NCBI GenBank assembly: GCA_963709585.1
Contig: CAVPXI010000013.1
Location: forward strand, 32,001 to 96,000
DNA length: 64,000 bases
Origin: Candidatus Dormiibacterota bacterium
GTDB lineage: Bacteria; Chloroflexota; Dormibacteria; Aeolococcales; Aeolococcaceae
Direction of reading: 5' to 3'
In this document: piece by piece, positions 1 through 64,000 of the stretch
Layout: the number at the start of each line of letters is the position of its first letter
Numbering within the stretch: position 1 is the stretch's first letter
Program-made: the position numbers and the translations under genes
The notes under the pieces: model-generated
What the model was told of the DNA's origin: nothing
Database searches by the model: none
The model's input: the letters and a program-made list of their open reading frames with translations, nothing else

Positions 1-351
1 GAGGTGATCACGGCATTCCTCCGCGGTCGGCGACCGCAGATCGCATCGCATTCCGTCTGTGTCGAATGCAAGCGGCGAGGCACTGTGTGCGTGATGGTCT
101 CGAAGGGTATCCCCTGTCTCGGACCGGTCACCCATGCCGGCTGCGGCGCGATCTGCCCCACCTATGATCGTGGTTGCTATGGGTGCTTCGGGCCCGCGGA
201 TACCACCAATGTTCCTGCGTTCGTCGCTGCCCTGGGCAGTGCGGGGATCTCAGGCTTCGACCTGGTTCGGGTCTTTCGAACCTTCAACGCCGATGCGCCG
301 GCGTTTCGCGATGCAAGTACGAGTGCGGAGGCCGCGGTGACCAACCCATGA
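1..351 (+). CDS. hyhS: [NiFe]-hydrogenase group 3b small (delta) subunit, C-terminal part (5' end outside window)
   Basis: Cys-rich Fe-S motifs [12 protein letters not shown]...[15 protein letters not shown]...CYGCFGP; ATGA overlap with the large subunit. Confidence 0.85.
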
Positions 352-1652
352 CCCATACCAACGGCGGCTCGCGTACGCTCTCGGTCGCGTCGCTCGCTCG
401 CATCGAGGGCGAGGGGAGCATGCACGTGGTCGTGCGCGACGGGATTGTTCGTGACGTCGAACTGCGTATCTTCGAGCCACCCCGATTCTTTGAAGCCTTC
501 CTCCGCGGACGTTCATACACCGAGCTGCCCGACATCACGGCTCGGATCTGCGGGATCTGTCCGGTCGCATATCAGATGAGTGCCTGCCAGGCGATCGAGA
601 ACGCCTGCGGGGTCGTCATCGACGACCAGGTCCGCGCACTGCGCCGCCTGCTTTACTGCGGCGAGTGGATCGAGAGCCACACGTTGCACATCTATCTGCT
701 GCATGCGCCCGACTTCCTCGGGTACGAGAGTTCGATCGACCTGGCTCGTGATCATCGCGACATCGTCGAACGCGGCCTCAAGCTTAAGAAGATCGGTAAC
801 GACATCCTCAACGTGCTTGGCGGACGCGCGATCCATCCTGTCAACGTGCGCGTCGGCGGCTTCTACAAGGCGCCCCTGGTCGGCGACCTCGAGGCGCTCG
901 CCGAGCGTCTCCAGTGGGCGCGGGATGCCGCGATCACCACCGCGCGTTGGGTTGCAGGGTTCGAGTTCCCTGACCTCACGCTGGAGGGAGACCTGGTCGC
1001 GTTGCACAACGACAACGAGTATCCGGTCCTCGAAGGGCGCATCGCCTCGACCGCGGGTCTGGACATCGCCGTCGCGGACTTTCCCGACCATTTCACCGAA
1101 GAACACGTGGCGCATTCCACAGCGCTCCAGGGGCACGCTCGAACCGGCGACCTGTATACGCTCGGACCCCTCGCCCGCTACAACCTCAACTTCGATGTGC
1201 TGCCTCCGCTCGTCAGGCAGGTGGCGGCCGACGTCGGCGTCGCCGGCAGCTGTCGAAACCCGTTTCAGAGCATCATCGTCCGCGCGCTGGAGGTGGTATT
1301 CGCCTGCGACGAAGCGCTGCGAATCATCGCCGCGTACGAGCCTCCGGCCGCACCGCATGCCGTGATGCCCGCGCGCGCCGGCACCGGTCATGGATGCACC
1401 GAGGCACCACGGGGCTCGCTGTACCATCGCTACACGATCGACGCCGGCGGCCTCATCCGTGATGCGGTGATCGTGCCGCCGACCTCACAGAACCAGCCAT
1501 CGATCGAACACAGCCTCCGCCAGTTCGTCCAGGATCGTCTCAATCTCGATGATGCCGAGCTGACCCGGCAGTGCGAGCAGGCGATCCGCAATTACGACCC
1601 TTGCATCTCCTGCGCGACCCACTTCCTCGATCTCAGCGTGGACCGCGGGTGA
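348..1652 (+). CDS. hyhL: [NiFe]-hydrogenase group 3b large (alpha) subunit
   Basis: ARIEGEG N-terminal motif, L1 [12 protein letters not shown]2 [12 protein letters not shown] with short cleavable C-terminal tail; start ATG 348 overlaps the upstream stop. Confidence 0.95.
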
Positions 1653-2149
1653 GCGGCCCGACGGTTGTCATCGGGATCGGCAACCGCTTCCGTCGAGACG
1701 ACGGCGCCGCACTTCACGTCATCGAGATGCTGCGCGACCGCGTTCCGGCGTCCGTGCTCCTTGTGGAAAGTGACGGTGAACCCACCCGGCTCATCGATTC
1801 CTGGACGGATGTCCAGCTCGCCGTCGTCGTCGAGACCGTTCGCCGTGGCGAGCCCCCGGGGACCGTCTTCGCAGTCGAGTGGGAGATGTGGACTGACTTT
1901 ACTGCGACCCCCCATCGCGAACACGGCTCGCACAGCCTCGGGGTGCTCGAGGCAATCGCGCTCGGCGACGCCGTCGGTCGCATGCCAGGCCGGCTTCGTC
2001 TCATCGGCATCGAGCCCGAGGATGTCGGATGGGGTGAGGGACTGTCGCCGGCCATTGCGACGGGTGTCGACAACGCCGCGCGCCTCGTCCTTGACTACTT
2101 GGGGGTGACGCCCCCTGCGTCGGGTGTGAGCGGGCGCACACGTCGATAG
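1649..2149 (+). CDS. hydrogenase maturation protease
   Basis: [13 protein letters not shown] motif and SHSLG; GTGA overlap with the large subunit stop. Confidence 0.9.
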
Positions 2150-3867
2150 GCAGGCTCCCACATGGCCATCCGGACCTGAGCGCTGGCGGCACGCACCTCC
2201 GCACGAGCCACTCCTTCAGCCTTCGCTGCTCGCGCCACGGCGGCCGCGACTTGCAGGGAGACCTCTCTCACCTGATCCACCGGCGGCATGACCGGTGCCC
2301 CTGGACGCGATGCGTCCACGAACTCCGCGACCGTGTCGGCTGCAGCCAGCAGCATGCCGTCGCTGACCGCCCGGGCTCTAGCCACGATAGTGCCGAGCCC
2401 AAGGCCCGGAAAGACCAGCGCGTTGTTCGCCTGGCCGATCGTGTACGTCACGCCCCCGTGCTCGACCGGAGGGAACGGGCTGCCGGTTGCGACCAGGGCG
2501 CGACCGTCGCTCCACCTGATCAGATCCGACGGTACCGCCTCGGAAAGCGAGGTCGGGTTAGACAGCGCGAAGATGATCGGCCGCTCCGCATGGGAGGCCA
2601 TCTCGCGAACCACCGCCTCGGTAAACGATGAGGGTTGGGCGGCGCAGCCAATCAACACAGTGGGCTGCACCGCTCGCACCACTTCGAGCAGGCCGATCTC
2701 CCCTCCGTCACATTGCCAGGTGCGTACCTCCGCCCAAGCCCGGGCGTAGGCACGCTGGAAATCGCGCATCCCGGCGGCCATGCCCTCGACGAGGAGACCA
2801 TGGCTGCCCAGACACCAGACCCGGCGTCTCGCCTCGTCGCCTGACATGCCGTCGCGCACCATCGCGCTGCAGATGAAGTCGGCGATGCCAACCCCGGCGG
2901 TCCCCGCACCGAACACCACCACGCGTTGGTCGCTGAGTGTTGTCCCCGCGGCGCGCGCTGCCGCCATTACCCCGCCGAGCACGACTGCCCCGGTTCCCTG
3001 CATGTCGTCGTTGAACGTGCAGGTCGTCTCGCGATAGCGATCGAGAATCCGCCGCGCGTTGCTGGCGCCGAAGTCTTCCCAGTGGAGGAGCGCGTTGGGG
3101 AAGCGAGACGTCGCAGAGCGGACAAACCGGTCGATGAACCTGTCGTAGGCGTCCCCGCGCACGCGCGGGTGCCGAGCGCCCATGTAGGCCGGGTACTCGA
3201 GTAACTCCTGGCGATCGGTGCCGACGTCGAGCATCACCGGAATCGCCCGGGTGGGGTCGATTCCCGCGGCGGCGGTATACACCGCGAGCTTGCCGACCGA
3301 GATCGCGATGCCTCCTATCCCCCAGTCGCCGATGCCGAGGATCTGTTCGGCGTCGGTCGCGACGATCAGGTCGATGTCTTCGGGAGCAGCACCGTAATTC
3401 TTGAAGGTCACGTCGATATCGTCTGGGTCGTCAACACAGAGGTAGACGCCACGCGGACGTTGGAATTCCTTGCTGTACCGTTCGATCGCCTCGCCGACCG
3501 TGGGCGTGTAGACGATCGGGAGCATCTCGGCGAGATGCTCGCTGAGCACACGGTAGTACAGCACCTCATTGCGATCGTGGAGCGAGTCCAGAAAGAGGTG
3601 CTTGGCGAGATCGTCTCCCTGGTGGCGATATTGCACGTAGGATCGCTCCGCCTGCAAATCGATCGTGGTGACCGCAGTCGGCAGCAGTCCCCGCAGACCG
3701 AGCGCGGTCCGCTCCTCGAGTGTGAAGGCGGACCCCTTGTTGAGCACCGGTGCCTCCAGGATGTCCCGGCCGCGTCGGCTGGTCTCGTACGCCCCGTCGG
3801 GCGCGACCCGAAATGGCCGCTGCGGCTGCGGCGATTCCGGCCGTGCCGTCAGGGAAGCGCTTCTCAA
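2095..3867 (-). CDS. maeA: NAD-dependent malic enzyme
   Basis: LNKGSAFT, PIVYTPTVG, ILGIGDWG, FNDDMQGTG, GAGTAG, LSNPT and QANNALVFPGLGLG motifs. Confidence 0.93.
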   Translation of the reverse strand: MRSASLTARPESPQPQRPFRVAPDGAYETSRRGRDILEAPVLNKGSAFTLEERTALGLRGLLPTAVTTIDLQAERSYVQYRHQGDDLAKHLFLDSLHDRNEVLYYRVLSEHLAEMLPIVYTPTVGEAIERYSKEFQRPRGVYLCVDDPDDIDVTFKNYGAAPEDIDLIVATDAEQILGIGDWGIGGIAISVGKLAVYTAAAGIDPTRAIPVMLDVGTDRQELLEYPAYMGARHPRVRGDAYDRFIDRFVRSATSRFPNALLHWEDFGASNARRILDRYRETTCTFNDDMQGTGAVVLGGVMAAARAAGTTLSDQRVVVFGAGTAGVGIADFICSAMVRDGMSGDEARRRVWCLGSHGLLVEGMAAGMRDFQRAYARAWAEVRTWQCDGGEIGLLEVVRAVQPTVLIGCAAQPSSFTEAVVREMASHAERPIIFALSNPTSLSEAVPSDLIRWSDGRALVATGSPFPPVEHGGVTYTIGQANNALVFPGLGLGTIVARARAVSDGMLLAAADTVAEFVDASRPGAPVMPPVDQVREVSLQVAAAVARAAKAEGVARAEVRAASAQVRMAMWEPAYRRVRPLTPDAGGVTPK

Positions 3868-4286
3868 TGGGCGACCATGACGGGCACTTTGGCGGTGTGA
3901 ACGAGCTTGTTCGAGACACTGCCCACGAGCATGCCAGTCAGGCTCGACAATCCACGCCGCCCCACGACGATGAGATCCGCACCGCTCTCGTCCGCAAATT
4001 CAGTGATCTTGCGCGGGACGTCGCGGGTGTGTGCTTGTAGCAGGTGACCGTGGGCGACGACTCCGCTCTCCTTCAACTGCTGAATCGCTGCCGCGACGAC
4101 TGCCTGGGCCTCGGCGGGCGTTTCGAGATCGGGGGACATGCCTGCTTTTGAAGGCACGGGGTCGTGCTCATGGACGTGGACCACCTCGACAGCCGAACCC
4201 GTCTTGACGGCAAGGCCGGCAGCGGCAGTCAGCGCGGCCTGAGAGAACTCAGAACCGTCGATCGCAACCACGATTTTGTCGAACAT
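3864..4286 (-). CDS. universal stress protein (UspA family)
   Basis: MFDKIVVAIDGS...DLIVVGRRG...GSVSNKLV; AGGAGG RBS upstream of ATG 4286. Confidence 0.92.
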   Translation of the reverse strand: MFDKIVVAIDGSEFSQAALTAAAGLAVKTGSAVEVVHVHEHDPVPSKAGMSPDLETPAEAQAVVAAAIQQLKESGVVAHGHLLQAHTRDVPRKITEFADESGADLIVVGRRGLSSLTGMLVGSVSNKLVHTAKVPVMVAH

Positions 4287-4529
4287 GTCGGTCGGCCTCC
4301 TTGTGATCTTCCGAGTTGTGTGCTCATAAGCTTCTGGCGGGTTCCCTGTCCACGTGCCCCATGCAGCGGCGTGAAGCCGTTCGCCATGACAAGCAGAACG
4401 GGTTGCGGCACCACCGCGCAAGGGTCATTGGTCGCGTGATCAGAGGTCATCCGGAGGACGTTGGCGCCGAGCGCCCTGAGCCGATCGGCTGCCTCTCGGA
4501 CGACAGCCCTTACCTCGCCACGTCATCCT

Positions 4530-4544
4530 GTGACCAAAGGCCCT
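4530..4544. promoter_or_regulatory. DosR/DevR-like binding box
   Basis: GTGACCAAAGGCCCT; a second copy AGGGTCATTGGTCGC at 4421-4435; lies between the divergent USP and the small ORF at 4603. Confidence 0.6.
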
Positions 4545-4602
4545 GTAGACACGGGCCATTCGACACTGTGCGGCACCTCCGGATCGCGACCAACCTTACG
4601 GT

Positions 4603-4851
4603 GTGCGCAACACCGATCGTCTCTTCAGCATCGTGGACCCGAACACTCGCCGGCTGGTTGGCCTGTGCTCTGGACCGGAAGAGGACGGAACGTGCCTGAC
4701 GACGCGTATGGGCGCCCTCCCGTGTGAAGGGCGGCAGATCATTCCCCTGCACGGCACGTCCGTTGACGGATTGCCTTTCACGGTCGTCGGCGGACATTCT
4801 CCCGCCTGTCCACTCGCATGGGTCGACGGTGCTCGTCCGCGGGTGCCGTGA
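4603..4851 (+). CDS. small Cys-containing hypothetical protein
   Basis: 82-aa ORF with four spaced Cys (LCSG..GTC..LPCEG..ACP); DosR-like box about 60 bp upstream. Confidence 0.55.
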   Translation: MRNTDRLFSIVDPNTRRLVGLCSGPEEDGTCLTTRMGALPCEGRQIIPLHGTSVDGLPFTVVGGHSPACPLAWVDGARPRVP

Positions 4852-4972
4852 CCTGATCGAGGGAACGCGAACCCAAGCCGGCGATCGCCGTGCCGCACGA
4901 GGAGGAACGTTCTCGGGCGGATCATCCACCATGTTGGTTTAAGGCTGGATGCTCATCGGCGCGGGTCACGAG

Positions 4973-5977
4973 TTAAGGTGAGCTCGCGCCCGTGCCGGGC
5001 CGTCGCCTCATCTCCGCGTAATGACGCCGCCAGATCAACCGGTGAATCGGAATCCAGCGGGGGATATCTCGCAAGCCGGGAATGAACGGCACCAGCAGAA
5101 GCAGAGCGGTCAGCAGGAGCATCACCCCGACCACTGCAAGGTCCGTGTTCGCACTGCTGATGCCGAGGAATCCGGTGGACGAGTTGAAGGGTGGAACCTG
5201 GTACCACATCGTATAGAGCCAGAGCCACGCTGAACCCGGGTAGCGCCCGGTCTCGTTCATCACGCCCCAGTCACTGCCGATGAGCTTCTGTTGCGCCGCG
5301 AGGGCGGCGATGTAGCCTCCGTCATCGAGGAACAACAGCGGCCGGGAGAAATCGGTCTGATAGAAGTGGTTGCTGGTCAGGAGCAGCGCGTCGAGGCCGC
5401 CGGACCTGGCCAGCGTGAGCATGCGGTCCATGAGCACCGACACCGGGCCATAGTCCCCCGAGGGAACGGTCACGGTGCCGTCCGCCGCCACCGACGCCGT
5501 ACCGAGACCGGTGGTGTAGTTGGTGAGCCATTTCTGCTGCTGATCGCCCGACGCCGTGTTGTATGCGGTCAACGCCAGGGCAAGCCCCGAATCCCCGGCG
5601 GTTGCCTGGGTGAGCGGCTGGAGCACGAAATCGTTGGGCGCGTCGACGGGGACATGCACCCCCGCCCACTGCTGCGGAGACAGCGGACCCCAGCTCTGCA
5701 CCGACCCACTCCCCGAGTTGTACGGCGGCCCGTACGAGGCGACCACAGTAGAACCGGCGAGTTCGCCGGAGGCGGTCGTGAGGAAGTCCACGGGGTCCGC
5801 CTTAGACCAGCTCTGCAGCGTCACCGACGGCACGTCCGGCGACGACAGCACCGCTGAGAGCACCAGCACGAGACCCAGCACGCCGACCATCGCGATCGTG
5901 ACCTCTTTCAGGAGGTCGTAGGGAATCATCCTGACGCCCCGGTAGTAGGTCTTCTTGTCGACCTTGGAGGTCTTCAC
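4973..5977 (-). CDS. cytochrome b6 subunit-IV-like membrane protein with large extracytoplasmic insert
   Basis: PYDLLKE followed by a TM helix, long soluble region, then PGSAWLWLYTMWY and a C-terminal TM; GTG 5977 overlaps the cytochrome b stop. Confidence 0.7.
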   Translation of the reverse strand: MKTSKVDKKTYYRGVRMIPYDLLKEVTIAMVGVLGLVLVLSAVLSSPDVPSVTLQSWSKADPVDFLTTASGELAGSTVVASYGPPYNSGSGSVQSWGPLSPQQWAGVHVPVDAPNDFVLQPLTQATAGDSGLALALTAYNTASGDQQQKWLTNYTTGLGTASVAADGTVTVPSGDYGPVSVLMDRMLTLARSGGLDALLLTSNHFYQTDFSRPLLFLDDGGYIAALAAQQKLIGSDWGVMNETGRYPGSAWLWLYTMWYQVPPFNSSTGFLGISSANTDLAVVGVMLLLTALLLLVPFIPGLRDIPRWIPIHRLIWRRHYAEMRRRPGTGASSP

Positions 5978-6651
5978 GGCGCCACCTGCATCGGATCGTC
6001 GATCGGCCGCACCACGCCTTTGGCTCGCACCTGAATGATGTGCAGCACCACCAGGAGGGTCACTCCGATCGGGAACAGCATCACGTGCAGCCCGTACATC
6101 TGACCGAAGTTGAGTGCGTTGAACAGTCCGCCGAAGCCCGTGGAGTTGATCGCGTCCTTGGCGTTGATCGCGATCCATTGCGAGTCGAAGTTCTGCTGAA
6201 CGACGTACCCGGTGAAGGCCGTGCCGACGCTGACCGCAAAGATCACTACGCCGATCATCCAGGTCTTGGCCCTCCCGTCTCGCCAGCCGGCTCCCCAATA
6301 CTGTCCCCAGAGGTGGAGCACCATGAAGATGAAGAACATCTGGACGGACCAGAAATGAATGCTGTTGAAGAAATGTCCAATTGATGACACGTGCCACCAC
6401 TCGGATCCAAAGAATGCGAGCACCACGCCGCTGAGCACCACCCAGAACAACGCGGCGATGGTCACCACTCCGAAAACGTAGACCCACGAGCCGACGTAGG
6501 CGGGCTGCTTGGTGGGGAGCAGTTCGCTGATGGGTAGCGTCTTCTCAACACGCCGGCGTACGGACGCCGTCCATCCTGTCTCATCGTCGACGCCGGAGGG
6601 GGCGGTCGTGACCGACGCGTCGAGGGTGACGGGTGCGCTCTCGTCAGTCAT
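5974..6651 (-). CDS. cytochrome b/b6 N-terminal domain protein
   Basis: Four TM helices with heme His pairs IHFWSVQMFFIFMVLH and LHVMLFPIGVTLLVVLH; W.IG....TAFTGY motif. Confidence 0.9.
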   Translation of the reverse strand: MTDESAPVTLDASVTTAPSGVDDETGWTASVRRRVEKTLPISELLPTKQPAYVGSWVYVFGVVTIAALFWVVLSGVVLAFFGSEWWHVSSIGHFFNSIHFWSVQMFFIFMVLHLWGQYWGAGWRDGRAKTWMIGVVIFAVSVGTAFTGYVVQQNFDSQWIAINAKDAINSTGFGGLFNALNFGQMYGLHVMLFPIGVTLLVVLHIIQVRAKGVVRPIDDPMQVAP

Positions 6652-6793
6652 CGTGCGGCTCCTTCGGCCGATGCGACGGGAACGGCGCGACAAGCGCCAC
6701 CACGAAGAGCGCCACCATCACGCAGATGAGGACGAAATTCGGCAGCGAGATGAGGATGAAGCCCCAGTGAATGTAGGGAGCCGGCGCGTCCAT
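6644..6793 (-). CDS. small single-pass membrane protein (49 aa), first gene of the cytochrome b operon
   Basis: Hand-translated MDAPAPYIHWGFILISLPNFVLICVMVALFVVALVAPFPSHRPKEPHDD; GGAGG RBS; stop overlaps the cytochrome b start; below the ORF-track cutoff. Confidence 0.75.
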   Translation of the reverse strand: MDAPAPYIHWGFILISLPNFVLICVMVALFVVALVAPFPSHRPKEPHDD

Positions 6794-6904
6794 TGGCAGC
6801 CTCCGTGTGTCGTTGGAGTGTCACTCGCGAGTTTGTGTGCCCCCGCGAACGAGGTGGAAGGGAACGAGGTCGCCGGAATCGGGTGACGTAAGGCACCCGG
6901 GCGT

Positions 6905-6919
6905 GTGACCAACGACCCT
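6905..6919. promoter_or_regulatory. DosR/DevR-like binding box
   Basis: GTGACCAACGACCCT upstream of the cytochrome b operon. Confidence 0.6.
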
Positions 6920-6949
6920 GGGCGGCTCGTCGTTGCTTCCGACTTGTGG

Positions 6950-7367
6950 TCAGGTTCCGGGGATGCGCCTGCCCGTCACCTCATCCATCGAAATCCGTAC
7001 CCAGTGTTGGGTGGACCGCGTTGCCCACGAATGCAGCGGCCCCCGCCGCAACGCCTCCAGCTCGTCTTCGTCGGTGATCTCGCGCGCCGTCCCCTTGACG
7101 AGGACACTCCACCCGGCGTGGTACAGGGGCCGGCTGTCGTCGACTTCGAAGACGACCGGCGCGCCAGCGCCGACAGCGCTCAACTTGGTCCCCCGGCTCC
7201 GTGCAGAAGACGATGGACTCGTCGTCGGCGAGGTAGTTGACAGGGACGATCAACGGACGTCCATCGACGACAAGACCAACCCTGCCCACGTATGCATGGA
7301 GCTGGAGCAGTTCGATCGACTCGGTCCTGCTGAGTTCGTGCACTCTCGTTTGGGATGTGCTCTCCAC
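6950..7367 (-). CDS. pyridoxamine 5'-phosphate oxidase-like flavin-binding protein (frameshift near 7190)
   Basis: ELSRTESIELL..VGRVGL..PVNY..IVFCTEPG in one frame continues as VVFEVDD..GWSVLVKGTA..VTGRRI in another; the shift falls in a C-run. Confidence 0.85.
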
Positions 7368-7378
7368 TTGCTCTCCTC

Positions 7379-8053
7379 TCACGACCAATCGTTGGTTTGT
7401 CGCTTACCGGCGCTCCGCCGCGCCATGAAGGCGGCCGCCTCCGCTCGGCGTGACAACCCCAGCTTCATGAGGATGTTGGATACGTAGTTCTTCACGGTCT
7501 TCTCCGCGAGGAACACCTTCTCGGCGATCTGACGGTTGGTCATCCCTTCCGCGACCAGGTCGAGAATCTTCCGCTCCTGCGGGGTCAGGTCGGCGGTGCC
7601 GTCGTCGGGCTGCGCCCCATCGCCGCGGAGCCGGGCGAGCACCCTCGCCGTCACCGTCGGGTCGAGCAACGATTCGCCCCGGGCGACCTGCCGGATGGCC
7701 CCGACCAGGTCACTGCCGCGAACCTGCTTGAGGACGAAGCCCGCAGCGCCGGCCATGATCGAGCTGAACAGCGCCTCGTCGTCGGAATGCGCCGTGAGCA
7801 TCAGGACCTTGGTGTCGGGAAACGCTGACCGGATCTCGCGGCAGGCCTCGATCCCCGATCGGCCGGGAAGGCGGACGTCCATGATCACCACGTCCGGGCG
7901 GCTGGCCTCGACGGCCTTGAGCGCCGCGTCGGCGTCCCCGGCCTCGGCGACCACCGTGATGCCGCCGACACCCTCGAGGATGCTGCTGAGACCGCGGCGA
8001 ACAAGTTCGTGGTCGTCACAGAGCATGATCCGGATCGCGGGCTCGTCAGGCAC
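7379..8053 (-). CDS. LuxR/NarL-family response regulator, DevR/DosR-like
   Basis: DDHELVRRGL, DVRLP, SIMAGAAGFVLK and HTH LTPQERKIL..GMTNRQIAEKVFLAEKTVKNYVS. Confidence 0.93.
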   Translation of the reverse strand: MPDEPAIRIMLCDDHELVRRGLSSILEGVGGITVVAEAGDADAALKAVEASRPDVVIMDVRLPGRSGIEACREIRSAFPDTKVLMLTAHSDDEALFSSIMAGAAGFVLKQVRGSDLVGAIRQVARGESLLDPTVTARVLARLRGDGAQPDDGTADLTPQERKILDLVAEGMTNRQIAEKVFLAEKTVKNYVSNILMKLGLSRRAEAAAFMARRSAGKRQTNDWS

Positions 8054-8109
8054 GTCTGCACTGTAGCAGCGTGCCGGGGCGCCATCCGGTCAATCGGCCC
8101 GCCGAGATG

Positions 8110-8124
8110 GTGACCTTCTCCCCT
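8110..8124. promoter_or_regulatory. DosR/DevR-like binding box
   Basis: GTGACCTTCTCCCCT in the divergent intergenic region between the response regulator and the kinase operon. Confidence 0.5.
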
Positions 8125-8169
8125 TGGCACCTGTCGGTCGTGGATCCACCATGACAACACCGGAACGCC

Positions 8170-8661
8170 ATGAACACAATGCTTCTCCACGACTTCGCTT
8201 ACGTCCCCGTCTCCGCCGAGCGGGTGTGCGATCGAATCATGGCCGAGGATCGGGAGTGGCTCGCTCCTCTGGCCGCGGCAGCCATGAGCGAAGGGGACGC
8301 GCTTCGCCTCAGGATCGGACCGTTCGGCGCCGTGCCGTTGCTCGCAAAGACCGTGAGCCTGGAGGTCGGCGAGCCCCTCAAGCGTGACGAGGTGACCGTC
8401 GTGCCGCTCACTTGGAAGGCGACGGCGACCCCGGGGCTCTTTCCAGTGATGAGTGCCGATCTCGAGGTTGTGGCGCTGGATGCCGAGCTCACCCAGATCA
8501 CACTCAGGGGGCGCTATGAACCTCCGCTCGGTGCCGTCGGACGCCGGTTCGACCGGCTCCTCATGCATCGCATCGCAGAGGCGAGTGTCCGTTCGTTCCT
8601 CAGCCGGCTGGTTGCAACACTCACAGCCACGGAAACCGTCGCACCCGCAACCGTGCGCTGA
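8170..8661 (+). CDS. conserved hypothetical protein (SRPBCC-like)
   Basis: 163-aa ORF with PLTWKAT..LFPVMSADLEV..GRYEPPLG..DRLLMHRIAEASVRSFL. Confidence 0.75.
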   Translation: MNTMLLHDFAYVPVSAERVCDRIMAEDREWLAPLAAAAMSEGDALRLRIGPFGAVPLLAKTVSLEVGEPLKRDEVTVVPLTWKATATPGLFPVMSADLEVVALDAELTQITLRGRYEPPLGAVGRRFDRLLMHRIAEASVRSFLSRLVATLTATETVAPATVR

Positions 8662-8753
8662 ACGGGACGGCCCATCGACCTTCTCGCGTGACGCCCAAAC
8701 GCGAGCCGCCACCGGTTCGTCGGCGCTCACGGCCGGGATATGATCCCGATCGG

Positions 8754-10365
8754 ATGGCACTGAGTGGCAGCCGTGCGGCGCGTTTGTTGGACACAGGGCT
8801 CGCCTTGGCTGCAGAGCTGTCTCTCCCGGCACTCCTCCAGAGGATCGTCGACGTTGCCGTCGACCTGACCGAGGCTCGGTACGGTGCGCTCGGGGTGCTG
8901 TCATCAGGTGGATCCGACCTCAGCGACTTCATCACGAGTGGGCTGAGCGCGGAACAGCGTGCCGCTATCGGTGAGTTGCCTCGCGGTCTTGGCATCCTCG
9001 GCGTGCTGATTCGTGAACCTGCGGTGCTCCGCATCCGGGACATCGCCGAGGACGCGCGTGCCACCGGCTTTCCGCCCAACCACCCGCCGATGCACTCGTT
9101 TCTCGGAGCGCCGATCCGCGCCCACGGCCGCGTCTTCGGCAACATCTACCTCACGGACAAGAAGGGGGCGCTCGAGTTCACAGAGGACGACGAGGCTGCG
9201 GCCCTCGTTCTGGCGACCCAGGCAGGGGTTGCGATCGCCAACGCGCAACTGTACGCGGAGCTGCAGCAACGCGAACGCTGGTTGGACTCGGTGCGCGAGG
9301 TGACGACCGCGCTGCTTTCCGGTGACACGGCCCGCAAGGCGCTGCGGTTGATCGCCCAGCACGCCCGCGAGCTCGGCAATGCGGACATGGCCACCATCAG
9401 CGTTCCGGATGGTCAGGGGCTGCGCATCATCGTTGCCGACGGAGCCGGAGCGCACGACCTGCTCGACGTCGAGGTGCCACTTGCCGGTTCTCTGTCGGCC
9501 GACGTGATCCGCACCGAGCGCACCATGATCGTGACCGACGCGAGCCACTCGACGTTGACGCAGCCGATGGTGAGTGTCGCCGGCGTCGGCCCGATGATCC
9601 TGGTGCCGCTCGCGCTCCGGACGAGTACCGCCGGCGTCCTGGCTGTCGGCCGTGTCGCGGGGCGCCCGGCTTTCGGATCGGCGGACACGCCTGTGCTCGA
9701 GAGCTTCGCTGAGCAGGCGAGCCTGGCCCTTGAATACGCCCGCGCCGTCTCAGAAATATCGCGTTTGGAAATCATCGAGGACCGGGAGCGGATCGCGCGT
9801 GACCTGCACGACGGCGTCATCCAGTCGCTGTTTGCGGTTGGCATCGGACTGCAAGGAACCGCTGCGGTCGTCGGTGATCCGCATCTTGCCGATCGCATCC
9901 AGCAGTTCGTCAGCGAGATCGACCGCGTGATCGGCGACGTGCGCAGTTACATCTTCGGGCTCCGCCCGAGCGTGCTGACCGCGGGCAACCTCACCAACAC
10001 CCTGGAGCAGCTCGCCCACGAGGTTGAGGAGCGGACCGGCGTCACCGTGATCGTTGAGATCGACGTTTCACTTGAAGCCGCCCTCGCCAACGCATCCGCG
10101 CAGATCGTGCATATCGTCCGCGAAGCGCTGTCGAACATGGGACGTCATTCGGGCGCGACGACCTGCCGCGTCTCGATTCTCCGCGACGCCGCATCTGCGG
10201 TCATCCAGATCGACGACGACGGGCGAGGTTTCGACGCCGCCTCGGCGCCGCGGGGGATGGGGATGGGGAACCTGGTGGAGCGGGCCGAGGCTATCGGTGG
10301 GCAATTGGAGATCGAGTTCGAAACCCGGATCGGGCACCACCATCACCGTGACCGTCCCACTGTGA
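8754..10365 (+). CDS. double-GAF sensor histidine kinase, DevS/DosS-like (frameshift near 10317)
   Basis: GAF-A with GLGILG and GFPPNHPPMHSFLGAPI, second GAF, H-box RERIARDLHDGVIQ, ATPase DDDGRGF/GMGMG; C-terminus SKPGSGTTITVTVPL in another frame. Confidence 0.9.
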
Positions 10366-13068
10366 GCGACGCGAATCCACACGGATACCCATCGGCCTGG
10401 GCGATCGACGCGGTCCTCGCCGATGGTGGCACCGTGCACATACGACCCATCCGGCCGGATGACGCAACCGCGCATCGTGCATTCTTCGCACGCCAATCCG
10501 AGCAGAGCGTGTACTTCCGCTTCTTCGGTCCGCGGTCGGACCTGACCGATCGCGAAGTCACCCGTTTCACGACCGTCGATTACCACGACCGCATGGCCTT
10601 CGTCGCGTTCCTGCGCGAGGAGATGATCGCCGTCGGTCGCTACGATCGACTCGCCCACGGTGACGAGGCCGAGGTCGCCTTCGCGGTCGCCGACGCCCAC
10701 CAGGGCCGCGGGCTGGCCACGTTGCTGCTCGAGTATCTCGCGACCTACGCGGCGACCCAGGGCATCACCCGCTTCAGCGCCGACACGCTCATCGACAACC
10801 GGCGGATGCTCGAAGTCTTCCAGACCGCGGGGTTCCGGCGCGAGCGCCGATCCATCGAGTACGGCGTCGTCCACCTCGCCTTCGACATCGAGCCGACCGG
10901 CGAGTCACTGGCGGCGAGTGAGCATCGCGCCTGGACAGCCGGGGTCGCCAGCATCACCAGGATCCTCCAGCCGCAATCGGTCGCGGTCATCGGCGCGGGA
11001 CGCAACCCGCAGGGCATCGGACATGCGGTCGTCCGCAACCTCATCGACGCGGGCTTCCACGGACGGGTATACCCTGTCAACCCGAAGTCCGCCGAGCTGC
11101 TCGGCCTCGCATGCTCGCCGAGCGTCGAGGCGATCGACGGTCCGGTCGACCTCGCTGTCCTCGCCATCCCGGCTGCCCAGTGCATCGAAGCAGTTGACGC
11201 CTGCGGACGCAAGGGTGTGAAGGGGCTCGTGGTGATTACCTCCGGATTCGCGGAAGTCGGCGCCGACGGCATCGAATTGCAGCGCGAACTGCTGCTGCGA
11301 GCCCACCGCGGCGGTATGCGGGTGGTGGGCCCGAACTGCTTCGGGGTGATCAACACCGCGCCCGATGTGCGCCTCAATGCCACCTTCGCTTCGCGCGCGC
11401 CGGCTCACGGCGGAATCGCCTTCGCATCACAGTCCGGGGCGCTCGGCATCGCCGTCCTGGAGCAGTCGCTCAGCTCGGGGCTTGGGCTATCGAGCTTCGT
11501 CAGCATGGGCAACAAATCCGATGTCAGCAGCAATGATCTGCTCAGGTACTGGCAGCAGGATGGGCAGACCCGGGCGATCCTGCTCTATCTCGAGTCATTC
11601 GGCAATCCGCGGGCGTTCGCTCGAGTTGCCCCGGTCGTGTCGCGCACCACACCGATTGTGGTCGTGAAATCGGGTCGCAGCTCGGCAGGCACTCGTGCGG
11701 CCGCTTCGCACACGGCTGCGCTGGCGAGCCCCGACACCGTCGTCGACGCTCTGTTCCGCCAGGCAGGTGTGATTCGCGTCGACACCCTCGAGGAGCTGCT
11801 CGATTGCGGCCAGCTGCTGGCGAATCAGCCCGCGCTGGAGGGCCACCGCCTGGCCGTCGTCGGCAACGCCGGAGGAGCGGCGGTGCTCGCGGCCGACGCC
11901 TGCGAGGCTGCTGATCTGAGCGTTCCCGAATTCGATGCGGCAACCCAGGCGGCGCTTCGTGCCCTCGGCGGGCCGAATGCGGGTGTGAGCAACCCGGTCG
12001 ATCTCGGCGCGGGCGCGACCCCGGAGCTCTTTGAGGAGGCGCTGCGAATTGTCCTGGCATCGCCGTCGATCGACGGCGCCGTGGTGATTCTCGCCCCGGT
12101 TGCAACCGCCGATCCAGAGCAGGTCGCCCGTGCCGTCGTCGGAATCGATGCCGGGACGCGGCCGATCGTGTTCGTGCACCTCGGCGACAGTGCATCGCCC
12201 GGCGGCGCTCAGCCAGGGACCTCGAAAGGTACCGTCGTACGCGTTTCCGGAGCGTGCGGTTCGAGCGTTGGGACGCATCGCCGAGCATTCGAGCTGGAAG
12301 ACTCGACCTGTCGGTCACGCCCCACACCTGGCGGACGTCGACACCGATGCGGCGCGGACGATCGTCAAGACGTACCTCGCCGCGAACAGTGACGGTGGAT
12401 GGTTGTCACCGGACGAGGCGGTGGCGATAGTTGGAGCCTTCGGCATCGCGACACCCGGTGAGACCGCGGTCTCCTCGGCAGCCGAGGCGGCAGGTGCAGC
12501 ATCGCACCTCGGCTTCCCGGTGGCCCTGAAGGCCATGGGACCAACGATCCTGCACAAATCGGACGTCGGCGGCGTGCACCTCGACCTCAGCACTGCTGAC
12601 GATGTCGCGATGGCGTTCGCAGCGATGGCTCTCCACCTCGGCGACGCCATGGAGGGAGCGATCGTGCAGCAGATGCTGCGCGGCGTGGAGCTCATCGCCG
12701 GGGTGATCACCGATCCGCTCTTCGGCCCGGTGGTGATGTTCGGGAGCGGCGGGATCGCCGTCGAGCTCTTTGGCGACCGCGTGCTCCGCATCCTGCCGAT
12801 GACGGATCAGGACGCGCACGAGATGGTGCGGTCGATTCGCGGCGCGCCCCTGCTCTTCGGTCACCGCGGCACTCAGCCATGCGACGTGACCGCTGTGGAG
12901 GACGTGCTCTTGCGAGTCGCCCGCCTTGCTGAGGAGGTGCCCCAGCTCGCCGAGATGGACCTCAACCCGGTGATCGCATCCCCGGACGGCGCCGTGGCCG
13001 TCGACGTGCGAATCCGCCTGATGCCCTGGCGCCGCCACGCCGAGAGCGAGGTCCGGCGCCTGCGCTGA
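10362..13068 (+). CDS. GNAT acetyltransferase / NDP-forming acyl-CoA synthetase-like fusion (Pat-type lysine acetyltransferase; frameshift near 12197)
   Basis: N-terminal GNAT (HQGRGLAT), CoA-binding (VAVIGA, GPNCFG, SQSGALG, GNKSDV) and ATP-grasp (FPVALK, HKSDVGGV, MDLNPV); GTG overlaps the kinase stop. Confidence 0.88.
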
Positions 13069-13077
13069 TCTCACGCA

Positions 13078-13116
13078 AGGGTCGGACGGCACTGTGCGCC
13101 GAGGGACCGATGGCCC
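13078..13116. promoter_or_regulatory. tandem DosR/DevR-like boxes
   Basis: AGGGTCGGACGGCAC (13078) and AGGGACCGATGGCCC (13102) upstream of the membrane protein. Confidence 0.5.
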
Positions 13117-13236
13117 CCGCCGAATGGGACTCCAACCCGGAATCTCATGGCGCGTGGCTCTGTCGTCAATACGCTCCTGGGGTCGAGCATGTGCATACCG
13201 GGTCAGATGGAACTCGAGAACAACAACAAAAGGGAT

Positions 13237-13836
13237 ATGGCCATGACAAACGGACTTCGTTGGCGGATCTTCGTCCTCCAGGTCGGACTGATCGGCATCC
13301 TCGCCTTCGTGAGCGGGTTCGCTTTCTGGGCGAGCAACTTCGCGACGTCGACCGTGCACGATCAGCTCGCCGCGCAGCAGATCTACTTCCCGGCTGCCGG
13401 CTCGACGGCTATCACCTCACTGCCGAAGGCGGATGCCGCGGCCATGACGCCGTACGCGGGCCAGGAGTTGCTCACCGGCCAGCAGGCTCAGGTCTACGCC
13501 AACAACTTCATCAACATCCATCTCGGCGAGATCGCTAACGGCAAGACCTACTCCCAGTTGAGCACAGAGGCCCAGGCCGCTCCCAACGACACCAAGCTCG
13601 CCGGCCAGGTGGCGACCATCTTCAAGGGCACGACGCTCCGCAGCATGTTGCTCAATGCCTATGGATGGTCTGAGATTGGCGTGTTCGCCGGCTACGCGGC
13701 CATCGGACTTGCCATAGCAGCGGTCGTCGTCCTTGGGGCCTTCCTCTTCGAGATCGTCCGCTGGCGCGAGACGGCCAATGCGGGACGGACCGCCCGCCCA
13801 GCAGCACAGCCGACGCCACTTCGGCAGCACGCGTAA
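13237..13836 (+). CDS. conserved two-TM membrane protein
   Basis: N- and C-terminal TMs; VHDQLAAQQIYFP, YANNFINIHL and FKGTTLRSMLLNAY motifs. Confidence 0.8.
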   Translation: MAMTNGLRWRIFVLQVGLIGILAFVSGFAFWASNFATSTVHDQLAAQQIYFPAAGSTAITSLPKADAAAMTPYAGQELLTGQQAQVYANNFINIHLGEIANGKTYSQLSTEAQAAPNDTKLAGQVATIFKGTTLRSMLLNAYGWSEIGVFAGYAAIGLAIAAVVVLGAFLFEIVRWRETANAGRTARPAAQPTPLRQHA

Positions 13837-13863
13837 GGGACGCCCCCCGGCACGGTCCCTTGT

Positions 13864-13900
13864 GACCCACCGGCCTCCAGGCCGGTGGGTCTTCGTTATA
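13864..13900 (+). terminator. intrinsic terminator-like hairpin
   Basis: GACCCACCGGCC-TCCA-GGCCGGTGGGTC perfect 12-bp stem followed by TTCGTTAT, 27 bp after the stop. Confidence 0.7.
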
Positions 13901-14093
13901 TGGGTCGTCTCCTTGAGGGCCCAGCGCATCGCTCATTCGGTGCGCAGGGTTACCGCCTTGCGCAGCACAGCTGAGAAGGCGAGCGTGGACCGCCGTGTGG
14001 TGCTGCGACGCTTTCGGCAGGAGCGCTCGCACCATCGGCACCTCGTCTACGCCGTCGATACGCTGAGAATGAGGGGCTGGCACCGTCACGATG

Positions 14094-14669
14094 TCAGCGC
14101 AGATACGCCTCGATGACCGGAGCGACGCGTGACACCAGCTCCTCATTGCTCGCCGATGCCACCGCGTCAGCTTTCACCACGTGGCGGAGCATCGCGATAC
14201 CGATCAGCTGTGCAACCACCAGCGACGCCCGGAGTTGCCTGTCGGGATGGTCGATGAGCGGGCTCAGGGATGAAAGCATCGCCTGGCCCAGGAACTCCCT
14301 CAGCATCGTCGCCGCTCGCTCGCTGGATACCGCCGAGCGCACGAGCCCGAGCATCACGTCTCGGGTCTGCTCCTGATCCAACACGAGCAGGTATCGACGG
14401 ACGATCAGCTTGGCTGCCTCGGAAATGCTCACGCTGGCCAGCCCGTCGAACATCGACATCGAACTCATCGTGACCTCGAGTGCAGCGAGAAACAGCGCCT
14501 CCTTCGTACCGAAGTAATGGACGACGAGAGCGGGGTCGACATCAGCCTGTTTGGCGATGCTCCGCAGGGAGGTGGCGTCGTACCCACGGGCGCCGAACGA
14601 ACGCCGTGCGACCAGCAGGATGTCGTCTCGCGTCTGCGGCCACCCGGGACGGCGGCCCGAGCGGCTCAA
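14094..14669 (-). CDS. TetR-family transcriptional regulator
   Basis: GYDATSLRSIAKQADVDPALVVHYFGTK HTH. Confidence 0.92.
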   Translation of the reverse strand: MSRSGRRPGWPQTRDDILLVARRSFGARGYDATSLRSIAKQADVDPALVVHYFGTKEALFLAALEVTMSSMSMFDGLASVSISEAAKLIVRRYLLVLDQEQTRDVMLGLVRSAVSSERAATMLREFLGQAMLSSLSPLIDHPDRQLRASLVVAQLIGIAMLRHVVKADAVASASNEELVSRVAPVIEAYLR

Positions 14670-15530
14670 CGGCCTGCTCCCGCTGAGACTATGCTGACGA
14701 ACGCCTCCTCGAGGTTCGCGGGCACCGTCGCCACGTCGCCTCGGAGGTGGTGCCGCGCGAGCGCCTCAACGACGTGCTGGGGCGATGCGGGCACTCGGAG
14801 GACGTCGCCTTGCACCTGAACGATGAGCCCCTCCGCGTCGAGCGCCGAGAACGCCTTCTGCCAGCTGTCGCACCGTGCCTCAACCACATGACGGTCACCA
14901 ATCACCTCGGCCACCGTGCCCTCGGCGACGACGCGTCCGCCGGCCATGACGACGAGCCGGTCGCATTGCTCGGCCTCCTCCATGTTGTGGGTCGTCACCA
15001 GGACGCCGGTACCGTGTTCGGCGCTGTCCCGGATGTCCTGCCACAGCCGAGCCCGGCTGAGCGGCCCAACCCCGGAGGTGGGCTCGTCGAGCACGAGCAG
15101 TTCAGGCTGGTGAGAGAACGCCACGGCAAAGGCGACCCGCCGCTGCAAACCCAGTGGGAGCGCCCCGACGAGTTGATCCCTCGCGTCACGGATGCTCGGC
15201 GCCAGCGCGAGACGAGTCGAATGAAAGGCGGACGCTGTGAACGTCCAATTCTCCTCGACCGTCAGGTCGTCGTAGAGGCCGAGCGTTTGCGGCACGTAGC
15301 CGATCCGGCGCCGCGTCGCCATCGACGGCGGTGCACCGAAGAGCGAGACCTCGCCCTGCGACGGCCGCACGAGCCCGAGCAGGAGTCGTATCAACGTGGT
15401 CTTGCCGGCACCGTTCGCACCGACGAGCCCGACGACCTCGCCGCCGCCGACGCTGGAACTCGCTGAAGTCCACGGCGGTGAAGTCACCGAAGCGCATGGT
15501 CACGTCACGGGTTTCAGCGAACGCAACCAT
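14666..15530 (-). CDS. ABC transporter ATP-binding protein (frameshift near 15460)
   Basis: Walker A GANGAGKTT, Walker B LVLDEPTSG, H-loop TTHNMEEAE; N-terminus MVAFAETRDVTMRFGDFTAVD in another frame. Confidence 0.88.
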
Positions 15531-15534
15531 CGAT

Positions 15535-16354
15535 CTAACTCTTCTGCTCGTCCGATAGAGCGGCGATGACTACGGCATCCTCGAAGTCGGGCTGCAAGGA
15601 TCCGCCCCGGGTGGGAGCTCCAGCGACGGAGCCCAGAACTCGCCAGGTTTTGCCCCAACGCCAGGAGAGCCCCTGCGGCTGTTCCGTCGAACTCAACGAC
15701 GCCCAACTTGCCGGGAACCGCGGCAATGATGTCGGACGGCGACCCGATCGCGATGGACCGTCCCTGTTCCAACAGGACAACAGTTGACGCGCGATGGGCC
15801 TCGTCGACATAGGTGGTCGCGACGACGACGGCGCTGCCTTCTGCTGCGGCTCCGGAGATGAGCCGCCACAGCTCTGCGCGGCTCACTGGATCGACTCCGG
15901 TGGTCGGCTCATCGAGCACGAGCATGGCTGGGCGATGCAGGAGCGCCATCCCGACCGCGAGCTTCCGCTGCATGCCACCCGAAAGCTGCCCGCCGAGGCG
16001 GGTCCGAGCGTCCGCCAGGCCGATTCTTTCGAGCAATTCGGTCGATCGCCTTGCCAACTCGGGTCCGCGCACGCCGTACGCACCGGCGGAAAACGCCACG
16101 TTCTCGTCGACAGTGAGGTCGACATAAAGTCCAGCCGTGGCGGGGATGTAGCCGATCTCCTTCTTCGCAGGTCGCCGAGCGACGCCGTCGCTCAGACGGA
16201 CAAGTCCAACCAGCGCTCGCAGGAGCGTGGACTTACCCGCGCCATCTCCACCGACGACGATGCTCACTGTCGAAGGCTCGACCGGCAGGGTCAGGTGGTC
16301 GAGAGCGGTTCGCGACCCGAACACAACGCTCGCGTCCTCGAGCCCCCAGGTCAT
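15535..16354 (-). CDS. ABC transporter ATP-binding protein (frameshift near 15690)
   Basis: GGDGAGKST, LSGGMQRK, LDEPTTG; natural end PDFEDAVVIAALSDEQKS in another frame. Confidence 0.88.
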
Positions 16355-17436
16355 GCGGCCACCGCCTTCGAATCTGCCTCCGTCGTGCGTCCTCGCCCGG
16401 CGCTCGGCGCAAGGTCGCGTCGGAACCGAAGCACGGCCAACCCGAGAACGACGACCGCCATTCCTGCAAGAACGAGCAGGGGCCCCCACAGAGCGGTCAG
16501 TGGCGCGGCTTTCAGCATCACCCCGCGACTGATGTCGATGAAGTACTTGAGCGGGAGGACGTAGGCGATCCACTGAACTCCGCTCGCCATCGACGAGACG
16601 GGGAATATCAGCCCTGACAAGAGGATCTGGGGAACGACGAACATGATGGCGAGCTGGATCGCCTGGCCCTGATTCTGCGACACAGTTGAGACCAGGACAC
16701 CCATGCCCAGGGTCACGAGCAGCAACAGGAGGGCGCCGAGCGCGAAGGTGGCGACGTTGCCGACGAACGGCACTCCGAAGAGCAGCATGCCGATGACCAC
16801 GATCGCAATGAGATCCAGAGCTGCCAGCAGGAGATACGGGACGATCTTTCCGAAGATGACGTCCCAGGGCCTGAATGGCATGACCGCGAGCTGCTCGATG
16901 GTCCCCGTTTGCCGTTCCCGAACGATCCCGAGGCTTGTGATCAGGGTGCCGATGAAGAGCAGGATCAGACCCGTGAGCCCAGGAATCATGATCCAGGAGG
17001 TTGTGAGGTTCGGGTTGTAGAGGATCTGGAGGGCGATGGCGGGTGCCGCCGCGCCATTCGCCTTGGCCGCCTGAGCCATGTGCGCGAACGCACTCTGCGC
17101 GGCTTCCACGGCGAAGAGTTGAGTTCCATCCATCAGCGCCGAGATCTGGGTCGGTCCAGTGACCACCGCGACCACCGCCGTTCCATCCTGGAGGCGACTC
17201 TGAGCCAGAGACCTCCCTCCGTTCGGATCGATCTCCACGACGTCAAACGGCGCACGGAGGTGGGCGGCGACAGCCTCTGCCTGCGGGCCGACCACGACGG
17301 TCGTGACCTTGGAGACGTCGAACCTGGCCGCGTAGCCAAAGACCACGAGCAGCAGGACGGGCAGCACGATCAGCAGCGCGAGGGTTCGCCGGTCTCGCTT
17401 CAGCTGTCGGAACTCCTTGACGATCATCGTCCACAC
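16351..17436 (-). CDS. ABC-2 type transporter permease
   Basis: KEFRQLKRDRRT, VRERQTGTIEQL, GKIVPY, LSGLIFP; multiple TMs. Confidence 0.92.
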   Translation of the reverse strand: MWTMIVKEFRQLKRDRRTLALLIVLPVLLLVVFGYAARFDVSKVTTVVVGPQAEAVAAHLRAPFDVVEIDPNGGRSLAQSRLQDGTAVVAVVTGPTQISALMDGTQLFAVEAAQSAFAHMAQAAKANGAAAPAIALQILYNPNLTTSWIMIPGLTGLILLFIGTLITSLGIVRERQTGTIEQLAVMPFRPWDVIFGKIVPYLLLAALDLIAIVVIGMLLFGVPFVGNVATFALGALLLLLVTLGMGVLVSTVSQNQGQAIQLAIMFVVPQILLSGLIFPVSSMASGVQWIAYVLPLKYFIDISRGVMLKAAPLTALWGPLLVLAGMAVVVLGLAVLRFRRDLAPSAGRGRTTEADSKAVAA

Positions 17437-17735
17437 GGCTCGCCTCCTAATTCACTGACTGTTGAAGTCTACGCGTGCAGAATTCTGGACTTCAGCCGCC
17501 ACACGGCGAGGTGCCGGTCCACGCCCGACGTCGACGTCACCCCAATCGCGCGCTCACTCCTGGCACTGTCCGAACACCATCGCGATGGATGGATCCGGGT
17601 CGTAGCGGGATCGCCGCTCGGCACGACCAGTTAGGGTCAATCGCCGGTCGATCAGGTGACAAACGACTGTGGTCGCGCGATGGCCCAGCCTGGTTTCCTT
17701 GACCTACGGGTCAGTGATTACCGGAGATTCGAGCG

Positions 17736-18806
17736 ATGCAAGTGCTCAGCCTTGACGAGAGATTGGGGCAACGTTCTGTCCGCCTTCGGAACATCCTGCT
17801 TGCCACCGACGGTACCCCGGCTGCTCACCTGGCGCTGGGTGCCGCGGCGGACCTGGCGAGACGGTCCGGGGCGTCACTTCATCTGGTCACGGCGTACGAA
17901 TTCGCTCCATCTAGCGTGCTGGCGTATGCGCCCTATATCGGGCCGAACAGCGCATGGGATTCGCTCGAAGCTGACGCCCGAAGGTTGCTCGACGACGAGC
18001 GGGATCGCGTGGTGGCGCTCGGCGCGACCGTCGGGAGCCTTCACGTCGCACGCGAACCGGCTTTCAGCGCCGTGATGGACGTGGCCGAGATGGTCGAGGC
18101 CGATCTCGTCGTTCTCGGTAGCCGCGAGCTCAACGGCCTGAAGCGTCTCGTGGTTGGAAGCGTCTCGGAGCATGTCGTGCACCACGTGCATCGCCCCGTG
18201 CTGATCGTGAGGGGGGGTGAAGGTACCTGGCCGCCGGCGCATGTGATCGTCGGCTTCGACAACAGCAGTGGCGCCAGATGCGCGGCGCGGTTCGCCGCCA
18301 CGATCACGCACCTCTACAAGGATCTCCCCATCGAATTGGTTGAAGCCGACGCAGAGCTGTCGGTGGCCGCGGATCGGTTTCTCAGCCCCGACGATAGAGA
18401 ACATGTCGACGCCGAGAGCCTGTTCGAGTACGCCAGGAGCCTGGACACGATCGCCGGCCGCACCGTCGAGACGGCCGTCGTGGTCGGTGATCCGGCCGAC
18501 GCTCTGAATGCGACCGGCAGCCAGCGACCCGACACGAAGCTCATCGTCGTGGGCAGTCGCGATCTCGGTGCAGTGCGACGCTTCTTGCTCGGCAGCGTGT
18601 CGACCAAGCTCCTGCACTCAGGGCACGCAGCGCTGCTGGTTGTGCCGGAGCACGCGACCCAGGGCTGCACCAACGAAAGCGATGACAAGCCAACCAACTC
18701 AATTTGGCAGGACGGCGCGTCCGCTTTGCGACATCTGTCCGCCCTGGGTGCGCGACGCGCTGTCCCTGACAAAGGTGGCGTGGAGCTTCGTATCAGTTCG
18801 ACGTGA
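17736..18806 (+). CDS. tandem universal stress protein
   Basis: Two Usp domains (ILLATDG...VVLGSR..GSVS; VIVGFD...VVGSR..LLGSVS). Confidence 0.88.
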   Translation: MQVLSLDERLGQRSVRLRNILLATDGTPAAHLALGAAADLARRSGASLHLVTAYEFAPSSVLAYAPYIGPNSAWDSLEADARRLLDDERDRVVALGATVGSLHVAREPAFSAVMDVAEMVEADLVVLGSRELNGLKRLVVGSVSEHVVHHVHRPVLIVRGGEGTWPPAHVIVGFDNSSGARCAARFAATITHLYKDLPIELVEADAELSVAADRFLSPDDREHVDAESLFEYARSLDTIAGRTVETAVVVGDPADALNATGSQRPDTKLIVVGSRDLGAVRRFLLGSVSTKLLHSGHAALLVVPEHATQGCTNESDDKPTNSIWQDGASALRHLSALGARRAVPDKGGVELRISST

Positions 18807-18868
18807 CCCTGAAGTGCGCCCGAGCCTCGCACCTTCCCCAATCCGCAAGCTCTTTGCGGACCTGAGCA

Positions 18869-20044
18869 CTAGCAGCTGTTGATGCAGGTTTGTGCTGCAT
18901 ACGTTGAATTGATAAGCGTTGCCATACCAGACGTCGCAACTGAGTAGGTCTTGTGATCGCCCAACTCGGTTGCAATCAAGATGCCGTCCGGCGTCCAGAG
19001 CGTCGGGGTCAAGTTGCTGGCACCGGTGACAGTCACGACATAGCCGCTCGCCAGATCCAGCAGGACGAGCCGAGTACCCGATGCAGTGGGGCACAAGATG
19101 GAGACCGCTGCGAAGCTGGCATCCGCTGATAGCTGCACCCCTCCATTGATGCATCGCCGTGAGGTCAACCCCGAAATGCTGTAGTTGGTCTGCGTGCCGT
19201 CGGGTGCGATGACTCGAATCGCTGCTGACGAACCACCAAGTGAACAGACGATAGTCCCGTCGTCGACGATGTCTTCGAAATTGCAGTCGCTTCCGATGCG
19301 ACCTGCGAGACCAGTGGCCGCGCCCGTCGCAGGATCGATGAGGATCGCCGGTGAGATCGCCAACGTCGAGGGTTCGGCAGGACCGCCGCACGCGTTGTCG
19401 CCCTGCGCCACGATGCCGGCAGCCGTCCACGCCACAAGACTGACCTGCGTGACTCCCGCGCCGAACGACGCACTCACGATCTTCCTCGCTCCGTTGCCAT
19501 CGTCTGTGTACACGTCGAATACCGCTCGCGTTGACGATCCGCAGGCCGGCGCATCGGTCTGCACCGCCCAGGCCCATGCCTGACCATCATCGCGTCCGAT
19601 CACCGACGGAGAACCGACAACGTTCTTCTCGAGTGTTGTGAGGGTGCCATCCGACGATATCGCGACGATTGAAACCGGTCCGCCCGGCCCGCCGACCTGC
19701 TGGCCGTCAGTTCCAATCATTCGAGCGCCAAATGTGCCGGAGATCGCCAATGTCGGATAACCGCCGACGATGGGCCCCGATGGAATTGGACCAGTCGTCT
19801 GTCCGCTCGCCAGCATCAACACACCCGGGTCGGGGTCGTGGTCGGTGAATGCGACGAGGAGCGGCTCGAACGATGGACGTGTCGGTGTGGGAGACGCTGT
19901 CCCCCCGCCGGAACCGCTTGTCGGTGCCGTGGACGGCGTCGGTGCCGTCGATGGCGTCGGTGACCTTGATGGGGTCGTCGCCGCGCCGCAGGCTGCCAGG
20001 GCAGCTGCGCTGGCGATCAAAAGCGCGGCACGTTGGATCCGCAT
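18869..20044 (-). CDS. secreted lipoprotein, hypothetical (possible beta-propeller)
   Basis: Signal peptide with lipobox LAAC, S/T/P-rich linker, AGGAG-type RBS (AGAGGAG). Confidence 0.75.
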   Translation of the reverse strand: MRIQRAALLIASAAALAACGAATTPSRSPTPSTAPTPSTAPTSGSGGGTASPTPTRPSFEPLLVAFTDHDPDPGVLMLASGQTTGPIPSGPIVGGYPTLAISGTFGARMIGTDGQQVGGPGGPVSIVAISSDGTLTTLEKNVVGSPSVIGRDDGQAWAWAVQTDAPACGSSTRAVFDVYTDDGNGARKIVSASFGAGVTQVSLVAWTAAGIVAQGDNACGGPAEPSTLAISPAILIDPATGAATGLAGRIGSDCNFEDIVDDGTIVCSLGGSSAAIRVIAPDGTQTNYSISGLTSRRCINGGVQLSADASFAAVSILCPTASGTRLVLLDLASGYVVTVTGASNLTPTLWTPDGILIATELGDHKTYSVATSGMATLINSTYAAQTCINSC

Positions 20045-20199
20045 CGCCCAAACTCCTCTTAACTAGATGTGAAACCGCTGCATCTTCGTTTGGGTTATGC
20101 GTCGAAGCCTTCGCCGGCCTGGCATGGCAATCGCGGACATCTCGCGCCTCCCTTGTGCTCCTAGTTCTGCCGGTCTATCGCAGCGAAGGGCGTCGCGAT

Positions 20200-20214
20200 A
20201 GGGCCGATGGTCAC
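20200..20214. promoter_or_regulatory. DosR/DevR-like binding box
   Basis: AGGGCCGATGGTCAC (reverse complement GTGACCATCGGCCCT) upstream of the lipoprotein. Confidence 0.55.
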
Positions 20215-20535
20215 AACATTCGACCCGTCTTTAGGGCGAAGGATCGCCTCCCACTCCTGGTCAGCGCCAAACCGAAAGCTATTTCAGGATCGGTGCACTA
20301 GTAGGCTCGGGAAGCTACGGAGCCGCGTCCTTAGACGTCGGCTATCGCGTCGGAATCCGCTCGTGACCGTCGCGTCGCCATCCCGGACCTTCGGCTCGCA
20401 GTCCACACAGAGCGCGGATAGGAACCCGTCATCTCCGCCGAGCCGACACGAGGGCTGGAGCGGCACCACCCGCCGCGCAGCGCGGCCAGTCGGGTCCGGC
20501 GCCGCGGTGGGGAGACATGAACGGCGGTCATCGGT

Positions 20536-20772
20536 CTACGGCCGTTGACGGCCCTCCACCATCGCCCGAATAATGCCCACGACGTTGCCAAGCTCCCAGA
20601 GAGCAAGGGCACCCCAGGCCGCGCGACGCGACATCCGCTCGGCCTTGACGGCGCGTGCTATGAAGACGCCTGCCGCCGAGGAAGCCGCCGCGACCCACGC
20701 CCCCGCAAGGCGAAGGTGATGCGCGATGAAGGTCGCTGCGGCGAGCCACCGTGATGTCATTGGAGCATCCAT
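20536..20772 (-). CDS. small hypothetical membrane protein (78 aa)
   Basis: AGGAGG RBS before ATG 20772; two hydrophobic segments. Confidence 0.55.
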   Translation of the reverse strand: MDAPMTSRWLAAATFIAHHLRLAGAWVAAASSAAGVFIARAVKAERMSRRAAWGALALWELGNVVGIIRAMVEGRQRP

Positions 20773-20968
20773 CGTGTGCACCTCCTGTCGTTGTTGCGCG
20801 GCCTCCCGATTACCCACCGCCGCATCCGGTCGCACCACGGCTAGTCGGACCGCCCCCACGGTGGGGTGAGACGCAAGCTCTCGACATCTTTCGGGCAGAT
20901 CAGGCTGGTGCAAGAACGCCACAGCAAATACGACCCGTCCGTTCGCACCGAGGAGCCGGTCGACAGAG

Positions 20969-21580
20969 CTACCGAATCAGTTCTAGCACGCCGGCTGCGA
21001 CCTCATCGATATGATCGCCGGTCCGATCCGACCAAGTCTGCCTCGGCGTAGGCGCGGTTCGTTGATCCCGTCCAATGGCGCCGATTGCTTCGAAGTGCAT
21101 CGCCAAAGGAATCAACGCAAAGGGACGCCGTGCTTTGTGGCTCAACTCGTGAGCAACACTCCCGAGGAAGAGATCCTCCATCGTGCTGTGTTGCCCATTG
21201 CCGACCACGATGAGGTCTGCGTCCTCGGTGTCGGCGACGTGCAATATCCCTGTTGCTGGATGCCCTTCGACAACGACGATCCGATGCTTGACGTCCTTGC
21301 TGGTCAGGGGCCCAAACAACTCCTTCTTGACATGAGATCGCACATCGTCGCCCAGGTAGTCGAACTCCCGCAGGCGAACGTCCGTCACTGTCGTACCGCC
21401 AGAGGCGCCGATAGGCTTCAGCACATGCACCGCGATGATCTCGGCGCCGCGGGATGCTGCCTCCTGGATTGCCCATTCGAGTGCGGCGTCCGATGCCGCC
21501 GACCCATTCACTCCCACAACGATCTTCTGCGTGCTCACAACGTCCGCCTTGGCATTTGAGGATTGTTCGCTCAGGGTCAT
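20969..21580 (-). CDS. universal stress protein
   Basis: KIVVGVNGS...DLIVVGNG...FLGSVAHEL. Confidence 0.88.
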   Translation of the reverse strand: MTLSEQSSNAKADVVSTQKIVVGVNGSAASDAALEWAIQEAASRGAEIIAVHVLKPIGASGGTTVTDVRLREFDYLGDDVRSHVKKELFGPLTSKDVKHRIVVVEGHPATGILHVADTEDADLIVVGNGQHSTMEDLFLGSVAHELSHKARRPFALIPLAMHFEAIGAIGRDQRTAPTPRQTWSDRTGDHIDEVAAGVLELIR

Positions 21581-21995
21581 CTAATCGCCAGGTCGGAGGC
21601 CTGTCAAGAGGCGTTGGTCCCGACTTATCATCACGCCTGCCGTGTCGCGCCGCGATGGCTGGCCCGCTCCGCACGCCCTCGACCGGCTGCGCCAGCTGCG
21701 GCAATGCAGCGGCATCCTCACCGAGACACCGATTGGGCTCCGCAAACGAGGGCCTTCGTACTCATCCAAGCCTCCGGCGGCCACGCCGTCGCGCGTGCCT
21801 GACCTGCCGCTGTCCCGCACATTACGAGCCAGTAATGTCCGAGCGGCAGCGGGGACGATGTCGGCCGGATCCGCCGTCGCAACCGGGGATGACTTCAGCT
21901 CTCCAACGACCTCGGCATCCACGCGCTTGCCGATGAAGTCCGTGGCCGAAATGATGCCGACGAGGGCTCCGTCGATCCCGATCACCGGCATGGCG
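21581..21995 (-). pseudogene. 3' half of an interrupted CBS-domain gene
   Basis: AMPVIGIDGALVGIISATDF...ELKSSPVATADP..AARTLLARNVR; joins in frame with 38695-38537. Confidence 0.75.
21977..21995 (+). repeat. 19-bp direct repeat, left copy (CCCGATCACCGGCATGGCG)
   Basis: Identical to 38537-38555. Confidence 0.9.
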
Positions 21996-21998
21996 ACC

Positions 21999-23282
21999 TC
22001 ACACGCCCTTTGGCGCCGACGCAAAACGTGACTGTGCTTCGCGGAGCGGGTCGGGGATGCGGCCGCCGAGTCGAAGCAGGACGGCTCCGGCCACCACCGC
22101 GGCAAGCGCGCCACCCCACCAGACGGCGTCTGGCGAGGTCTGCAGGAGCAGGCCACCAATCGCCGGGCCGAGGGCCAGGGAGATGCTGAAGGTCAGGCTG
22201 TAGACAGACAGGTAGCGGCCGAGCAGATGGGCTGGGGCCATGTCCGCGACCAGTGGCCCGAGAACGACAATGTGTACGCATTCACCGATTGCGAAGACGA
22301 TCGCAACGCCGGCGAGGAGACTGGTCGCAGCGAGCTCCGAGTGGATGAGCGTCGCTGGCAGCACCGCGAGCAGGCTGACCGCAAAAAGCGCGCTGGCCGC
22401 CGCGAAGGCGTGTGTGCGTTCCATCCGTGCCACGACGCGCACTGCCGGGATCTGCGCGATGACGACGAAGCACGTGTTGACGAGGACGAGGATCCCGATC
22501 GCGGCGGGGCCGAGCGATGTGTGGGTCTTTGCAAATGGCGGCAGGATGTTGGAGAAGAACGTGTGGCCGACGACGACGAGCACGATATTGGCTGCGATCA
22601 CAGTGAGGAACAGCCGATCTCGAGCGACGGCGCGAAAGCCGGTTCCGTTGGCGTCTGTCACTGTGACGGTCTCGGCTCGCGGGTTCGGTACGGCAGCGAG
22701 CACGATCAGCGCGAATCCGGCGTAGGTGACGGCGTCGAAGAAATAGAGCGTTTGGAACGAGCTGAGCTGCTGTGCGGATGCGATGACGAAGCCGGCTGCG
22801 GTCGCGCCGGCGCCGAGACCGAAGTTGCCCGCGACGCGATTGAGCGCGAAGGCTGCCGCTCGCTGATCGCGCTTGACCAACCTGATGGTCAATTGCCGGT
22901 TGGCCGTCCCTGCCGCGCCGATTCCGGCTCCGCTGACAATCGAGCAGGCAAAGGCCTGCCAGGGACGGTCTACGTAGGCGAAGCCGGCGTAGCCTAGGGC
23001 GCTCGCCAGGCTTCCTGCGACCACGATCGCTTTAGCGGAGTGCCGGTCGAGCAGCGCTCCCGTCGGCAGGGTGGCGATTGCGGCTGTCCCCATGGTCGCC
23101 GCGAGAACCAGTCCGGCTATTGACGTCGAAAAGCCACGTATCTGGTGCAGATAGATGATCTCAAAGGGAAGAATGAGCCCGTAACCGAAGTAGTTGAGGG
23201 CGTTTCCCGCTTGAAGAATGAGCACGGGGCGAGAGAGCCCGGTGCGCCAACCCGCGATGAAGTGTGAGACGCCGCGGTTCAT
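21999..23282 (-). CDS. MFS transporter
   Basis: About 12 TMs; GALLDRHSAK motif A; APAHLLGRY. Confidence 0.9.
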   Translation of the reverse strand: MNRGVSHFIAGWRTGLSRPVLILQAGNALNYFGYGLILPFEIIYLHQIRGFSTSIAGLVLAATMGTAAIATLPTGALLDRHSAKAIVVAGSLASALGYAGFAYVDRPWQAFACSIVSGAGIGAAGTANRQLTIRLVKRDQRAAAFALNRVAGNFGLGAGATAAGFVIASAQQLSSFQTLYFFDAVTYAGFALIVLAAVPNPRAETVTVTDANGTGFRAVARDRLFLTVIAANIVLVVVGHTFFSNILPPFAKTHTSLGPAAIGILVLVNTCFVVIAQIPAVRVVARMERTHAFAAASALFAVSLLAVLPATLIHSELAATSLLAGVAIVFAIGECVHIVVLGPLVADMAPAHLLGRYLSVYSLTFSISLALGPAIGGLLLQTSPDAVWWGGALAAVVAGAVLLRLGGRIPDPLREAQSRFASAPKGV

Positions 23283-23361
23283 CCGCCTATAGGCCTCGCC
23301 GCGGGCCGAATCGCCGCGACGGGAAGCGCCTCAGGCACTGCCGCCGCGATACCGTTAACTC

Positions 23362-24297
23362 ATGCGGCCGACGGTACGAGGCGCCGATGCTGACCGTCTT
23401 GAACGATCCTGCGGCCGACGCTCGGACTCGATCAGGTTCGGACCTGGCGCTTACGGCGTCGAGCGCGCAGAGGTCTACATCTCGACGCGCGGCTTCGATC
23501 CGCACCGGCACGGCACTTACGGGATCGGCGTCACGACGGCCGGCGTGCAGGTATTTCGTTACCGCGGCTCGCAACGTGTCTGCCTGCCCGGTCAGCTGCA
23601 CGTCCTGCATCCCGACGAGACGCACGACGGCGGCCCGGGAACCGAGGACGGCTTCGGTTACCGGATCCTCTACATCGCGCCCGAGCTCGTCCGGGGCGCC
23701 CTAGGTGGTCGCGCGCTACCGTTCGTCGCCGATCCCGTCCAGGAGCCGAAGCCGACGGCTCGACCCATCGTTGCCCTGCTCGCCGACATCGACGACCCGA
23801 TCAGCGAGCTGAGCTGCGCCGAGATCGCGGTGGCGGTCGCCGACTGCCTCCTGTCGCTCGGTGACTGCCCCGACCGCCACCGAGCCACGGTCGACATCAG
23901 GGCAGTCGAGCTCGTACGCGAGTATCTCGCGGCCCATGCACGGGAGCAGACGCCGGCGTCGACTCTCGAAAAGATCGCGGGCACCGACCGCTTCACGATC
24001 ACCCGCCACTTCCGATGGGCGTTCGGGACAAGCCCCGACCGCTACCGGACGCTGCGCCGCCTGGCGCTCGCGCAAGCCGCGATCGAGAGCGGGCAGTCAC
24101 TCGCGCAAGTCGCTGCCGAGGCGGGTTTCGCCGACCAGAGCCACATGACGCGACACTTCAAGCGGACCTACGGATTGACGCCGACCCGGTGGAGGGCCCT
24201 CACAGCCGCCTCGTCGACTGAACGTCTCGAGACCAATGGCCACCTGCCACAGTCGCGGTCTTTGCGGCTAACGTCCGCCGAGAGTCGCGCGATTTAG
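23362..24297 (+). CDS. AraC-family transcriptional regulator
   Basis: Cupin FDPHRHGTY..LHPDETHDG; C-terminal HTH AAEAGFADQSHMTRHFKRTYGLTP. Confidence 0.92.
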   Translation: MRPTVRGADADRLERSCGRRSDSIRFGPGAYGVERAEVYISTRGFDPHRHGTYGIGVTTAGVQVFRYRGSQRVCLPGQLHVLHPDETHDGGPGTEDGFGYRILYIAPELVRGALGGRALPFVADPVQEPKPTARPIVALLADIDDPISELSCAEIAVAVADCLLSLGDCPDRHRATVDIRAVELVREYLAAHAREQTPASTLEKIAGTDRFTITRHFRWAFGTSPDRYRTLRRLALAQAAIESGQSLAQVAAEAGFADQSHMTRHFKRTYGLTPTRWRALTAASSTERLETNGHLPQSRSLRLTSAESRAI

Positions 24298-24401
24298 AGT
24301 GGTTTTGCAGGAAAGAACATCAATCAGGGAATGAGTACTAGTCCCTGCAAAGTGACCGATCCCCGCAAGTTGGAATCCACTACAGCGCAATGGTCTGCGA
24401 A

Positions 24402-24520
24402 TCGGGGAGACAGGACTCGAACCTGCGACCCCTGGTCCCCCAGACTAGTACTCATTTCCCGATGAGTGCTGAGTTCGATTTAGAGTGGTTTTGTGGGGAA
24501 TTGGTTGGAATGACGACTAG
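24402..24520 (-). repeat. att-like repeat copy 1: tRNA-Pro(GGG) 3' half plus conserved 72-bp segment
   Basis: Minus strand CTAGT-CTGGGGG-ACCAG-GGGTC-GCAGG-TTCGAGT-CCTGT-CTCCCCGA (anticodon arm, T-arm, acceptor 3' strand); no D-arm or 5' acceptor strand. Confidence 0.88.
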
Positions 24521-24668
24521 AGCGCGTGTGATGGAATCCGCTGGAATCGCCGAGAATCCCTCAGCGCTCTTCGACAGAGACCATCGCCTATCCCCTTGAG
24601 CCTCCAGCCTTTCCCAGGACGGATCACCGCTTAGCAAACGTGTCAGTCAAACCGGGGCACGCCCCCTG

Positions 24669-24739
24669 GCCCTGACCACCTTCCACCCGCCCTCATGCAA
24701 CCAGTGATGACGGTGGCAGAGGAGTACCAGGTTAGCCAG
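24669..24739 (-). pseudogene. C-terminal remnant of an HNH endonuclease (DUF222/13E12-like)
   Basis: Translates LANLVLLCHRHHWLHEGGWKVVR; similar DNA at 34751-34825. Confidence 0.7.
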
Positions 24740-24960
24740 CATCGCCCTCATACGCCGTAGATGGCGATGTGCTTCGCCTGCATAACACCAACCAACAACT
24801 CTCCCGCTCTCAGGTCGAGGATGCGGCGAGAAGGAAGGGCATCGCCAGCCCGTTCGATCTCCGCAACCTCAGGGGAAGCTCATAGTTGTCGCTTGCACTC
24901 TGCCAGCTGCTCGAAGCTGGGTTCGCGTTTGCACTGTCCCGAATGCTCTGAGCGGGGGGG

Positions 24961-25629
24961 TCACGACAGACGGCGTTCCGTGGCCCAGCGCGTGAGCTGA
25001 TGCCGCGTCGAGAGCTGGAGCTTGCGCAGCACCGACGAGACGTGGCTCTCCACCGTCTTCGCGGAGATGAACAGCTCCCGGGCGATTTCCTTGTACGTGA
25101 AACCGCGCGCGATGAGACGGAGAACCTCGCGTTCGCGGGGTGTCAGCTGGTCGAGCTCGGAGTCGAACGACGGTCGCTCCTGATCGGCGGCGGGCAATGC
25201 CGCGAAGGCGTCGAGCACGAAACCGGCGAGCCGCGGCGAGAAGACCGCCTCACCATCGGCCACCCGGTACACCGCATCGACGAGGTCGGCGCCGGAAATC
25301 GTCTTGGTCACGTAGCCGCGCGCGCCGGCGCGGATGATGGCGATCACATCCTCAGGCGCGTCCGACGCGGAGAGCGCGAGGAAACGGACCTGCGGGTTGG
25401 AGGCCTTCAGTGCGGTCACCACGGCGTGCCCGCCGCCCCCTGGGAGATGCACGTCGAGCACGACCACGTCAGGTTCGCTCTGCGCGATCGCTGTGATAGC
25501 CGGTTCAACGTCGTCCGCCTCGCCGATCACCTCCACCTGGTCGCCGAGCTCGGCGCGTACGCCCGATCGGAACAGGCCGTGGTCGTCGACGATGAAGACA
25601 CGGGGCCGGCGGCCACGCGAGACGCTCAC
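24961..25629 (-). CDS. LuxR-family response regulator (PspC-associated)
   Basis: VDDHGLFRSGVRAEL, DVHLP, HTH GFTYKEIARELFISAKTVESHVS. Confidence 0.93.
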   Translation of the reverse strand: MSVSRGRRPRVFIVDDHGLFRSGVRAELGDQVEVIGEADDVEPAITAIAQSEPDVVVLDVHLPGGGGHAVVTALKASNPQVRFLALSASDAPEDVIAIIRAGARGYVTKTISGADLVDAVYRVADGEAVFSPRLAGFVLDAFAALPAADQERPSFDSELDQLTPREREVLRLIARGFTYKEIARELFISAKTVESHVSSVLRKLQLSTRHQLTRWATERRLS

Positions 25630-26885
25630 GCAGGCGCCGGCTGGCTCACCGCGGCTGAGCGGGGCATCGATAAGCGGACCTCGGTGCCCTCGCCGGGAGC
25701 GCTCCGAACCTCAGCGCTGCCGCCACGGCGGAGCATCCTGGCGTGGACAGACTCGGACAAGCCCTTGCGGTCCGCGGAGACTGCGGCTGGATCGAACCCT
25801 CGGCCGCGGTCGCGGATGAACACAGACACCTGGCCCGCCTCCACCTCGGCGTAGAGCGAGATGGCCCGCGCCTCGGACCACTTCGCCGCGTTGACCGTCG
25901 CCTCGCGAGCGGCGGCGAGCAGCGCCTTGAGGTCGTCATCGAGCGGGCAGTCCCCGACGCTCACCACTTCGACGGCGACCCCGTGTTGAGCCTCGACGTC
26001 GCTCTGGATCAGGCGCACACCGGCAGCGAACGTGGTGTCAGAGGCGATCGATCCGGGCGCGCGCCCGTCGAAGAGCCAGGAGCGCAATTCGCGCTCCTGG
26101 GCACGCGCAAGCTGGATCACCTGTTGGGGTTCGGTGGCCCGGCGCTGGATCAGCGCGAGTGTCTGGAGCACCGAGTCGTGGGCGCGCGACGCCATGTCAG
26201 CGCGTTCCTCGGCGCGGATACGGGCCTGACGCTCGGCGACGAGCTCACGCCCGACGCGCAACCACCATGGTCCCAGGACGACCACGATCGCGGCGATGAC
26301 CAATGCCACGCCGGCGAGCGGACGGAGCAGTGCCGTCGTCGTGTGCCCGATCAGCAACGTGGTCACGCCGGCAATCAGCAGGACAGCCGCAATCAGCGCG
26401 CGGAGCGCGATTCGCGAGCGGCGCGTGTCACCGGTAAAGCCGATCAAGGGATCGGCAAGACGCCGCAAGGTCATCTGCTCGTAGGCGGGAGCGTTTCTCG
26501 AGATCAGGACAATCGCGATGACGCTGATCACGAATGACCAGGCGAGCGAGCCGATCCACCCGGCGCCGACCAGCGACAACAGCACGAAGAGCGCCGTGAC
26601 CAGCGATGCGAGCCCCGCGGCGAGGGTGATCCCGGTGCGGTCGGCCAGCGCCGCGCTGCCGATGCTAGTCCGCTCCCCTATCGCCGGAATGAGCAGCCAG
26701 GCCGCCAGATAGCAGGCGATCCCGAAGCCTCCGGCCAACGCGAGGACCACGAAGACCGTCCGCACGATCGTGACATCGACTCCGATCCTCGCCGAGACGC
26801 CGGCAGCGACGCCACCGAGACGGCGCTGTTCGGGGAGGCGACGCCAGGAGCCTTTCCGTCGCTTGGCCTGGGTCTGCTCCGCCAT
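25626..26885 (-). CDS. PspC-domain sensor histidine kinase
   Basis: N-terminal PspC (RRLGGVAAG), TMs, H-box AHDSVLQTL, RDRGRGF. Confidence 0.9.
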   Translation of the reverse strand: MAEQTQAKRRKGSWRRLPEQRRLGGVAAGVSARIGVDVTIVRTVFVVLALAGGFGIACYLAAWLLIPAIGERTSIGSAALADRTGITLAAGLASLVTALFVLLSLVGAGWIGSLAWSFVISVIAIVLISRNAPAYEQMTLRRLADPLIGFTGDTRRSRIALRALIAAVLLIAGVTTLLIGHTTTALLRPLAGVALVIAAIVVVLGPWWLRVGRELVAERQARIRAEERADMASRAHDSVLQTLALIQRRATEPQQVIQLARAQERELRSWLFDGRAPGSIASDTTFAAGVRLIQSDVEAQHGVAVEVVSVGDCPLDDDLKALLAAAREATVNAAKWSEARAISLYAEVEAGQVSVFIRDRGRGFDPAAVSADRKGLSESVHARMLRRGGSAEVRSAPGEGTEVRLSMPRSAAVSQPAPA

Positions 26886-26920
26886 GTCCCCATCATGGGC
26901 CTCGCCAGCCTACGGGACCA

Positions 26921-26970
26921 TCGGGGAAGACCCTGAAGCGCTGACGGGCGTCTCAGGGTTGAATCCGGGA
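26921..26970. promoter_or_regulatory. putative response-regulator binding sites between kinase and pspC
   Basis: Imperfect palindrome TCGGGGAAGACCCTGA and TCAGGG..TCCGGGA in the divergent intergenic region. Confidence 0.4.
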
Positions 26971-27014
26971 TCCCACGGATTGTTCTGTAGCACCGGCGGC
27001 TCTACGGTGGGGTC

Positions 27015-27275
27015 ATGAACACACCCACCTCGACCCAGCGCCACCTCCACCGCCCCACCGACGATCGGATGATCGCGGGCGTCGCCGCCGGCATTGCCGA
27101 GTACTTCGATGTTGATGTCACGATCGTCCGGATCGCGATCGCGGTCTTCTCGGTGTTCGGCGGCGCGGGCATCGCTCTGTACATCGCCGGCTGGCTGCTG
27201 ATGCCGACTGAGGGCTCGGATCGGTCCATCGCGAACAAGCTCACCCGGACAGCCCGGCACTGCACGCAGTCATGA
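27015..27275 (+). CDS. PspC domain-containing protein
   Basis: LHRPTDDRMIAGVAAGIAEYFDVDVTIVR...LYIAGWLLMP. Confidence 0.9.
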   Translation: MNTPTSTQRHLHRPTDDRMIAGVAAGIAEYFDVDVTIVRIAIAVFSVFGGAGIALYIAGWLLMPTEGSDRSIANKLTRTARHCTQS

Positions 27276-27402
27276 GCGCGTGATCCCACCACCGGTGACC
27301 CTATCCCCACTGCGGCTCCTACCCTGACTTGTGGAACTGCTGGACCCCGCTCAGCGCTGCCCGACGATGGTGATCCTCGCGAGAACGCAAATTGCACGTC
27401 CG

Positions 27403-27521
27403 TCGGGGAGACAGGACTCGAACCTGCGACCCCTGGTCCCCCAGACTAGTACTCATTTCCCGATGAGTGCTGAGTTCGATTTAGATTGCTTTTGTCGGGA
27501 ATTGGTTGGAATGACGACTAG
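27403..27521 (-). repeat. att-like repeat copy 2: tRNA-Pro(GGG) 3' half plus conserved segment
   Basis: Near-identical to 24402-24520, offset 3001 bp. Confidence 0.88.
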
Positions 27522-27849
27522 CGCGCATATTGGAATCAAGTGGAATCGCATCGACATCCGGAGGGGCTGGCCGCCGTAGCCCGTGGCTCCACTTCCCGGC
27601 CACCTCGCGACTTTGGGCATTCTGGTCGCCGTGGTAACGATCCGAGCCCTGAGCAACTGTTCCCCACATCATGGTGGTCCGTCTCATCGGGTCAAGCCCG
27701 GCGGATAGGCGCCCGACACTATCCGTCACGCTGGCTTAGCGCGCCAGCCTCGACCCGCAGCTCGCATCGCTACGGGGCGATTGCGCTCCCAATGGTCGAC
27801 TGACCCGGCCTATGTGGACGGTGTGGGCAGTCGCCCCAGCGGTGACCTC

Positions 27850-28742
27850 CTAATGTCCGCTGGCCGGGCTGTTCTTCCGCGCGACCTCTGTTCTGGCGGA
27901 GTGCCAGAGCGTGCGGCCGTTGGCCCAAGCGGGATACAGCTCGACCATGCGAGCGACGATGCTGGCCACGGTGGTCTCGTCTGCCGCGATTCGGGAGAAG
28001 TCCCGCAGATATTGCTGGGATTCCCCGATGATCTTCGGGTCGTTGGTGTTCTCGACTTTCTTGTGGCCGGCGACGACGATGTGCGGTTCGAGCGCGGCGA
28101 CCCTGTCTAGGTTGGAGATCCACTCAGCACGCTCGGGTTCACCGGCCTCGGCGGTCATCATGTGGACCTCGTTGTAGGCCAGATCCCCGGTGACGACAGC
28201 GGCGACCGACGGAACATGGAGCACGGTGGAGTCGGCGGTATCGGCTCGACCGATCCGGATGACCCGCAGCTCGTTGCCCTCCAGGTCGATCGTGTCCGTG
28301 GTCAACGGTTGGGGCAACACCTTCTTCGTTCCGATCGGCACCTCGCCGGGGAAGATGGCCTCCCAGTACCCGGCGATGCCAGGGTTTGCCGACTGAGCGA
28401 CAACTTCAGCCGTCGCAAGGCCTACTGCTCCCGGAAAGCGCTGGGTCGGTCGCGCCAGACCGAGCCAGTGGTCGCCATGGCCGCGGGCAATGTAGATGCG
28501 CGACAGCTTCCGCCCCTTCGTGTCGATCCAGTCCGCCAGAGCGTCGACCTGCCCATAGGTGGCCAGCGCGTCGACGAGGATCGCGTCGCGGTCGCCGTAG
28601 TCAGCGTCGCTGAAGACGGGGACCAAGTCGGCTCATCACCCGGCCCTTGGGGCGCGATTGCGCTCACAAACGTTCGGCCCGGGGCCGTGTACACCTCAAT
28701 CCTGAGTTGCGTTGGGACGTGCTCAGCAGCCACAGATGCCAT
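27850..28742 (-). CDS. MBL-fold metallo-hydrolase (frameshift near 28601; first metal motif degenerate)
   Basis: WSPSSATL/YGDRDAILVD, IYIARGHGDHWLG, VTGDLAYN, VVAGH. Confidence 0.82.
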
Positions 28743-28874
28743 GGTTTCCGCCTCTCAAAACGGGCTCGAAACGGGCTCGATTGAAGAGGACGGTCGTCAT
28801 CCTCACGTCGAAGGAGGATGACGGATACAATCTTCTTTTGTCAAGCAACGACGGGAGCGGTTGGAGGATTCAGC

Positions 28875-29453
28875 GTGGGGACGTCTCAAGCAGCGAAGGC
28901 TGCGAGCCATGACCGCATCCTCGACATCGCCGCGGCGCGGATCCGCCGCGATGGCGTGGACAACCTGTCGGTCGACGAGCTCATGAAGGAAGCGGGGCTC
29001 ACCCACGGGGGCTTCTACCGTCACTTTGAGTCACGCGACCAACTCGTCGCCGAGGCAGCGCAGCGAGCTCTCACGCAGGGGAGCGCCTGGACCATCGCTG
29101 CCGCTCGACGCGGCGGACGGCGTGCATACGTCTCGCTCGTCGACGGTTATCTGAGCGTGCAGCATCGAGATCATCCTGAGGACGGCTGCGGCCTGGCCGG
29201 CGTCGCCGCAGACGTGGCGCGTGCGGGAGGCCCGGCGCGCGCGAGCTACACCCGCCAAGTCGAGATCTGCCTCGACGCCCTCGCTAACCTCCTCGATACC
29301 CCCGACCGCCAGGTCGATGAACGCGAAGCCGTCCTCACCCTCAGTGTCCTGGTCGGCGCCATCTCCATGGCTCGGGCCGTCGACGACCCCGACCTGTCCC
29401 AACAGATACTGACCCACGCCGCAGCCGCGTTGAAAGAACGAACCCCAAACTAG
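28875..29453 (+). CDS. TetR-family transcriptional regulator
   Basis: SVDELMKEAGLTHGGFYRHFESRD; GGAGG RBS; divergent from the MBL gene. Confidence 0.92.
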   Translation: MGTSQAAKAASHDRILDIAAARIRRDGVDNLSVDELMKEAGLTHGGFYRHFESRDQLVAEAAQRALTQGSAWTIAAARRGGRRAYVSLVDGYLSVQHRDHPEDGCGLAGVAADVARAGGPARASYTRQVEICLDALANLLDTPDRQVDEREAVLTLSVLVGAISMARAVDDPDLSQQILTHAAAALKERTPN

Positions 29454-29471
29454 GGGACTTGGTGCTCGATT

Positions 29472-29875
29472 GATGCTTCTCTTGTTTGTCAAGCCGCTGC
29501 GGCGAGTGCGGCTCGAGGTATGAGCTCGCGATACATCTCGCGAGCGACGTAGCGCTTGAGGCACCGGATGATCTCCGGTTTGGACATGCCCACCTGGGTG
29601 CGCCGAGCCGTGTAGTTCCTCGTCGGCGCATCGGCGGCGAAGCGCACGATGACGACACGCCAGAGTGCGCAGTTGGCGTACCGATCGCCGCCACGGTTGA
29701 GCCGATGGCGACCGGTGGACTTGCCGGACGACGCCAGCAGCGGGGCCCCGCCACAAAGATTCGCAAACGCACCCTCTGGTCGAAGTCGCTCCGGGTTGTC
29801 GCCCTGCGGCTACGAGTACGGCACCAGCGACGTCGGTGCCGACACCCTTGAGCGCGCAGAGTGTCGGTGCAGCCT
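29472..29875 (-). mobile_element. IS110-family transposase C-terminal remnant with right end
   Basis: GVGTDVAG..GDNPERLR.EGAFANLCG.APLLASSGKS.GRHRLNRGGDRYAN.AL...CLKRYVARE*, followed by TTGACAAACAAGAGAAGCATC; N-terminal DEDD domain absent. Confidence 0.85.
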
Positions 29876-29901
29876 CCCAATCGAGCGCAGAACCCTACGC
29901 G

Positions 29902-30225
29902 TCAGGTCAGTGGCCACACCTCGATAACACCGTGTGCGACCGCACAAGGGCTATTGGCGGCAAGGCTGATCGCCTCCTCGACCGTGGCGGCCTCGATAAC
30001 CCCGAACCCGGCGATCGGTAAGTCCGACCGCATAAACGGTCCCTCGCTTGTCTCTACGCCCGCCCCGTCGTGGTTGCGCACCTGCACCGGCTGCCCCGCG
30101 ATACCCATCAACGCTCCTGCCGCGACTAGGCGCATGTCGTGTTGATGGGCCGCATCGCGGATTGCGGGGTCAGTCTGGTCGTAGCCTGCCCGACCTCCAT
30201 ATCCGATAGTCACGAATCTCGGCAC
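29902..30225 (-). CDS. YciI-family protein
   Basis: EGPFMRSDLPIAGFGVIEAATVEEAI..PCAVAHGVIEVWP; GAGGAGG RBS. Confidence 0.85.
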   Translation of the reverse strand: MPRFVTIGYGGRAGYDQTDPAIRDAAHQHDMRLVAAGALMGIAGQPVQVRNHDGAGVETSEGPFMRSDLPIAGFGVIEAATVEEAISLAANSPCAVAHGVIEVWPLT

Positions 30226-30510
30226 GTACCGTACCTCCTCACTTCATTTGGCGCAGTATGCGCCGGATCACTGGGTCGGTCAGTTTGAGCAAAGTGGTGA
30301 ACCGGACTCGAACCGCTTTCCGTAAAGCGCTTCGCCTTCGCTCCCTTTGTTCGTCACAGCCGTTTTCCCGAACTCTTCTCCTTCATGTTGGGGTAACTGC
30401 TGTGTGCTCGACCGACTTAACGTGTGCGTCAACGCAGGCGAGGTCCACAATCCCGCAGAGGAGAATCAGATGCTCCACCTAGCCCCACATCATCATGGTG
30501 CTGAGGAAGA

Positions 30511-30924
30511 GTGAAGACCCTGCACACGGCGCTCCGCGTCACCAACCTGCCTGCCTCGGTCCGGTTCTATACAACGCTCGGGTACAGCGAAGTTGGCCGC
30601 GTCGACAGCGGTGACGGTGAAACGCTAACCCTCCTTAGGTTTCCGGCGGAGGAGGTCGCGACACTCGAGCTTGTCCACCGGGCTGCCGAGAACCCGGTAG
30701 AGATCGGTACCGGGTTCCACCACCTCGTCGTGCAGGTAGACGACCTCGGCGCCACCGTCGACGTGCTTTCGCGCGCGGGCATGGAAACCGGGCCGATGGA
30801 GCGTCCCGGGGGCCCGGACGGCCCACGGACGTCATGGCTGACGGACCCCGACGGGTATCGGATCGAACTTGTGCAATGGCCGCCTGGACATCCCAGCGGG
30901 ATTACCGTTGCCGACTTCCCTTAA
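30511..30924 (+). CDS. VOC/glyoxalase family protein
   Basis: LHTALRV..SVRFY, GFHHLVVQVDD, TDPDGYRIELV. Confidence 0.92.
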   Translation: MKTLHTALRVTNLPASVRFYTTLGYSEVGRVDSGDGETLTLLRFPAEEVATLELVHRAAENPVEIGTGFHHLVVQVDDLGATVDVLSRAGMETGPMERPGGPDGPRTSWLTDPDGYRIELVQWPPGHPSGITVADFP

Positions 30925-31368
30925 GGGGCCTGGCCGGCGGCAAAAGGCGCGTGAGAGCTGGCGGAGTCCCTGTCTTAATTCCGTTCCAGTTGGGCGGATG
31001 CGCCTTTCTGGGTGCTGCGCACCGCGGAGCCGACGCGTTGCGGCTTGGTTGAGGGCAAGCCAATGATCGCTGTCGCCGAATCCCTTCCGTGACGGTCACG
31101 GTTGGTATCCGGCCTCCTCCGTCGTCAACTCCAGCTTGCTGGGCGAGATCGGAGGCCGATCGCTCAACAGGTGTCGGATTCGGGTCGAACGAGGCGCCCG
31201 ATCGATCCGGTTCGCTGTCGAAGGACCCGAAGCGAACGGCGTCGGCCACGCTCGAACCGGCAACAATCGGGATGAGCCCTGAGCGCAGCGCTGCGCTCGA
31301 TCGTCACGTCAACGAACTCATCACCAACACGGTCCTGAGCGTCGCGGGCCGCGACACTCGGGCTACCC

Positions 31369-33103
31369 ATGGGAAGGCGCCCCTTTCGTCTGCTCGTCGC
31401 GGCGGTGGTCATTGTGGGAGGCGTCAACGGCGTGATGCTCGTCGTGGCACCGGTACTGCGACAGACGATCGTGGTCGACGACTTCTCCGAGACCCTGTCG
31501 GCACTCCTGGCGGCGACCGCCTGCCTCATCACCGCGGCTCGAGGCCGGGGTCGCACCAGGCAGGCTTGGGGGCTGATCGGCGTCGCTGCAGGCTTGTGGG
31601 GTCTCGGCCAGGCGGCCTGGACCTACCAGGAAGTCTTTCTCCACCTGGCCCCAGCGACCCTCTTTCCCTCGTTTCCGGATCTGGGCTACCTGCTCTCGGT
31701 ACCGTTCGCGATCGCCGGCCTGCTCCGTCTCCCCGGAGCCGCCACCACCAACGAGGCGCGGATGCGTACGGTGCTCGATGGCGTGTTGATCGCCGGCGGA
31801 TTGCTATTCATCAGCTGGGACGTTGTGCTCGGACCCGTGTACGCGTCGTCCTCAACAGACACCTTTGCGCAGATCGTCGGTCTCGCCTACCCGATCAGCG
31901 ATATCGCGATGGTGACCATCGTGGTGCTCACGCTGTCGCGCCTGCATGCCGGACAGCGACTGCCGCTCGTCCTGCTTGCGTTTGGCGTCCTGCTCAATGC
32001 TGTGGCCGACAGCTCGTTCGCCTTCCTCACGACCCTCCAGAGCTACACGTCGGTGAACTTCCCCGATCTCGGCTGGACGATGGGCTATGCGCTCATCGGC
32101 CTCGCCGCGGTGGGCGCGCTGAGTACCTCAGCACATACCGGGGACGAGGCCATCCGGCAACCGCGGTGGACTCTGATGCTGCCGTATCTCACCGTCGCCG
32201 CCGCCGGCATCGCAGCCGTAGTGACCGAGTTCATCGCCGGGTCGCTCAACCGGGTGCTGGAATGGGATCTCATCCTCACCATCACCGTTGTGCTCGCAAG
32301 GCAGTATCTATACGCCCGTGAGACCCGCTCATTGAACGAACAGGTCGCGCGCAAGAACGAGGACCTTGATCTGAAGGTTGACGAGCGCACCCGGGCGCTC
32401 GTCGAGAGCCTCGAGGACCTCCACCGCTCCAACGATGAACGCACCAAGCTCCTCCTCCGGCTTGTGACCGTTCAGGAGCAGGAGCGGCAGCACATGGCCG
32501 GCATCATCCACGACGACATGCTGCAGTCGATGATCGCTGCGAAGATGCGAATGTTCCTGTTACACGGGAACGACGGGGTCGAGGACGCGACCGCTGCGTC
32601 GATCGAAGTCTTCTATCGAGGGAGCAATCGTGCGCATGCGCACGATGCTGAGCGATCTCCATCCGCACATCCTCGAACTCGGCCTGCGTGCGGCGGTAGA
32701 ACAGTCGATCTCAGAGTTCAACGACGACGAGAACCTTGTGGTGGTTCTCACGAATGAGCTCACTGGGGATCCATCCCCGATCGTGGCCACAACGCTGTAC
32801 CGCATCATCCGCGAGGCGCTCACGAATGCAAGCAAGCACGCGCGCGGCGCGTCCGTCACGGTGTTCCTGAACGGTGATCAGGGCAGCGGCTTCGGTGCAC
32901 GCATCAGCGACAACGGCCCTGGATTCGCGCCTCGAACCGACAAGAGGTCCCCGCAGGGTCACCTCGGGCTAAGCTCCATGCATGAGCGTGCGGAGGCGCT
33001 TGGCGGGTGGGTACACCTCGACAGCGCCGAAGGAGCAGGCACTGCCATTGAGGTATGGCTGCCTCAGAAGCTGAAGTCCGTCGTTGAGATGCCTGCGGCA
33101 TGA
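31369..33103 (+). CDS. multi-TM sensor histidine kinase (frameshift near 32612)
   Basis: About 10 TMs, H-box QEQERQHMAGIIHDDMLQ; ATPase REALTNASKH, SDNGPGF, GHLGLSSM in the next frame. Confidence 0.85.
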
Positions 33104-33166
33104 CGTTTTCGTGACGAGTCGGCCCCCGGCGGTGTAAGGCGGCGCCGGCGTCCAGAGTGAGCGGCA

Positions 33167-33562
33167 ATGAACGGCACGCGACTTCGTGTGATCATCGTGG
33201 ACGACAGCGGGGAAGTGCTCTCAGCTCTCGGACGGATCATCGACAAGCAGGTTGATCTCGAGCTGATCGGGGTTGCGTCCAGCGTCGATGACGGCGTCCT
33301 TTTGGTGCGTCAGCTGCAGCCGGACGTGGTCGTCCTTGACGTCAACATGCCCGACGGCGGCGGCCTCAGAGCCGCAAAGGAGATGGTTGTCGTGGCGCCT
33401 GCCGCCCGCCTGATCGCCTTCTCCGCGTTCGACAAGACGCTAATTCGTAGGGCGATGACTGTCGCCGGCGTTTCCGCATACATATCCAAGTCGGGTGACA
33501 TCCGCGAACTTCTCGACGCAATCCGCGTCGGGCGGGATGTCGACGCGTTCACACCCCGCTGA
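33167..33562 (+). CDS. stand-alone response regulator receiver protein
   Basis: IIVDD, DVVVLDVNMP, AYISK; no output domain. Confidence 0.88.
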   Translation: MNGTRLRVIIVDDSGEVLSALGRIIDKQVDLELIGVASSVDDGVLLVRQLQPDVVVLDVNMPDGGGLRAAKEMVVVAPAARLIAFSAFDKTLIRRAMTVAGVSAYISKSGDIRELLDAIRVGRDVDAFTPR

Positions 33563-33597
33563 GGGCGCGCATCCAGTCGCCACGGTCGGTGCCTGAT

Positions 33598-33622
33598 GGC
33601 GACAGGACTCGAACCTGCGACC
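33598..33622 (-). repeat. short tRNA T-arm fragment matching the att-like repeat core
   Basis: GACAGGACTCGAACCTGCGACC identical to the core of the four repeats. Confidence 0.6.
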
Positions 33623-33929
33623 GTTGATGAGCAGCCCCCGGTGTCATAGAGACTGCGGTCACTTAGTCCCAACGACCGACAGCTGAGAGTCGAGGCGGCC
33701 AGCGCCGCCGAGATGTCAGTCTGCGTCGTTGCCGAGGGCCCCAGCCGTGGAGCTGTCCCGGTCCATCGTGCTGACAGACGTATCCAGCCTCTAGAACGGT
33801 TCGAGCATCCCGCGGACGCTGCCGATCTCGTGTTGAACCGCGACCAAGTCGATCTCTTCGCGGGCTACGTTGGCGATTGCTCCAGCGCCCGTCACACTGG
33901 CCAGATAGAGCGCACAGATGACCGCGGTC

Positions 33930-34126
33930 CAAAACTGTAAGCGCTATGTAGGCGCTTGACTGCCACAATCTCTTGCTATGAGCAGCGGCATCCAGCCTCA
34001 ACCATCGGGATTGATGCCTTTTGCAGGAAAAGTGATCATTCCTGGTTAGAGCACTACACGACGTGGGCGCGCAGGCGCCCAAACAAACTGCGCAACCTCT
34101 CGTTGCGAACTCAAGTCGGACGTCCG
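33930..34126 (+). repeat. extended flank shared by att-like copies 3 and 4
   Basis: CAAAACTGTAAGCGCTATGTA...GACTGCCACAATCTCTTGCTATGAGCAGCGGCATCC...TTTTGCAGGAAAAGT..TCATTCCTGGTTAGAGCACTACAC recurs at 58333-58528. Confidence 0.85.
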
Positions 34127-34245
34127 TCGGGGAGACAGGACTCGAACCTGCGACCCCTGGTCCCCCAGACTAGTCCTCACTTCCTTGATAATGCTGAGTT
34201 CGATTTAGAGTGCTTTCGTCGGGAAATGGTTGGAATGACGACTAG
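34127..34245 (-). repeat. att-like repeat copy 3: tRNA-Pro(GGG) 3' half plus conserved segment
   Basis: tRNA part identical to the other copies; non-tRNA part more diverged. Confidence 0.88.
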
Positions 34246-34429
34246 AGCGCCTAATGGAATCCGTTGGACTAGCGTCGACATCCACAGAGGTTTATTGAGC
34301 GTACCCCATCTCCCCTCTTCCCCGATTGTTCTTGTACCTCGAACTGGGCCGCATCGTAACGGGGCCACCAAGGGCGCATGGGATGACCATCTGCGGCTCC
34401 GTTTATTCGATTCGACCCTCCCCGGCTCC

Positions 34430-34476
34430 TGGAGCGGAAGACGGGGCTCGAACGCGCAATTTCAACCTTGGGAAGG
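34430..34476 (-). repeat. degenerate tRNA-Gly(CCC) 3' half
   Basis: Minus strand CCTTCCCAAGGTTGAAATTGCGCGTTCGAGCCCCGTCTTCCGCTCCA: anticodon CCC, GTTCGAG T-loop, ends in CCA. Confidence 0.65.
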
Positions 34477-34750
34477 GGGCGGTCCGTTTTTGTATTCAGC
34501 TGCGCCCGACAGACCGCTCAGGATGTCTATCCACCCCCATTTTCGAGCGCGATCACATGGCCTTCGCCAGTCACCATCGGCCAATCAAGTGGGAGTGGAC
34601 GGCAGCCATCTCAATACTCGATTGCTCCGGTCCTCCACCCTACAGTCCGCCGAGTTCAACCACCCGCTCACTGTGCGCTCGTCAAGTAGCTCTCCGACGT
34701 TGTGAGCACTCCACCGCTCATGTCCGCCAAACCGGGGCAGGCTCGCCTCA

Positions 34751-34825
34751 GCCCTGACCACCTTCAACCCGCCCCTCATCCACCGACCAGTTATGACGGT
34801 TGCAGAGGAGTACCAGGTTGTCCAG
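34751..34825 (-). pseudogene. second HNH (DUF222/13E12-like) C-terminal remnant
   Basis: LDNLVLLCNRHNWSVDEG/GLKVVR; homologous to 24669-24739. Confidence 0.65.
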
Positions 34826-34862
34826 GTGTCGTCCGACGAGATGAATGACGAGTTGATGCCCT

Positions 34863-35290
34863 CTACGAGACAGCGGCAAGACACGTGGACTGCGCCTCAC
34901 TCGGCGCCACCGCCGCTCGAATCGAGACGGCAGGCGGTGACTGCAGCGAGTTATGCACGGTGCAATGGCCGATCGCTCGACGGACTGCTTCGACGCGAGA
35001 CTCAGTTGTGGTCGAAGGCAGGTGTACCTCGATGGCGATGCTGGCGACGCGCCAGGGTGGCGCTCGCTCATCGTCCACGTGCAACGCACCGTCGGCCTCT
35101 CCCCTCCGGAGCCCAAACCGCGGCGGGCGTAATGGGCGACGCACGACGCCAGGGATGCGACGAAGAGATCGATGGGGGTCGGACCAGCATCATCGCCTCC
35201 AAACTCTCGGGGCTGGTCGACGATCACTTCATGACCGCGCACCGTGATCCGGTGGCGGTCACCGCCGAGGCTGACCACTGTCAGTTCCAT
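34863..35290 (-). CDS. OsmC-family protein (frameshift near 35070)
   Basis: DQPREFGGDDAGPTPIDLFVASLASC and C-terminal CTVHNSL in another frame. Confidence 0.85.
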
Positions 35291-35297
35291 GGCTGCT

Positions 35298-35822
35298 TTA
35301 GGTGAAGATGATCTGGCCGCCGGCGGCCTTCTCGTAGAACTCGCCCACGGTGATGATGTCCTGCACCTGGGGGATGAAATCGTCCTTGGTGAGTCCGAAC
35401 AAGTCGACGGACGCCTTGCACGCATATAGGCCAGCGCCGGTGTCGGCGATCATCTCGACGAACTCTGGGATGGACGGAATATCGAGCTTCTCCATCTTGG
35501 AGGCCAGGTAGTGGGTCATCACACTCGACATGCCCGGAACACCCCCAAGCCAGGTGGAGAGATGCAATCCCGGGTTCCCCACGGTCGCGATCTTGATGTG
35601 CTCGTGACGCGCCTTGTGGACGGCATCGAGCCCGAAGAAGGTGAAGAACAGATTTGCCTCGATCCCCTCGGCGCGCGCCCCGTTGGCCATGATCAAGCCC
35701 GGGTAGACCCCGTCAAGGGATCCCTTGGAGATGATGATCGACACCTTCTCGACGGTCGCCGGCATGAATGCCCTTGGCGCCACCGTCGGTGCCGCGGTTG
35801 GTTCGACCGTCAGGGTGGTCAT
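35298..35822 (-). CDS. DsrE/DsrF/DrsH-like sulfur relay protein
   Basis: IIISKGSLD, LFFTFFGL, LYACKAS, GGQIIFT. Confidence 0.9.
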   Translation of the reverse strand: MTTLTVEPTAAPTVAPRAFMPATVEKVSIIISKGSLDGVYPGLIMANGARAEGIEANLFFTFFGLDAVHKARHEHIKIATVGNPGLHLSTWLGGVPGMSSVMTHYLASKMEKLDIPSIPEFVEMIADTGAGLYACKASVDLFGLTKDDFIPQVQDIITVGEFYEKAAGGQIIFT

Positions 35823-35837
35823 GTCAGATCCTCCTCG

Positions 35838-36155
35838 TCAGATGCAGCCGCGTGGCTTGGGGATACCGGCAATCCGTGCGGCCACCTTTGCCGGGCCCTT
35901 GGGGAACAGTTCGTAAAGCTCTTTGATGGAAACGCCAGATGCTTTGCCCAACACGCGCACGGTCGGTCCGGTCCCCTTCTCCAGGTACTCACTCCGCATG
36001 AAGCGGATGACCTGCCAATGACGGTCGGTGAGGTAGCTGATGCCTTCCTGCGCAGCGAGCGCGGGGACCATGGCGTCGCTCCACTGTGATGGGTCAAGAA
36101 AGAAACCTTCATCGTTGCGAGCGACGTCGGCGAACTCGACGGTTGCGACGTTCAT
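35838..36155 (-). CDS. tusE: TusE/DsrC-family sulfur relay protein (single C-terminal Cys)
   Basis: DEGFFLDPSQW, LTDRHWQVIRFMR, LFPKGPAKVAARIAGIPKPRGCI. Confidence 0.88.
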   Translation of the reverse strand: MNVATVEFADVARNDEGFFLDPSQWSDAMVPALAAQEGISYLTDRHWQVIRFMRSEYLEKGTGPTVRVLGKASGVSIKELYELFPKGPAKVAARIAGIPKPRGCI

Positions 36156-36166
36156 GCTGCTTCCTC

Positions 36167-37420
36167 TCAATGCGTTCCCGCGGGAACCTTGTGTTTGCCG
36201 GCGGTCGGCATGTCCGATGCGATGCCGGGGATGGAATGACCCGGTAGCAGCGCGTGCCAGTAGAACCACTGGAACATCAGCTTGCCGAGGTGGTTGAGGT
36301 GCGACTCTTTCAGGAGCGGCAGGCCGATGCGGTCAGGAAAGTGACCGGGCAACGGTTCGGTGTCGTAGTTGAAGTCGATGAGCACCGCCTTGCCGAAGCC
36401 TGTCTCGATGAAACAGTTGGCATGGCCGTCGTAGCTCGCGTCAAGCGATTCCCCTTCGAGGAATCTCCGGATGTTCTCGGTGAGCACTTCGCCCTCGAAG
36501 TGCGTGACGGATCCTGCTTTCGATATCGGCAGCCCGGCCGCATCACCGATGGCGAAGACATTCGGCGCAGCCTTGGATTGCAGCGTGTGCGGATCGGTGG
36601 GTATGAAGTTGAGCTCGTCGCCCAGTCCTGGGGACCGCCCGACAAGATCGGCGCCACCGTGGAGTGGCACGACCACGCCCAGATCGAATGGCACCTCGCG
36701 CCCGTCGTATGCAACCAGCTTCCCCCTTGTGGCGTCGACGCTCCCGGTGTTGAACTCGGTGACGACCTCGATGTTCTTCTGCGCCAGGAGTTCGCCGAGC
36801 TGTCGTGAGGCCACTGGCTTGGTGAAGGCACCGTCGAGCGGAGTCACATACGTCAGCGTGACGTCGTCGCGGACGCCCTTCTCGCGGAAGAACCAATCGG
36901 AGAGGAAGCAGAACTCCAGCGGCGCCACTGGGCATTTGATGGGCATGTCGACGACGTTCACAACGATCCGGCCGGCCTTGAAGTTCGCGAGCGCGGGCGC
37001 AAGCGCGCGCGCTCCGTCGAGCGAATAGAACGTGAAAACGTTCTGTTCCCACCCGGGCCCGGCGAGTCCCTCAGTCTCACTGGGCATCAGCACCGCGCCC
37101 GTCGCGATGACGAGGACGTCGTAACGCTCACTGGTTCCATCCTCGAAATGCACCACATTCGCGCCGAGGTCAACGCTCTCGATGGTGGCTTGGAGGTAGC
37201 GGACCCCTGCATGCAACTGATCGCCCCGGGATCGCACCAGTTCCTCTGCCTGAGCCAACCCAAAGGGGACAAAGAGCAAACCAGGCTGATACACGTGGGC
37301 GTCGTTCCCATCGACCACCGTGATATCTGTCGATCGCGGCAGCACCCGGCGCAAGCGGTTCGCGGTGATCGTTCCACCGGTGCCGCCACCGAGAATGAGA
37401 ACGTGCTTTTGGTCATTCAT
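36167..37420 (-). CDS. sqr: sulfide:quinone oxidoreductase (type III-like)
   Basis: ILGGGTGG, HVYQPGLLF, IKCPVAPLE, FAIGDA, YDGHANCFIE. Confidence 0.88.
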   Translation of the reverse strand: MNDQKHVLILGGGTGGTITANRLRRVLPRSTDITVVDGNDAHVYQPGLLFVPFGLAQAEELVRSRGDQLHAGVRYLQATIESVDLGANVVHFEDGTSERYDVLVIATGAVLMPSETEGLAGPGWEQNVFTFYSLDGARALAPALANFKAGRIVVNVVDMPIKCPVAPLEFCFLSDWFFREKGVRDDVTLTYVTPLDGAFTKPVASRQLGELLAQKNIEVVTEFNTGSVDATRGKLVAYDGREVPFDLGVVVPLHGGADLVGRSPGLGDELNFIPTDPHTLQSKAAPNVFAIGDAAGLPISKAGSVTHFEGEVLTENIRRFLEGESLDASYDGHANCFIETGFGKAVLIDFNYDTEPLPGHFPDRIGLPLLKESHLNHLGKLMFQWFYWHALLPGHSIPGIASDMPTAGKHKVPAGTH

Positions 37421-37457
37421 CGCAGCCCCAGGATGGCACCTGGTGCGATCGTCAGCC

Positions 37458-37496
37458 AGGGTCCAATCGCATCGGTTTCGTGTGACCTTGGACCCT
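37458..37496. promoter_or_regulatory. tandem DosR/DevR-like boxes
   Basis: AGGGTCCAATCGCAT (37458) and GTGACCTTGGACCCT (37482) upstream of sqr. Confidence 0.55.
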
Positions 37497-37618
37497 TCTC
37501 GCGTCCGAACTTGACGTAGCAAGAGAATCGCCCTGAGCTCGGCAAGGCTGAGGTTGCCAATACCAACGCACTGAAGAGGGTCCCGGGGTACCGTCGCACT
37601 CCGAAGTGGGACGTTAAG

Positions 37619-38275
37619 TCAGTTGACGTGTTCGATCGAGTGCCGTTTCGCCGCGATCCAGGTGAAGGGTTGAACCGCGCCACCGGGTGTGACGTGCTCC
37701 TCGCGGCTCAACTCAGCCACTTTGAAGCCGTCGAGGAGGCGTTGGAGGTCGGTGGCGTCATAGCGCGACACAGGGAGCCCGGAGCAGTGGTCCGGTCCGT
37801 CGGCAGCGAACGTGGCCATGATCAGCGCCCCGTCGTCGCTGATCGCCTGACGCATCACATCCAGATACCTCGCCCGCTCCGCGGTATCGGTGAGAAAGTG
37901 AAACACCGCGCGGTCGTGCCACAGGCCATATCGGCGTTCCGGCTGCCAGGACAGGATGTCCTCGCGAAGCCAGCGCACCGGAGCGGCGTCACCGAGCCGG
38001 TATCGAGCAAGCTCAAGCGCCGTCGACGACACGTCGAGGACAGACACGTCGGTGTAGCCCCGAGCCAGGAGCTCGTCTACGAGGAGGGAGGCGCCGCCGC
38101 CGACGTCGACAATCGGCGCTGTCTTCGGCACGCCGAGACGGTCGATGAGAGTCAGAGACATCGCCGGTTCGCGCTGATACCAACTGACCCGGGTCGCTCC
38201 TGCGTCGGCGTAGCGCCGGTCCCAATGTCGACGTCGCGATATGGAGCGCGCCCACTCAAAAGGCATAGACGACAA
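37619..38275 (-). CDS. class I SAM-dependent methyltransferase
   Basis: HWDRRY..VSWYQ, IVDVGGGAS, WHDRAVFHFL, CSGLPV. Confidence 0.9.
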   Translation of the reverse strand: MSSMPFEWARSISRRRHWDRRYADAGATRVSWYQREPAMSLTLIDRLGVPKTAPIVDVGGGASLLVDELLARGYTDVSVLDVSSTALELARYRLGDAAPVRWLREDILSWQPERRYGLWHDRAVFHFLTDTAERARYLDVMRQAISDDGALIMATFAADGPDHCSGLPVSRYDATDLQRLLDGFKVAELSREEHVTPGGAVQPFTWIAAKRHSIEHVN

Positions 38276-38536
38276 AGTCTGCCCCCGCGCAGTGGACGAG
38301 TGATCCTTCAGCGGTGCAACCGCTTACACCTGTATTGGGCGCTCGACGCAGCTGCTCGGTTTTCATCGAAACACCTGAATTGCAATCAACCGCGCGGAGC
38401 TTGCTTTAGCTCGGAGGTCACCTGCCGGTCGGATAGGCCGCCAAGAAGATCGTCGCTTCTTTGCAGTCGCGCGGCCATCGGTACGCGCGGCACCGGGTTC
38501 TCGATGGGAGGACAAGAACGTCCCCCGCTCCTAGCA

Positions 38537-38555
38537 CCCGATCACCGGCATGGCG
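38537..38555 (+). repeat. 19-bp direct repeat, right copy
   Basis: Identical to 21977-21995. Confidence 0.9.
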
Positions 38556-38695
38556 CTGATCCGCTCCCGGCTCATCACGCGGGCTGCTTCCTTGATGCGT
38601 GTCGACGTCGAAACCGTAACCGGATTGCGGGTCATGACCTCGGTCACTGTGACATGCCGGGTCGGGTCCTCGGCTGGACCAGCGCGTTCGGTCAC
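38537..38695 (-). pseudogene. 5' half of the interrupted CBS-domain gene
   Basis: GTG overlaps the USP-remnant stop; VTEVMTRNPVTVSTSTRIKEAARVMSRERISAMPVIG, then an abrupt stop. Confidence 0.78.
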
Positions 38696-39035
38696 GGCTC
38701 GACCCACCGCGGCTCCGGCGGCTTCTCCGGCCACGCCGGCACCACCAGCAGGGGGCTGTGCCCTGCGTGAATCAGTTTGGTGGAAACGCTGCCGAGGAGA
38801 AGGCGCCGTGCGGCCCCGAAACCACGCGCACCGACGACGATCAGAGTCGACCCCGGTCGATCACTTTCGCGTGCCAGCAGGGCGTCCGCGGGGTCACCGC
38901 TGTCGGTCGTTGCACTGACCGGATGACCCGCCACGGGCTCGAGATTCTCCGCGAACCGGTCCAGGCGCTCACGCTCGGTCTCGTCAGGATCGTCAAAGGT
39001 GAAGTACCGCTTCGCCTCCGGTGCCGGCAGCGGCT
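38692..39035 (-). pseudogene. C-terminal remnant of a universal stress protein
   Basis: GDPADALL..LIVVGARGFGAARRLLLGSVSTKLIH..LLVVP, paralogous to the second domain of 17736-18806; no intact 5' part. Confidence 0.7.
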
Positions 39036-39296
39036 ACCCACGCACCCTTTGCGACCAGGCCATGCTGGCCGCCGCGATCGTCCGCGACGGGTGTCTCCTC
39101 GATAAGAAATCGACCGCTCGGGACGTCCACTTCGAGCGCGGAATGGCAGGTCGTAGCGGCTGCAGCGACGGATCGCTGCCTCACGCGCCTCGCAGACGCC
39201 ACCATTCACCCGGAGCCAGCCGCCTGCACCCAACGGCAGCCAGTGGAGATCGACGCCGGAGATCCTGTCCTGAGTCCTTGCAGGCGGCGCCTCAAC

Positions 39297-39755
39297 TCAG
39301 GCCGGCGTGGCCGAGGCTGGCAGTCCCTCCAGGAGACGCTTCAGGCTGGCCCATATGGTCCGCTCCTGGCGCTGACCGATCAGTGTGATTATCGGTCGCA
39401 TCAGCTTGAGCCCGCCGTGCGGCTGTAGGTTCCAGTCCCAACGCAGGATGGTGCCTCCAGCCACCGGGTCGAATCTCAAATCGCCTCGAATATCCATTCC
39501 GGGCAGGCGTGTCAATGACGCCAGGCGTCGGGGGCGCTCATACGACGTCCACTCGATGATCACCGACGACTTTCGTCCCATGGTGCTCACCTCGGCACGG
39601 AACTGCGAGCCCACGCCGATCGGCCCGGACGATGCCAGCTCAGCATAAGTCATTCGGGGGTTGTAGCGCGGCTCGTTGCGCTCGTCTGCGCAGAAGTCAA
39701 ACACCGCATCGGCTGGGCGCTCGATGATGATTTCACCGTTTATCCGCTTAGTCAT
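39297..39755 (-). CDS. SRPBCC (polyketide cyclase-like) family protein
   Basis: IIIERPADAVFDFCADERNEPRYNP...SLKRLLE. Confidence 0.88.
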   Translation of the reverse strand: MTKRINGEIIIERPADAVFDFCADERNEPRYNPRMTYAELASSGPIGVGSQFRAEVSTMGRKSSVIIEWTSYERPRRLASLTRLPGMDIRGDLRFDPVAGGTILRWDWNLQPHGGLKLMRPIITLIGQRQERTIWASLKRLLEGLPASATPA

Positions 39756-39839
39756 GGACAACTCTCCCGATACGCGAAAGGCATTGAAGGTCCACCACCG
39801 TCAGGAATCTGACTATCAATCTTTCGTGAAAGTGCCGCC

Positions 39840-39945
39840 AGGGTCTAAGGTCACCTGCGTCCGAGCCAGACAACAACTCCGCCTCCCGGGCGAGCCGGAG
39901 GCTAGGTAGGGTCCTGCGGCGGGCCTACTTGTGACAAGCGGCCCT
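39840..39945. promoter_or_regulatory. DosR/DevR-like boxes in a divergent promoter
   Basis: AGGGTCTAAGGTCAC (39840) and GTGACAAGCGGCCCT (39931). Confidence 0.6.
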
Positions 39946-40029
39946 TTTTCCGTCTCTGCGGCTTCGCCCACAATCGTAACTACCGGCAGCGCTCGCCTAC
40001 TTCAGGGGCAGCCGGGAAGGAGGCGCAAC

Positions 40030-40239
40030 GTGGGCAGGATCGCCGACAGTGCGAACCACCGATGGTTCGGATTGACCCCCATGCAATTCTTCGGGGCCGT
40101 AGCCCTACGAGTGATAGTCGCCGCGATTGTCGGTGTAGTCGTGTACCTCGCCACTGGGAGCGTGCTCTGGCTGATCGTGGCGCTCCTGGCGACGAGTGTG
40201 GTGATCAGCAGCGTCGCAAACACACGTCACCGCGCCTGA
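40030..40239 (+). CDS. small two-TM membrane protein (69 aa)
   Basis: AGGAGG RBS before GTG 40030; two hydrophobic helices. Confidence 0.7.
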   Translation: MGRIADSANHRWFGLTPMQFFGAVALRVIVAAIVGVVVYLATGSVLWLIVALLATSVVISSVANTRHRA

Positions 40240-40479
40240 GGGAGGTCGGGTGCGCGGCCCGGCCCCCAGCGCGTACTACCCGCCGTGCTGGGAATCCGGG
40301 CGGTGACGTTGATCACTGCACTCACGCCAAGCCCGCGATGCCTTATCCGCACTCCCCGGTCCACCGTGCCAAAAGGCCCGAGAGATTTGTTACGTCCTCC
40401 CCTCGCCAACGAGCCTCCCGCAGTGTCTAGTTGAACATGTTGAATCGGGCGATCCGTGGGTTCGCCAAGGAGGCACGTC

Positions 40480-41259
40480 ATGAGCCGTGAGGATTCTCAG
40501 AAAGGGACCCGAACGACCATAATGGTCATCGAGGGCCTCGTTGGAATCGCCGCACTGATCGCTGGGCTCCTCTTCATCGTGCGACCTGACGGCTCTCTGC
40601 TTGGGATGGCCAGGGGCACCCTCTCCGGCACAGGGTTCAGCGACTACCTCGTGCCGGGCATCCTGCTCGTGGTCGTCGTCGCCGGCGGGACCCTTCTCGC
40701 GGCCGGTGCGGTTGGCCTGCGGACGCGCAATGCGGCCGAACTAGTACTCGCCAGCGGGGCGATGCTGCTGCTCTTCGAAGGTGTCGAGGAGGCGCTCATC
40801 GGCTTCAGCCCCGAGCGACCCCTCATTGTTCTTCTCGGTCTCGTCCTCATCGCGTTGTCGCTGCGGCTGGCTGGACCGATGCGAGCGGCTCAAATAGAAC
40901 TCGCGGGGGATAGGTTGGACGTTCAGTTTCCGGGCTCCTCGGCTCTTCTGGCGTTCAAGCGGCCACTCGCGATTCCTCTGGCACATGTCCGACGGGTGGA
41001 TCGCGCGACGCATGGCCCGGAGGAGCAGTGGAAGGGCTTTCTCGGGCTCGGTACATGGCTCCCCGGTGTCATCGGAGCGCCGAGATTCCGTCACGCCGGC
41101 GGCCGCGTGTTCTTGAACGTGAGTGATCCCGCGAACGCCATCGTGCTGCAGCTCGATCAGGAGCACTACTCGCGCCTGGTGATTGACGTGGCAGATCCGG
41201 ACCGAACCATTGCAACCGTCCGCGCGGCAATCGCCGGCCAAACCCGCAGCGCGGCCTGA
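40480..41259 (+). CDS. four-TM membrane protein fused to a PH-like soluble domain
   Basis: AAGGAGG RBS; FSDYLVPGILL motif; C-terminal IPLAHVRRV..GTWLPGVI..RLVIDVADP. Confidence 0.75.
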   Translation: MSREDSQKGTRTTIMVIEGLVGIAALIAGLLFIVRPDGSLLGMARGTLSGTGFSDYLVPGILLVVVVAGGTLLAAGAVGLRTRNAAELVLASGAMLLLFEGVEEALIGFSPERPLIVLLGLVLIALSLRLAGPMRAAQIELAGDRLDVQFPGSSALLAFKRPLAIPLAHVRRVDRATHGPEEQWKGFLGLGTWLPGVIGAPRFRHAGGRVFLNVSDPANAIVLQLDQEHYSRLVIDVADPDRTIATVRAAIAGQTRSAA

Positions 41260-41261
41260 GC

Positions 41262-43592
41262 GTGGCCAGTCGCGGCCCCCGGTTGCCGAACCTGCAAACG
41301 CTGCAGTTACTCGTTGCCGTGACAGGGTTAACCGTGGGCGCGGTTCTGCGCATTGTCGGCGCGGTCGCGCCATCGAACCTTCTCTGGGGTGCCACAGCGG
41401 CGGTCGCCCTGCTGCCAACAACGATCTCTGTTGCGCGTGACCTGCTGCGTCATCGCGCCGGGGTCGACGTCGTCGCGGTGCTGGCTCTGGGTGGCACCCT
41501 CGGTGTCGGTGAGTACCTCGCCGGCGCCGTCATCGCATTCATGCTCGCCACCGGCCGCGAGCTCGAGGCGAGGGCATCTGCACGGGCTCGTCGAGAGCTG
41601 TCCGCCCTCCTCGCGCGAGCACCGACCGTGGTGCACCGCGTTGAAGGCGACACGCTCATCACCCAGGCGATCGACACCGTCCGAACTGGCGATCTGCTCA
41701 TCGTTGCGCCCGGTGAGGTGGTTCCAGTCGATGGCCTGCTGGCAAGTGATATCGCCACCTTCGACGAATCGGCGCTCACCGGTGAAACGGCGCTGGTGGA
41801 ACGCGTGATGAGCGATCCGGTTCGGAGTGGTGGTGTCAATGCGGGTGGCGCGTTTCGTCTCCGCAGTACCGCCACCGCTGATGAGAGCACGTACGCCGGC
41901 ATCGTGCGGCTGGTGCGTCAGGCGCAGGAGTCGCGCGCACCGTTGGTGCGCGTTGCCGACCGGTTTGCCCTGTGGTTCGTGCCTCTGACCATCGCGCTCG
42001 CCGGACTGTCAGGAATCCTCGCTCGCGACCCCGTGCGCGCAGTTGCCGTGTTGGTGGTGGCCACGCCATGCCCGCTCATCCTCGCCGCGCCGATTGCGCT
42101 GGTTGGGGGCATGTCGCGAGCTGCGCGTCGGGGCATCGTGGTCAAGGGCGGCGCGGCGCTCGAAACGCTCGGACGTGCGAATGTCCTGCTCTTCGACAAG
42201 ACGGGCACGCTCACCGAAGGTCGAGCGCGAGTCGCCGACATCGAGACCGACGGCAGCATCAGCGCGGATGAGGTGTTGCAACTCGCCGCGTCGCTGGATC
42301 AGATGTCGACCCACGTACTTGCCCGGCCGATCGTCCAGGCAGCTCGCATCAGGGGCCTTCACCTCGCCCTTCCCGACGACGTACACGAGGACCCCGGCAG
42401 AGGCGTCTGCGGAGGCGTGGCCGGACGGAGCGTGACAATCGGTCGCGCCTCGTATGTCGCGGACGGCAGCGTAGTGCCGGCTTGGGCCGCGCGCGTGCGC
42501 AGACGCACTGCCTACGAGGGCCTCGCCAACGTGTTCGTGGGCGTCGACGGGATTCTGGTCGGCGCGATGGTGCTCGAGGACCCGCTCCGCCCCGACAGCG
42601 GCCGTGCCGTCGCACGTCTCCGGCGGGCCGGGATGCGCCGTATGGTGATGGTCACCGGGGACCATCCGGACGTGGCCCAGGCCGTCGCGTCGGCAATCGG
42701 CGTCGATGCGGTCTATGCCGAGCGCAGCCCAGCCGAGAAGGTCGACGTCGTGCGTGAGGAGCGCCAGCGAGGCGTCGTCGTGATGGTTGGCGACGGCATC
42801 AATGACGCCCCGGCGCTGGCCGCTGCTGACGTCGGTGTCGCCATGGGAGTTCGGGGGGCCACGGCGTCATCCGAAGCCGCAGACGTGGTGCTCATGGTCG
42901 ACCGCATCGATCAACTCGCCGAAGCGGTCCAGATTGCCCGCCGCTCCCACCACATCGCATTGCAGAGCATCGCCGTCGGTATGGGACTCTCGCTCGTCGC
43001 CATGGGCATTGCTGCAACCGGCGGGCTCGTGCCCGTTGTCGGCGCCGTCGTGCAGGAAGCGATCGATGTCGCTGTGATTCTCAACGCACTGCGCGCCCGC
43101 GGTGGCCGGGAGGAGCCGCGACCTTCCGAAGTGGCGCTGAGTGCCGGACGTCAGGTGCTTCTCGAGCACGCGGCGATGGAATGCGAGACAGCGCAGCTCA
43201 GAAGTCTCGCCGATGAGCTCGGGCACCTTCCGAGGGCCGCTGCCCGCATCCGCCTTGAAGAGGTGAAACGATTTCTGCGCGACGACCTTCTGCCGCACGA
43301 GCAGGAGGAAGAGCAGCATCTGTACCCGGTGGTCTCCCGTTACATCGGGGGCCCGGAGAGCGTGGCGGTGGCGCGCCGCGAGCACGCCGAGGTGGCACAT
43401 CTGTCGCGCGTGCTCAGCGGCATGATCGACGCACTGGATCCGGGCGGTCCCGATGACGAGGATCTGATCGGACTGCGCCGCGTTCTGTATAGCCTGTCGG
43501 CGGTCCTGAGCCTGCACCGGTCCGGGGAGGAGGAACGTCTCATCGCCGTGGTTGGCGAGCACGACGAAACGCCGATTCGCAGAACAGGATGA
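41262..43592 (+). CDS. P1B-5-type heavy-metal P-type ATPase with C-terminal hemerythrin domain
   Basis: TGE, TPCP, DKTGT, TGD, GDGIND and QEAID motifs; C-terminal EH...HEQEEE..LYP...EH...HRSGEE. Confidence 0.9.
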   Translation: MASRGPRLPNLQTLQLLVAVTGLTVGAVLRIVGAVAPSNLLWGATAAVALLPTTISVARDLLRHRAGVDVVAVLALGGTLGVGEYLAGAVIAFMLATGRELEARASARARRELSALLARAPTVVHRVEGDTLITQAIDTVRTGDLLIVAPGEVVPVDGLLASDIATFDESALTGETALVERVMSDPVRSGGVNAGGAFRLRSTATADESTYAGIVRLVRQAQESRAPLVRVADRFALWFVPLTIALAGLSGILARDPVRAVAVLVVATPCPLILAAPIALVGGMSRAARRGIVVKGGAALETLGRANVLLFDKTGTLTEGRARVADIETDGSISADEVLQLAASLDQMSTHVLARPIVQAARIRGLHLALPDDVHEDPGRGVCGGVAGRSVTIGRASYVADGSVVPAWAARVRRRTAYEGLANVFVGVDGILVGAMVLEDPLRPDSGRAVARLRRAGMRRMVMVTGDHPDVAQAVASAIGVDAVYAERSPAEKVDVVREERQRGVVVMVGDGINDAPALAAADVGVAMGVRGATASSEAADVVLMVDRIDQLAEAVQIARRSHHIALQSIAVGMGLSLVAMGIAATGGLVPVVGAVVQEAIDVAVILNALRARGGREEPRPSEVALSAGRQVLLEHAAMECETAQLRSLADELGHLPRAAARIRLEEVKRFLRDDLLPHEQEEEQHLYPVVSRYIGGPESVAVARREHAEVAHLSRVLSGMIDALDPGGPDDEDLIGLRRVLYSLSAVLSLHRSGEEERLIAVVGEHDETPIRRTG

Positions 43593-46015
43593 CCCGGCAG
43601 GCGTTGACGCCCGTCGCCGCCGACGGCGCTCTCGACGTGGCGCGGGAGCAGGGCCTCAGCTCAGACGAGGTGGCGCAGCGGCAGCTTCGGGGTGAGGTCA
43701 ACTCGGTGCCAACTGGAACGAGTCGTTCGGTGGTCTCGATTCTCGCCGCCAACCTCTTCACCAGGTTCAACGTGTTGCTCGGCATTCTGCTGGTGGCGAT
43801 TCTTGTCATCGGGCCGCTTCAGGACGCCCTCTTCGGTCTCGTGTTGATCGTGAACACACCGATTGGCATCGCTCAGGAGCTCCGCGCCAAGCGGACACTC
43901 GATCGGCTCGCTGTGCTCACCACCCCTACGGCTCGCGTCATTCGCGATGGTGCGGAGCAGGAGATCCCCGCAACGGCTCTTGTGGTTGGGGATGTCATCG
44001 ATCTTCATACAGGTGATCAGGTGCCGGTGGACGGCAGCGTTATGCATGGCAATGGGCTCGAGATCGACGAGTCGCTGGTCACCGGCGAATCGGCTCCGGC
44101 TGAGAAGCGCAATGGCGACGAGGTGCTGTCGGGCAGTTTTGTCGTCGGGGGCAGCGGCTTGATTCGGAGTACCAAGGTGGGACTGGCGGCGTACGGAAAC
44201 GCTCTCGCCGCTGAAGCGCGTCGCTTCGCGCCCGTGCGATCCGAGGTGCGCCGCGGCATCGACCGGCTGCTCCTCATCATCGCGATACTGATCGTCCCCT
44301 TCGGCGCCGCACTGATCGTGAGCCAGATCGAGGCCAATGACACTCCCGTCGAGGCGGTGCGTTCTTCCGTCGCCGGGCTCGTGACGATGATCCCCGAGGG
44401 ACTCGTGCTGCTGACCAGCGTCGTCTTCGCCATCGCCGCCGTCCGGTTCGCGCAGCGCGGTCTGGTCGCTCAGGAATTGGGCAGCGTCGAGATGCTGGCT
44501 CGGGCTGATGTGGTGTGCCTCGACAAGACCGGAACACTCACCGATGGGCAACTCAGCGTTGAAACCGTGGTGGCTCTCGGAGGCGACGACAGCAGCGTCG
44601 TCGCTGCGCTCGGCGCGCTCGCAGCAGTGGATCCTCATCCCAATTCGACGCTGGCAGCGCTGGCGCGTGCATTTCCGACGCCGATGGATTGGACGCCGAC
44701 CAGCGTCGTGCCCTTCTCGTCCGGGCGCAAGTGGAGTGGCGCTACCTTCGAAGGTCGAGGCTCGTGGATCCTCGGAGCGCCGGAGGTGCTCACGCTCGCG
44801 CCCGACGCATCAGGTATGCGTGAGAAAGCGGAGCAATGTGCGGAAGCAGGGAACCGGGTCATGCTGATCGGGCGGCTGAGTTCGCTGCCCGCGATCGATG
44901 AAGCCATGACCTCTGTCGAGCCGCTCGCGTTAGTCGTCCTCCGTGAACGCCTCCGTCCGGATGCGACCCGGATCCTCGCGTACTACCGGGATCAGGGCGT
45001 CGCGGTCAAGATTCTCTCCGGCGATCATCCCGCCACCGTCGCCGCCCTGGCGGCGTCGGCTGGTATGCAGGGAGCTGATCACCCGCTTTCCGGCCCCGAC
45101 CTTCCAGGTGATGTCGCGGAGTTGGAGCGCCTCGCGGAGACGACGGCCGTTTTCGGCCGCCTGAGTCCGCAGCAGAAACGCGATCTTGTGCATGCCCTCC
45201 AGGCGCGCGGACATGTTGTCGCCATGACCGGCGACGGGGTGAATGATGTTCTGGCACTCAAAGCGGCGGATGTCAGCGTCGCGATGGGGTCCGGGAGCGC
45301 GGCCGCACGAGCTGTTGCACGTCTTACTCTCGTCCATGATTCATTCGGCAGCGTTCCGTTCGCCATAGGCGAAGGCCGCCGCGTGATTGCGAACCTGGAG
45401 CGGGTCGCGACCTTCTTCCTCACCAAGTCGGTCTACGCCATGGTGCTCGCGGCCGCCGTGGCACTACGCGCAACGCCCTTCCCACTCCTCCCACGACAAC
45501 TCTCGCTCATCGGGCTGCTGGCCATCGGTGTCCCGGCCTTCGCTCTGTCGTTCGCCCCGAGCGCGGAGCGAGCTCGATCAGGTTTCGTCTCGCGAACGCT
45601 GACCTTCGCAATTCCAGCCGGTGTCGTCGCCGGCGTTGCATCCTACGTGGCATTTGAGATCGCGATTGCCGCCGGGAGCAGCATCGATGACTCCAGAACC
45701 GTTGCCACGGTCGTGCTGCTCGGCATCGGCCTCTGGATTGTCGGACGCGTGGCCCAACCGATCGGCTGGTGGCGCCTCGGTCTCCTGGCTGCGATGGCTG
45801 CAGGAGCAGTGCTCGCCTTCACGCTCGAGGTCGGCCGCTTCGTCTATGGGCTGGCGCTGCTCGACCCCGGTGAGTGGCTCGAGGCCGCCGCAATCACCGC
45901 GCTGGCCATCGTCGTATTAGCGCTTGCCTTGCGCATCAGCGCCCGCCTCACAGTTGGGCTGCATCGGCGTGCACGCCGTTCGAGCGCCATGACCGTGAAA
46001 GGTGCCCTTCCCTAG
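43589..46015 (+). CDS. cation-transporting P-type ATPase (CtpE-like)
   Basis: TGES, IPEGL, DKTGT, PFSS.RKWS, GDGVND; ATGA overlap with the upstream gene. Confidence 0.92.
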   Translation: MTRQALTPVAADGALDVAREQGLSSDEVAQRQLRGEVNSVPTGTSRSVVSILAANLFTRFNVLLGILLVAILVIGPLQDALFGLVLIVNTPIGIAQELRAKRTLDRLAVLTTPTARVIRDGAEQEIPATALVVGDVIDLHTGDQVPVDGSVMHGNGLEIDESLVTGESAPAEKRNGDEVLSGSFVVGGSGLIRSTKVGLAAYGNALAAEARRFAPVRSEVRRGIDRLLLIIAILIVPFGAALIVSQIEANDTPVEAVRSSVAGLVTMIPEGLVLLTSVVFAIAAVRFAQRGLVAQELGSVEMLARADVVCLDKTGTLTDGQLSVETVVALGGDDSSVVAALGALAAVDPHPNSTLAALARAFPTPMDWTPTSVVPFSSGRKWSGATFEGRGSWILGAPEVLTLAPDASGMREKAEQCAEAGNRVMLIGRLSSLPAIDEAMTSVEPLALVVLRERLRPDATRILAYYRDQGVAVKILSGDHPATVAALAASAGMQGADHPLSGPDLPGDVAELERLAETTAVFGRLSPQQKRDLVHALQARGHVVAMTGDGVNDVLALKAADVSVAMGSGSAAARAVARLTLVHDSFGSVPFAIGEGRRVIANLERVATFFLTKSVYAMVLAAAVALRATPFPLLPRQLSLIGLLAIGVPAFALSFAPSAERARSGFVSRTLTFAIPAGVVAGVASYVAFEIAIAAGSSIDDSRTVATVVLLGIGLWIVGRVAQPIGWWRLGLLAAMAAGAVLAFTLEVGRFVYGLALLDPGEWLEAAAITALAIVVLALALRISARLTVGLHRRARRSSAMTVKGALP

Positions 46016-47106
46016 CCAGCCGGGAGCTCACCCACGGTCGCCGAGACGACTCGCTCGGCCCCGGCGGCCGTGATCACAGTGAGTGAGATCACCTGACCCG
46101 GTCGGCTGTCAGCGAGCGCCACTGAAAGGTCTGTCGTCGTTCGAATCCGCACGCTCGCGAACTGAACGATGACGTCTCCGGTTGTCAGCCCAGCCGATGC
46201 CGCTGAGCTGCCGGCCATCACCGCGGTAATCAAGGCGCCGACCGGAGTGTTCGTGCTGTCGACGACCGTGCTCGCGCGGACTTCGAGGTCCGCGCGATGC
46301 GAATTCACGACATGGCCATTGGTAATGATCTGGCTCGTGATGTCTTTGACCGTGTTGGCCGGAATGGCGAAACCGATGCCGTTTGCAGCGGCGCCCAGGG
46401 TCGGGTCGCCGGCAGTAAGTGTTGGGATCCCGACGACCTGCCCAGCGAGGTTGACCAGCGCGCCCCCGCTGTTGCCCGGGTTGATTGCCGCACTCGTCTG
46501 GATGGTGTCGGGAAGTGTGATGCCGCCAGGTTCGGAGACCGTCCGATCTACGGCGCTGACGATTCCCTCAGTCACGCTGCTCTGAAGCCCGAGCGGGTTA
46601 CCGATGGCGAGCACGATCATGCCGACCTTCAGAGTGGCAGAGTCCGCGAATGCGGCAGGGTCGAGGTGACCCGCGACATGGATGACCGCGAGGTCGCCGG
46701 CGGCGAAGGTGCCCACCAGCGAAGCGGCCTGCGTTTTGCCTTCCGCAGTGGTGACCTCGATGGTCGACGCACCGGAGACGACATGGTTGTTGGTCACCAC
46801 ATCGCCGTTGTCGTTGAGGACGACTCCAGAGCCCAGACCGAGGTTGGTCTGAATCTGCACGATCGAAGGACGCACCCTGTCCACCACTCCGACAAAAGCG
46901 TTCTGCAGGTCAGTGGCAGCGGAGCCGGAGCCAGTCCCGGCGGAGGTCGTTGCTGTGGGCGAGCCGGACGGTGCGTTTGCCGGCTGACTGCTGCACCCGG
47001 TGAACACGATGGCGATGAGCATCGCGCCCAAGCCCGCAACGAGTTTCAGCGTCCGAGGTCTGCGCATCGGGCGCCGCGCGAGTGCGGCCGTGCCGACCCT
47101 TGTCAT
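46012..47106 (-). CDS. HtrA/S1C serine protease with PDZ domain (probable lipoprotein)
   Basis: GSGV, TNNHV, DLAV, AINPGNSGG; FTGC lipobox-like motif. Confidence 0.92.
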   Translation of the reverse strand: MTRVGTAALARRPMRRPRTLKLVAGLGAMLIAIVFTGCSSQPANAPSGSPTATTSAGTGSGSAATDLQNAFVGVVDRVRPSIVQIQTNLGLGSGVVLNDNGDVVTNNHVVSGASTIEVTTAEGKTQAASLVGTFAAGDLAVIHVAGHLDPAAFADSATLKVGMIVLAIGNPLGLQSSVTEGIVSAVDRTVSEPGGITLPDTIQTSAAINPGNSGGALVNLAGQVVGIPTLTAGDPTLGAAANGIGFAIPANTVKDITSQIITNGHVVNSHRADLEVRASTVVDSTNTPVGALITAVMAGSSAASAGLTTGDVIVQFASVRIRTTTDLSVALADSRPGQVISLTVITAAGAERVVSATVGELPAG

Positions 47107-47319
47107 TCCAACTTCTCACGATCCAGTGTGGCCGAGCTGGCAGTCCAGCCTGCTCACACCACCTTCGCCGCTTGTAGCGATGGCCACAAGAGGAAGAGGT
47201 CCTACGCCGGGAAGGACCTAGGGCACATGACTTCCTGGCTTGCGCCAGTTGCTCATCACGACCGCAATGCTCCAGCAGGGTCCAGGCTACCAACTGAGGG
47301 CGACGCTTCGACGGGGATG

Positions 47320-47334
47320 ATGACCTTCGGCCCT
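47320..47334. promoter_or_regulatory. DosR/DevR-like binding box
   Basis: ATGACCTTCGGCCCT upstream of 47401. Confidence 0.55.
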
Positions 47335-47400
47335 GGTTAAGCGCGCAGGGAGGTGCGAGCCTTGATTCATGAATGAATACCGTTGTAGCGAGGGCTGATA

Positions 47401-47826
47401 ATGAATCGTGGAATGCGCCGCACCGTGCTCCTCGACCTGAACCTGTTTCTCGGCGTCACCGCAGTCGCCGGCGGCGTCGCCTTGCTCACGGGATGGATCA
47501 AGATGCCGCTGAGCTCACTCGCGGGCAGTCCGTTCAGTGACTACACGGTCCCGGCAATTCTGCTCGTCGTCGCGGTCGGCGGCACGGCCTTGCTCGCGGC
47601 ATGGCTCGTTCACCTGAAGCTGAGTGTCGGCGTTCCAGCATCAGTAGTCGCGGGGGGAGCGATCATGGTCTACGAGATCGTTGAGTGGAGCGTGATCGGC
47701 TTCGCGTGGCTGCAGGCAGCATATATGGCGATCGGTGTTCTCATCATCGGCCTCGCCATTTGGGTGCGTCTTGCACAGGTCTCTGGTCGAGCCGAGCGCC
47801 AAGGATCGCCGCACGCGATCCACTGA
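47401..47826 (+). CDS. four-TM membrane protein
   Basis: LAGSPFSDYTVPAILL; paralog of the N-terminal half of 40480-41259. Confidence 0.8.
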   Translation: MNRGMRRTVLLDLNLFLGVTAVAGGVALLTGWIKMPLSSLAGSPFSDYTVPAILLVVAVGGTALLAAWLVHLKLSVGVPASVVAGGAIMVYEIVEWSVIGFAWLQAAYMAIGVLIIGLAIWVRLAQVSGRAERQGSPHAIH

Positions 47827-47998
47827 CCGATGGCGCAACCGTCTCCTCATTGGTCGCAACGCGTCCTCGGCCGCCGTTGACGCCAGGATTCCGATGACAT
47901 TCGACCCCGGACTTGGATGCCCTTGAGCACTGGAGAACAGAGCGTCTGTGCGGAGATACTGAATCCAGTGATCTCGTTGTCGCCATCGGAGGAAGATC

Positions 47999-48544
47999 AT
48001 GTCCGCTCAAACCCAACGCCGCCTGGAACGGCCCGAAGACCGAGTCATCGCGGGCGTGTGTCACGGCCTCGGCAGTTACTTCGACATGGATCCCGTCGTG
48101 GTTCGAATCGTCTTCGTGATCCTCACCGCAGCCGGTGGCGCAGGAGTGCTCGCGTATCTGATTCTTTGGATTGTGATGCCGACAGCTGGATCAACCGTCG
48201 CGACCGGCGGAGCAGGCATCGGTGAGGGAGTCCGCACCATGGCGACCGATTTGAAGGACGTCGGGCGCGAGTTCGGCAGCTCGGTGGCGGGCGCATGGCC
48301 GCCTCCACCGCCACCCCCGACCTATCCGTCGGGCGTTGACCAGGCGTCAGCCTCGCGGGCAGCGCGAAAAGCTGGGTATCGGCACGAGCGCGGTGTGCCG
48401 ATTCTTGGCCTCGCCCTCATCGTCCTGGGACTGTGGCTTCTTCTCGCCAATCTCGGCGTGCTCGACTGGGCGAGCGCGCGATACGTCTGGCCGGTTGCTC
48501 TTGTGGTTCTCGGTTTCGCCCTGCTCATACAACGTCTGCGCTGA
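47999..48544 (+). CDS. PspC domain protein with C-terminal LiaF/DUF5668-like TM hairpin
   Basis: RLERPEDRVIAGVCHGLGSYF..AYLILWIVMP; GLALIVLG..WPVALVVLG. Confidence 0.88.
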   Translation: MSAQTQRRLERPEDRVIAGVCHGLGSYFDMDPVVVRIVFVILTAAGGAGVLAYLILWIVMPTAGSTVATGGAGIGEGVRTMATDLKDVGREFGSSVAGAWPPPPPPPTYPSGVDQASASRAARKAGYRHERGVPILGLALIVLGLWLLLANLGVLDWASARYVWPVALVVLGFALLIQRLR

Positions 48545-48693
48545 GCACCAGGTCGAGACCGACTTCATCCTCTCGAAAGGGTGCACAGCGCAAGCTGTGA
48601 AAGCCCCCTCTTGGAGAGTCGCCGCATCGGGTCCACTACCCGCCAGCGGCGGCTCTCTTCCGCGCTGTCTCTGCGTAGCTTCACCACGCTCGT

Positions 48694-49020
48694 TCAGGGC
48701 TTCTTGACAACTGCAGAGCCGCCGGAAACGGTGACAGCGCTGGCCGCAGTGCCGGCGGTCGCTGTTCCTGGCGAAAGCGTGGTGGTCGTCGTCTTTGAGA
48801 TGACCCCGTCGTCACCGGTTGTGATGACGGTGGTCACCGTTCGCACGGCCGACACTGCCGGGATCGCCGTCTTTGTCGGAGCGCCGATGGCCACAAAATA
48901 GCCGACAAGACCGACCCCTGCGATACCCGCGGCGCCGGCGACCGCCTTGATCTTGCGGCGCAGAGCCAGGGCGCGATCTCGTCGCTCGACACGATCCTGA
49001 TGTGGCGGTACGGGTGACAT
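48694..49020 (-). CDS. small exported Thr-rich protein ending in VTVSGGS
   Basis: Arg-rich N-terminus, TM/signal, T-rich linker; GGAG RBS; divergent from the apbE operon. Confidence 0.65.
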   Translation of the reverse strand: MSPVPPHQDRVERRDRALALRRKIKAVAGAAGIAGVGLVGYFVAIGAPTKTAIPAVSAVRTVTTVITTGDDGVISKTTTTTLSPGTATAGTAASAVTVSGGSAVVKKP

Positions 49021-49162
49021 GTTGGTTCTCCGGAAGTTGCGTCTTGAGTGACATCAGCGTCCCATCGATGGCTGGCGACAACCTTGACGAATGCTCTGAG
49101 TTCGCTGAGACATCAGTCGATGCGGCGCCGCGATCAGCCGGCACGAGATCGATGCGTCTCAG

Positions 49163-49666
49163 GTGCGGGCGGCTCCATCGTCGTCAAGAAATCATGACGA
49201 CGCGGCAGACCGTATCCAACCTGGGATCTACCGCGACTTAGTGGCATGGATCAGGCGCCGTAGTGGCGCTCGCAACCCGGAGGACATCTTGCGCCGTCAT
49301 GCTCGTTCTCACTTCTTCTCCACGGTCGTACTCGTTGGGCTGGCCGGGGTCGTCACCGGCGTCGGTGCCGCAGGCCACATCGGCCCCTTCGCGGCGCTCG
49401 GCGCCGCTGCTCAGCACACCGTCGCCGCCCAGCTCCCGGGTGCCCCGCTTCGGGCCGACAGCCTTTATCCGGCTCCGACAAAGCCTCCGACCGTCCATGA
49501 AATCATCGTGATCACCGACCCGGCGCCAACTTCACGGCCCGGGTCTGGTTACTCGGCAGGTGGCCACAGCTCGACGGCGACACCCTGGCCGACCGTCACA
49601 GCTTCCCCGACACCGTGGTGCGATGACAGTTGTGGTGGTGGCGGCGGCGGTGGTGGAGACAACTGA
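49163..49666 (+). CDS. exported Pro/Thr-rich hypothetical protein with poly-Gly tail (start uncertain)
   Basis: Single TM, Pro-rich, ends WCDDSCGGGGGGGGDN. Confidence 0.55.
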   Translation: MRAAPSSSRNHDDAADRIQPGIYRDLVAWIRRRSGARNPEDILRRHARSHFFSTVVLVGLAGVVTGVGAAGHIGPFAALGAAAQHTVAAQLPGAPLRADSLYPAPTKPPTVHEIIVITDPAPTSRPGSGYSAGGHSSTATPWPTVTASPTPWCDDSCGGGGGGGGDN

Positions 49667-49667
49667 G

Positions 49668-50048
49668 GTGGCGCACTATCGACCCGACGACCGCGACAAG
49701 GCGCTCAAGCGAGTTGCGTCATGGACGATCGGCGGCGTCTCTGGCGTCGTAGCGGTCACCGGAGCCCTGTCGGCGGTCAGCGCAGCGGGTTTTGCTGCCG
49801 CGACGAGCGCGCCGCTCGAGCGCGTGCCGTCGATTCCTCCCGAAGCAGCTCCGATCCAATCGACACCACCCTCGCCGGCCGTGATCATCAAAGTTGTCCA
49901 CGTTCCGGCTTCGGCAGGAGCCTACCGCGGGGCGCGCGGGATCTCCCCGCCTCGCGTAGCGCCCGGCGGCGTCGCGAAGGGTTCATCGCCACCGCCTCCT
50001 CCCCCGCCGCCACCGGTATGTCACTCGACGCCAACACATCCGTGTTGA
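49668..50048 (+). CDS. exported Pro-rich hypothetical protein
   Basis: DDRDKALKR, signal/TM, poly-Pro, ends CHSTPTHPC; stop overlaps the apbE start. Confidence 0.6.
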   Translation: MAHYRPDDRDKALKRVASWTIGGVSGVVAVTGALSAVSAAGFAAATSAPLERVPSIPPEAAPIQSTPPSPAVIIKVVHVPASAGAYRGARGISPPRVAPGGVAKGSSPPPPPPPPPVCHSTPTHPC

Positions 50049-50944
50049 CCTCTCGTGCATTCCGTGCAATGGGCACGATGAACGTCGTGGTGGTGGACGA
50101 CCCTGACGCGCTGGCGGCGGCGACCGCCGCCGCGCGCGCGGTGATCGACGCGGTCGACCGGGCATGCTCTCGGTTTCGAACGGAGTTCGGAGATCTCGAT
50201 GCTCAACAGCTCGGCAGGGTGCGGGCCGGTTCCCGTCTCGGAACTACTCGACGACGTCATCGGCAACGCCCTTTCGGCCGCCGCGGCCACCGACGGGCTG
50301 GTCGATCCCACCGTTGGTGGGCTCATGGAGCGCATCGGGTACACCGTGACCTTTGTCGACCTGCCCGGAGACGGTCCCTCGATCGATCTCCAGATCCGCT
50401 CAGCGCCAGGATGGACGAGCGTCGACCACGATCGGGTCAACCGCACGGTGACGCTCCCGGAGGGCGCGTCGATCGACCTCGGGGCGGTCGGCAAGGCCTG
50501 GGCCGCCGACCGCGCTGCCCTCGCCGCGGCGCGGCGAGCCGGCACCGGGGTGCTGGTGTCGTGTGGGGGCGATGTGGCGATGTCCGGACCGAGTCCCAAA
50601 GACGGGTGGTGCGTCAGGGTCGCCGAAGCGATCGACTTGGCCGACTGGCAGGACATCCAGGTGTTCGACGGCGGCGTTGCCACCTCTGGCACCGGCAGCA
50701 GGACATGGCGCCGTGGCGGAGAGGTCCTGCACCACATCCTCGATCCGCAACGGGACTCCCGTCGCGCTCTCCGTGGGTGATGGCCAGTGTCGCTGCCGCG
50801 TCGTGTACTCAGGCCAACGCTGCTGCGACCGCCTCGATCGTGCTCGGAGAAGGTGCGCCCTCGTGGCTCGACAGCCTTGGCGTGCCAGCACGGCTTGTCA
50901 GGCGTGATGGCTCGATCGTGAGGGTAGGACCGTGGCCGGTCTGA
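50045..50944 (+). CDS. apbE: FAD:protein FMN transferase (frameshifts near 50180 and 50745)
   Basis: FRAMGT, ACSRFR, DGLVDPTVG, DLGAVGKAWAAD, GGDV, VATSG, HHILDP, ANAAATA spread over three frames. Confidence 0.88.
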   Translation: MTSRAFRAMGTMNVVVVDDPDALAAATAAARAVIDAVDRACSRFRTEFGDLDAQQLGRVRAGSRLGTTRRRHRQRPFGRRGHRRAGRSHRWWAHGAHRVHRDLCRPARRRSLDRSPDPLSARMDERRPRSGQPHGDAPGGRVDRPRGGRQGLGRRPRCPRRGAASRHRGAGVVWGRCGDVRTESQRRVVRQGRRSDRLGRLAGHPGVRRRRCHLWHRQQDMAPWRRGPAPHPRSATGLPSRSPWVMASVAAASCTQANAAATASIVLGEGAPSWLDSLGVPARLVRRDGSIVRVGPWPV

Positions 50945-50961
50945 CATCGGGGCCGGGCTTG

Positions 50962-51972
50962 ATGCTCGCGTCGTTTTCAACCAACCCCAGCCCGCTGTGG
51001 TTTGCCACGCGCGGCGCCGGCGTGATGACGCTCGTCTGTCTGACCGGGGTGGTGATCCTGGGGATCTCAACATCGCTCCGGGTCACGGGTGGGCGCTCAC
51101 CGCGCTTCGTGATCGCGGCACTGCATCGCAACTTCGCGCTCTTCACGATCCTGCTCCTGGCGGTACACATCGCGACATCGGTTCTCGACCCGTTCGCCGG
51201 GATTCGGCCCGCCGATGCGGTCGTTCCGTTCAGCGGCGCGTATCGAACCTTCTGGCTCGGCCTCGGCGTCCTCGCCGCCGAAGTGCTGCTCGTGGTCACG
51301 GTGACCAGCCTCCTACGCGGGCGGATCGGGCCCCGCGTCTGGCGGATCATCCACTGGGCCGCGTATGCGTCGTGGCCGCTGGCGGTGGTGCATGGGCTCG
51401 GAACCGGCTCCGACTCCCAGGAACCGTGGATGCTCGGCCTCACCGCCGCATGCATGGCAGCGGTGCTCGTCAGCCTGGGGCAGCGCCTGCTGGTCGGACG
51501 GCTGCGCACCCTGCCGGTGCGCCTCGCAAGCGGGGTGGTCGCGGTGATGGCGACGTACGCGATCTGCGCCTGGAGCGTGGCCGGTCCGCTCCGTCCGGGG
51601 TGGGCCGTGACCGCCGGTACACCGGCGTCAATCCTCGCCTCGAAGCCGAGCGCGCCACCGATCCGTTCTGCCACGCACGGGTTCTCCGACGCCCTGATCG
51701 GCACGGTGACGAAAACATCGAGCGGCGTCGACATCGGATTACGGGACACCGTGGACACGGCGTTGACGATGGTGATCATGCCCGCCGGACCCACGGAAAC
51801 GTTGCCGCAGCTGACCGTCGCTCGCAACGCTGTGACCGTCTGCGCAAATGTGCCGGCCCGCGTGGGAGTTTCGGTTTATGCCGTCTGCAAGGGCACGCGC
51901 CTGGTCATCACCATGTTCGGGACTGGACCGTCGATCACGGGGCGTCTGGTCACCTCGGGACCCCTGGGGTGA
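50962..51972 (+). CDS. ferric reductase-like transmembrane (heme b) protein
   Basis: LWFATRGAG, ALHRN, AVHI, WRIIHWAAY, VHGLGTGSD. Confidence 0.88.
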   Translation: MLASFSTNPSPLWFATRGAGVMTLVCLTGVVILGISTSLRVTGGRSPRFVIAALHRNFALFTILLLAVHIATSVLDPFAGIRPADAVVPFSGAYRTFWLGLGVLAAEVLLVVTVTSLLRGRIGPRVWRIIHWAAYASWPLAVVHGLGTGSDSQEPWMLGLTAACMAAVLVSLGQRLLVGRLRTLPVRLASGVVAVMATYAICAWSVAGPLRPGWAVTAGTPASILASKPSAPPIRSATHGFSDALIGTVTKTSSGVDIGLRDTVDTALTMVIMPAGPTETLPQLTVARNAVTVCANVPARVGVSVYAVCKGTRLVITMFGTGPSITGRLVTSGPLG

Positions 51973-53282
51973 CCGCGACCGAGGTTCTCACTCCGCCGGA
52001 TGCACCGCCGCTCCAGTCGAAGCGTGCCGGTGGCACTCCACGCCTGCTCGCCGGACCACGGCTCGACTCCGGGGCGGAGACGCTGGTAGAGCACCGGGAG
52101 CGACTGGGCCGGCGCCCGATCGGCGGAGAGTGGCTTCTGGATGTCATCGAGCGCAGCGGCCTGCGCGGTCGTGGTGGCGCATGGTTCCCGACACACCGCA
52201 AGTGGCGCGGTGTGAGCCGGCTCGCGCTCGAGCGGGGGCCGTCGGTGGTCGTCGTGAATGCATCCGAAGGAGAACCCCTCTCGGCGAAGGACAAACTCCT
52301 GGCGGAGAAGCGGTCGCACCTCCTCATTGACGGTGCGCTGATCACCGCCGAGGCGGTGGGCGCCGATGATGTCGTCATCTATGTCTCGCGTCCGGCCCGG
52401 CGCGCAACGCGGGCGCTGCGGCAAGCCCTTGGCGAGCGCAGGCGCGACGGAGTCATGGAGCCGCATATCCGGATCATCCGCACGCAGCATCGATACGTCG
52501 CCGGTGAGTCTTCGGCGGTCGTGCGTCGTGTCAACGGAGGACCGGCGAAGCCGTCGTTCAGTCCGCCGCATCCGTCGGAGCGCGGTGTGCTCGGACGCCC
52601 CACCCTTGTACAGAACGCCGAGACGATCGCTCACGTCGCGCTGATCGCGCGGCACGGCGATGCCTGGTTTCGCGAGCGCGGTACCGCTGCAGCTCCGGGT
52701 ACGGGGCTGGTGACGCTGGCCGGCAACATTGCGCGGCCGGGTGTCTACGAGGTCGACCTCGGATCGTCACTGCTGAGTGTGGTCGGCGCCGCCGGAGGTG
52801 TGCTCTCGGCGCCGGCGGGACTCCTGATCGGTGGGTACTTCGGTACGTGGCTCGGGTCGGAGCGCGGGGCTGCGGCGACGCTCTGCCCGGAGCACGTCTC
52901 CGTCGGATGCGGCGTGATCGGCATGCTCGGCAGCGACGGGTGCGGCGTCGGCGAGTTGGCGAGGATCGTGAGCTACCTCGCCCGCGAGAGCGCCGGCCAA
53001 TGCGGGCCGTGTGTCTTCGGGCTTCGCGCCGTCGCCGAGGCCATGTCGCGGCTGGCCGCGGGCGACGCCGATCGCGGCGACCTGACCCGAATCCGTCGCT
53101 GGTCGGACCAGATCGTGGGTCGCGGAGCCTGCAACCATCCCGACGGCGCGGTCAACAACCTCCGCACCGCTCTCGATACTTTCGCAGCCGATGTCGAGCG
53201 CCACGTGAGCGGGCAGGCCTGCGCGGGGTTGGGTGCCACGCCGTTGCCTGTGCCTCCTCGCTCTCCGTTCGGATGGCGATGA
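51969..53282 (+). CDS. NuoF/HoxF-like FMN and 4Fe-4S NADH-binding subunit
   Basis: SGLRGRGGAWFP, VNASEGEP, YVAGESSA, NAET, ESAGQCGPCVFG, GACNHPDG. Confidence 0.9.
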   Translation: MTATEVLTPPDAPPLQSKRAGGTPRLLAGPRLDSGAETLVEHRERLGRRPIGGEWLLDVIERSGLRGRGGAWFPTHRKWRGVSRLALERGPSVVVVNASEGEPLSAKDKLLAEKRSHLLIDGALITAEAVGADDVVIYVSRPARRATRALRQALGERRRDGVMEPHIRIIRTQHRYVAGESSAVVRRVNGGPAKPSFSPPHPSERGVLGRPTLVQNAETIAHVALIARHGDAWFRERGTAAAPGTGLVTLAGNIARPGVYEVDLGSSLLSVVGAAGGVLSAPAGLLIGGYFGTWLGSERGAAATLCPEHVSVGCGVIGMLGSDGCGVGELARIVSYLARESAGQCGPCVFGLRAVAEAMSRLAAGDADRGDLTRIRRWSDQIVGRGACNHPDGAVNNLRTALDTFAADVERHVSGQACAGLGATPLPVPPRSPFGWR

Positions 53283-53506
53283 GCGACACTGGCCCACGTC
53301 TCCGGGTCAACCCGATTCGATGTGACGGAGCCCGGTATTGCGCCGAGATCGTGCCGGAACTCGTCGGGCTCGATGAGTGGGGCTACCCGGTCGTGTCCTC
53401 GGTTCAGATCGAGGAAGCGCGCCTGCTTCGCCTGGCGGAGCGCGCGGTCAACGAGTGCCCGCGGGTCGCGCTCCAGCTCGTCCGGCTCCGCGCCCGCGAG
53501 CGCTGA
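53279..53506 (+). CDS. ferredoxin (3Fe-4S-type)
   Basis: RCDGARYCAE...DEWGYP...ECPRVAL; ATGA overlap. Confidence 0.88.
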   Translation: MSDTGPRLRVNPIRCDGARYCAEIVPELVGLDEWGYPVVSSVQIEEARLLRLAERAVNECPRVALQLVRLRARER

Positions 53507-53508
53507 CC

Positions 53509-54249
53509 TCAGTCGTCCGGCGGCGGGGTCTGCCCGAGGCTCGGTGAGGGGTCAGAGCCACCTCCGTCGTTCCCGCTGCCTTCGGTCGGTGACGAGCTGC
53601 CGTGACCACTCGATGAGGACGGACTCTCGCTCCCATCCCCCGCGGCAGGATTCGCGCCCAAGCGGGGGGTGTCATCCTCGGTCGGGCGCGGGGTGCCGAT
53701 GGGCAGTGGCAAAGGGCTCTCCGACTCAATCCCGGATTCCTCGCTGAGCAGGGTTGCCTCGTCGAGTCGGTACCGTGACCAGAATGGCGACGACGGCTCG
53801 CCGGAAAGTGCCGTGAATGCGGCCTTGAGCTCCGTGCTGGCGTCCGCGAGGCTCTGGGCCGGATTGATTCCTCCTCTCGCATCCGCAAGGCTCGACTCGG
53901 CGAACTGGAGGTGGAGCGTCGCGTCATCCGCGCCAGGAAGCTTGAGCATCACGCCCTGGCGTGCCTCGCGTACCACGAAGAGCGCAGATCCTGGCGGTGC
54001 GTTCCATCCCGCGGCGGCGACGCTCGTAGCGGCCACGATCGTCGCCGTCGAGGCGATCACGCCTGCGCGGCCGAAACGCGGGCGAAGGCCGAAGAAGCTT
54101 CGCGCGCGAGGTCGCCGGGACGCGACGATTATCGCGTCGAGCATTGCGTCCTGCGCGCGCTCGCGAGCGTGGCGGCGGGGCGCGTGGCGGCTGCTCAGGC
54201 GCCAGGCGTCGAGCGAGGCGGAGAGCTGCGGATCGATCCAGTCGGTCAT
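53509..54249 (-). CDS. putative membrane-anchored anti-sigma factor (DUF5667-like)
   Basis: Overlaps the ECF sigma stop; one TM followed by APPGSALF.VRE; S/P-rich tail. Confidence 0.65.
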   Translation of the reverse strand: MTDWIDPQLSASLDAWRLSSRHAPRRHARERAQDAMLDAIIVASRRPRARSFFGLRPRFGRAGVIASTATIVAATSVAAAGWNAPPGSALFVVREARQGVMLKLPGADDATLHLQFAESSLADARGGINPAQSLADASTELKAAFTALSGEPSSPFWSRYRLDEATLLSEESGIESESPLPLPIGTPRPTEDDTPRLGANPAAGDGSESPSSSSGHGSSSPTEGSGNDGGGSDPSPSLGQTPPPDD

Positions 54250-54830
54250 GCTGCCCTCTTCGGGCTGAGTGCCCGGCGCAGCGACTCGAGCGCCCGGTGT
54301 TGCATGGACTTCACCGCGCCGACGGTTTTCTTCGTCGTCGAGGCAACGTCCTCCAGCGATTGATCGAGAACAAACCGGCGGATCAGGACGTCGCGCTGGT
54401 CCTCGGTGAGGTGGACCATGGCGGTGCGAACTCGGTCCGCCTCCATGTTCATCTCAGCGATAGCTCCCGGATCTGCGCCCGGGGGGCCGGCGTCGAGTGC
54501 GAGCCCACGCTGGCGACTGCCCCGACGGATGTGGTCGACGACCTTATAACGGCAGATGTGCAGGAACCATGCCTGTACCGCGGGCTCCCGCCTGTCCCGG
54601 AGCGTCTTGATCGACGTCACTGCCGCCACAAACACTTCCTGTGTCACATCTTCAGCCGCCGCGAGGTCGCCGAGGCGCGCGAGCGCATAGGCATGCACAT
54701 CGGGGTAAAAGCGCTCGAACAGAGCGTTCCACCCGTGTGCCTCGCCGCGCTGCGCGGCCTCTACCGCCTGGGTGAGACGGTTGGTCTCTGCCAGGCTCGC
54801 GCCGCCGCTGTCGGATTCATCAAATATCAA
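54246..54830 (-). CDS. ECF RNA polymerase sigma factor
   Basis: AEDVTQEVF, AWFLHICRYKVVDH, region 4 LTEDQRDVL..GAVKSMQHRAL. Confidence 0.92.
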   Translation of the reverse strand: MIFDESDSGGASLAETNRLTQAVEAAQRGEAHGWNALFERFYPDVHAYALARLGDLAAAEDVTQEVFVAAVTSIKTLRDRREPAVQAWFLHICRYKVVDHIRRGSRQRGLALDAGPPGADPGAIAEMNMEADRVRTAMVHLTEDQRDVLIRRFVLDQSLEDVASTTKKTVGAVKSMQHRALESLRRALSPKRAA

Positions 54831-55123
54831 GTCGGCTGCGATGGCCTCCGGGATACGGGTGGCAGCGTACAGGTACCGGTCCGCGCCGCGGACGGCGGCT
54901 CAAGCTGCCACTGGTGATGTTCGTTCTCATCCTCGCGCCGCCCGGGGCGGCAGACAAAGGGCGCCGCTCCGCACCTGCGCACGCTCAACCAGCGCGATGG
55001 CGTGACGCATATGGTCAACCGATTCTCCGTCGGCAGGTGCGCCTGTGACAAACGCCTCTGTCGCCGCCGCAACGGAGCTTTCAACATGCTGACATGAAAC
55101 CTATAACCGTCAGGAGTAGTGCC

Positions 55124-55405
55124 ATGACTGTATGTGTCTTCGGCAACGATGCGACAGCTGGCCGCGATCTGCGCGGCCCCATTGGGTACTTGGTAGCACA
55201 TCCCACGCTCCGCTTCACGTGCGCGGCTTCGGCGTTCACGACCAGCCTCTACGCCATCAGACACTCCGTCCGCCCCGCTACTAGCCTGAAGCGCGCCGCA
55301 TGGACGGCGCTCGCTGCCCTCACAGCCGTCGAGGGCGCCGGACTCGTCGCACTCCTTCCCCAGAGCCAGGGCTCGCCCCTGGACGGCGTGGGCGCGTCGG
55401 CATGA
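55124..55405 (+). CDS. hypothetical small membrane protein
   Basis: CAGGAG RBS before ATG 55124; ATGA overlap with the flavodoxin gene. Confidence 0.5.
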   Translation: MTVCVFGNDATAGRDLRGPIGYLVAHPTLRFTCAASAFTTSLYAIRHSVRPATSLKRAAWTALAALTAVEGAGLVALLPQSQGSPLDGVGASA

Positions 55406-55917
55406 GCATCCTCATTGCATATGCGAGTAAGCATGGCGCCACAGCTGGAATCGCCGAGCGCATCGGCGCAGCCCTGCATCTGCGCGGTCTGGAGGCATGC
55501 GTCATGTCCATTTCGGAGGTGCCGGATCTTCGGCACTATGACGCAGCCATCATCGGCAGCGCGGTCTATATGGGACGCTGGATGAAGGAGGCATCGTCGT
55601 TCGTTCGCCAACATCAAGCGGAGCTCGTGCGCGCACCGCTGTGGGTGTTCAGCAGCGGGCCTGTGGGGCCCAAGTCCTTACCCGAGGCCGCCGACCTCGC
55701 GGAGTTTCGCACTCTGCTCAACGTCATGGACGATGCCACATTTGATGGCGCCATCGACGCACAGAAGCTGTCGCTTTCGGAGCGGCTGATGGTCAAAGCG
55801 GTGCGAGCCCCATATGGCGACTACCGCAAGTGGGATCGCATCGACGAATGGGCCGGCTCGATAGCCACCTCTCTCGGCGCCTCCGCCATGCAGCACGGCG
55901 TTCAAATGGCCCGATGA
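55402..55917 (+). CDS. flavodoxin-domain protein (HemG-like)
   Basis: ILIAYASKHGATAGIAE, IGSAVYMGRW, FSSGP, GDYRKW. Confidence 0.9.
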   Translation: MSILIAYASKHGATAGIAERIGAALHLRGLEACVMSISEVPDLRHYDAAIIGSAVYMGRWMKEASSFVRQHQAELVRAPLWVFSSGPVGPKSLPEAADLAEFRTLLNVMDDATFDGAIDAQKLSLSERLMVKAVRAPYGDYRKWDRIDEWAGSIATSLGASAMQHGVQMAR

Positions 55918-55921
55918 GCCC

Positions 55922-55936
55922 ATGACTTTCGACCCT
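55922..55936. promoter_or_regulatory. DosR/DevR-like binding box
   Basis: ATGACTTTCGACCCT upstream of the DUF4389 gene. Confidence 0.55.
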
Positions 55937-56000
55937 GGCAGACGGCCGCGCTGAAGATCCACTCTCTGAGGTAGAACCTCGAGAACCAGGGAGAGCGGCC

Positions 56001-57536
56001 ATGAGTGCCCAACCATATGGAGCGACGACCAAATCTGCAGGCGGCTCGCGCGCCGGCGGTATCGCGCTTGTCATCCTCGGCAGCATCGTCGCGTTGATTG
56101 CACTCGGCCTGCTCGCCGGCGGCGGAGTGTTGATGTGGGCAGACCGAACGCAGCGTGATACTGCCGGCTACTTGACGTCTCCGAGCACCCGTCTCACGAC
56201 CGCCTCATACGCGATTGCGGCAACCGATCTCAACGTCGCCACCGATGCGCCTGGATTGCATGTCCCCAACGGGGCGCTCGGCTCGGTGCGCGTAGTGGCA
56301 ACCGCGGGCACAGCGAGCCCACTGTTCATCGGTATCGCGCCCAGCGCTGATGTGCAGCGATACCTCGACGGGGTCGCATATGACCAGCTTCAGGGATTCA
56401 TGGGGACGTCGGGAGGACCCGACTACCTGCCGCACAGTGGCGGTGCCCCTGCGTCGCCGGCTTCCCAGACCTTCTGGAAGGCGCATGTCTCCGGCAGCGG
56501 CACGCAGTCACTGACGTGGAACCCCGCAAACGGCCATTGGGCGGTCGTGCTCATGAATGCGGACGGCTCGCAGACTGTCGCCGCCGATGTGTCTGTTGGA
56601 GCAACTGCGCCATTCCTCTTCGCGCTCGCGCTTGGGGTGTTGATTGGCGGCGGCGTTGCTTTGCTGGTGGCTATCGCCCTCCTCTTCGGAGGCAGCGCCA
56701 TGTTGCGCTCTCGGGAACGGGGTCAGTCGAAAACCTGGTTGGCGCCACCCCCGTCTGCGCCAATCCCTCCGTCACCCTCCTTTGGCGCGGCGCTCCCGCC
56801 ACCGCTTGCTCCGACGGGCGTGAGCTACCCACTCCGCATCGAGGGACACCTTGATTCGACCCCAAGTCGGTGGCTCTGGTTGGTGAAGTGGATCCTCCTC
56901 ATCCCGCACTACGTCGTCCTTGCGTTTCTCTTCATGGCGGCGCTCGTGCTCACCGTGATCGCATTCTTCACGATCCTTTTCACCGGGCGGTATCCGCGTT
57001 CGATCTTCGATTTCAACGTTGGCGTTCTCCGCTGGTGGTGGCGGGTCAGCTTCTACGGCTACAGCGCACTCGGCACGGATCGCTATCCGCCGTTCACCCT
57101 CAATTCAGCAGCGGAGTATCCGGCGACCCTGGAGATTTCCTACCCAGAACGGCTGTCTCGAGGGCTCGTGCTGGTCAAGTGGTGGCTCCTCGCCATCCCG
57201 CACTATCTCGTTGTGGCGGTGCTGGTCGGTGGCACCGCGCTCGCCGTGCACGGAGCGTCGACATACTCCGCGCCGTACACGGGGCTGATCACGATATTCG
57301 TGTTTGTCGCTGCCATAGCCGTGCTGTTCACCGGGCGCTACCCACGCGGCATCTTCGACCTCGTCATGGGGCTGAACCTGTGGGTCTTCCGCGTCCTTGC
57401 ATACGTGCTTCTGCTTCGGGACGAGTACCCGCCGTTCCGGCTCGATCTGGGTGGTGATGAAACACCCGGCGCTCCTAGTGTGGAAGCACCGATGCCACCG
57501 AGCCCCTTCCGCCAACCGCACCGGCAGGGCATTTGA
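56001..57536 (+). CDS. DUF4389 domain membrane protein
   Basis: Two repeats of SR.L.LVKW.L.IPHY...FTGRYP...YPPF. Confidence 0.9.
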   Translation: MSAQPYGATTKSAGGSRAGGIALVILGSIVALIALGLLAGGGVLMWADRTQRDTAGYLTSPSTRLTTASYAIAATDLNVATDAPGLHVPNGALGSVRVVATAGTASPLFIGIAPSADVQRYLDGVAYDQLQGFMGTSGGPDYLPHSGGAPASPASQTFWKAHVSGSGTQSLTWNPANGHWAVVLMNADGSQTVAADVSVGATAPFLFALALGVLIGGGVALLVAIALLFGGSAMLRSRERGQSKTWLAPPPSAPIPPSPSFGAALPPPLAPTGVSYPLRIEGHLDSTPSRWLWLVKWILLIPHYVVLAFLFMAALVLTVIAFFTILFTGRYPRSIFDFNVGVLRWWWRVSFYGYSALGTDRYPPFTLNSAAEYPATLEISYPERLSRGLVLVKWWLLAIPHYLVVAVLVGGTALAVHGASTYSAPYTGLITIFVFVAAIAVLFTGRYPRGIFDLVMGLNLWVFRVLAYVLLLRDEYPPFRLDLGGDETPGAPSVEAPMPPSPFRQPHRQGI

Positions 57537-57557
57537 AGACACTGGGATCCAGACACG

Positions 57558-58145
57558 ATGCGAGGCCAAGTGAACACAGCGGCATGCGCCGACGCCACCG
57601 TTGATCTGTACTGGCTCCCTCTCGGCGCCGGCGGCCACTTCGTACGCTGGAATAGACGTGTTTATGAAGCGCTGATCGCACTCCGTGAGCGACGGCGGCC
57701 GCAGGATCTCTACCACTCGGCCCTGGTGGCCACGGTGGCGCAGAGCCGCTTCGTGATCGAGATGACGCCGGTCCGCGACGCCAACAGCGCTGAGCGCGGC
57801 GTGGTCGCGGAGGGGCTGTCGGCTCGCGACTGGCCGGACGGCTCCGCGTGTTTCGCTACGAGCTCCGCCCTTGGAATAATGGAGTCATCCCTGACGTCGA
57901 CGAGGCAGTCGAGAGTCCGGTGCATCTCAGCGGCGATTCGCGAGATGCCCGCCGAATCCTCGAGCTCGTGCCTGAGGTGCCGACGCTTGTGTGGGGTCGC
58001 GACGAGCTTCGCGCTGGTGAGATGTGGAACTCGAATTCGGTCGTTTCGTGGCTTCTCGTTCGCGCGGGTCTCGACAGCGACTTGATCCCGACCGCCGGCG
58101 GGAGGGCGCGCGCCTGGCTGGAAGGCCGGCCTGATTGCTGCGTAA
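57558..58145 (+). CDS. conserved hypothetical protein (frameshifts near 57815 and 58105)
   Basis: VDLYWLPLGAGGHFVR..LYHSAL / FRYELR..WGRDEL.AGEMWNSNSVVSWLL / PGWKAGLIAA* across three frames. Confidence 0.7.
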
Positions 58146-58332
58146 CGCCCGCTGCTCAAGCGGACATCGCTCAGAACCAGGTCCGTGCGATGGCGCTCAG
58201 CCCTTGCGGACGAGCGGAGTGGAGGGGGTCCGGCTGTGCCAAGCATCAGGCGGACGCGCCGCGCACCGTCAAGCATCTCTTGGACCCGCGGTGGCCAAGT
58301 ATCTGCCGGGCTCTTACACGGTCGATGGCCGT

Positions 58333-58528
58333 CAAAACTGTAAGCGCTATGTATGCGCTGGACTGCCACAATCTCTTGCTATGAGCAGCGGCATCCGGCC
58401 TCAACTGTGGGGAATGATGCCTTTTGCAGGAAAAGTCATCATTCCTGGTTAGAGCACTACACCCCGTTAGCCGGCAGGCCCCCAACGCACCGCGCAACCA
58501 CTCGTTGCGAACTCAAATTGCGCGTCCG
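58333..58528 (+). repeat. extended flank shared by att-like copies 3 and 4
   Basis: Homologous to 33930-34126. Confidence 0.85.
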
Positions 58529-58647
58529 TCGGGGAGACAGGACTCGAACCTGCGACCCCTGGTCCCCCAGACTAGTCCTCATTTCCCGATGCGTGCTGAG
58601 TTCGATTTAGAGTGGTTTTGTGGGGAATTGGTTGGAATGACGACTAG
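58529..58647 (-). repeat. att-like repeat copy 4: tRNA-Pro(GGG) 3' half plus conserved segment
   Basis: Near-identical to 24402-24520. Confidence 0.88.
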
Positions 58648-58788
58648 ATTGCGTGTTTTGGACTTCGTTGGAATCGCGTGGACATCATTGGAGGTAGTGG
58701 GCTCGTAATCGCCTCGGCGGGCGCCGGTTCGCCAGTCACGAAGGTTAGGGCGTCGCCGCATCAAATGGGCCGGCCGATCCCTTCCGCC

Positions 58789-59553
58789 TCAGCCCGTCGA
58801 GAGCGAACCCTCGGCGGCGGTTGCTGCGGTGGGATCCTCTCCGCCGGGACCACGCAGGACAAGGGCTATGCCCACCGCCAGCACCGCTCCAGCAGTGGGG
58901 CCAATCAGGTATATCCAGAAGTTGGCGAAGTTGAGGCCGACAAGTTCTGGCCCGAAGGAACGGGCCGGGTTCATCGAGGCGCCGCTGATGGGGCTGGCCC
59001 AGAGCCCGGCAAGGACGATGTAAGCGCCCACCGCGAGCGCTGAGAGCGGCCCCACATTCTGGGCAGCCGACGCCGTTCCCAAAATCGTGCTCACCAGGCC
59101 AAGGGTCAGGAGCACCTCGATCAGGAGCGCCTGCCATCCGTGTATCCCCTGGCCGGGCTGGGTGGCGCCAAGACCCCCAGCGTTGCCGAGGGCCGCCAGG
59201 AGAAACAGGCAGGCTAGCGTCGCACCCACGAGTTGGGTCACCACGTAGGCAGGGACGCGACGCCATGGGAAATCCCGACGCATTGCGAAAGCCAGAGTGA
59301 CCACCGGGTTGAGGTGCGCTCCCGAGATCTTGCCCATGAAGAGGATGACCGCCATCACGGTCAGGCCCGGGGCGGCAACCTCCGCCGATCTGCTGACCGC
59401 GCCGTGGCTGAGCGCGGCGACCACCCCTCCTCCCGCCGCCGCGACCACCAGGAGAAACGTGCCAAACAGTTCGGCGAAGAGCCGGCGCCACTCCTGCCTC
59501 GAGTTGCGGAACGCGGCAACCGGATGAGCCGTCTCCCCTTCCACGGGCCTCAC
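58789..59553 (-). CDS. MIP/aquaporin family channel
   Basis: AELFGTF, SGAHLNPVVT, GASMNPARSFGP. Confidence 0.93.
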   Translation of the reverse strand: MRPVEGETAHPVAAFRNSRQEWRRLFAELFGTFLLVVAAAGGGVVAALSHGAVSRSAEVAAPGLTVMAVILFMGKISGAHLNPVVTLAFAMRRDFPWRRVPAYVVTQLVGATLACLFLLAALGNAGGLGATQPGQGIHGWQALLIEVLLTLGLVSTILGTASAAQNVGPLSALAVGAYIVLAGLWASPISGASMNPARSFGPELVGLNFANFWIYLIGPTAGAVLAVGIALVLRGPGGEDPTAATAAEGSLSTG

Positions 59554-59591
59554 GGGGTCGTCTTAAACCTGGTCGAAGTGGGCAACACCGT

Positions 59592-61013
59592 CTATGACCC
59601 TGTGCTGGCGGCGACGGTCCCGCGGGGTTTGTGCCACCTTTCACCGGGGCCGAGAAGCGCATCAGCTTGTTTGGGTCCCCATCCCCCTGGCTTGTACGCA
59701 ACTGCACGACGATGCCGCCTGAGAATGGGATCAACCACCGTCCACGCCGCCTCGACAGCGGCCTCGCTGGTGAAGAGGGTGCCGTCGCCTGCCATTGCGT
59801 CCCCGAGGAGGCGATCGTAGGGCGATTCGGCCCTACGCTCCTCCTCCATGAGTGAAAATTCCCGCTGGACGCCCGAGAACTCGTCACCTGCACGCTTCAA
59901 GCGAGCTGCAATCGCGATAGCGGGTCCGGGCTGGAGACGAAATCGCAGGTAATTGGCGCCACTGACCTGGCCGGGTGAGTTGGCGAAGAGGCGTTGCGGG
60001 GGCGGTTTGAGCTCGACGACTACTTCGGTCGCGGTCGCTGCCAGACACTTGCCCGCCCGGATGTACCAGGGCACGCCACCCCAGCGCCATGAATCGATGT
60101 GTACTCGTGCTGCACAGTACGTCTCGACGTCGGATCCTTGCGCCACGCCACCCTCGGTTCGGTATCCGATGTATTGACCGCGGACAATGTCGTCTCGCGT
60201 CAAGGGGCGCATCGAGCGAAAGACCTTGACCTTCTCATTGCGCTGGTCGTCGGCTGCGATGCTCGCTGGGGAGTCCATCGCCAGCAGCGCAACTACCTGG
60301 AAGAGATGGTTCTCCACCACATCGCGCAGGCAGCCGGTTGCATCGTAGAAGGCGCCTCGCCCCCGGACGCCGAATCGCTCCGCCATCGTGATCTGCACGC
60401 TCGCCACGTGGTCTCGGTTCCAGATTGGCTCAAGAAAGGAGTTGGCGAAACGGAAGTAGAGGAGGCTCTCGACAGACTCCTTGCCGAGGAAGTGGTCGAT
60501 CCGGTAGATCGAGTCCTCAGAAAAGACCGAATGGGCAACGCGGTTCAGCCGTCGAGCTGACGCGAGGTCGTGTCCGAATGGCTTCTCAACGACGACCCGC
60601 GCACCGTTGGCCAAACCTGCCGCTCCAAGCTGTTGGATGACATCGGCGAAAAGGCCGGGCGGAATCGCTAGATAGTGCGCGGGATGGAGGACCTTTTCAA
60701 GGGCAACCTTTAGCCTCACAAAGGTGTCGGCGTCCTTGTAGTCACCGTCAACGTACTGCAGCCTGGACAAGAGCTGGTTGAAAGCACGCCGGTCGTCGAT
60801 ACCCCCTGCAGAGTGCTCGATGCTATCGCGGGCCCGATTGCGCAGCTGCGCCAAGTCCCAATCTGACTGGGCGACCCCGACAATCGGAACGTTGAGCACG
60901 TTCCGCTTGGTCATGGCGTAAAGAGCCGGAAAGATCTGTTTGTGTGCCAGATCCCCGCTGGCGCCGAAAAAGACGAGCGCATCCGATGCGACGCCGGTGA
61001 TCGTCGTGGACAT
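59592..61013 (-). CDS. zwf: glucose-6-phosphate dehydrogenase
   Basis: [34 protein letters not shown]. Confidence 0.95.
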
Positions 61014-61017
61014 CGGG

Positions 61018-62031
61018 TCAGGTGGCTTTCTCGTTGTGACCACCGAACTGCTTACGCATGGCGCTCAGGAGGCGGTCAGCGTAGTCCGCGTCGCCCCGGG
61101 ATTCGAAGCGAGCAAACAACGCGGCGCTGATCACGGGAGCCGGGACACCCTCATCGACCGCCGCGAGTGCTGTCCACCGACCCTCACCTGAGTTGGACAC
61201 GTGCCCGCTGAAGTCGGCGAGCTCCGAATCACTGACCAGTGCGGCCGCCGTGAGGTCGAGCAGCCACGACGCGATCACACTCCCGCGACGCCATACCTCC
61301 GCGACCTCACCAATGTTCAGCAGGTACTTGTACGCGTCTGGATCTCGCAGCGGGGTTGTCTCCGCGTCTTCTTCTTGCTGACGCAGTCCGACGTCGGCGT
61401 TCTTGAGGATGTTCAACCCCTCAGCGTAGGCAGCCATCAGGCCGTATTCAATGCCGTTGTGCACCATCTCGACGAAGTGGCCCGCGCCGTTGGGGCCGCA
61501 GTGCAGGTACCCGTTCTCGGCGTGGCTCGGGGGTCCTTTCCGACCCGGAGTGCGTAGGGCAGACCCAACGCCTGGCGCAATGCTCCGAAAGATGGGATCC
61601 AGGTGGTGGACTACAGCGTCCTCGCCACCGATCATCAGGCAGAAGCCACGTTCGAGGCCGATCACACCGCCACTGGTGCCGCAGTCAACGTAGTGGACGC
61701 CGCGGTTACTCAGCTCCGCGGCACGCTCGATGTCGTCGCGGTAGTAGCTGTTACCGCCGTCGATGATCATGTCCCCGGGCTCGAGGTGCGTCGCGAGTTC
61801 GTGCACGGTGGCGCCAGTGACTGCAGCCGGCACCATCACCCATACGGCCCGCGGCTTCTCGAGCTTGGCGGCAAACTCGGCGATCGAAGTCGACGCCTGA
61901 GCGTGCTTGCCTGCAACCTTTGCGACGGCAGCGGGATTCACGTCGAAGACGACGCATTCATGGCCGTCTCTGGTGAGACGCTCGACCAGGTTGGCTCCCA
62001 TCCTCCCGAGTTCGATCATACCGAGTTGCAT
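61018..62031 (-). CDS. gnd: decarboxylating 6-phosphogluconate dehydrogenase (short form)
   Basis: [39 protein letters not shown]. Confidence 0.93.
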
Positions 62032-62086
62032 TCAGGTCCTCCTGTCAGCGCTCGCAGCGGGACTGTCGTTGCCACGCACCACCGCG

Positions 62087-62834
62087 TTAGTCATTGGCGC
62101 CGTCCCAGAGCTTGATGCCGCCGAGGATGCCGGCCACATTACCGACGATGTGTACCGACGGGTCCACGTGACCTTTGAGGGCTTGAGCGTTGCCGCCACT
62201 GACGTACAGCCGATCGTAGTTGATAAGAACGTGAAAGTTGCGAATGGTCTCTCGCACGCGTTTCCGCCACTTCTTCGGTCCGATCTTCTCGAACGCGGCG
62301 TTGCCGAGTTGCTCGTCGTACGTCTCGCCATGTCGAAACGGATGATGCGCAAGCTCGAGATGCGACGAGAGTTTGCCATCGACAAGCAGCGCCGTGCCGA
62401 CGCCCGTACCCAGCGTGACGACGAATTCAACTCCAGCGCCACTCACGACCTCGAGACCCTGTATGTCAGCATCGTTGGCAACTCGCACCGGGTGACCGAG
62501 CCGATTTGCCATCGCACCGGCAAGATCGAACCCTGTCCATGCGACGAGGAGCTTCTTCGCGACCGGCGATCCAGGACCCGACCGCGTGACGAAATCCGGT
62601 GCTGTCAAGAGGATCCCGTTCCTCACGACGCCAGGAAAGCCGATCGACGCCCGGTCAGCACCCGGAAGCGGCGCGACCAGGGTCGCAAGCATGTCGACGA
62701 GTTGCTCGGGCGGGCACGGATAGGTGGTCGGGACTTGGCACGCGGTGGGCCATGAGCCTGCCACCTGCGTCCAGTACGGATGCTCTAAGACCGGTGCCAC
62801 CGACATCGATCGCCAGTGTTGCCGGTCGCACCAT
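62087..62834 (-). CDS. ppgK: ROK-family (polyphosphate) glucokinase (frameshift near 62745)
   Basis: LAIDVGGTGLRA in one frame; GFPGVV, VANDAD, TLGTGVG, LELAH, SGGN in the next. Confidence 0.8.
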
Positions 62835-62943
62835 CTTCCTCGTAGCCACTGAGACCAAGCATAGACCGATGGTCACGGTGCCGAGACACTGTCCGATCGG
62901 ATGCGGATGCTGACCCTCGCAGCCTTCCGCTGTGGTCGGGCTG

Positions 62944-63141
62944 CTATCGCTTCGCGGTAGTGGGCCTCGGCGCAGGTGCAGGGAAATGGCGTCGTCCGCA
63001 GGTGACGCACTTGGCGGTGGGCCGGGCTCGTACATCGACCTCCTTTGCCCTCTGGAGGCTCGGGTAGGTCAGCGGTATGAACCGGTCCGCACCACAACCT
63101 TCGCAGCGCAGACTCGGAATTTCCGGTAATCGCCTGGGCAT
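62944..63141 (-). CDS. small zinc-ribbon-like protein (65 aa)
   Basis: CEGC-x28-CVTC; GGGGAG RBS-like sequence upstream of ATG 63141. Confidence 0.6.
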   Translation of the reverse strand: MPRRLPEIPSLRCEGCGADRFIPLTYPSLQRAKEVDVRARPTAKCVTCGRRHFPAPAPRPTTAKR

Positions 63142-63423
63142 CTTCGCACTCTCCCCCAGTGCGGAATCCGCCACCAAATTTTTAGAACCAGCAATCACTC
63201 TACTAGAGACTCGTCAGCTCTTTTGAAGCCCGTCCCCGAGACATCCTGAGGATGGCCGAGTGTCGAAACGGTGCATGGCGACGCCGCGTTTCGTCAACGC
63301 TTGCCCACCTCACGTCACGCATGGCATCGATCAACTGGTCAGGTCACCGTGCGGGTTAGATGCTCGGGGGAGCGGGTGACGCAGTGTCACCCGCTCAAGG
63401 GAGGGAGGACAGTTCGCCCAATA

Positions 63424-63458
63424 AAAACCAACGCGTCGGTTTTACTGGATGGTAGCAT
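63424..63458 (+). promoter_or_regulatory. TetR operator palindrome and extended -10 of a probable leaderless promoter
   Basis: AAAACC-A-ACGCGT-C-GGTTTT palindrome; TGG-TAGCAT ends 6 nt before ATG 63465. Confidence 0.55.
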
Positions 63459-63464
63459 ATCCTG

Positions 63465-64000
63465 ATGCCGCGCATCTCGACCGCCGCGCGTTCGGAGCGC
63501 CGGCAGCAGCTCATCGAGGCGGCGTGGCGTTGCGCTGGCCGGATGGGGTACAGCGAGCTCACCGTCGACGACATTTGCGCCGAGGCTGAAGTGAGCAAGG
63601 GTGCTTTCTACGGATACTTTTCGTCGAAGCAGGACATGCTCATCGCGCTCCTCGAAGCGGATGCCGCCGAACTCGACGGACGGCTCGAGAGCCTCGCTCA
63701 GCGCAACATCTCCAATGTCGAGCGACTTCGCAGCTTTGCTCGCGAGATGTGCGAGCGTGGCACCGACCAAGCAAGGGTCCAGGTTCGGTCGGACCTGTGG
63801 GCTGCCATCCTCACCGAGCCTGCCATCCGTGAGCGGATGGTGTCGGCCGTCGGACGGCGCAGAGCGATGTTGCGAGGCTGGATCGAGGTTGCCGTTGCCG
63901 ACGGCGAGATCACCGACATTCCGGCCAACGCATTCGCCTCGGTCCTGCTCGCACTCGGCGACGGCCTCACGCTGCACGGTTCTCTCGATCCCTCCGGGTT
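63465..64000 (+). CDS. TetR-family regulator (3' end outside window; not in the ORF track)
   Basis: Hand-translated MPRISTAARSERRQQLIEAAW..LTVDDICAEAEVSKGAFYGYFSSKQD. Confidence 0.9.
   Translation, partial: MPRISTAARSERRQQLIEAAWRCAGRMGYSELTVDDICAEAEVSKGAFYGYFSSKQDMLIALLEADAAELDGRLESLAQRNISNVERLRSFAREMCERGTDQARVQVRSDLWAAILTEPAIRERMVSAVGRRRAMLRGWIEVAVADGEITDIPANAFASVLLALGDGLTLHGSLDPSG

Follow-up and report, generated by a model that had tools for sequence, protein, structure and literature searches.

A 16.5-kb segment splits a CBS-domain gene in the window (the whole 64,000-nt stretch of contig C13 that was analysed), and this segment is a real, inherited scar with a duplicated target, lying inside a very large tRNA-anchored cassette island. 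It is not a working genetic switch. With regard to the mechanism, site-specific or microhomology-driven, we lean towards an event that did not depend on a recombinase. The coordinates of all features are given in Table 1.

The segment is flanked by an exact 19-bp direct repeat, CCCGATCACCGGCATGGCG, which a previous sequence-only reading had reported and which was found at both positions by sequence match. These are the only two copies in the whole 3.52-Mb assembly. Contig C13 also holds a further isolated exact repeat of 19 nt and one of 17 nt, and a single exact 19-mer repeat is close to chance expectation at the scale of the contig; the pair is meaningful because both flanks are colinear with orthologous genes. 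When related genomes were compared for an intact CBS gene, nine unsplit orthologs were found among 42 genomes of the genus, and the insert was absent from all of them (9/9). In the relative G002 both gene halves are contiguous at C7:73189|73191. Moreover, the metagenome contig L141 carries an unsplit relic in which 13 nt of the left flank, the 19-mer and 21 nt of the right flank are contiguous, with identities of 32/32 and 37/40 across the insertion site. Empty sites were seen only in other species. A strain 97-98% identical to the window is represented by contigs in four public soil runs (two studies), and these were used to check the junctions: among the matches listed, the right junction was bridged in 4/4 runs and the left one in 2/4. 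The exact repeat, the colinear unsplit relatives and the junction-bridging contigs indicate that the insertion is real and that 19 bp of the target were duplicated. The suggestion that the segment is possibly still excisable was not borne out, as the search gave no recombinase for the site and the contigs of the four runs contained neither an empty-site nor a circle joint, the latter being a weak test since contigs drop rare variants.

Table 1. Features of the interrupted locus, its insert and the tRNA-Pro(GGG) array.
Feature	Position	Strand	Remarks
USP gene, intact	20969..21580	-	203 aa; Pfam Usp, 96 bits
Orphan sequence replacing the lost CBS 3' half	21626..21814		open frame through to 21581, non-CBS
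CBS gene relic, piece 2	21815..21995	-	residues ~48-104, end of CBS1 and first half of CBS2; alignment, Pfam
Left 19-bp repeat copy	21977..21995		duplicated target, AMPVIG-coding on minus strand; exact match
Inserted segment, cargo only	21996..38536		16,541 bp; Pfam scans
MFS	21999-23282	-	Pfam
AraC	23362-24297	+	Pfam
Att-like site r24	24264..24565	-	P arm, 52-nt 3' part of tRNA-Pro(GGG), type-B P' arm
LuxR response regulator	24961-25629	-	Pfam
PspC-histidine kinase	25626-26885	-	Pfam
PspC	26991-27272	+	Pfam
Att-like site r27	27375..27567	-	
Metallo-beta-lactamase fold	27850-28626	-	Pfam
TetR	28818-29453	+	Pfam
IS110-family remnant	29492-29809	-	Transposase_20 domain only, internal to insert; Pfam PF02371, 37 bits
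YCII	29902-30225	-	Pfam
Glyoxalase	30511-30924	+	Pfam
Sensor kinase, two frames	31369-33103	+	Pfam
Response regulator	33167-33562	+	Pfam
Att-like site r33	33578..33622	-	core only, arms not conserved
Att-like site r34	33930..34290	-	P arm, core, type-A P' arm (~205 nt, non-coding)
OsmC, two frames	34751-35449	-	Pfam
DsrE	35298-35822	-	Pfam
DsrC/TusE	35838-36269	-	Pfam
Pyridine-nucleotide disulphide oxidoreductase	36167-37522	-	Pfam
Methyltransferase	37619-38275	-	Pfam
Right 19-bp repeat copy	38537..38555		exact match
CBS gene relic, piece 1	38537..38695	-	residues 1-53, first two thirds of CBS domain 1; translation, Pfam, 9-ortholog alignment
Tandem-USP gene, C-terminal remnant	38692..38980	-	truncated at ~38980; Pfam Usp profile 80-141 only
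Fifth att-like site of the window	58333..58686	-	outside insert
tRNA-Pro(GGG), true gene	C13 c[211509-211583]		
tRNA-Pro(GGG), true gene	C14 c[71628-71703]		

Removal of 21996-38555 yields an open minus-strand frame of 555 nt, as had been claimed, and the joined frame is colinear with the orthologs through residue 104. However, a full CBS pair is not restored. The orthologs of the split gene are proteins of 200-205 aa with a CBS, CBS, BON architecture (Pfam), of which the window retains only the split first CBS domain and half of the second. Piece 1 of the relic matches positions 1-36 of the Pfam CBS profile (38 bits) and its reading frame stops two codons inside the insert (C, stop), while piece 2 (21815-21997) matches positions 32-53 (24 bits) and loses its homology to the orthologs at LLARNV, ~21815. 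Both pieces are colinear with the nine unsplit orthologs and overlap each other at AMPVIG. No trace of residues 103-205 of the CBS-CBS-BON protein was found anywhere in the genome, and CBS similarity is absent from the joined frame between ~21815 and 21581. The orphan sequence found in place of the lost half has no homolog in this genome or in the fetched loci, and no similarity to a CBS C terminus. The CBS-CBS-BON gene is a dead relic, whose 3' half has been deleted along with most of the upstream USP gene, and therefore it would stay broken even if the insert were removed. In a related strain, 100 nt are deleted at 21803-21902.

The clean USP-CBS-USP operon that had been reconstructed around this gene is not supported; one detail of it holds. 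The GTG of the CBS gene at 38695-38693 overlaps the stop of the USP remnant, as translation confirmed, and an identical 4-nt overlap exists in G002. For the rest, the CBS 3' half is lost and the upstream USP is what is left of a tandem-USP gene, a protein of 313-330 aa in relatives; the remnant matches L141 as well as the tandem USP of both G002 and G053. The downstream USP gene has its own upstream region, reaching only ~21625; DNA matches of 78-93% to four relatives (G009, G012, G015 and G010) cover 20939-21625 only. Since the rest of the joined frame down to 21581 is non-CBS, it is by chance, in a GC-rich tail, that its stop abuts the ATG of the following USP gene.

The insert is a mosaic of island cassettes and not a self-contained element. 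Its cargo occurs once in the genome and its G+C resembles that of the flanks. Comparison of the ends and Pfam scans confirmed that terminal inverted repeats and integrase are lacking and that the internal IS110 remnant is the sole transposase trace. Within 21996-38536, zero matches to PF00589, PF00239 and PF01548 were obtained, with no resolvase and no match to DEDD_Tnp_IS110, and zero matches to PF00589 and PF00239 were found on contig C13. The IS110 remnant lies 7.5 kb from the nearest end; full IS110 copies are present on contig C13 outside the window. In having neither terminal inverted repeats nor a transposase near its ends, the insert lacks what defines a transposon. Neither the site nor the insert ends showed similarity to the tRNA-Pro att, though the ends may bear binding motifs of some other kind. 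At the left end, only 3 nt separate the 19-bp repeat from the stop codon of the MFS gene, so that there is no room for an att arm. Furthermore, neither the genome nor the 42 genus genomes yielded an element or integrase cognate to the 19-bp site. The proposal of a recombinase-less cargo segment inserted in a CBS gene is supported, with a 19-bp duplication and neither inverted ends nor an integrase.

Contig C13 is almost wholly a cassette stack, and the array behind tRNA-Pro(GGG) extends over ~200 kb. Exact att cores number 19 in the assembly, all on the minus strand, two of them (2/19) being true tRNA genes and four lying in the insert. A recount gave five att-like sites in the window, four of them inside the insert, and not three of four as first counted. 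The fifth one lies outside the insert in the same orientation, and therefore the sites of the insert belong to the host array, whose orientation all four share, as expected for DNA of the same island. The insert itself is bounded by the 19-mer and not by tRNA-Pro att-like sites. The array is laid out as a tandem island array: a true tRNA heads it, and the cargo units behind are separated by partial 3' copies that keep the same orientation. Conservation extends to both att arms at almost all junctions, and the majority of the units are devoid of an integrase remnant. The assembly carries two versions of the tRNA-Pro locus. A cognate tyrosine integrase, a PF00589 protein of 332 aa in G045, has orthologs at 87-89% in 8/42 genus genomes, each located ~130-150 nt behind a core; no more than a fifth of the related genomes thus have it, in one copy each. 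No match to it was obtained in the present genome, whose assembly is 88.8% complete, and the genome's 11 PF00589 matches all lie outside C13.

According to the available part of PMC2440964, tyrosine integrases build tandem islands at tRNA genes, as do the AICEs of actinomycetes, e.g. pSAM2 at tRNA-Pro, and tandem AICEs share one att between them. In line with this description, the four repeats of the insert and those of the whole contig are same-orientation tRNA-Pro(GGG) 3' copies behind a true tRNA, and the tyrosine integrase of the relatives starts ~130 nt behind such a core. Unlike the islands described there, the 16.5-kb segment neither ends in att sites nor resides in a tRNA gene, the array is very long with the integrase absent from C13, and the window showed none of the genes for replication or transfer that AICEs typically carry. 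The tycheposon islands of Prochlorococcus, as presented in the accessible part of 10.1101/2020.12.28.424599, are similar in that integrations follow one another at a single tRNA, partial tRNAs separate the cargo units, degenerate remnants are dispersed over the island and the cargo consists of niche-adaptive genes. They differ in the host group, in the conservation of both att arms at nearly every junction here and in that most units here hold no integrase remnant at all; that part of the description offers no parallel to the CBS insertion. The surroundings are more notable than the CBS split, being a cassette stack of ~200 kb with conserved att arms and no integrase in the array. If the cassettes move in trans, the tRNA-Pro array would be a large actinobacterial-style counterpart of an integron.

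For the insertion itself we tentatively favour, at slightly less than even confidence, a single capture of island DNA that needed no recombinase, duplicated the target and has since been frozen. Illegitimate insertion by microhomology or end joining can leave a short target duplication, and it is matched here by the lack of a recombinase and of defined ends, the uniqueness of the event, the junction microhomology, the patchwork surroundings and the presence of Ku (C6:277941-278489, 138.7 bits). A single unprogrammed insertion into the first CBS domain, with no recombinase encoded by the element, would have taken place either by capture of island DNA at a staggered break via end joining, for which the genome encodes Ku, or by template-switch repair that copied the DNA in and returned 19 nt upstream; both routes would produce the target duplication. 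Later on, the inner cassettes would have kept turning over via recombination among the tRNA-Pro att-like sites, with the outer junctions fixed. As to the surroundings, further breakpoints with no signature are present at ~21815 and ~38980, and the MFS-AraC module has three other contexts in relatives with breakpoints spread across ~45 nt. The target shares a short TGGC(A)G microhomology with the sequence that flanks the MFS module in G007/G016; a left-junction microhomology of 4-5 nt would assume a G016-like donor and is weak. Since no donor locus for the insert was found, microhomology at the right junction is unreadable. Some points speak against capture. A clean 19-bp duplication around 16.5 kb is unusual for bacterial end joining, and we know of no routine source of a staggered break of exactly 19 nt. 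An att core would also leave a 19-bp flanking repeat, a length typical for such cores. The G008 context of the MFS module breaks within ~3 nt of the junction, which may point to a preferred end rather than to random breakage. Finally, as the assembly is incomplete, a recombinase could lie in unassembled DNA.

The main rival is site-specific integration with the integrase lost. A circular integrative element may have entered through an attP sharing the 19-bp core with the CBS gene, by means of a tyrosine or serine recombinase whose gene was later lost through turnover of the inner cassettes or acts in trans, the 19-bp repeats being the attL and attR left behind; we regard this reading as possible but doubtful. 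The duplication is precise, in frame and of a length typical of att cores, the surrounding island is full of integrative-element remains, and the left end coincides with the G008 context change. The tyrosine integrase matches elsewhere in the genome also speak for this rival, and an integrase could have disappeared in the course of the turnover of inner content seen between strains. Nevertheless, the insert holds no recombinase or recombinase remnant, its ends show no inverted or arm-type repeats, and the MFS stop codon is very close to the repeat. The 19-mer is not adjacent to the MFS module in G007, G016 or G008, and in G008 no repeat flanks the module. The empty site in every ortholog, the lack of a third 19-mer copy and the lack of an empty-site or circle joint (contigs only) point in the same direction. 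CIMEs are cis-mobilizable products of ICE decay which keep attL and attR, lack an integrase and are movable only in trans; the segment resembles them as cargo without an integrase, but differs in that its site has no cognate element or integrase in the genomes searched. Gene-interrupting excisable elements such as skin in sigK, SPbeta in spsM and the nifD/fdxN/hupL elements of Anabaena have short direct repeats of 5-21 bp and a recombinase near one end, and their excision restores a working gene. Here, too, a multi-kb segment lies in a protein-coding gene between short direct repeats and recombination would rejoin the frame, but no recombinase was found, and rejoining would leave the gene without its 3' half.

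A wider proposal, which we consider unlikely, is that the 19-bp repeats would be attL and attR of a trans-mobilised recombinase-less element targeting the conserved AMPVIG-coding stretch of CBS-domain genes. The tRNA-Pro cassettes would then be able to move away from the tRNA and seed a new stack inside a gene, as part of a genus-wide integron-like platform in which the one conserved tyrosine integrase (8/42 genomes) would serve dozens of integrase-less cassettes.

Transposition of a composite or non-autonomous transposon, moved in trans and with an unusually long target-site duplication, is very unlikely. Target duplications of at least 14 bp are known for IS1634/IS1549-type elements and casposons, a direct repeat of the target at the flanks is the signature of staggered cleavage, and IS110-family sequences occur both inside the insert and elsewhere on the contig. 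Nonetheless, terminal inverted repeats are absent, no transposase lies at or near either end, the IS110 remnant is deep inside, the insert is a mosaic of tRNA-Pro cassettes and, to our knowledge, IS110-family elements make no such target duplication. Highly improbable is the absence of any insertion, with two tandem CBS loci each truncated by deletions and the remnants overlapping by 19 bp by chance. The region has many deletion breakpoints and the genus holds CBS paralogs at 40-48% identity, but the reading as two paralogs fails because the two relic pieces share a single set of orthologs in their alignments and do not match the paralog. In addition, no relative has two close copies, L141 holds the contiguous ancestral sequence, and by our own estimate only a few per cent of random deletion pairs would give an exact overlap as long as this one. 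An assembly chimera at one or both boundaries, although the assembly is of the metagenome type (24 contigs) and has two tRNA-Pro locus versions, has a negligible probability in view of the independent contigs that bridge the junctions (both of them among the matches listed) and of a 19-bp repeat that is shorter than usual assembly word sizes.

Taken alone, the CBS split is one more scar in a flexible genomic island, in which captured DNA interrupts a decayed stress-response gene, with no prospect as a switch. Its value is that of a dated marker, as the fixed junctions bracket att-bounded cassettes that have been exchanged between strains only 2-3% apart, and the bracketed stretch gives a direct view of the turnover rate in a tRNA-anchored cassette array. 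Over 25029-31278, the depth of the related strain was 0-3 versus ~10, and one of the related-strain contigs departs from the window sequence at 31278.

The two pieces of the CBS gene are bordered by an exact 19-bp direct repeat, CCCGATCACCGGCATGGCG, and both copies claimed by the sequence-only reading were verified at their positions (see the table). No third copy occurs in the 3.52-Mb assembly, where the closest other match, on contig C6, has two mismatches. Read on the minus strand, the piece on the right opens with a GTG at 38695, continues to ...RISAMPVIG and closes with C plus a stop codon, two codons inside the intervening DNA; the left-hand piece translates as AMPVIGIDGALVGII... When 21996-38555 is deleted in silico, one open frame of 555 nt results. 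The N piece matches positions 1-36 of the Pfam CBS profile (38 bits) and the C piece positions 32-53 (24 bits), which places the break inside the first CBS domain and identifies the overlap as the duplicated AMPVIG. Two more isolated exact repeats, 19 and 17 nt long, occur on the GC-rich contig C13 (212 kb), to which the window belongs. One isolated exact pair of 19-mers is unremarkable at the scale of the contig, and the case depends on the sequences flanking the pair; for this reason, shuffle controls were not taken as the main argument.

Intact copies of the CBS gene, for which the sequence-only reading had proposed to look in relatives, were searched for in the 42 genomes of the genus using the intact protein of relative G002 as query. 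Unsplit full-length orthologs were present in nine of them, with 65-100% identity, none being an occupied site, and only in the genome under study (G000) is the gene found as two separate pieces. In G002, it is a single 205-aa frame with a tandem-USP gene on one side and a one-domain USP gene on the other, and the DNA match of the right flank adjoins the protein match of the left flank (C7:73191 and C7:73189). The unpublished genome G026 yielded a 23-nt chance match alone, and none of the conclusions depends on it. Metagenome contigs were also scanned for the 19-mer; at least 120 stretches matched, and among the 80 fetched only one locus, on the 107-kb contig L141, was related. The remainder were other genes or frames and thus gave no sign of recurrent insertion at the 19-mer. 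L141 carries an intact tandem USP and then a CBS relic of 54 nt (1488-1540), in which 13 nt of left-flank sequence run without interruption through one 19-mer into 21 nt of right-flank sequence (32/32 and 37/40 identity). The same CBS gene has decayed independently in L141, and its remaining 54 nt cross the insertion site unsplit. Finally, window 20500-39900 was compared with Logan contigs from four publicly available soil runs (two studies), which represent a strain sharing 97-98% identity with the window. Among the listed pieces, contigs bridged the right junction in all four runs and the left junction in two. Taken together, the orthologs, L141 and the bridging contigs show that the insertion is real and not an assembly chimera, that it predates the split of these strains and that it duplicated 19 bp of the target. 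Neither an empty-site joint (21995 to 38556) nor a circle joint was listed in the contigs of the four runs, in which rare forms cannot show; joints between att-like sites that go back from 33575 to 27397, or that skip, have sides of just 21-36 nt within repeats and were not taken as circles.

The orthologs, 200-205 aa long, have the domain order CBS-CBS-BON, and the window retains only a part of this protein. Homology stops at LLARNV (about 21815), and residues 103-205 are absent from every frame near both junctions and from the whole G000 assembly. The following 189 nt (21626-21814) have no homolog in G000, 30 relatives or the fetched loci, and orthologs of the downstream USP in four relatives (G009, G012, G015 and G010) share sequence up to 21625 only, with different genes upstream. 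From these limits, the stop next to the USP ATG, which had been read as an operon feature, is merely where a GC-rich tail happens to end, and the restored CBS frame, although open, is CBS-like in part only. The upstream USP remnant keeps the C-terminal 80-95 residues of a tandem USP (313-330 aa) and is broken at about 38980. What is left of the proposed USP-CBS-USP operon is a partly deleted relic of about 0.6 kb, in two parts. Since the 3' half of the CBS gene is lost, the gene would remain non-functional even after exact excision, and a regulatory switch can be dismissed. The related soil strain shows an extra deletion of 100 nt (21803-21902).

Every long frame, and in the gaps each stop-to-stop frame of at least 45 aa, was scanned against Pfam; this revealed only cargo in the insert, with a Transposase_20 fragment as the sole transposase trace. 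Six-frame searches of the whole genome detected neither a tyrosine integrase nor a resolvase on C13, and no IS110 DEDD domain within the insert. When the two insert ends were compared for inverted repeats, scores stayed within shuffled controls. The sequence-only reading was therefore right about the lack of terminal inverted repeats and integrase and about the internal IS110 remnant. The left end lies 3 nt past the MFS stop codon; for the right end (38276-38536), no homolog turned up in G000, 30 relatives or the fetched loci. The G+C content resembles that of the flanks. As to a source, G000 contains no second copy of the insert cargo, and the att-like repeats alone recur. Consistent 1-2-nt indels separate the window from contigs of up to four runs; one (32608) lies at a sensor-kinase frame break (31369-32757 versus 32630-33103), and another (35062) inside the OsmC gene, which reads in two frames. 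These indels are either real pseudogenes or assembly indel errors.

Features of the window, with the relatives or contigs to which they refer
Feature	Position	Remark
USP genes	3867-4424, 17718-18803, 20969-21580	last one downstream of the CBS relic, intact
LuxR response regulator	7382-8089	island cargo
GAF sensor kinase and GNAT/ADP-forming acyl-CoA synthetase region	8520-12389	island cargo, one frame
NiFe hydrogenase large subunit and its protease, malic enzyme		further island cargo
Two P-type ATPases (one with hemerythrin tail), HtrA, PspC/LiaF, G6PD, 6PGD		further island cargo
19-mer, exact copies	21977-21995, 38537-38555
Insert	21996-38536	16,541 bp
MFS transporter, AraC, TetR		insert cargo
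Two two-component pairs, PspC		insert cargo
Metallo-beta-lactamase fold protein, YCII, glyoxalase, OsmC		insert cargo
DsrE, DsrC, flavoprotein disulphide oxidoreductase, methyltransferase		insert cargo
Transposase_20 fragment	29492-29809	in insert
att-like sites inside insert	24264-24565, 27375-27567, 33578-33622, 33930-34290
att-like site outside insert	58333-58686
MFS-AraC outer breakpoint	21995/6	G007, G016
MFS-AraC outer breakpoint	~21997	G008
MFS-AraC outer breakpoint	~22018	G001
MFS-AraC outer breakpoint	~22040	G011, G003
1-2-nt indels	31315, 31591-31594, 31758-31762, 32608, 34460, 35062, 37611, 39869	window versus run contigs

The window holds five att-like tRNA-Pro repeats, four of them within the insert, and not three of four as first counted. 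These four repeat the 3'-terminal 52 nt of tRNA-Pro(GGG), with a conserved P arm (~110 nt) ahead and then one of two conserved P' arms, A (~205 nt, non-coding) or B, a combination kept at nearly every junction of the stack. Exact copies of the 22-nt core number 19 in the assembly, every one of them in minus-strand orientation; C13 carries 14, between 15 kb and 211.5 kb, and contig C14 five. Of the 19, two are true tRNA-Pro(GGG) genes, heading the C13 and C14 series, and more diverged copies are also present. This stack measures about 200 kb, with the window in its middle. The CBS relic is itself part of the stack's cargo, and in the complete genome G045 the CBS ortholog is located between two att copies. 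The array is variable and spread across the genus: exact cores number 0 to 19 per genome, with at least one in 40 of the 42. A 332-aa tyrosine integrase of G045 begins about 130 nt behind a core, and orthologs of this type occur in eight of the 42 genomes (single copy, 87-89% identity), each directly behind a core; G000 has none, its best match being 31% identical. Tandem integration at a tRNA gene is a known pattern, described in a review of AICEs (PMC2440964) and in the tycheposon preprint (10.1101/2020.12.28.424599). Compared with the tandem integration treated in the relevant passages of these sources, the array described here is unusually long and its units are almost all without an integrase.

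G000 carries two versions of the tRNA-Pro(GGG) locus (C13:194800-198826 plus C13:211509-212147 versus C14:67600-71703). The 4 kb behind the C14 tRNA are 98.3% identical to C13:194.8-198.8 kb, and the 609 nt that precede the tRNA genes just 86% to each other. Either the bin mixes strains or species, or the duplication is real; site counts per genome are affected. A second family of short repeats, with words including GGGGTCTCCCGCGCGAGTAC and TTTCTCTTATCGG, was seen among the exact repeats of C13 outside the window (C13:102712-110880 and C13:165686-185086).

Both outer junctions of the window recur unchanged in the soil strain, and the end modules are present, but depth over 25029-31278 is 0-3 versus about 10, and one contig diverges from the window at 31278 over a length of 7.2 kb. 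The low-depth stretches are att-bounded (24566-27382 and 27567-31278) and contain LuxR regulator/PspC-kinase/PspC and MBL/TetR/IS110-remnant/YCII/glyoxalase, respectively. Inner cassettes were therefore exchanged after the insertion, and the low depth indicates gain or loss of cassettes at the att-like sites since then.

The sequence-only observation is confirmed in part, and its interpretation is supported in part. The locus bears the scar of an insertion into a flexible island anchored at a tRNA gene, and the data show that the insertion occurred once, duplicated 19 bp of the target and brought in DNA that has no recombinase, defined ends or second copy. The insert ends are not att sites, and their similarity and that of the target site to the tRNA-Pro att sites was within shuffled controls; thus, the insert was not placed by the tRNA-Pro system at a secondary site. 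We tentatively favour a recombinase-independent capture of island DNA, to which we give slightly less than an even chance. A staggered break could have been closed by end joining (the genome has a Ku gene at C6:277941-278489), or template-switch repair could have resumed 19 nt upstream. Many unsigned breakpoints surround the insertion, and the inner att sites have the same orientation as the host array, which fits DNA of the same island, though with support of only roughly a factor of two.

The main rival, integration through a 19-bp att core by an integrase since lost or acting in trans, is possible though distinctly less probable. The repeat length fits, and the breakpoint of the leftmost module in G008 nearly coincides, but there is neither arm, recombinase, sister copy nor excision product. 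This MFS-AraC module is also found in seven relatives (G007, G016, G008, G001, G011, G003 and G009; 90-96% identity). Its neighbour in G016 and G007, reached via a 42-nt linker, is a homolog of C14:296616-299281 of G000; this flank and the target have TGGC(A)G alone in common, similarity of the 19-mer to the linker is within shuffles, and no repeat of at least 11 nt flanks the module in G008. A transposon with a long target duplication would leave direct repeats of this kind and is very unlikely, the internal fragment being the only transposase trace. Two truncated paralogs, each accounting for one piece, are marginally less credible still; both pieces are colinear with all nine orthologs. An assembly artefact is contradicted by the independent contigs across both junctions and has a negligible probability.

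Elsewhere in the window (1-20000 and 41000-64000), the island cargo resembles a dormancy or hypoxia set.

Follow-up and report, generated by a model that had tools for sequence, protein, structure and literature searches.

The four repeats that subdivide a 64,000-nt stretch of contig C13 (the window) in G000, the 3.52-Mb assembly of Candidatus Dormibacterota under study, are probably complete attP-type sites of the tyrosine integrase of an ICE, and the region around them is probably an additive island built by serial accretion of integrase-less, CIME-like modules. Candidatus Dormibacterota are uncultured bacteria of soil and permafrost, and a search of the literature on their genomic islands and integrases returned nothing relevant. 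The genome holds 20 full copies of the site, all co-oriented (16 on C13 and 4 on contig C14), and each run of copies terminates at an intact tRNA-Pro(GGG) gene beside der, outside the window.

The first-pass annotation had placed the repeats at 24402, 27403, 34127 and 58529, at spacings of 3001, 6724 and 24402 bp, and in intergenic positions; both observations were confirmed, as all four copies lie between called genes. On the minus strand, each carries the 3' part of tRNA-Pro(GGG), identical at 51 of 52 positions to both intact tRNA-Pro(GGG) genes of the genome, and the single difference, an A in the window copies versus a G in the tRNA, bears out the A-C mismatch that had been described. A four-way alignment of the window copies likewise agrees with the earlier description, with no variation in the tRNA-derived block or in most of the segment next to it, against drifting flanks, and BLAST E-values of 1e-19 to 1e-57 for the copies within the genome are far beyond chance. 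ARAGORN found no tRNA in the window, and Rfam at gathering score gave no match there; the absence of an intact tRNA is thus true of the window, but not of the sequence beyond it, where intact genes lie at C13:211509-211583 and C14:71628-71703. The proposed 119-bp unit was too short, since the conserved unit spans ~300-350 nt and includes a P' arm, and the array of four, although correctly described as co-oriented, is only part of the set of 20. A pair of GACTAG repeats 72 bp apart was rejected as a hallmark: it occurs in each window copy, yet only 11 of the 45 family sites examined have it, so that it is incidental. The window is divided as follows, with coordinates counted from its first nucleotide and cargo assigned by Pfam scan:

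1 to 24263, unstranded: distal part of a 41.2-kb module (C13:15220 to 56402), with a NiFe-hydrogenase-like gene, malic enzyme, Usp genes, a two-component system, an ABC-2 transporter, a GAF-kinase-GNAT-CoA-ligase fusion, and MFS and AraC genes
24264 to 24556, minus strand: att site 1, with P' arm ~24264-24401, core 24402-24453 and P arm 24454-24556 (extent from the self-comparison of C13, C13:56264-56556)
24557 to 27382, unstranded: 3.0-kb module, with a PspC-domain histidine kinase, a LuxR-type response regulator and a small PspC protein; its matches elsewhere, in five relatives, are only 70-83% identical
27383 to 27566, minus strand: att site 2, with core 27403-27454 and P arm to ~27549-27566; P'-arm limit not placed
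27567 to 33929, unstranded: 6.7-kb module, with TetR, glyoxalase/VOC, a response regulator, a 462-aa protein without a Pfam match, and a 22-nt T-arm relic at 33601-33622
33930 to 34287, minus strand: att site 3, with P' arm 33930-34126 (~197 nt), core 34127-34178 and P arm to ~34287
34288 to 58327, unstranded: 24.4-kb module, with a DsrE-like protein, a pyridine-nucleotide disulphide oxidoreductase, two P-type ATPases (one fused to hemerythrin), an HtrA-like protease, ApbE, a ferric-reductase-like protein, an ECF-type sigma factor and a DUF4389 protein
58328 to 58687, minus strand: att site 4, with P' arm 58328-58528, core 58529-58580 and P arm to ~58687
58688 to 64000, unstranded: start of a 20.7-kb module (C13:90529 to 111201), with a MIP channel, zwf, gnd and a ROK-family protein

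Each copy is an attP-like site composed of a P' arm, a core formed by the tRNA 3' part, and a P arm. The mean pairwise identity of 45 aligned sites from four genomes falls from 0.93 in the 52-nt core to 0.74 across the P arm and 0.44 across the P' arm, and is 0.29 in the far flank; the 3' 43 nt of the core are nearly invariant, and the core matches the tRNA at 51-52 of 52 nt in most copies. The P arm holds three conserved ATTCCA motifs, which rank among its most conserved columns, and the P' arm contains the inverted pair GGAATGATG / CATCATTCC; both are candidate integrase-binding arm motifs. Nine G000 sites, att site 3 among them, have in common a P'-arm boundary ~197 nt from the core, beyond which their cargo is unrelated. 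The A/G difference in the anticodon stem was considered as a marker of the crossover side and was rejected, as internal sites carry either base.

All 20 copies share their strand with both intact tRNA-Pro(GGG) genes and follow them downstream as direct repeats, as expected of att sites, and elsewhere in the assembly only four short, weak partial matches (25-39 nt) occur. The closed genome of a relative, G049, has 12 copies, all on one strand and downstream of the tRNA within 2.177-2.331 Mb, and another relative, G077, has 11, so that the array of G000 is the largest seen. On C13 the additive low-GC island extends over at least 200 kb (GC 0.645 in the array versus 0.694 in the adjoining core), while on C14 about 54 kb separate the tRNA from the last site. 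The P arm was identified in 34 of the 42 genomes of the genus; the family-level tally of sites (94 of 101 genomes) mostly reflects the tRNA part and includes four genomes flagged as unpublished (G002, G026, G054 and G092), on which no specific claim depends.

The modules between the sites have the properties of CIMEs, being flanked by att sites and devoid of integration and transfer genes. They carry solely metabolic, regulatory and stress genes, reach 41 kb, have cargo genes on both strands and in many cases contain regulator genes; a toxin-antitoxin pair abuts some of the sites. The 236 predicted proteins of the G000 arrays (C13 and C14:1-76 kb) comprise one IS110 transposase and no integrase, relaxase or secretion gene, nor any other recombinase or replication gene, although the home-made GC3-based caller left gaps, so that a small mobility gene could be missed. 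The absence of an integrase noted for the window extends to the whole of C13, on which neither PF00589 nor PF00239 has a match, and PF00589 is also absent from C14:1-80 kb. Indeed, no integrase able to act on the sites was found in G000, the best tblastn match being 29% identical and located beside another tRNA.

Such an integrase exists in close relatives, to which the integrase search was confined. A PF00589 integrase of 332 aa is located immediately downstream of the intact tRNA in G096 and, in G049, immediately downstream of an internal site; at an identity of at least 87% it is found in 8 of 42 genus genomes (these two and six more), mostly adjoining the tRNA; with this query, 27 of the 34 P-arm carriers have none. 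An intact tRNA-Pro(GGG) gene is just upstream in seven of the nine full-length integrase loci and a partial tRNA was detected in one more, while a tenth locus is a remnant only. Beside the integrase are a TrwC relaxase (980 aa), ParA, RadC and ArdC. The element of G096 also has SSB, ParB, VirB4-like and VirB11-like ATPases and a coupling protein. Within its attL and attR, as also at locus L063, an integrase is thus combined with a relaxase, a coupling protein and ATPases of type IV secretion, as expected of an ICE, and the far end of the G096 element carries a P arm 94-95% identical to that of the window. None of these ICE genes is present in the window or on C13. Between hosts, identity amounts to 78-84% in the core flank, 95-98% in the stretch from tRNA to integrase and 92-97.5% in the ICE backbone.

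The content and order of the modules differ between species, with breakpoints at the sites. Together with an array in G000 that is free of integrase and integrase remnants and a cognate integrase in relatives, this fits one of the two readings offered in the first-pass annotation, in which an integrase acting in trans serves a cassette-like array, even if the likeness to an integron that it drew is only loose. Three modules are kept from site to site between species at 92-96% identity, and modules so kept are as small as 1.1-2 kb. For G000 and G077, the only such pair with a measured core flank, that flank is 82% identical and neighbouring modules have no mutual match among the matches listed, while G077 and G083 differ by one extra site-bounded module between common neighbours. 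In G089 and G100, the MFS-AraC module reaches 95-96% identity, as against 84% for the flank, and the G089 match stops at an att site (P-arm end); large parts of the 24.4-kb module are 87-92% identical to G049, where they occur in another order. Modules and sites hence differ less between species than the core genes beside them do, an indication of recent exchange.

Public sequencing data consisted of Logan contigs only (short metagenome contigs), and the best run contained 27% of the sampled words. Part of the 6.7-kb module (31181-33964) is ~98-99% identical in contigs of three of four sequencing runs, each from another study, and metagenome contigs break at 33930-33932, the P'-arm boundary of att site 3. 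Depth spikes were seen at three att bins. Contig joints that link att copies (one type "skips about 9.7 kb", another "goes back"), with short sides of 21-49 nt at 90% likeness, are explained by the repeat itself or by the arrays of other organisms, and so speak neither for nor against circles or deletions. In these contigs no junction of a circle or of an empty site was seen.

In the accretion model that we prefer, the integrase, encoded by an ICE with a TrwC relaxase and type IV secretion genes, would target the 3' end of the tRNA-Pro(GGG) gene beside der in one genus of Candidatus Dormibacterota. Successive site-specific integrations, at the tRNA gene or at existing array sites, would have stacked cargo modules in series, such that P arm, core and P' arm came together at every junction, in the orientation of the tRNA. 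The CIME-like modules, without integrase or transfer genes of their own, would rely on integrase supplied in trans by an incoming ICE, which could cut out as a circle whatever lies between two sites, put it back, or move it by accretion and conjugation. Action of the ICE integrase on these sites, formation of circles, conjugative transfer, continued function of the sites and present-day mobility of the modules are thus predictions of the model. As no cognate integrase was found in the G000 assembly, the array would be at rest there. The P' arms have diverged, with only ~50 nt resembling the P' arm of the present ICE at 73-80% identity, and recognition of the array sites by today's integrase is therefore not assured.

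The same structures could be the debris of many complete ICE or IME integrations, from which integrase and transfer genes were later deleted, leaving non-functional sites and immobile modules. Decay of this sort is the textbook route to CIMEs in the account of PMC5704250, the integrase is missing from most array-bearing genomes, and G096 has a single 90-kb ICE with ordinary attL and attR. Moreover, N-terminal integrase remnants lie beside a few sites in relatives, one in G049 (~2324380-2324579) and two in G077 (C9:144131-144229 and C2:866-964), so that at least some modules began as integrase-bearing elements that later decayed. However, integrase and backbone remnants are absent from all 20 G000 sites, a search of the G000 arrays with the ICE ORFs yielding just three weak, unrelated matches. 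The first-pass annotation had named classical tandem islands, with an intact tRNA and an integrase outside the window and remnants in each module, as the case that would contradict it; the intact tRNA is there, but neither the integrase nor the remnants are found in G000. The conservation of core and arm motifs, which far exceeds that of their surroundings, the P'-arm boundary common to nine sites with unrelated cargo, the small modules kept from site to site and the signs of recent exchange also argue against dead scars, which we consider unlikely. A different concern is a partial binning artefact, in which C13 would derive from another, related organism and inflate both size and copy number. 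C13 ends in a second, identical tRNA and a der fragment that is 86-87% identical to the der gene of C14, and could accordingly be the island of a co-binned relative rather than part of the same chromosome; in addition, ~33.5 kb of C13 has diverged counterparts on C14 (66-97% identity). Against this, the distal flank C13:1-11700 occurs once only in the assembly and the C14 array runs off the contig start without a distal flank, so that the two contigs fit end to end, and this unique flank and the single full der gene suggest that they may join. Estimated contamination is 1.19%, and arrays of comparable kind exist in G049, a closed genome, and in G077. An artefact is rather unlikely, and it would leave the nature of the sites unaffected.

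Two further explanations concern the kind of repeat. A non-autonomous, tRNA-derived repeat of MITE or SINE type, spread by transposition or retroposition, would also be short (~300-350 nt), partly tRNA-derived, intergenic and multi-copy, and the first-pass annotation had proposed a dispersed element of this sort. It was rejected because the copies, rather than being scattered in both orientations, form a single co-oriented run downstream of the tRNA gene, in the closed genome as well. The close match of the P arm to the attR arm of the ICE would be unexpected, and the ends of the 45 sites have no common terminal repeat, as judged from their alignment; this origin is extremely improbable. A true integron platform, with a resident integrase, attI and a common promoter expressing promoterless cassettes, would likewise present a co-oriented array of recombination sites that separate small gene sets, and toxin-antitoxin pairs abut sites in large chromosomal integrons, as they do some sites here. 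Yet there is no PF00589 gene on either array, the window copies do not fold significantly as single-strand hairpins (z-scores between -0.1 and -1.7 in five folds, one of the plus strand and four of the minus strand), and the large modules, many of them with regulator genes, have cargo on both strands, unlike promoterless co-oriented cassettes. With none of IntI, attI, Pc or folding attC found, an integron in the strict sense is very unlikely.

Accretion at the tRNA gene has a bolder extension, which we advance tentatively: the array might be a cassette bank run by the ICE integrase and the tRNA site, in which functional attP-bounded modules are stockpiled, up to 7-8% of the genome, until an arriving ICE excises single modules as circles, rearranges them, takes them up by attP x attP recombination and conjugates them between species. 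Selection would then keep the complete attP sites functional, and an uncultured soil phylum would possess a duplex-DNA, conjugation-coupled equivalent of the super-integron. With or without this extension, the data suggest that site-bounded modules at a single tRNA gene may make up much of the flexible genome in one genus, with cargo that spans hydrogenase-like, redox, stress, transport and regulatory genes, and that the ICE is likely the engine of their exchange between species. The array represents an extreme, cleanly delimited case of island growth through accretion. With module limits set precisely by the sites, metagenomes can be used to follow how adaptive genes are gained, lost and transferred, and the integrase-site pair is open to direct testing.

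Among known systems, chromosomal integrons resemble the array in having a long, co-oriented series of recombination sites with small cargo units, which a single integrase could excise and reinsert. In contrast, the array described here lacks IntI, attI and Pc, its sites are armed, duplex attP-type sites rather than folded attC, its cargo lies on both strands with regulator genes in many modules, its modules extend to tens of kb, and the integrase seen in relatives travels on a conjugative element.

Closer parallels are provided by CIMEs, which are described as att-flanked, without integration and transfer genes, and in tandem with, and dependent on, an ICE that uses the same site (PMC5704250). 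The likeness lies in integrase-less, att-bounded modules that would rely on an ICE integrase. The examples of accretion and mobilisation given there include ICESt1/ICESt3 of Streptococcus thermophilus and Streptomyces pathogenicity islands, and the tandem cases that it names have two elements (PMC5704250), whereas here there are 20 sites with both arms at each junction, and the array persists in carrier genomes in which no integrase was found with the query used (27 of 34). In the Islander survey, tandems of three or more accounted for 4 of 3919 islands, in a count that required an integrase per member. The tycheposons of Prochlorococcus are reported to form tRNA-anchored islands with niche-adaptive cargo, in which elements lie side by side with partial tRNA copies between them, newcomers push older elements inward, and integrase fragments and extra partial tRNAs are scattered (10.1101/2020.12.28.424599). 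The tRNA anchoring and the adjacent elements split by partial tRNA copies are common to both systems, but tycheposons, as described in that source, are non-conjugative and each encode a tyrosine or large serine recombinase and, in many cases, a replication (primase/helicase) module, whereas the modules here have neither and their helper is an ICE with type IV secretion; the repeat given for tycheposons is a ~40-nt piece of tRNA, here a whole attP of ~300-350 nt. In Ca. Methylopumilus, 20-bp repeats of tRNA-Lys mark additive flexible genomic islands, which are likewise variable, adjacent to a tRNA, punctuated by tRNA 3'-end repeats and loaded with strain-specific metabolic and resistance cargo (PMC10872708). 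By the description given there (PMC10872708), the last 20 bp alone recur and no integrase or helper is tied to them, whereas arms, integrase and ICE are identified here. With CIME accretion, tycheposon-remodelled islands and additive islands with tRNA-end repeats already published, "undescribed system", the term used in the first-pass annotation, is too strong; the underlying principle is known, and it is the scale of the array and the complete attP at every junction that are unusual.

The four repeats reported by the first-pass annotation were recovered in the window at 24402, 27403, 34127 and 58529, with spacings of 3001, 6724 and 24402 bp, and each does end in the 3' part of tRNA-Pro(GGG) on the minus strand, comprising the anticodon-stem 3' strand, variable loop, T arm, acceptor strand and discriminator base. 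Of 52 positions, 51 are the same in the window copies and in two intact tRNA-Pro(GGG) genes, and the one that differs explains the A-C mismatch that had been noted. The absence of an intact tRNA was borne out within the window, where ARAGORN detected no tRNA gene and Rfam gave no match at gathering score, but not in the genome, where the two intact genes lie on C13, the contig that carries the window at 32001-96000, and on C14. The GACTAG pair 72 bp apart is present in all four window copies, but in only 11/45 sites of the family, and hence it is treated as incidental rather than as a hallmark. Window 33601-33622 reproduces 22 nt of the tRNA-Pro(GGG) T arm exactly, 533 nt ahead of site 34127 and immediately behind a response-regulator gene, and continues into an acceptor-like end that differs. 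This stretch agrees with none of the genome's other tRNA genes and may be left over from an older or a different site.

Alignment of 45 sites from four genomes divides each site into a P arm, a core and a P' arm, with mean pairwise identities of 0.74, 0.93 and 0.44, respectively, and 0.29 far from the site. The P arm extends over ~100 nt (with weaker similarity to ~150 nt) and contains three strongly conserved ATTCCA repeats, the core spans 52 nt and hardly varies over its 3' 43 nt, and the P' arm has a conserved inverted pair, GGAATGATG ... CATCATTCC, with TTTTCCTGCAAAAGG at its centre. One P' variant is common to nine sites of the genome and ends ~197 nt from the core, with unrelated cargo beyond, and a second, of ~140-160 nt, is common to four others. 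Since single-strand folding of the sites was not significant (z-scores of -0.1 to -1.7), every junction resembles a full duplex attP with P arm, core and P' arm, which is the expected product of tandem integration by elements sharing one attP.

The assembly under study (G000; 3.52 Mb, 24 contigs) holds 20 full site copies, 16 on C13 (11768 to 198798) and four on C14 (17964 to 56565), all on the same strand as the intact tRNA-Pro(GGG) closing each run. The other 22 contigs and the remaining 420 kb of C14 hold no copy; four weak partial matches of only 25-39 nt, on C7, C13 and C15, are the exception. Several blocks are duplicated inside the genome.

Intact tRNA genes and duplicated blocks of the genome
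C13:211509-211583, intact tRNA-Pro(GGG), closes the C13 run
C14:71628-71703, intact tRNA-Pro(GGG), closes the C14 run
C13:12459-14659 and C13:124230-126430, duplicated block, 97.7% identical
C13:193532-198848 and C14:66361-71679, duplicated block, 97% identical

The alignment of the last block terminates in the core, and identity between the der flanks of the two tRNAs is 87%. The C14 tRNA is followed by der and core genes, syntenic in five relatives, and the distal end of the C13 run (C13:6346-9017) is matched by DNA just past the last site of a relative's closed genome (G049). The GC content is 0.645 in island DNA vs 0.694 in the adjoining core, and that of C13 (0.646) is the lowest among all contigs. 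C13 stops 564 bp beyond its tRNA, within a der fragment. As the distal flank is present once and the full der gene is single, the simplest layout joins the start of C14 to the end of C13; alternatively, C13 may be the co-binned island of a relative. The der 3' end at the contig end (C13:211636-212147), beside the second, identical tRNA-Pro(GGG) and 86-87% identical to the full C14 der, would belong either to a tRNA-der piece imported from another species or to a co-binned contig.

A second, smaller tRNA-anchored island is suggested on C15 by partial repeats of the tRNA 3' end downstream of a tRNA-Pro(TGG) gene (C15:40658-40732).

Partial repeats of the tRNA-Pro(TGG) 3' end
C15:33423-33461
C15:35483-35521
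C15:40661-40699

The modules between the sites carry metabolic, regulatory, transport and stress-related genes, according to a Pfam scan of 236 predicted proteins from C13 and C14:1-76 kb, for which genes were called approximately, by a simple GC3-based script that leaves gaps. Metabolic and stress-related cargo includes a NiFe-hydrogenase-like protein, pyruvate:ferredoxin oxidoreductase subunits, malic enzyme, GAPDH, aldehyde dehydrogenases, zwf, gnd, peroxiredoxins, epoxide hydrolases and Usp proteins; regulators comprise two-component systems, ECF-type sigma factors and TetR, LuxR and AraC proteins, and transporters comprise P-type ATPases, MFS and ABC transporters and a MIP channel. Cargo genes occur on both strands, so the co-orientation of the sites is no by-product of gene orientation. 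Among the 236 proteins are one IS110 transposase and one ImmA/IrrE-like protein, and no integrase, relaxase, secretion or replication gene was found among them. The transposase (C13:147132-148391) and a 61-aa ORF are the only called genes of a 3.6-kb module outside the window (C13:145369-148956), between two of the most diverged sites. In the window, a 1234-aa protein at 8688-12389 (+), with two GAF domains, a HisKA_3/HATPase histidine kinase, a GNAT domain and an NDP-forming acyl-CoA-ligase-like region, is predicted to join, unusually, a sensor kinase to a Pat-like acetyltransferase, and the P-type ATPase at 41262-43589 (+), whose C terminus bears a hemerythrin domain, is followed by a second P-type ATPase. 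Window 31181-33964, encoding a 462-aa protein without Pfam match and a response regulator, is ~98-99% identical in metagenome contigs from three of four runs compared, each of a different study (peat, permafrost and soil), with neighbours far less covered. PIN/RHH pairs occur at two sites outside the window (C13:111394-112053 and C13:135004-135663; L049:16394-17053 and L051:4004-4663), where VapBC-like pairs, each a candidate antitoxin of RHH type (86 aa) with a PIN_3 protein of 132 aa, directly abut the P arm; homologous DNA lies beside site C14:17964 and beside sites in two relatives (G049, G077). Large integrons have toxin-antitoxin cassettes, which these pairs recall.

The reported lack of an integrase was confirmed for the whole array, as none of the 11 PF00589 matches in the genome lies on C13 or in C14:1-80 kb; PF00239 was found on C4 only. 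Eight of the PF00589 matches (on C4, C7, C8, C10, C14 and C20) lie within ~1.5 kb of other tRNA genes (Ser, Leu, Thr, Gln, Gly twice, Lys, Ala) and look like ordinary tRNA-integrase islands; the gene on C20 contains two TGA stops in frame. Two relatives carry a 332-aa PF00589 integrase, immediately downstream of the intact tRNA-Pro(GGG) in G096 and of an internal site in G049, and their proteins are 87% identical. A search of public genomes gave ten loci, nine full-length and one remnant, all in MAGs titled Candidatus Dormibacterota (Dormibacteraeota); an intact tRNA-Pro(GGG) lies just upstream in 7/9 full-length loci, and at one more the tRNA was detected only in part. Adjoining the integrase are genes for a 980-aa TrwC relaxase, ParA, RadC and ArdC, and the 90-kb element of G096 further encodes SSB, ParB, VirB4-like and VirB11-like ATPases, a TraG/TraD-type coupling protein, a type I restriction system and GmrSD. 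This element is an ICE, and the P arm at its end is 94-95% identical to that of the window. Between ICE hosts, the tRNA-to-integrase stretch (95-98%) and the ICE backbone (92-97.5%) exceed the core flank (78-84%) in identity, and therefore the ICE may be read as having spread recently between species. In one host, a CBASS-like defence set (SMODS, AAA ATPase, SAVED-domain protein; L065:12907-16523) lies beside the integrase. The integrase occurs at no less than 87% identity in 8/42 genomes of the genus and the tRNA-free P arm in 34/42, with most copies in G000 (20), followed by G043 (16), G049 (12) and G077 (11); this query found no integrase in 27 of the 34 carriers. Each handle denotes one representative genome per species; a family-level site tally, driven largely by the tRNA part, counts four unpublished genomes that support none of the claims made here.

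Cutting 12 genomes at their sites gave 63 modules of 1.1 to 90.7 kb (median 6.3 kb), and three pairs of these, each from two different species, are conserved from one site to the next.

Modules shared between species
G000 C14 52359>50391 and G077 C9 154923>152952, 95.4% identical
G065 C2 742216>739479 and G077 C9 172304>169558, 92.2% identical
G077 C9 144246>143119 and G083 C6 287160>288366, 96.4% identical

For the first pair, the neighbouring modules have no match among the matches listed, and the core flanks of the two genomes are only 82% identical. Module content and order vary among relatives, as the first-pass annotation had proposed to check: the upstream neighbours of the G077-G083 pair are partly shared, with one extra site-bounded module between them in G077, and segments shared with G049 are ordered differently there. 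The module left of window site 24402 has an MFS-AraC end that G089 and G100 share at 95-96% identity, vs 84% for the core flank, and in G089 the match stops at the site's P-arm end; the PspC module to the right has only 70-83% matches, located elsewhere in these genomes.

These data are consistent with an island that has grown at a single tRNA gene through successive site-specific integrations; its newest arrivals would lie next to the tRNA, where the ICE sits in most ICE-bearing genomes. The integrase-less, att-bounded modules match the definition of CIMEs (PMC5704250). Core and arm motifs are conserved, arm boundaries are uniform beside unrelated cargo, species have small modules in common from one site to the next, and module identity exceeds flank identity; we infer from this that functional sites have been retained and that, given integrase from an ICE, modules remain mobile. 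No circle or deletion junction was detected in the public data, which consisted solely of short contigs. That the array is instead inert debris of decayed elements is the main rival and appears unlikely, despite short integrase N-terminal remnants at one G049 site and two G077 sites, which favour it for some modules. A search with ICE ORFs found no integrase or other ICE remnant in the G000 arrays.

The principle is already known. Tandem accretion of CIMEs with ICEs is established (PMC5704250), and two further sources describe Prochlorococcus islands with partial tRNAs between elements and scattered integrase fragments and further partial tRNAs (10.1101/2020.12.28.424599), and an additive island with recurring 20-bp tRNA-Lys ends in Ca. 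Methylopumilus (PMC10872708). The Islander survey counted no more than 4/3919 islands as lying in tandems of at least three, on the condition that every member had an integrase, and a literature search on Dormibacterota genomic islands and a Dormibacter integrase found nothing relevant. What is unusual here is the copy number, the complete attP at every junction, the persistence of the array in 27/34 carrier genomes where the integrase was not found, and the identification, in relatives, of a conjugative helper.
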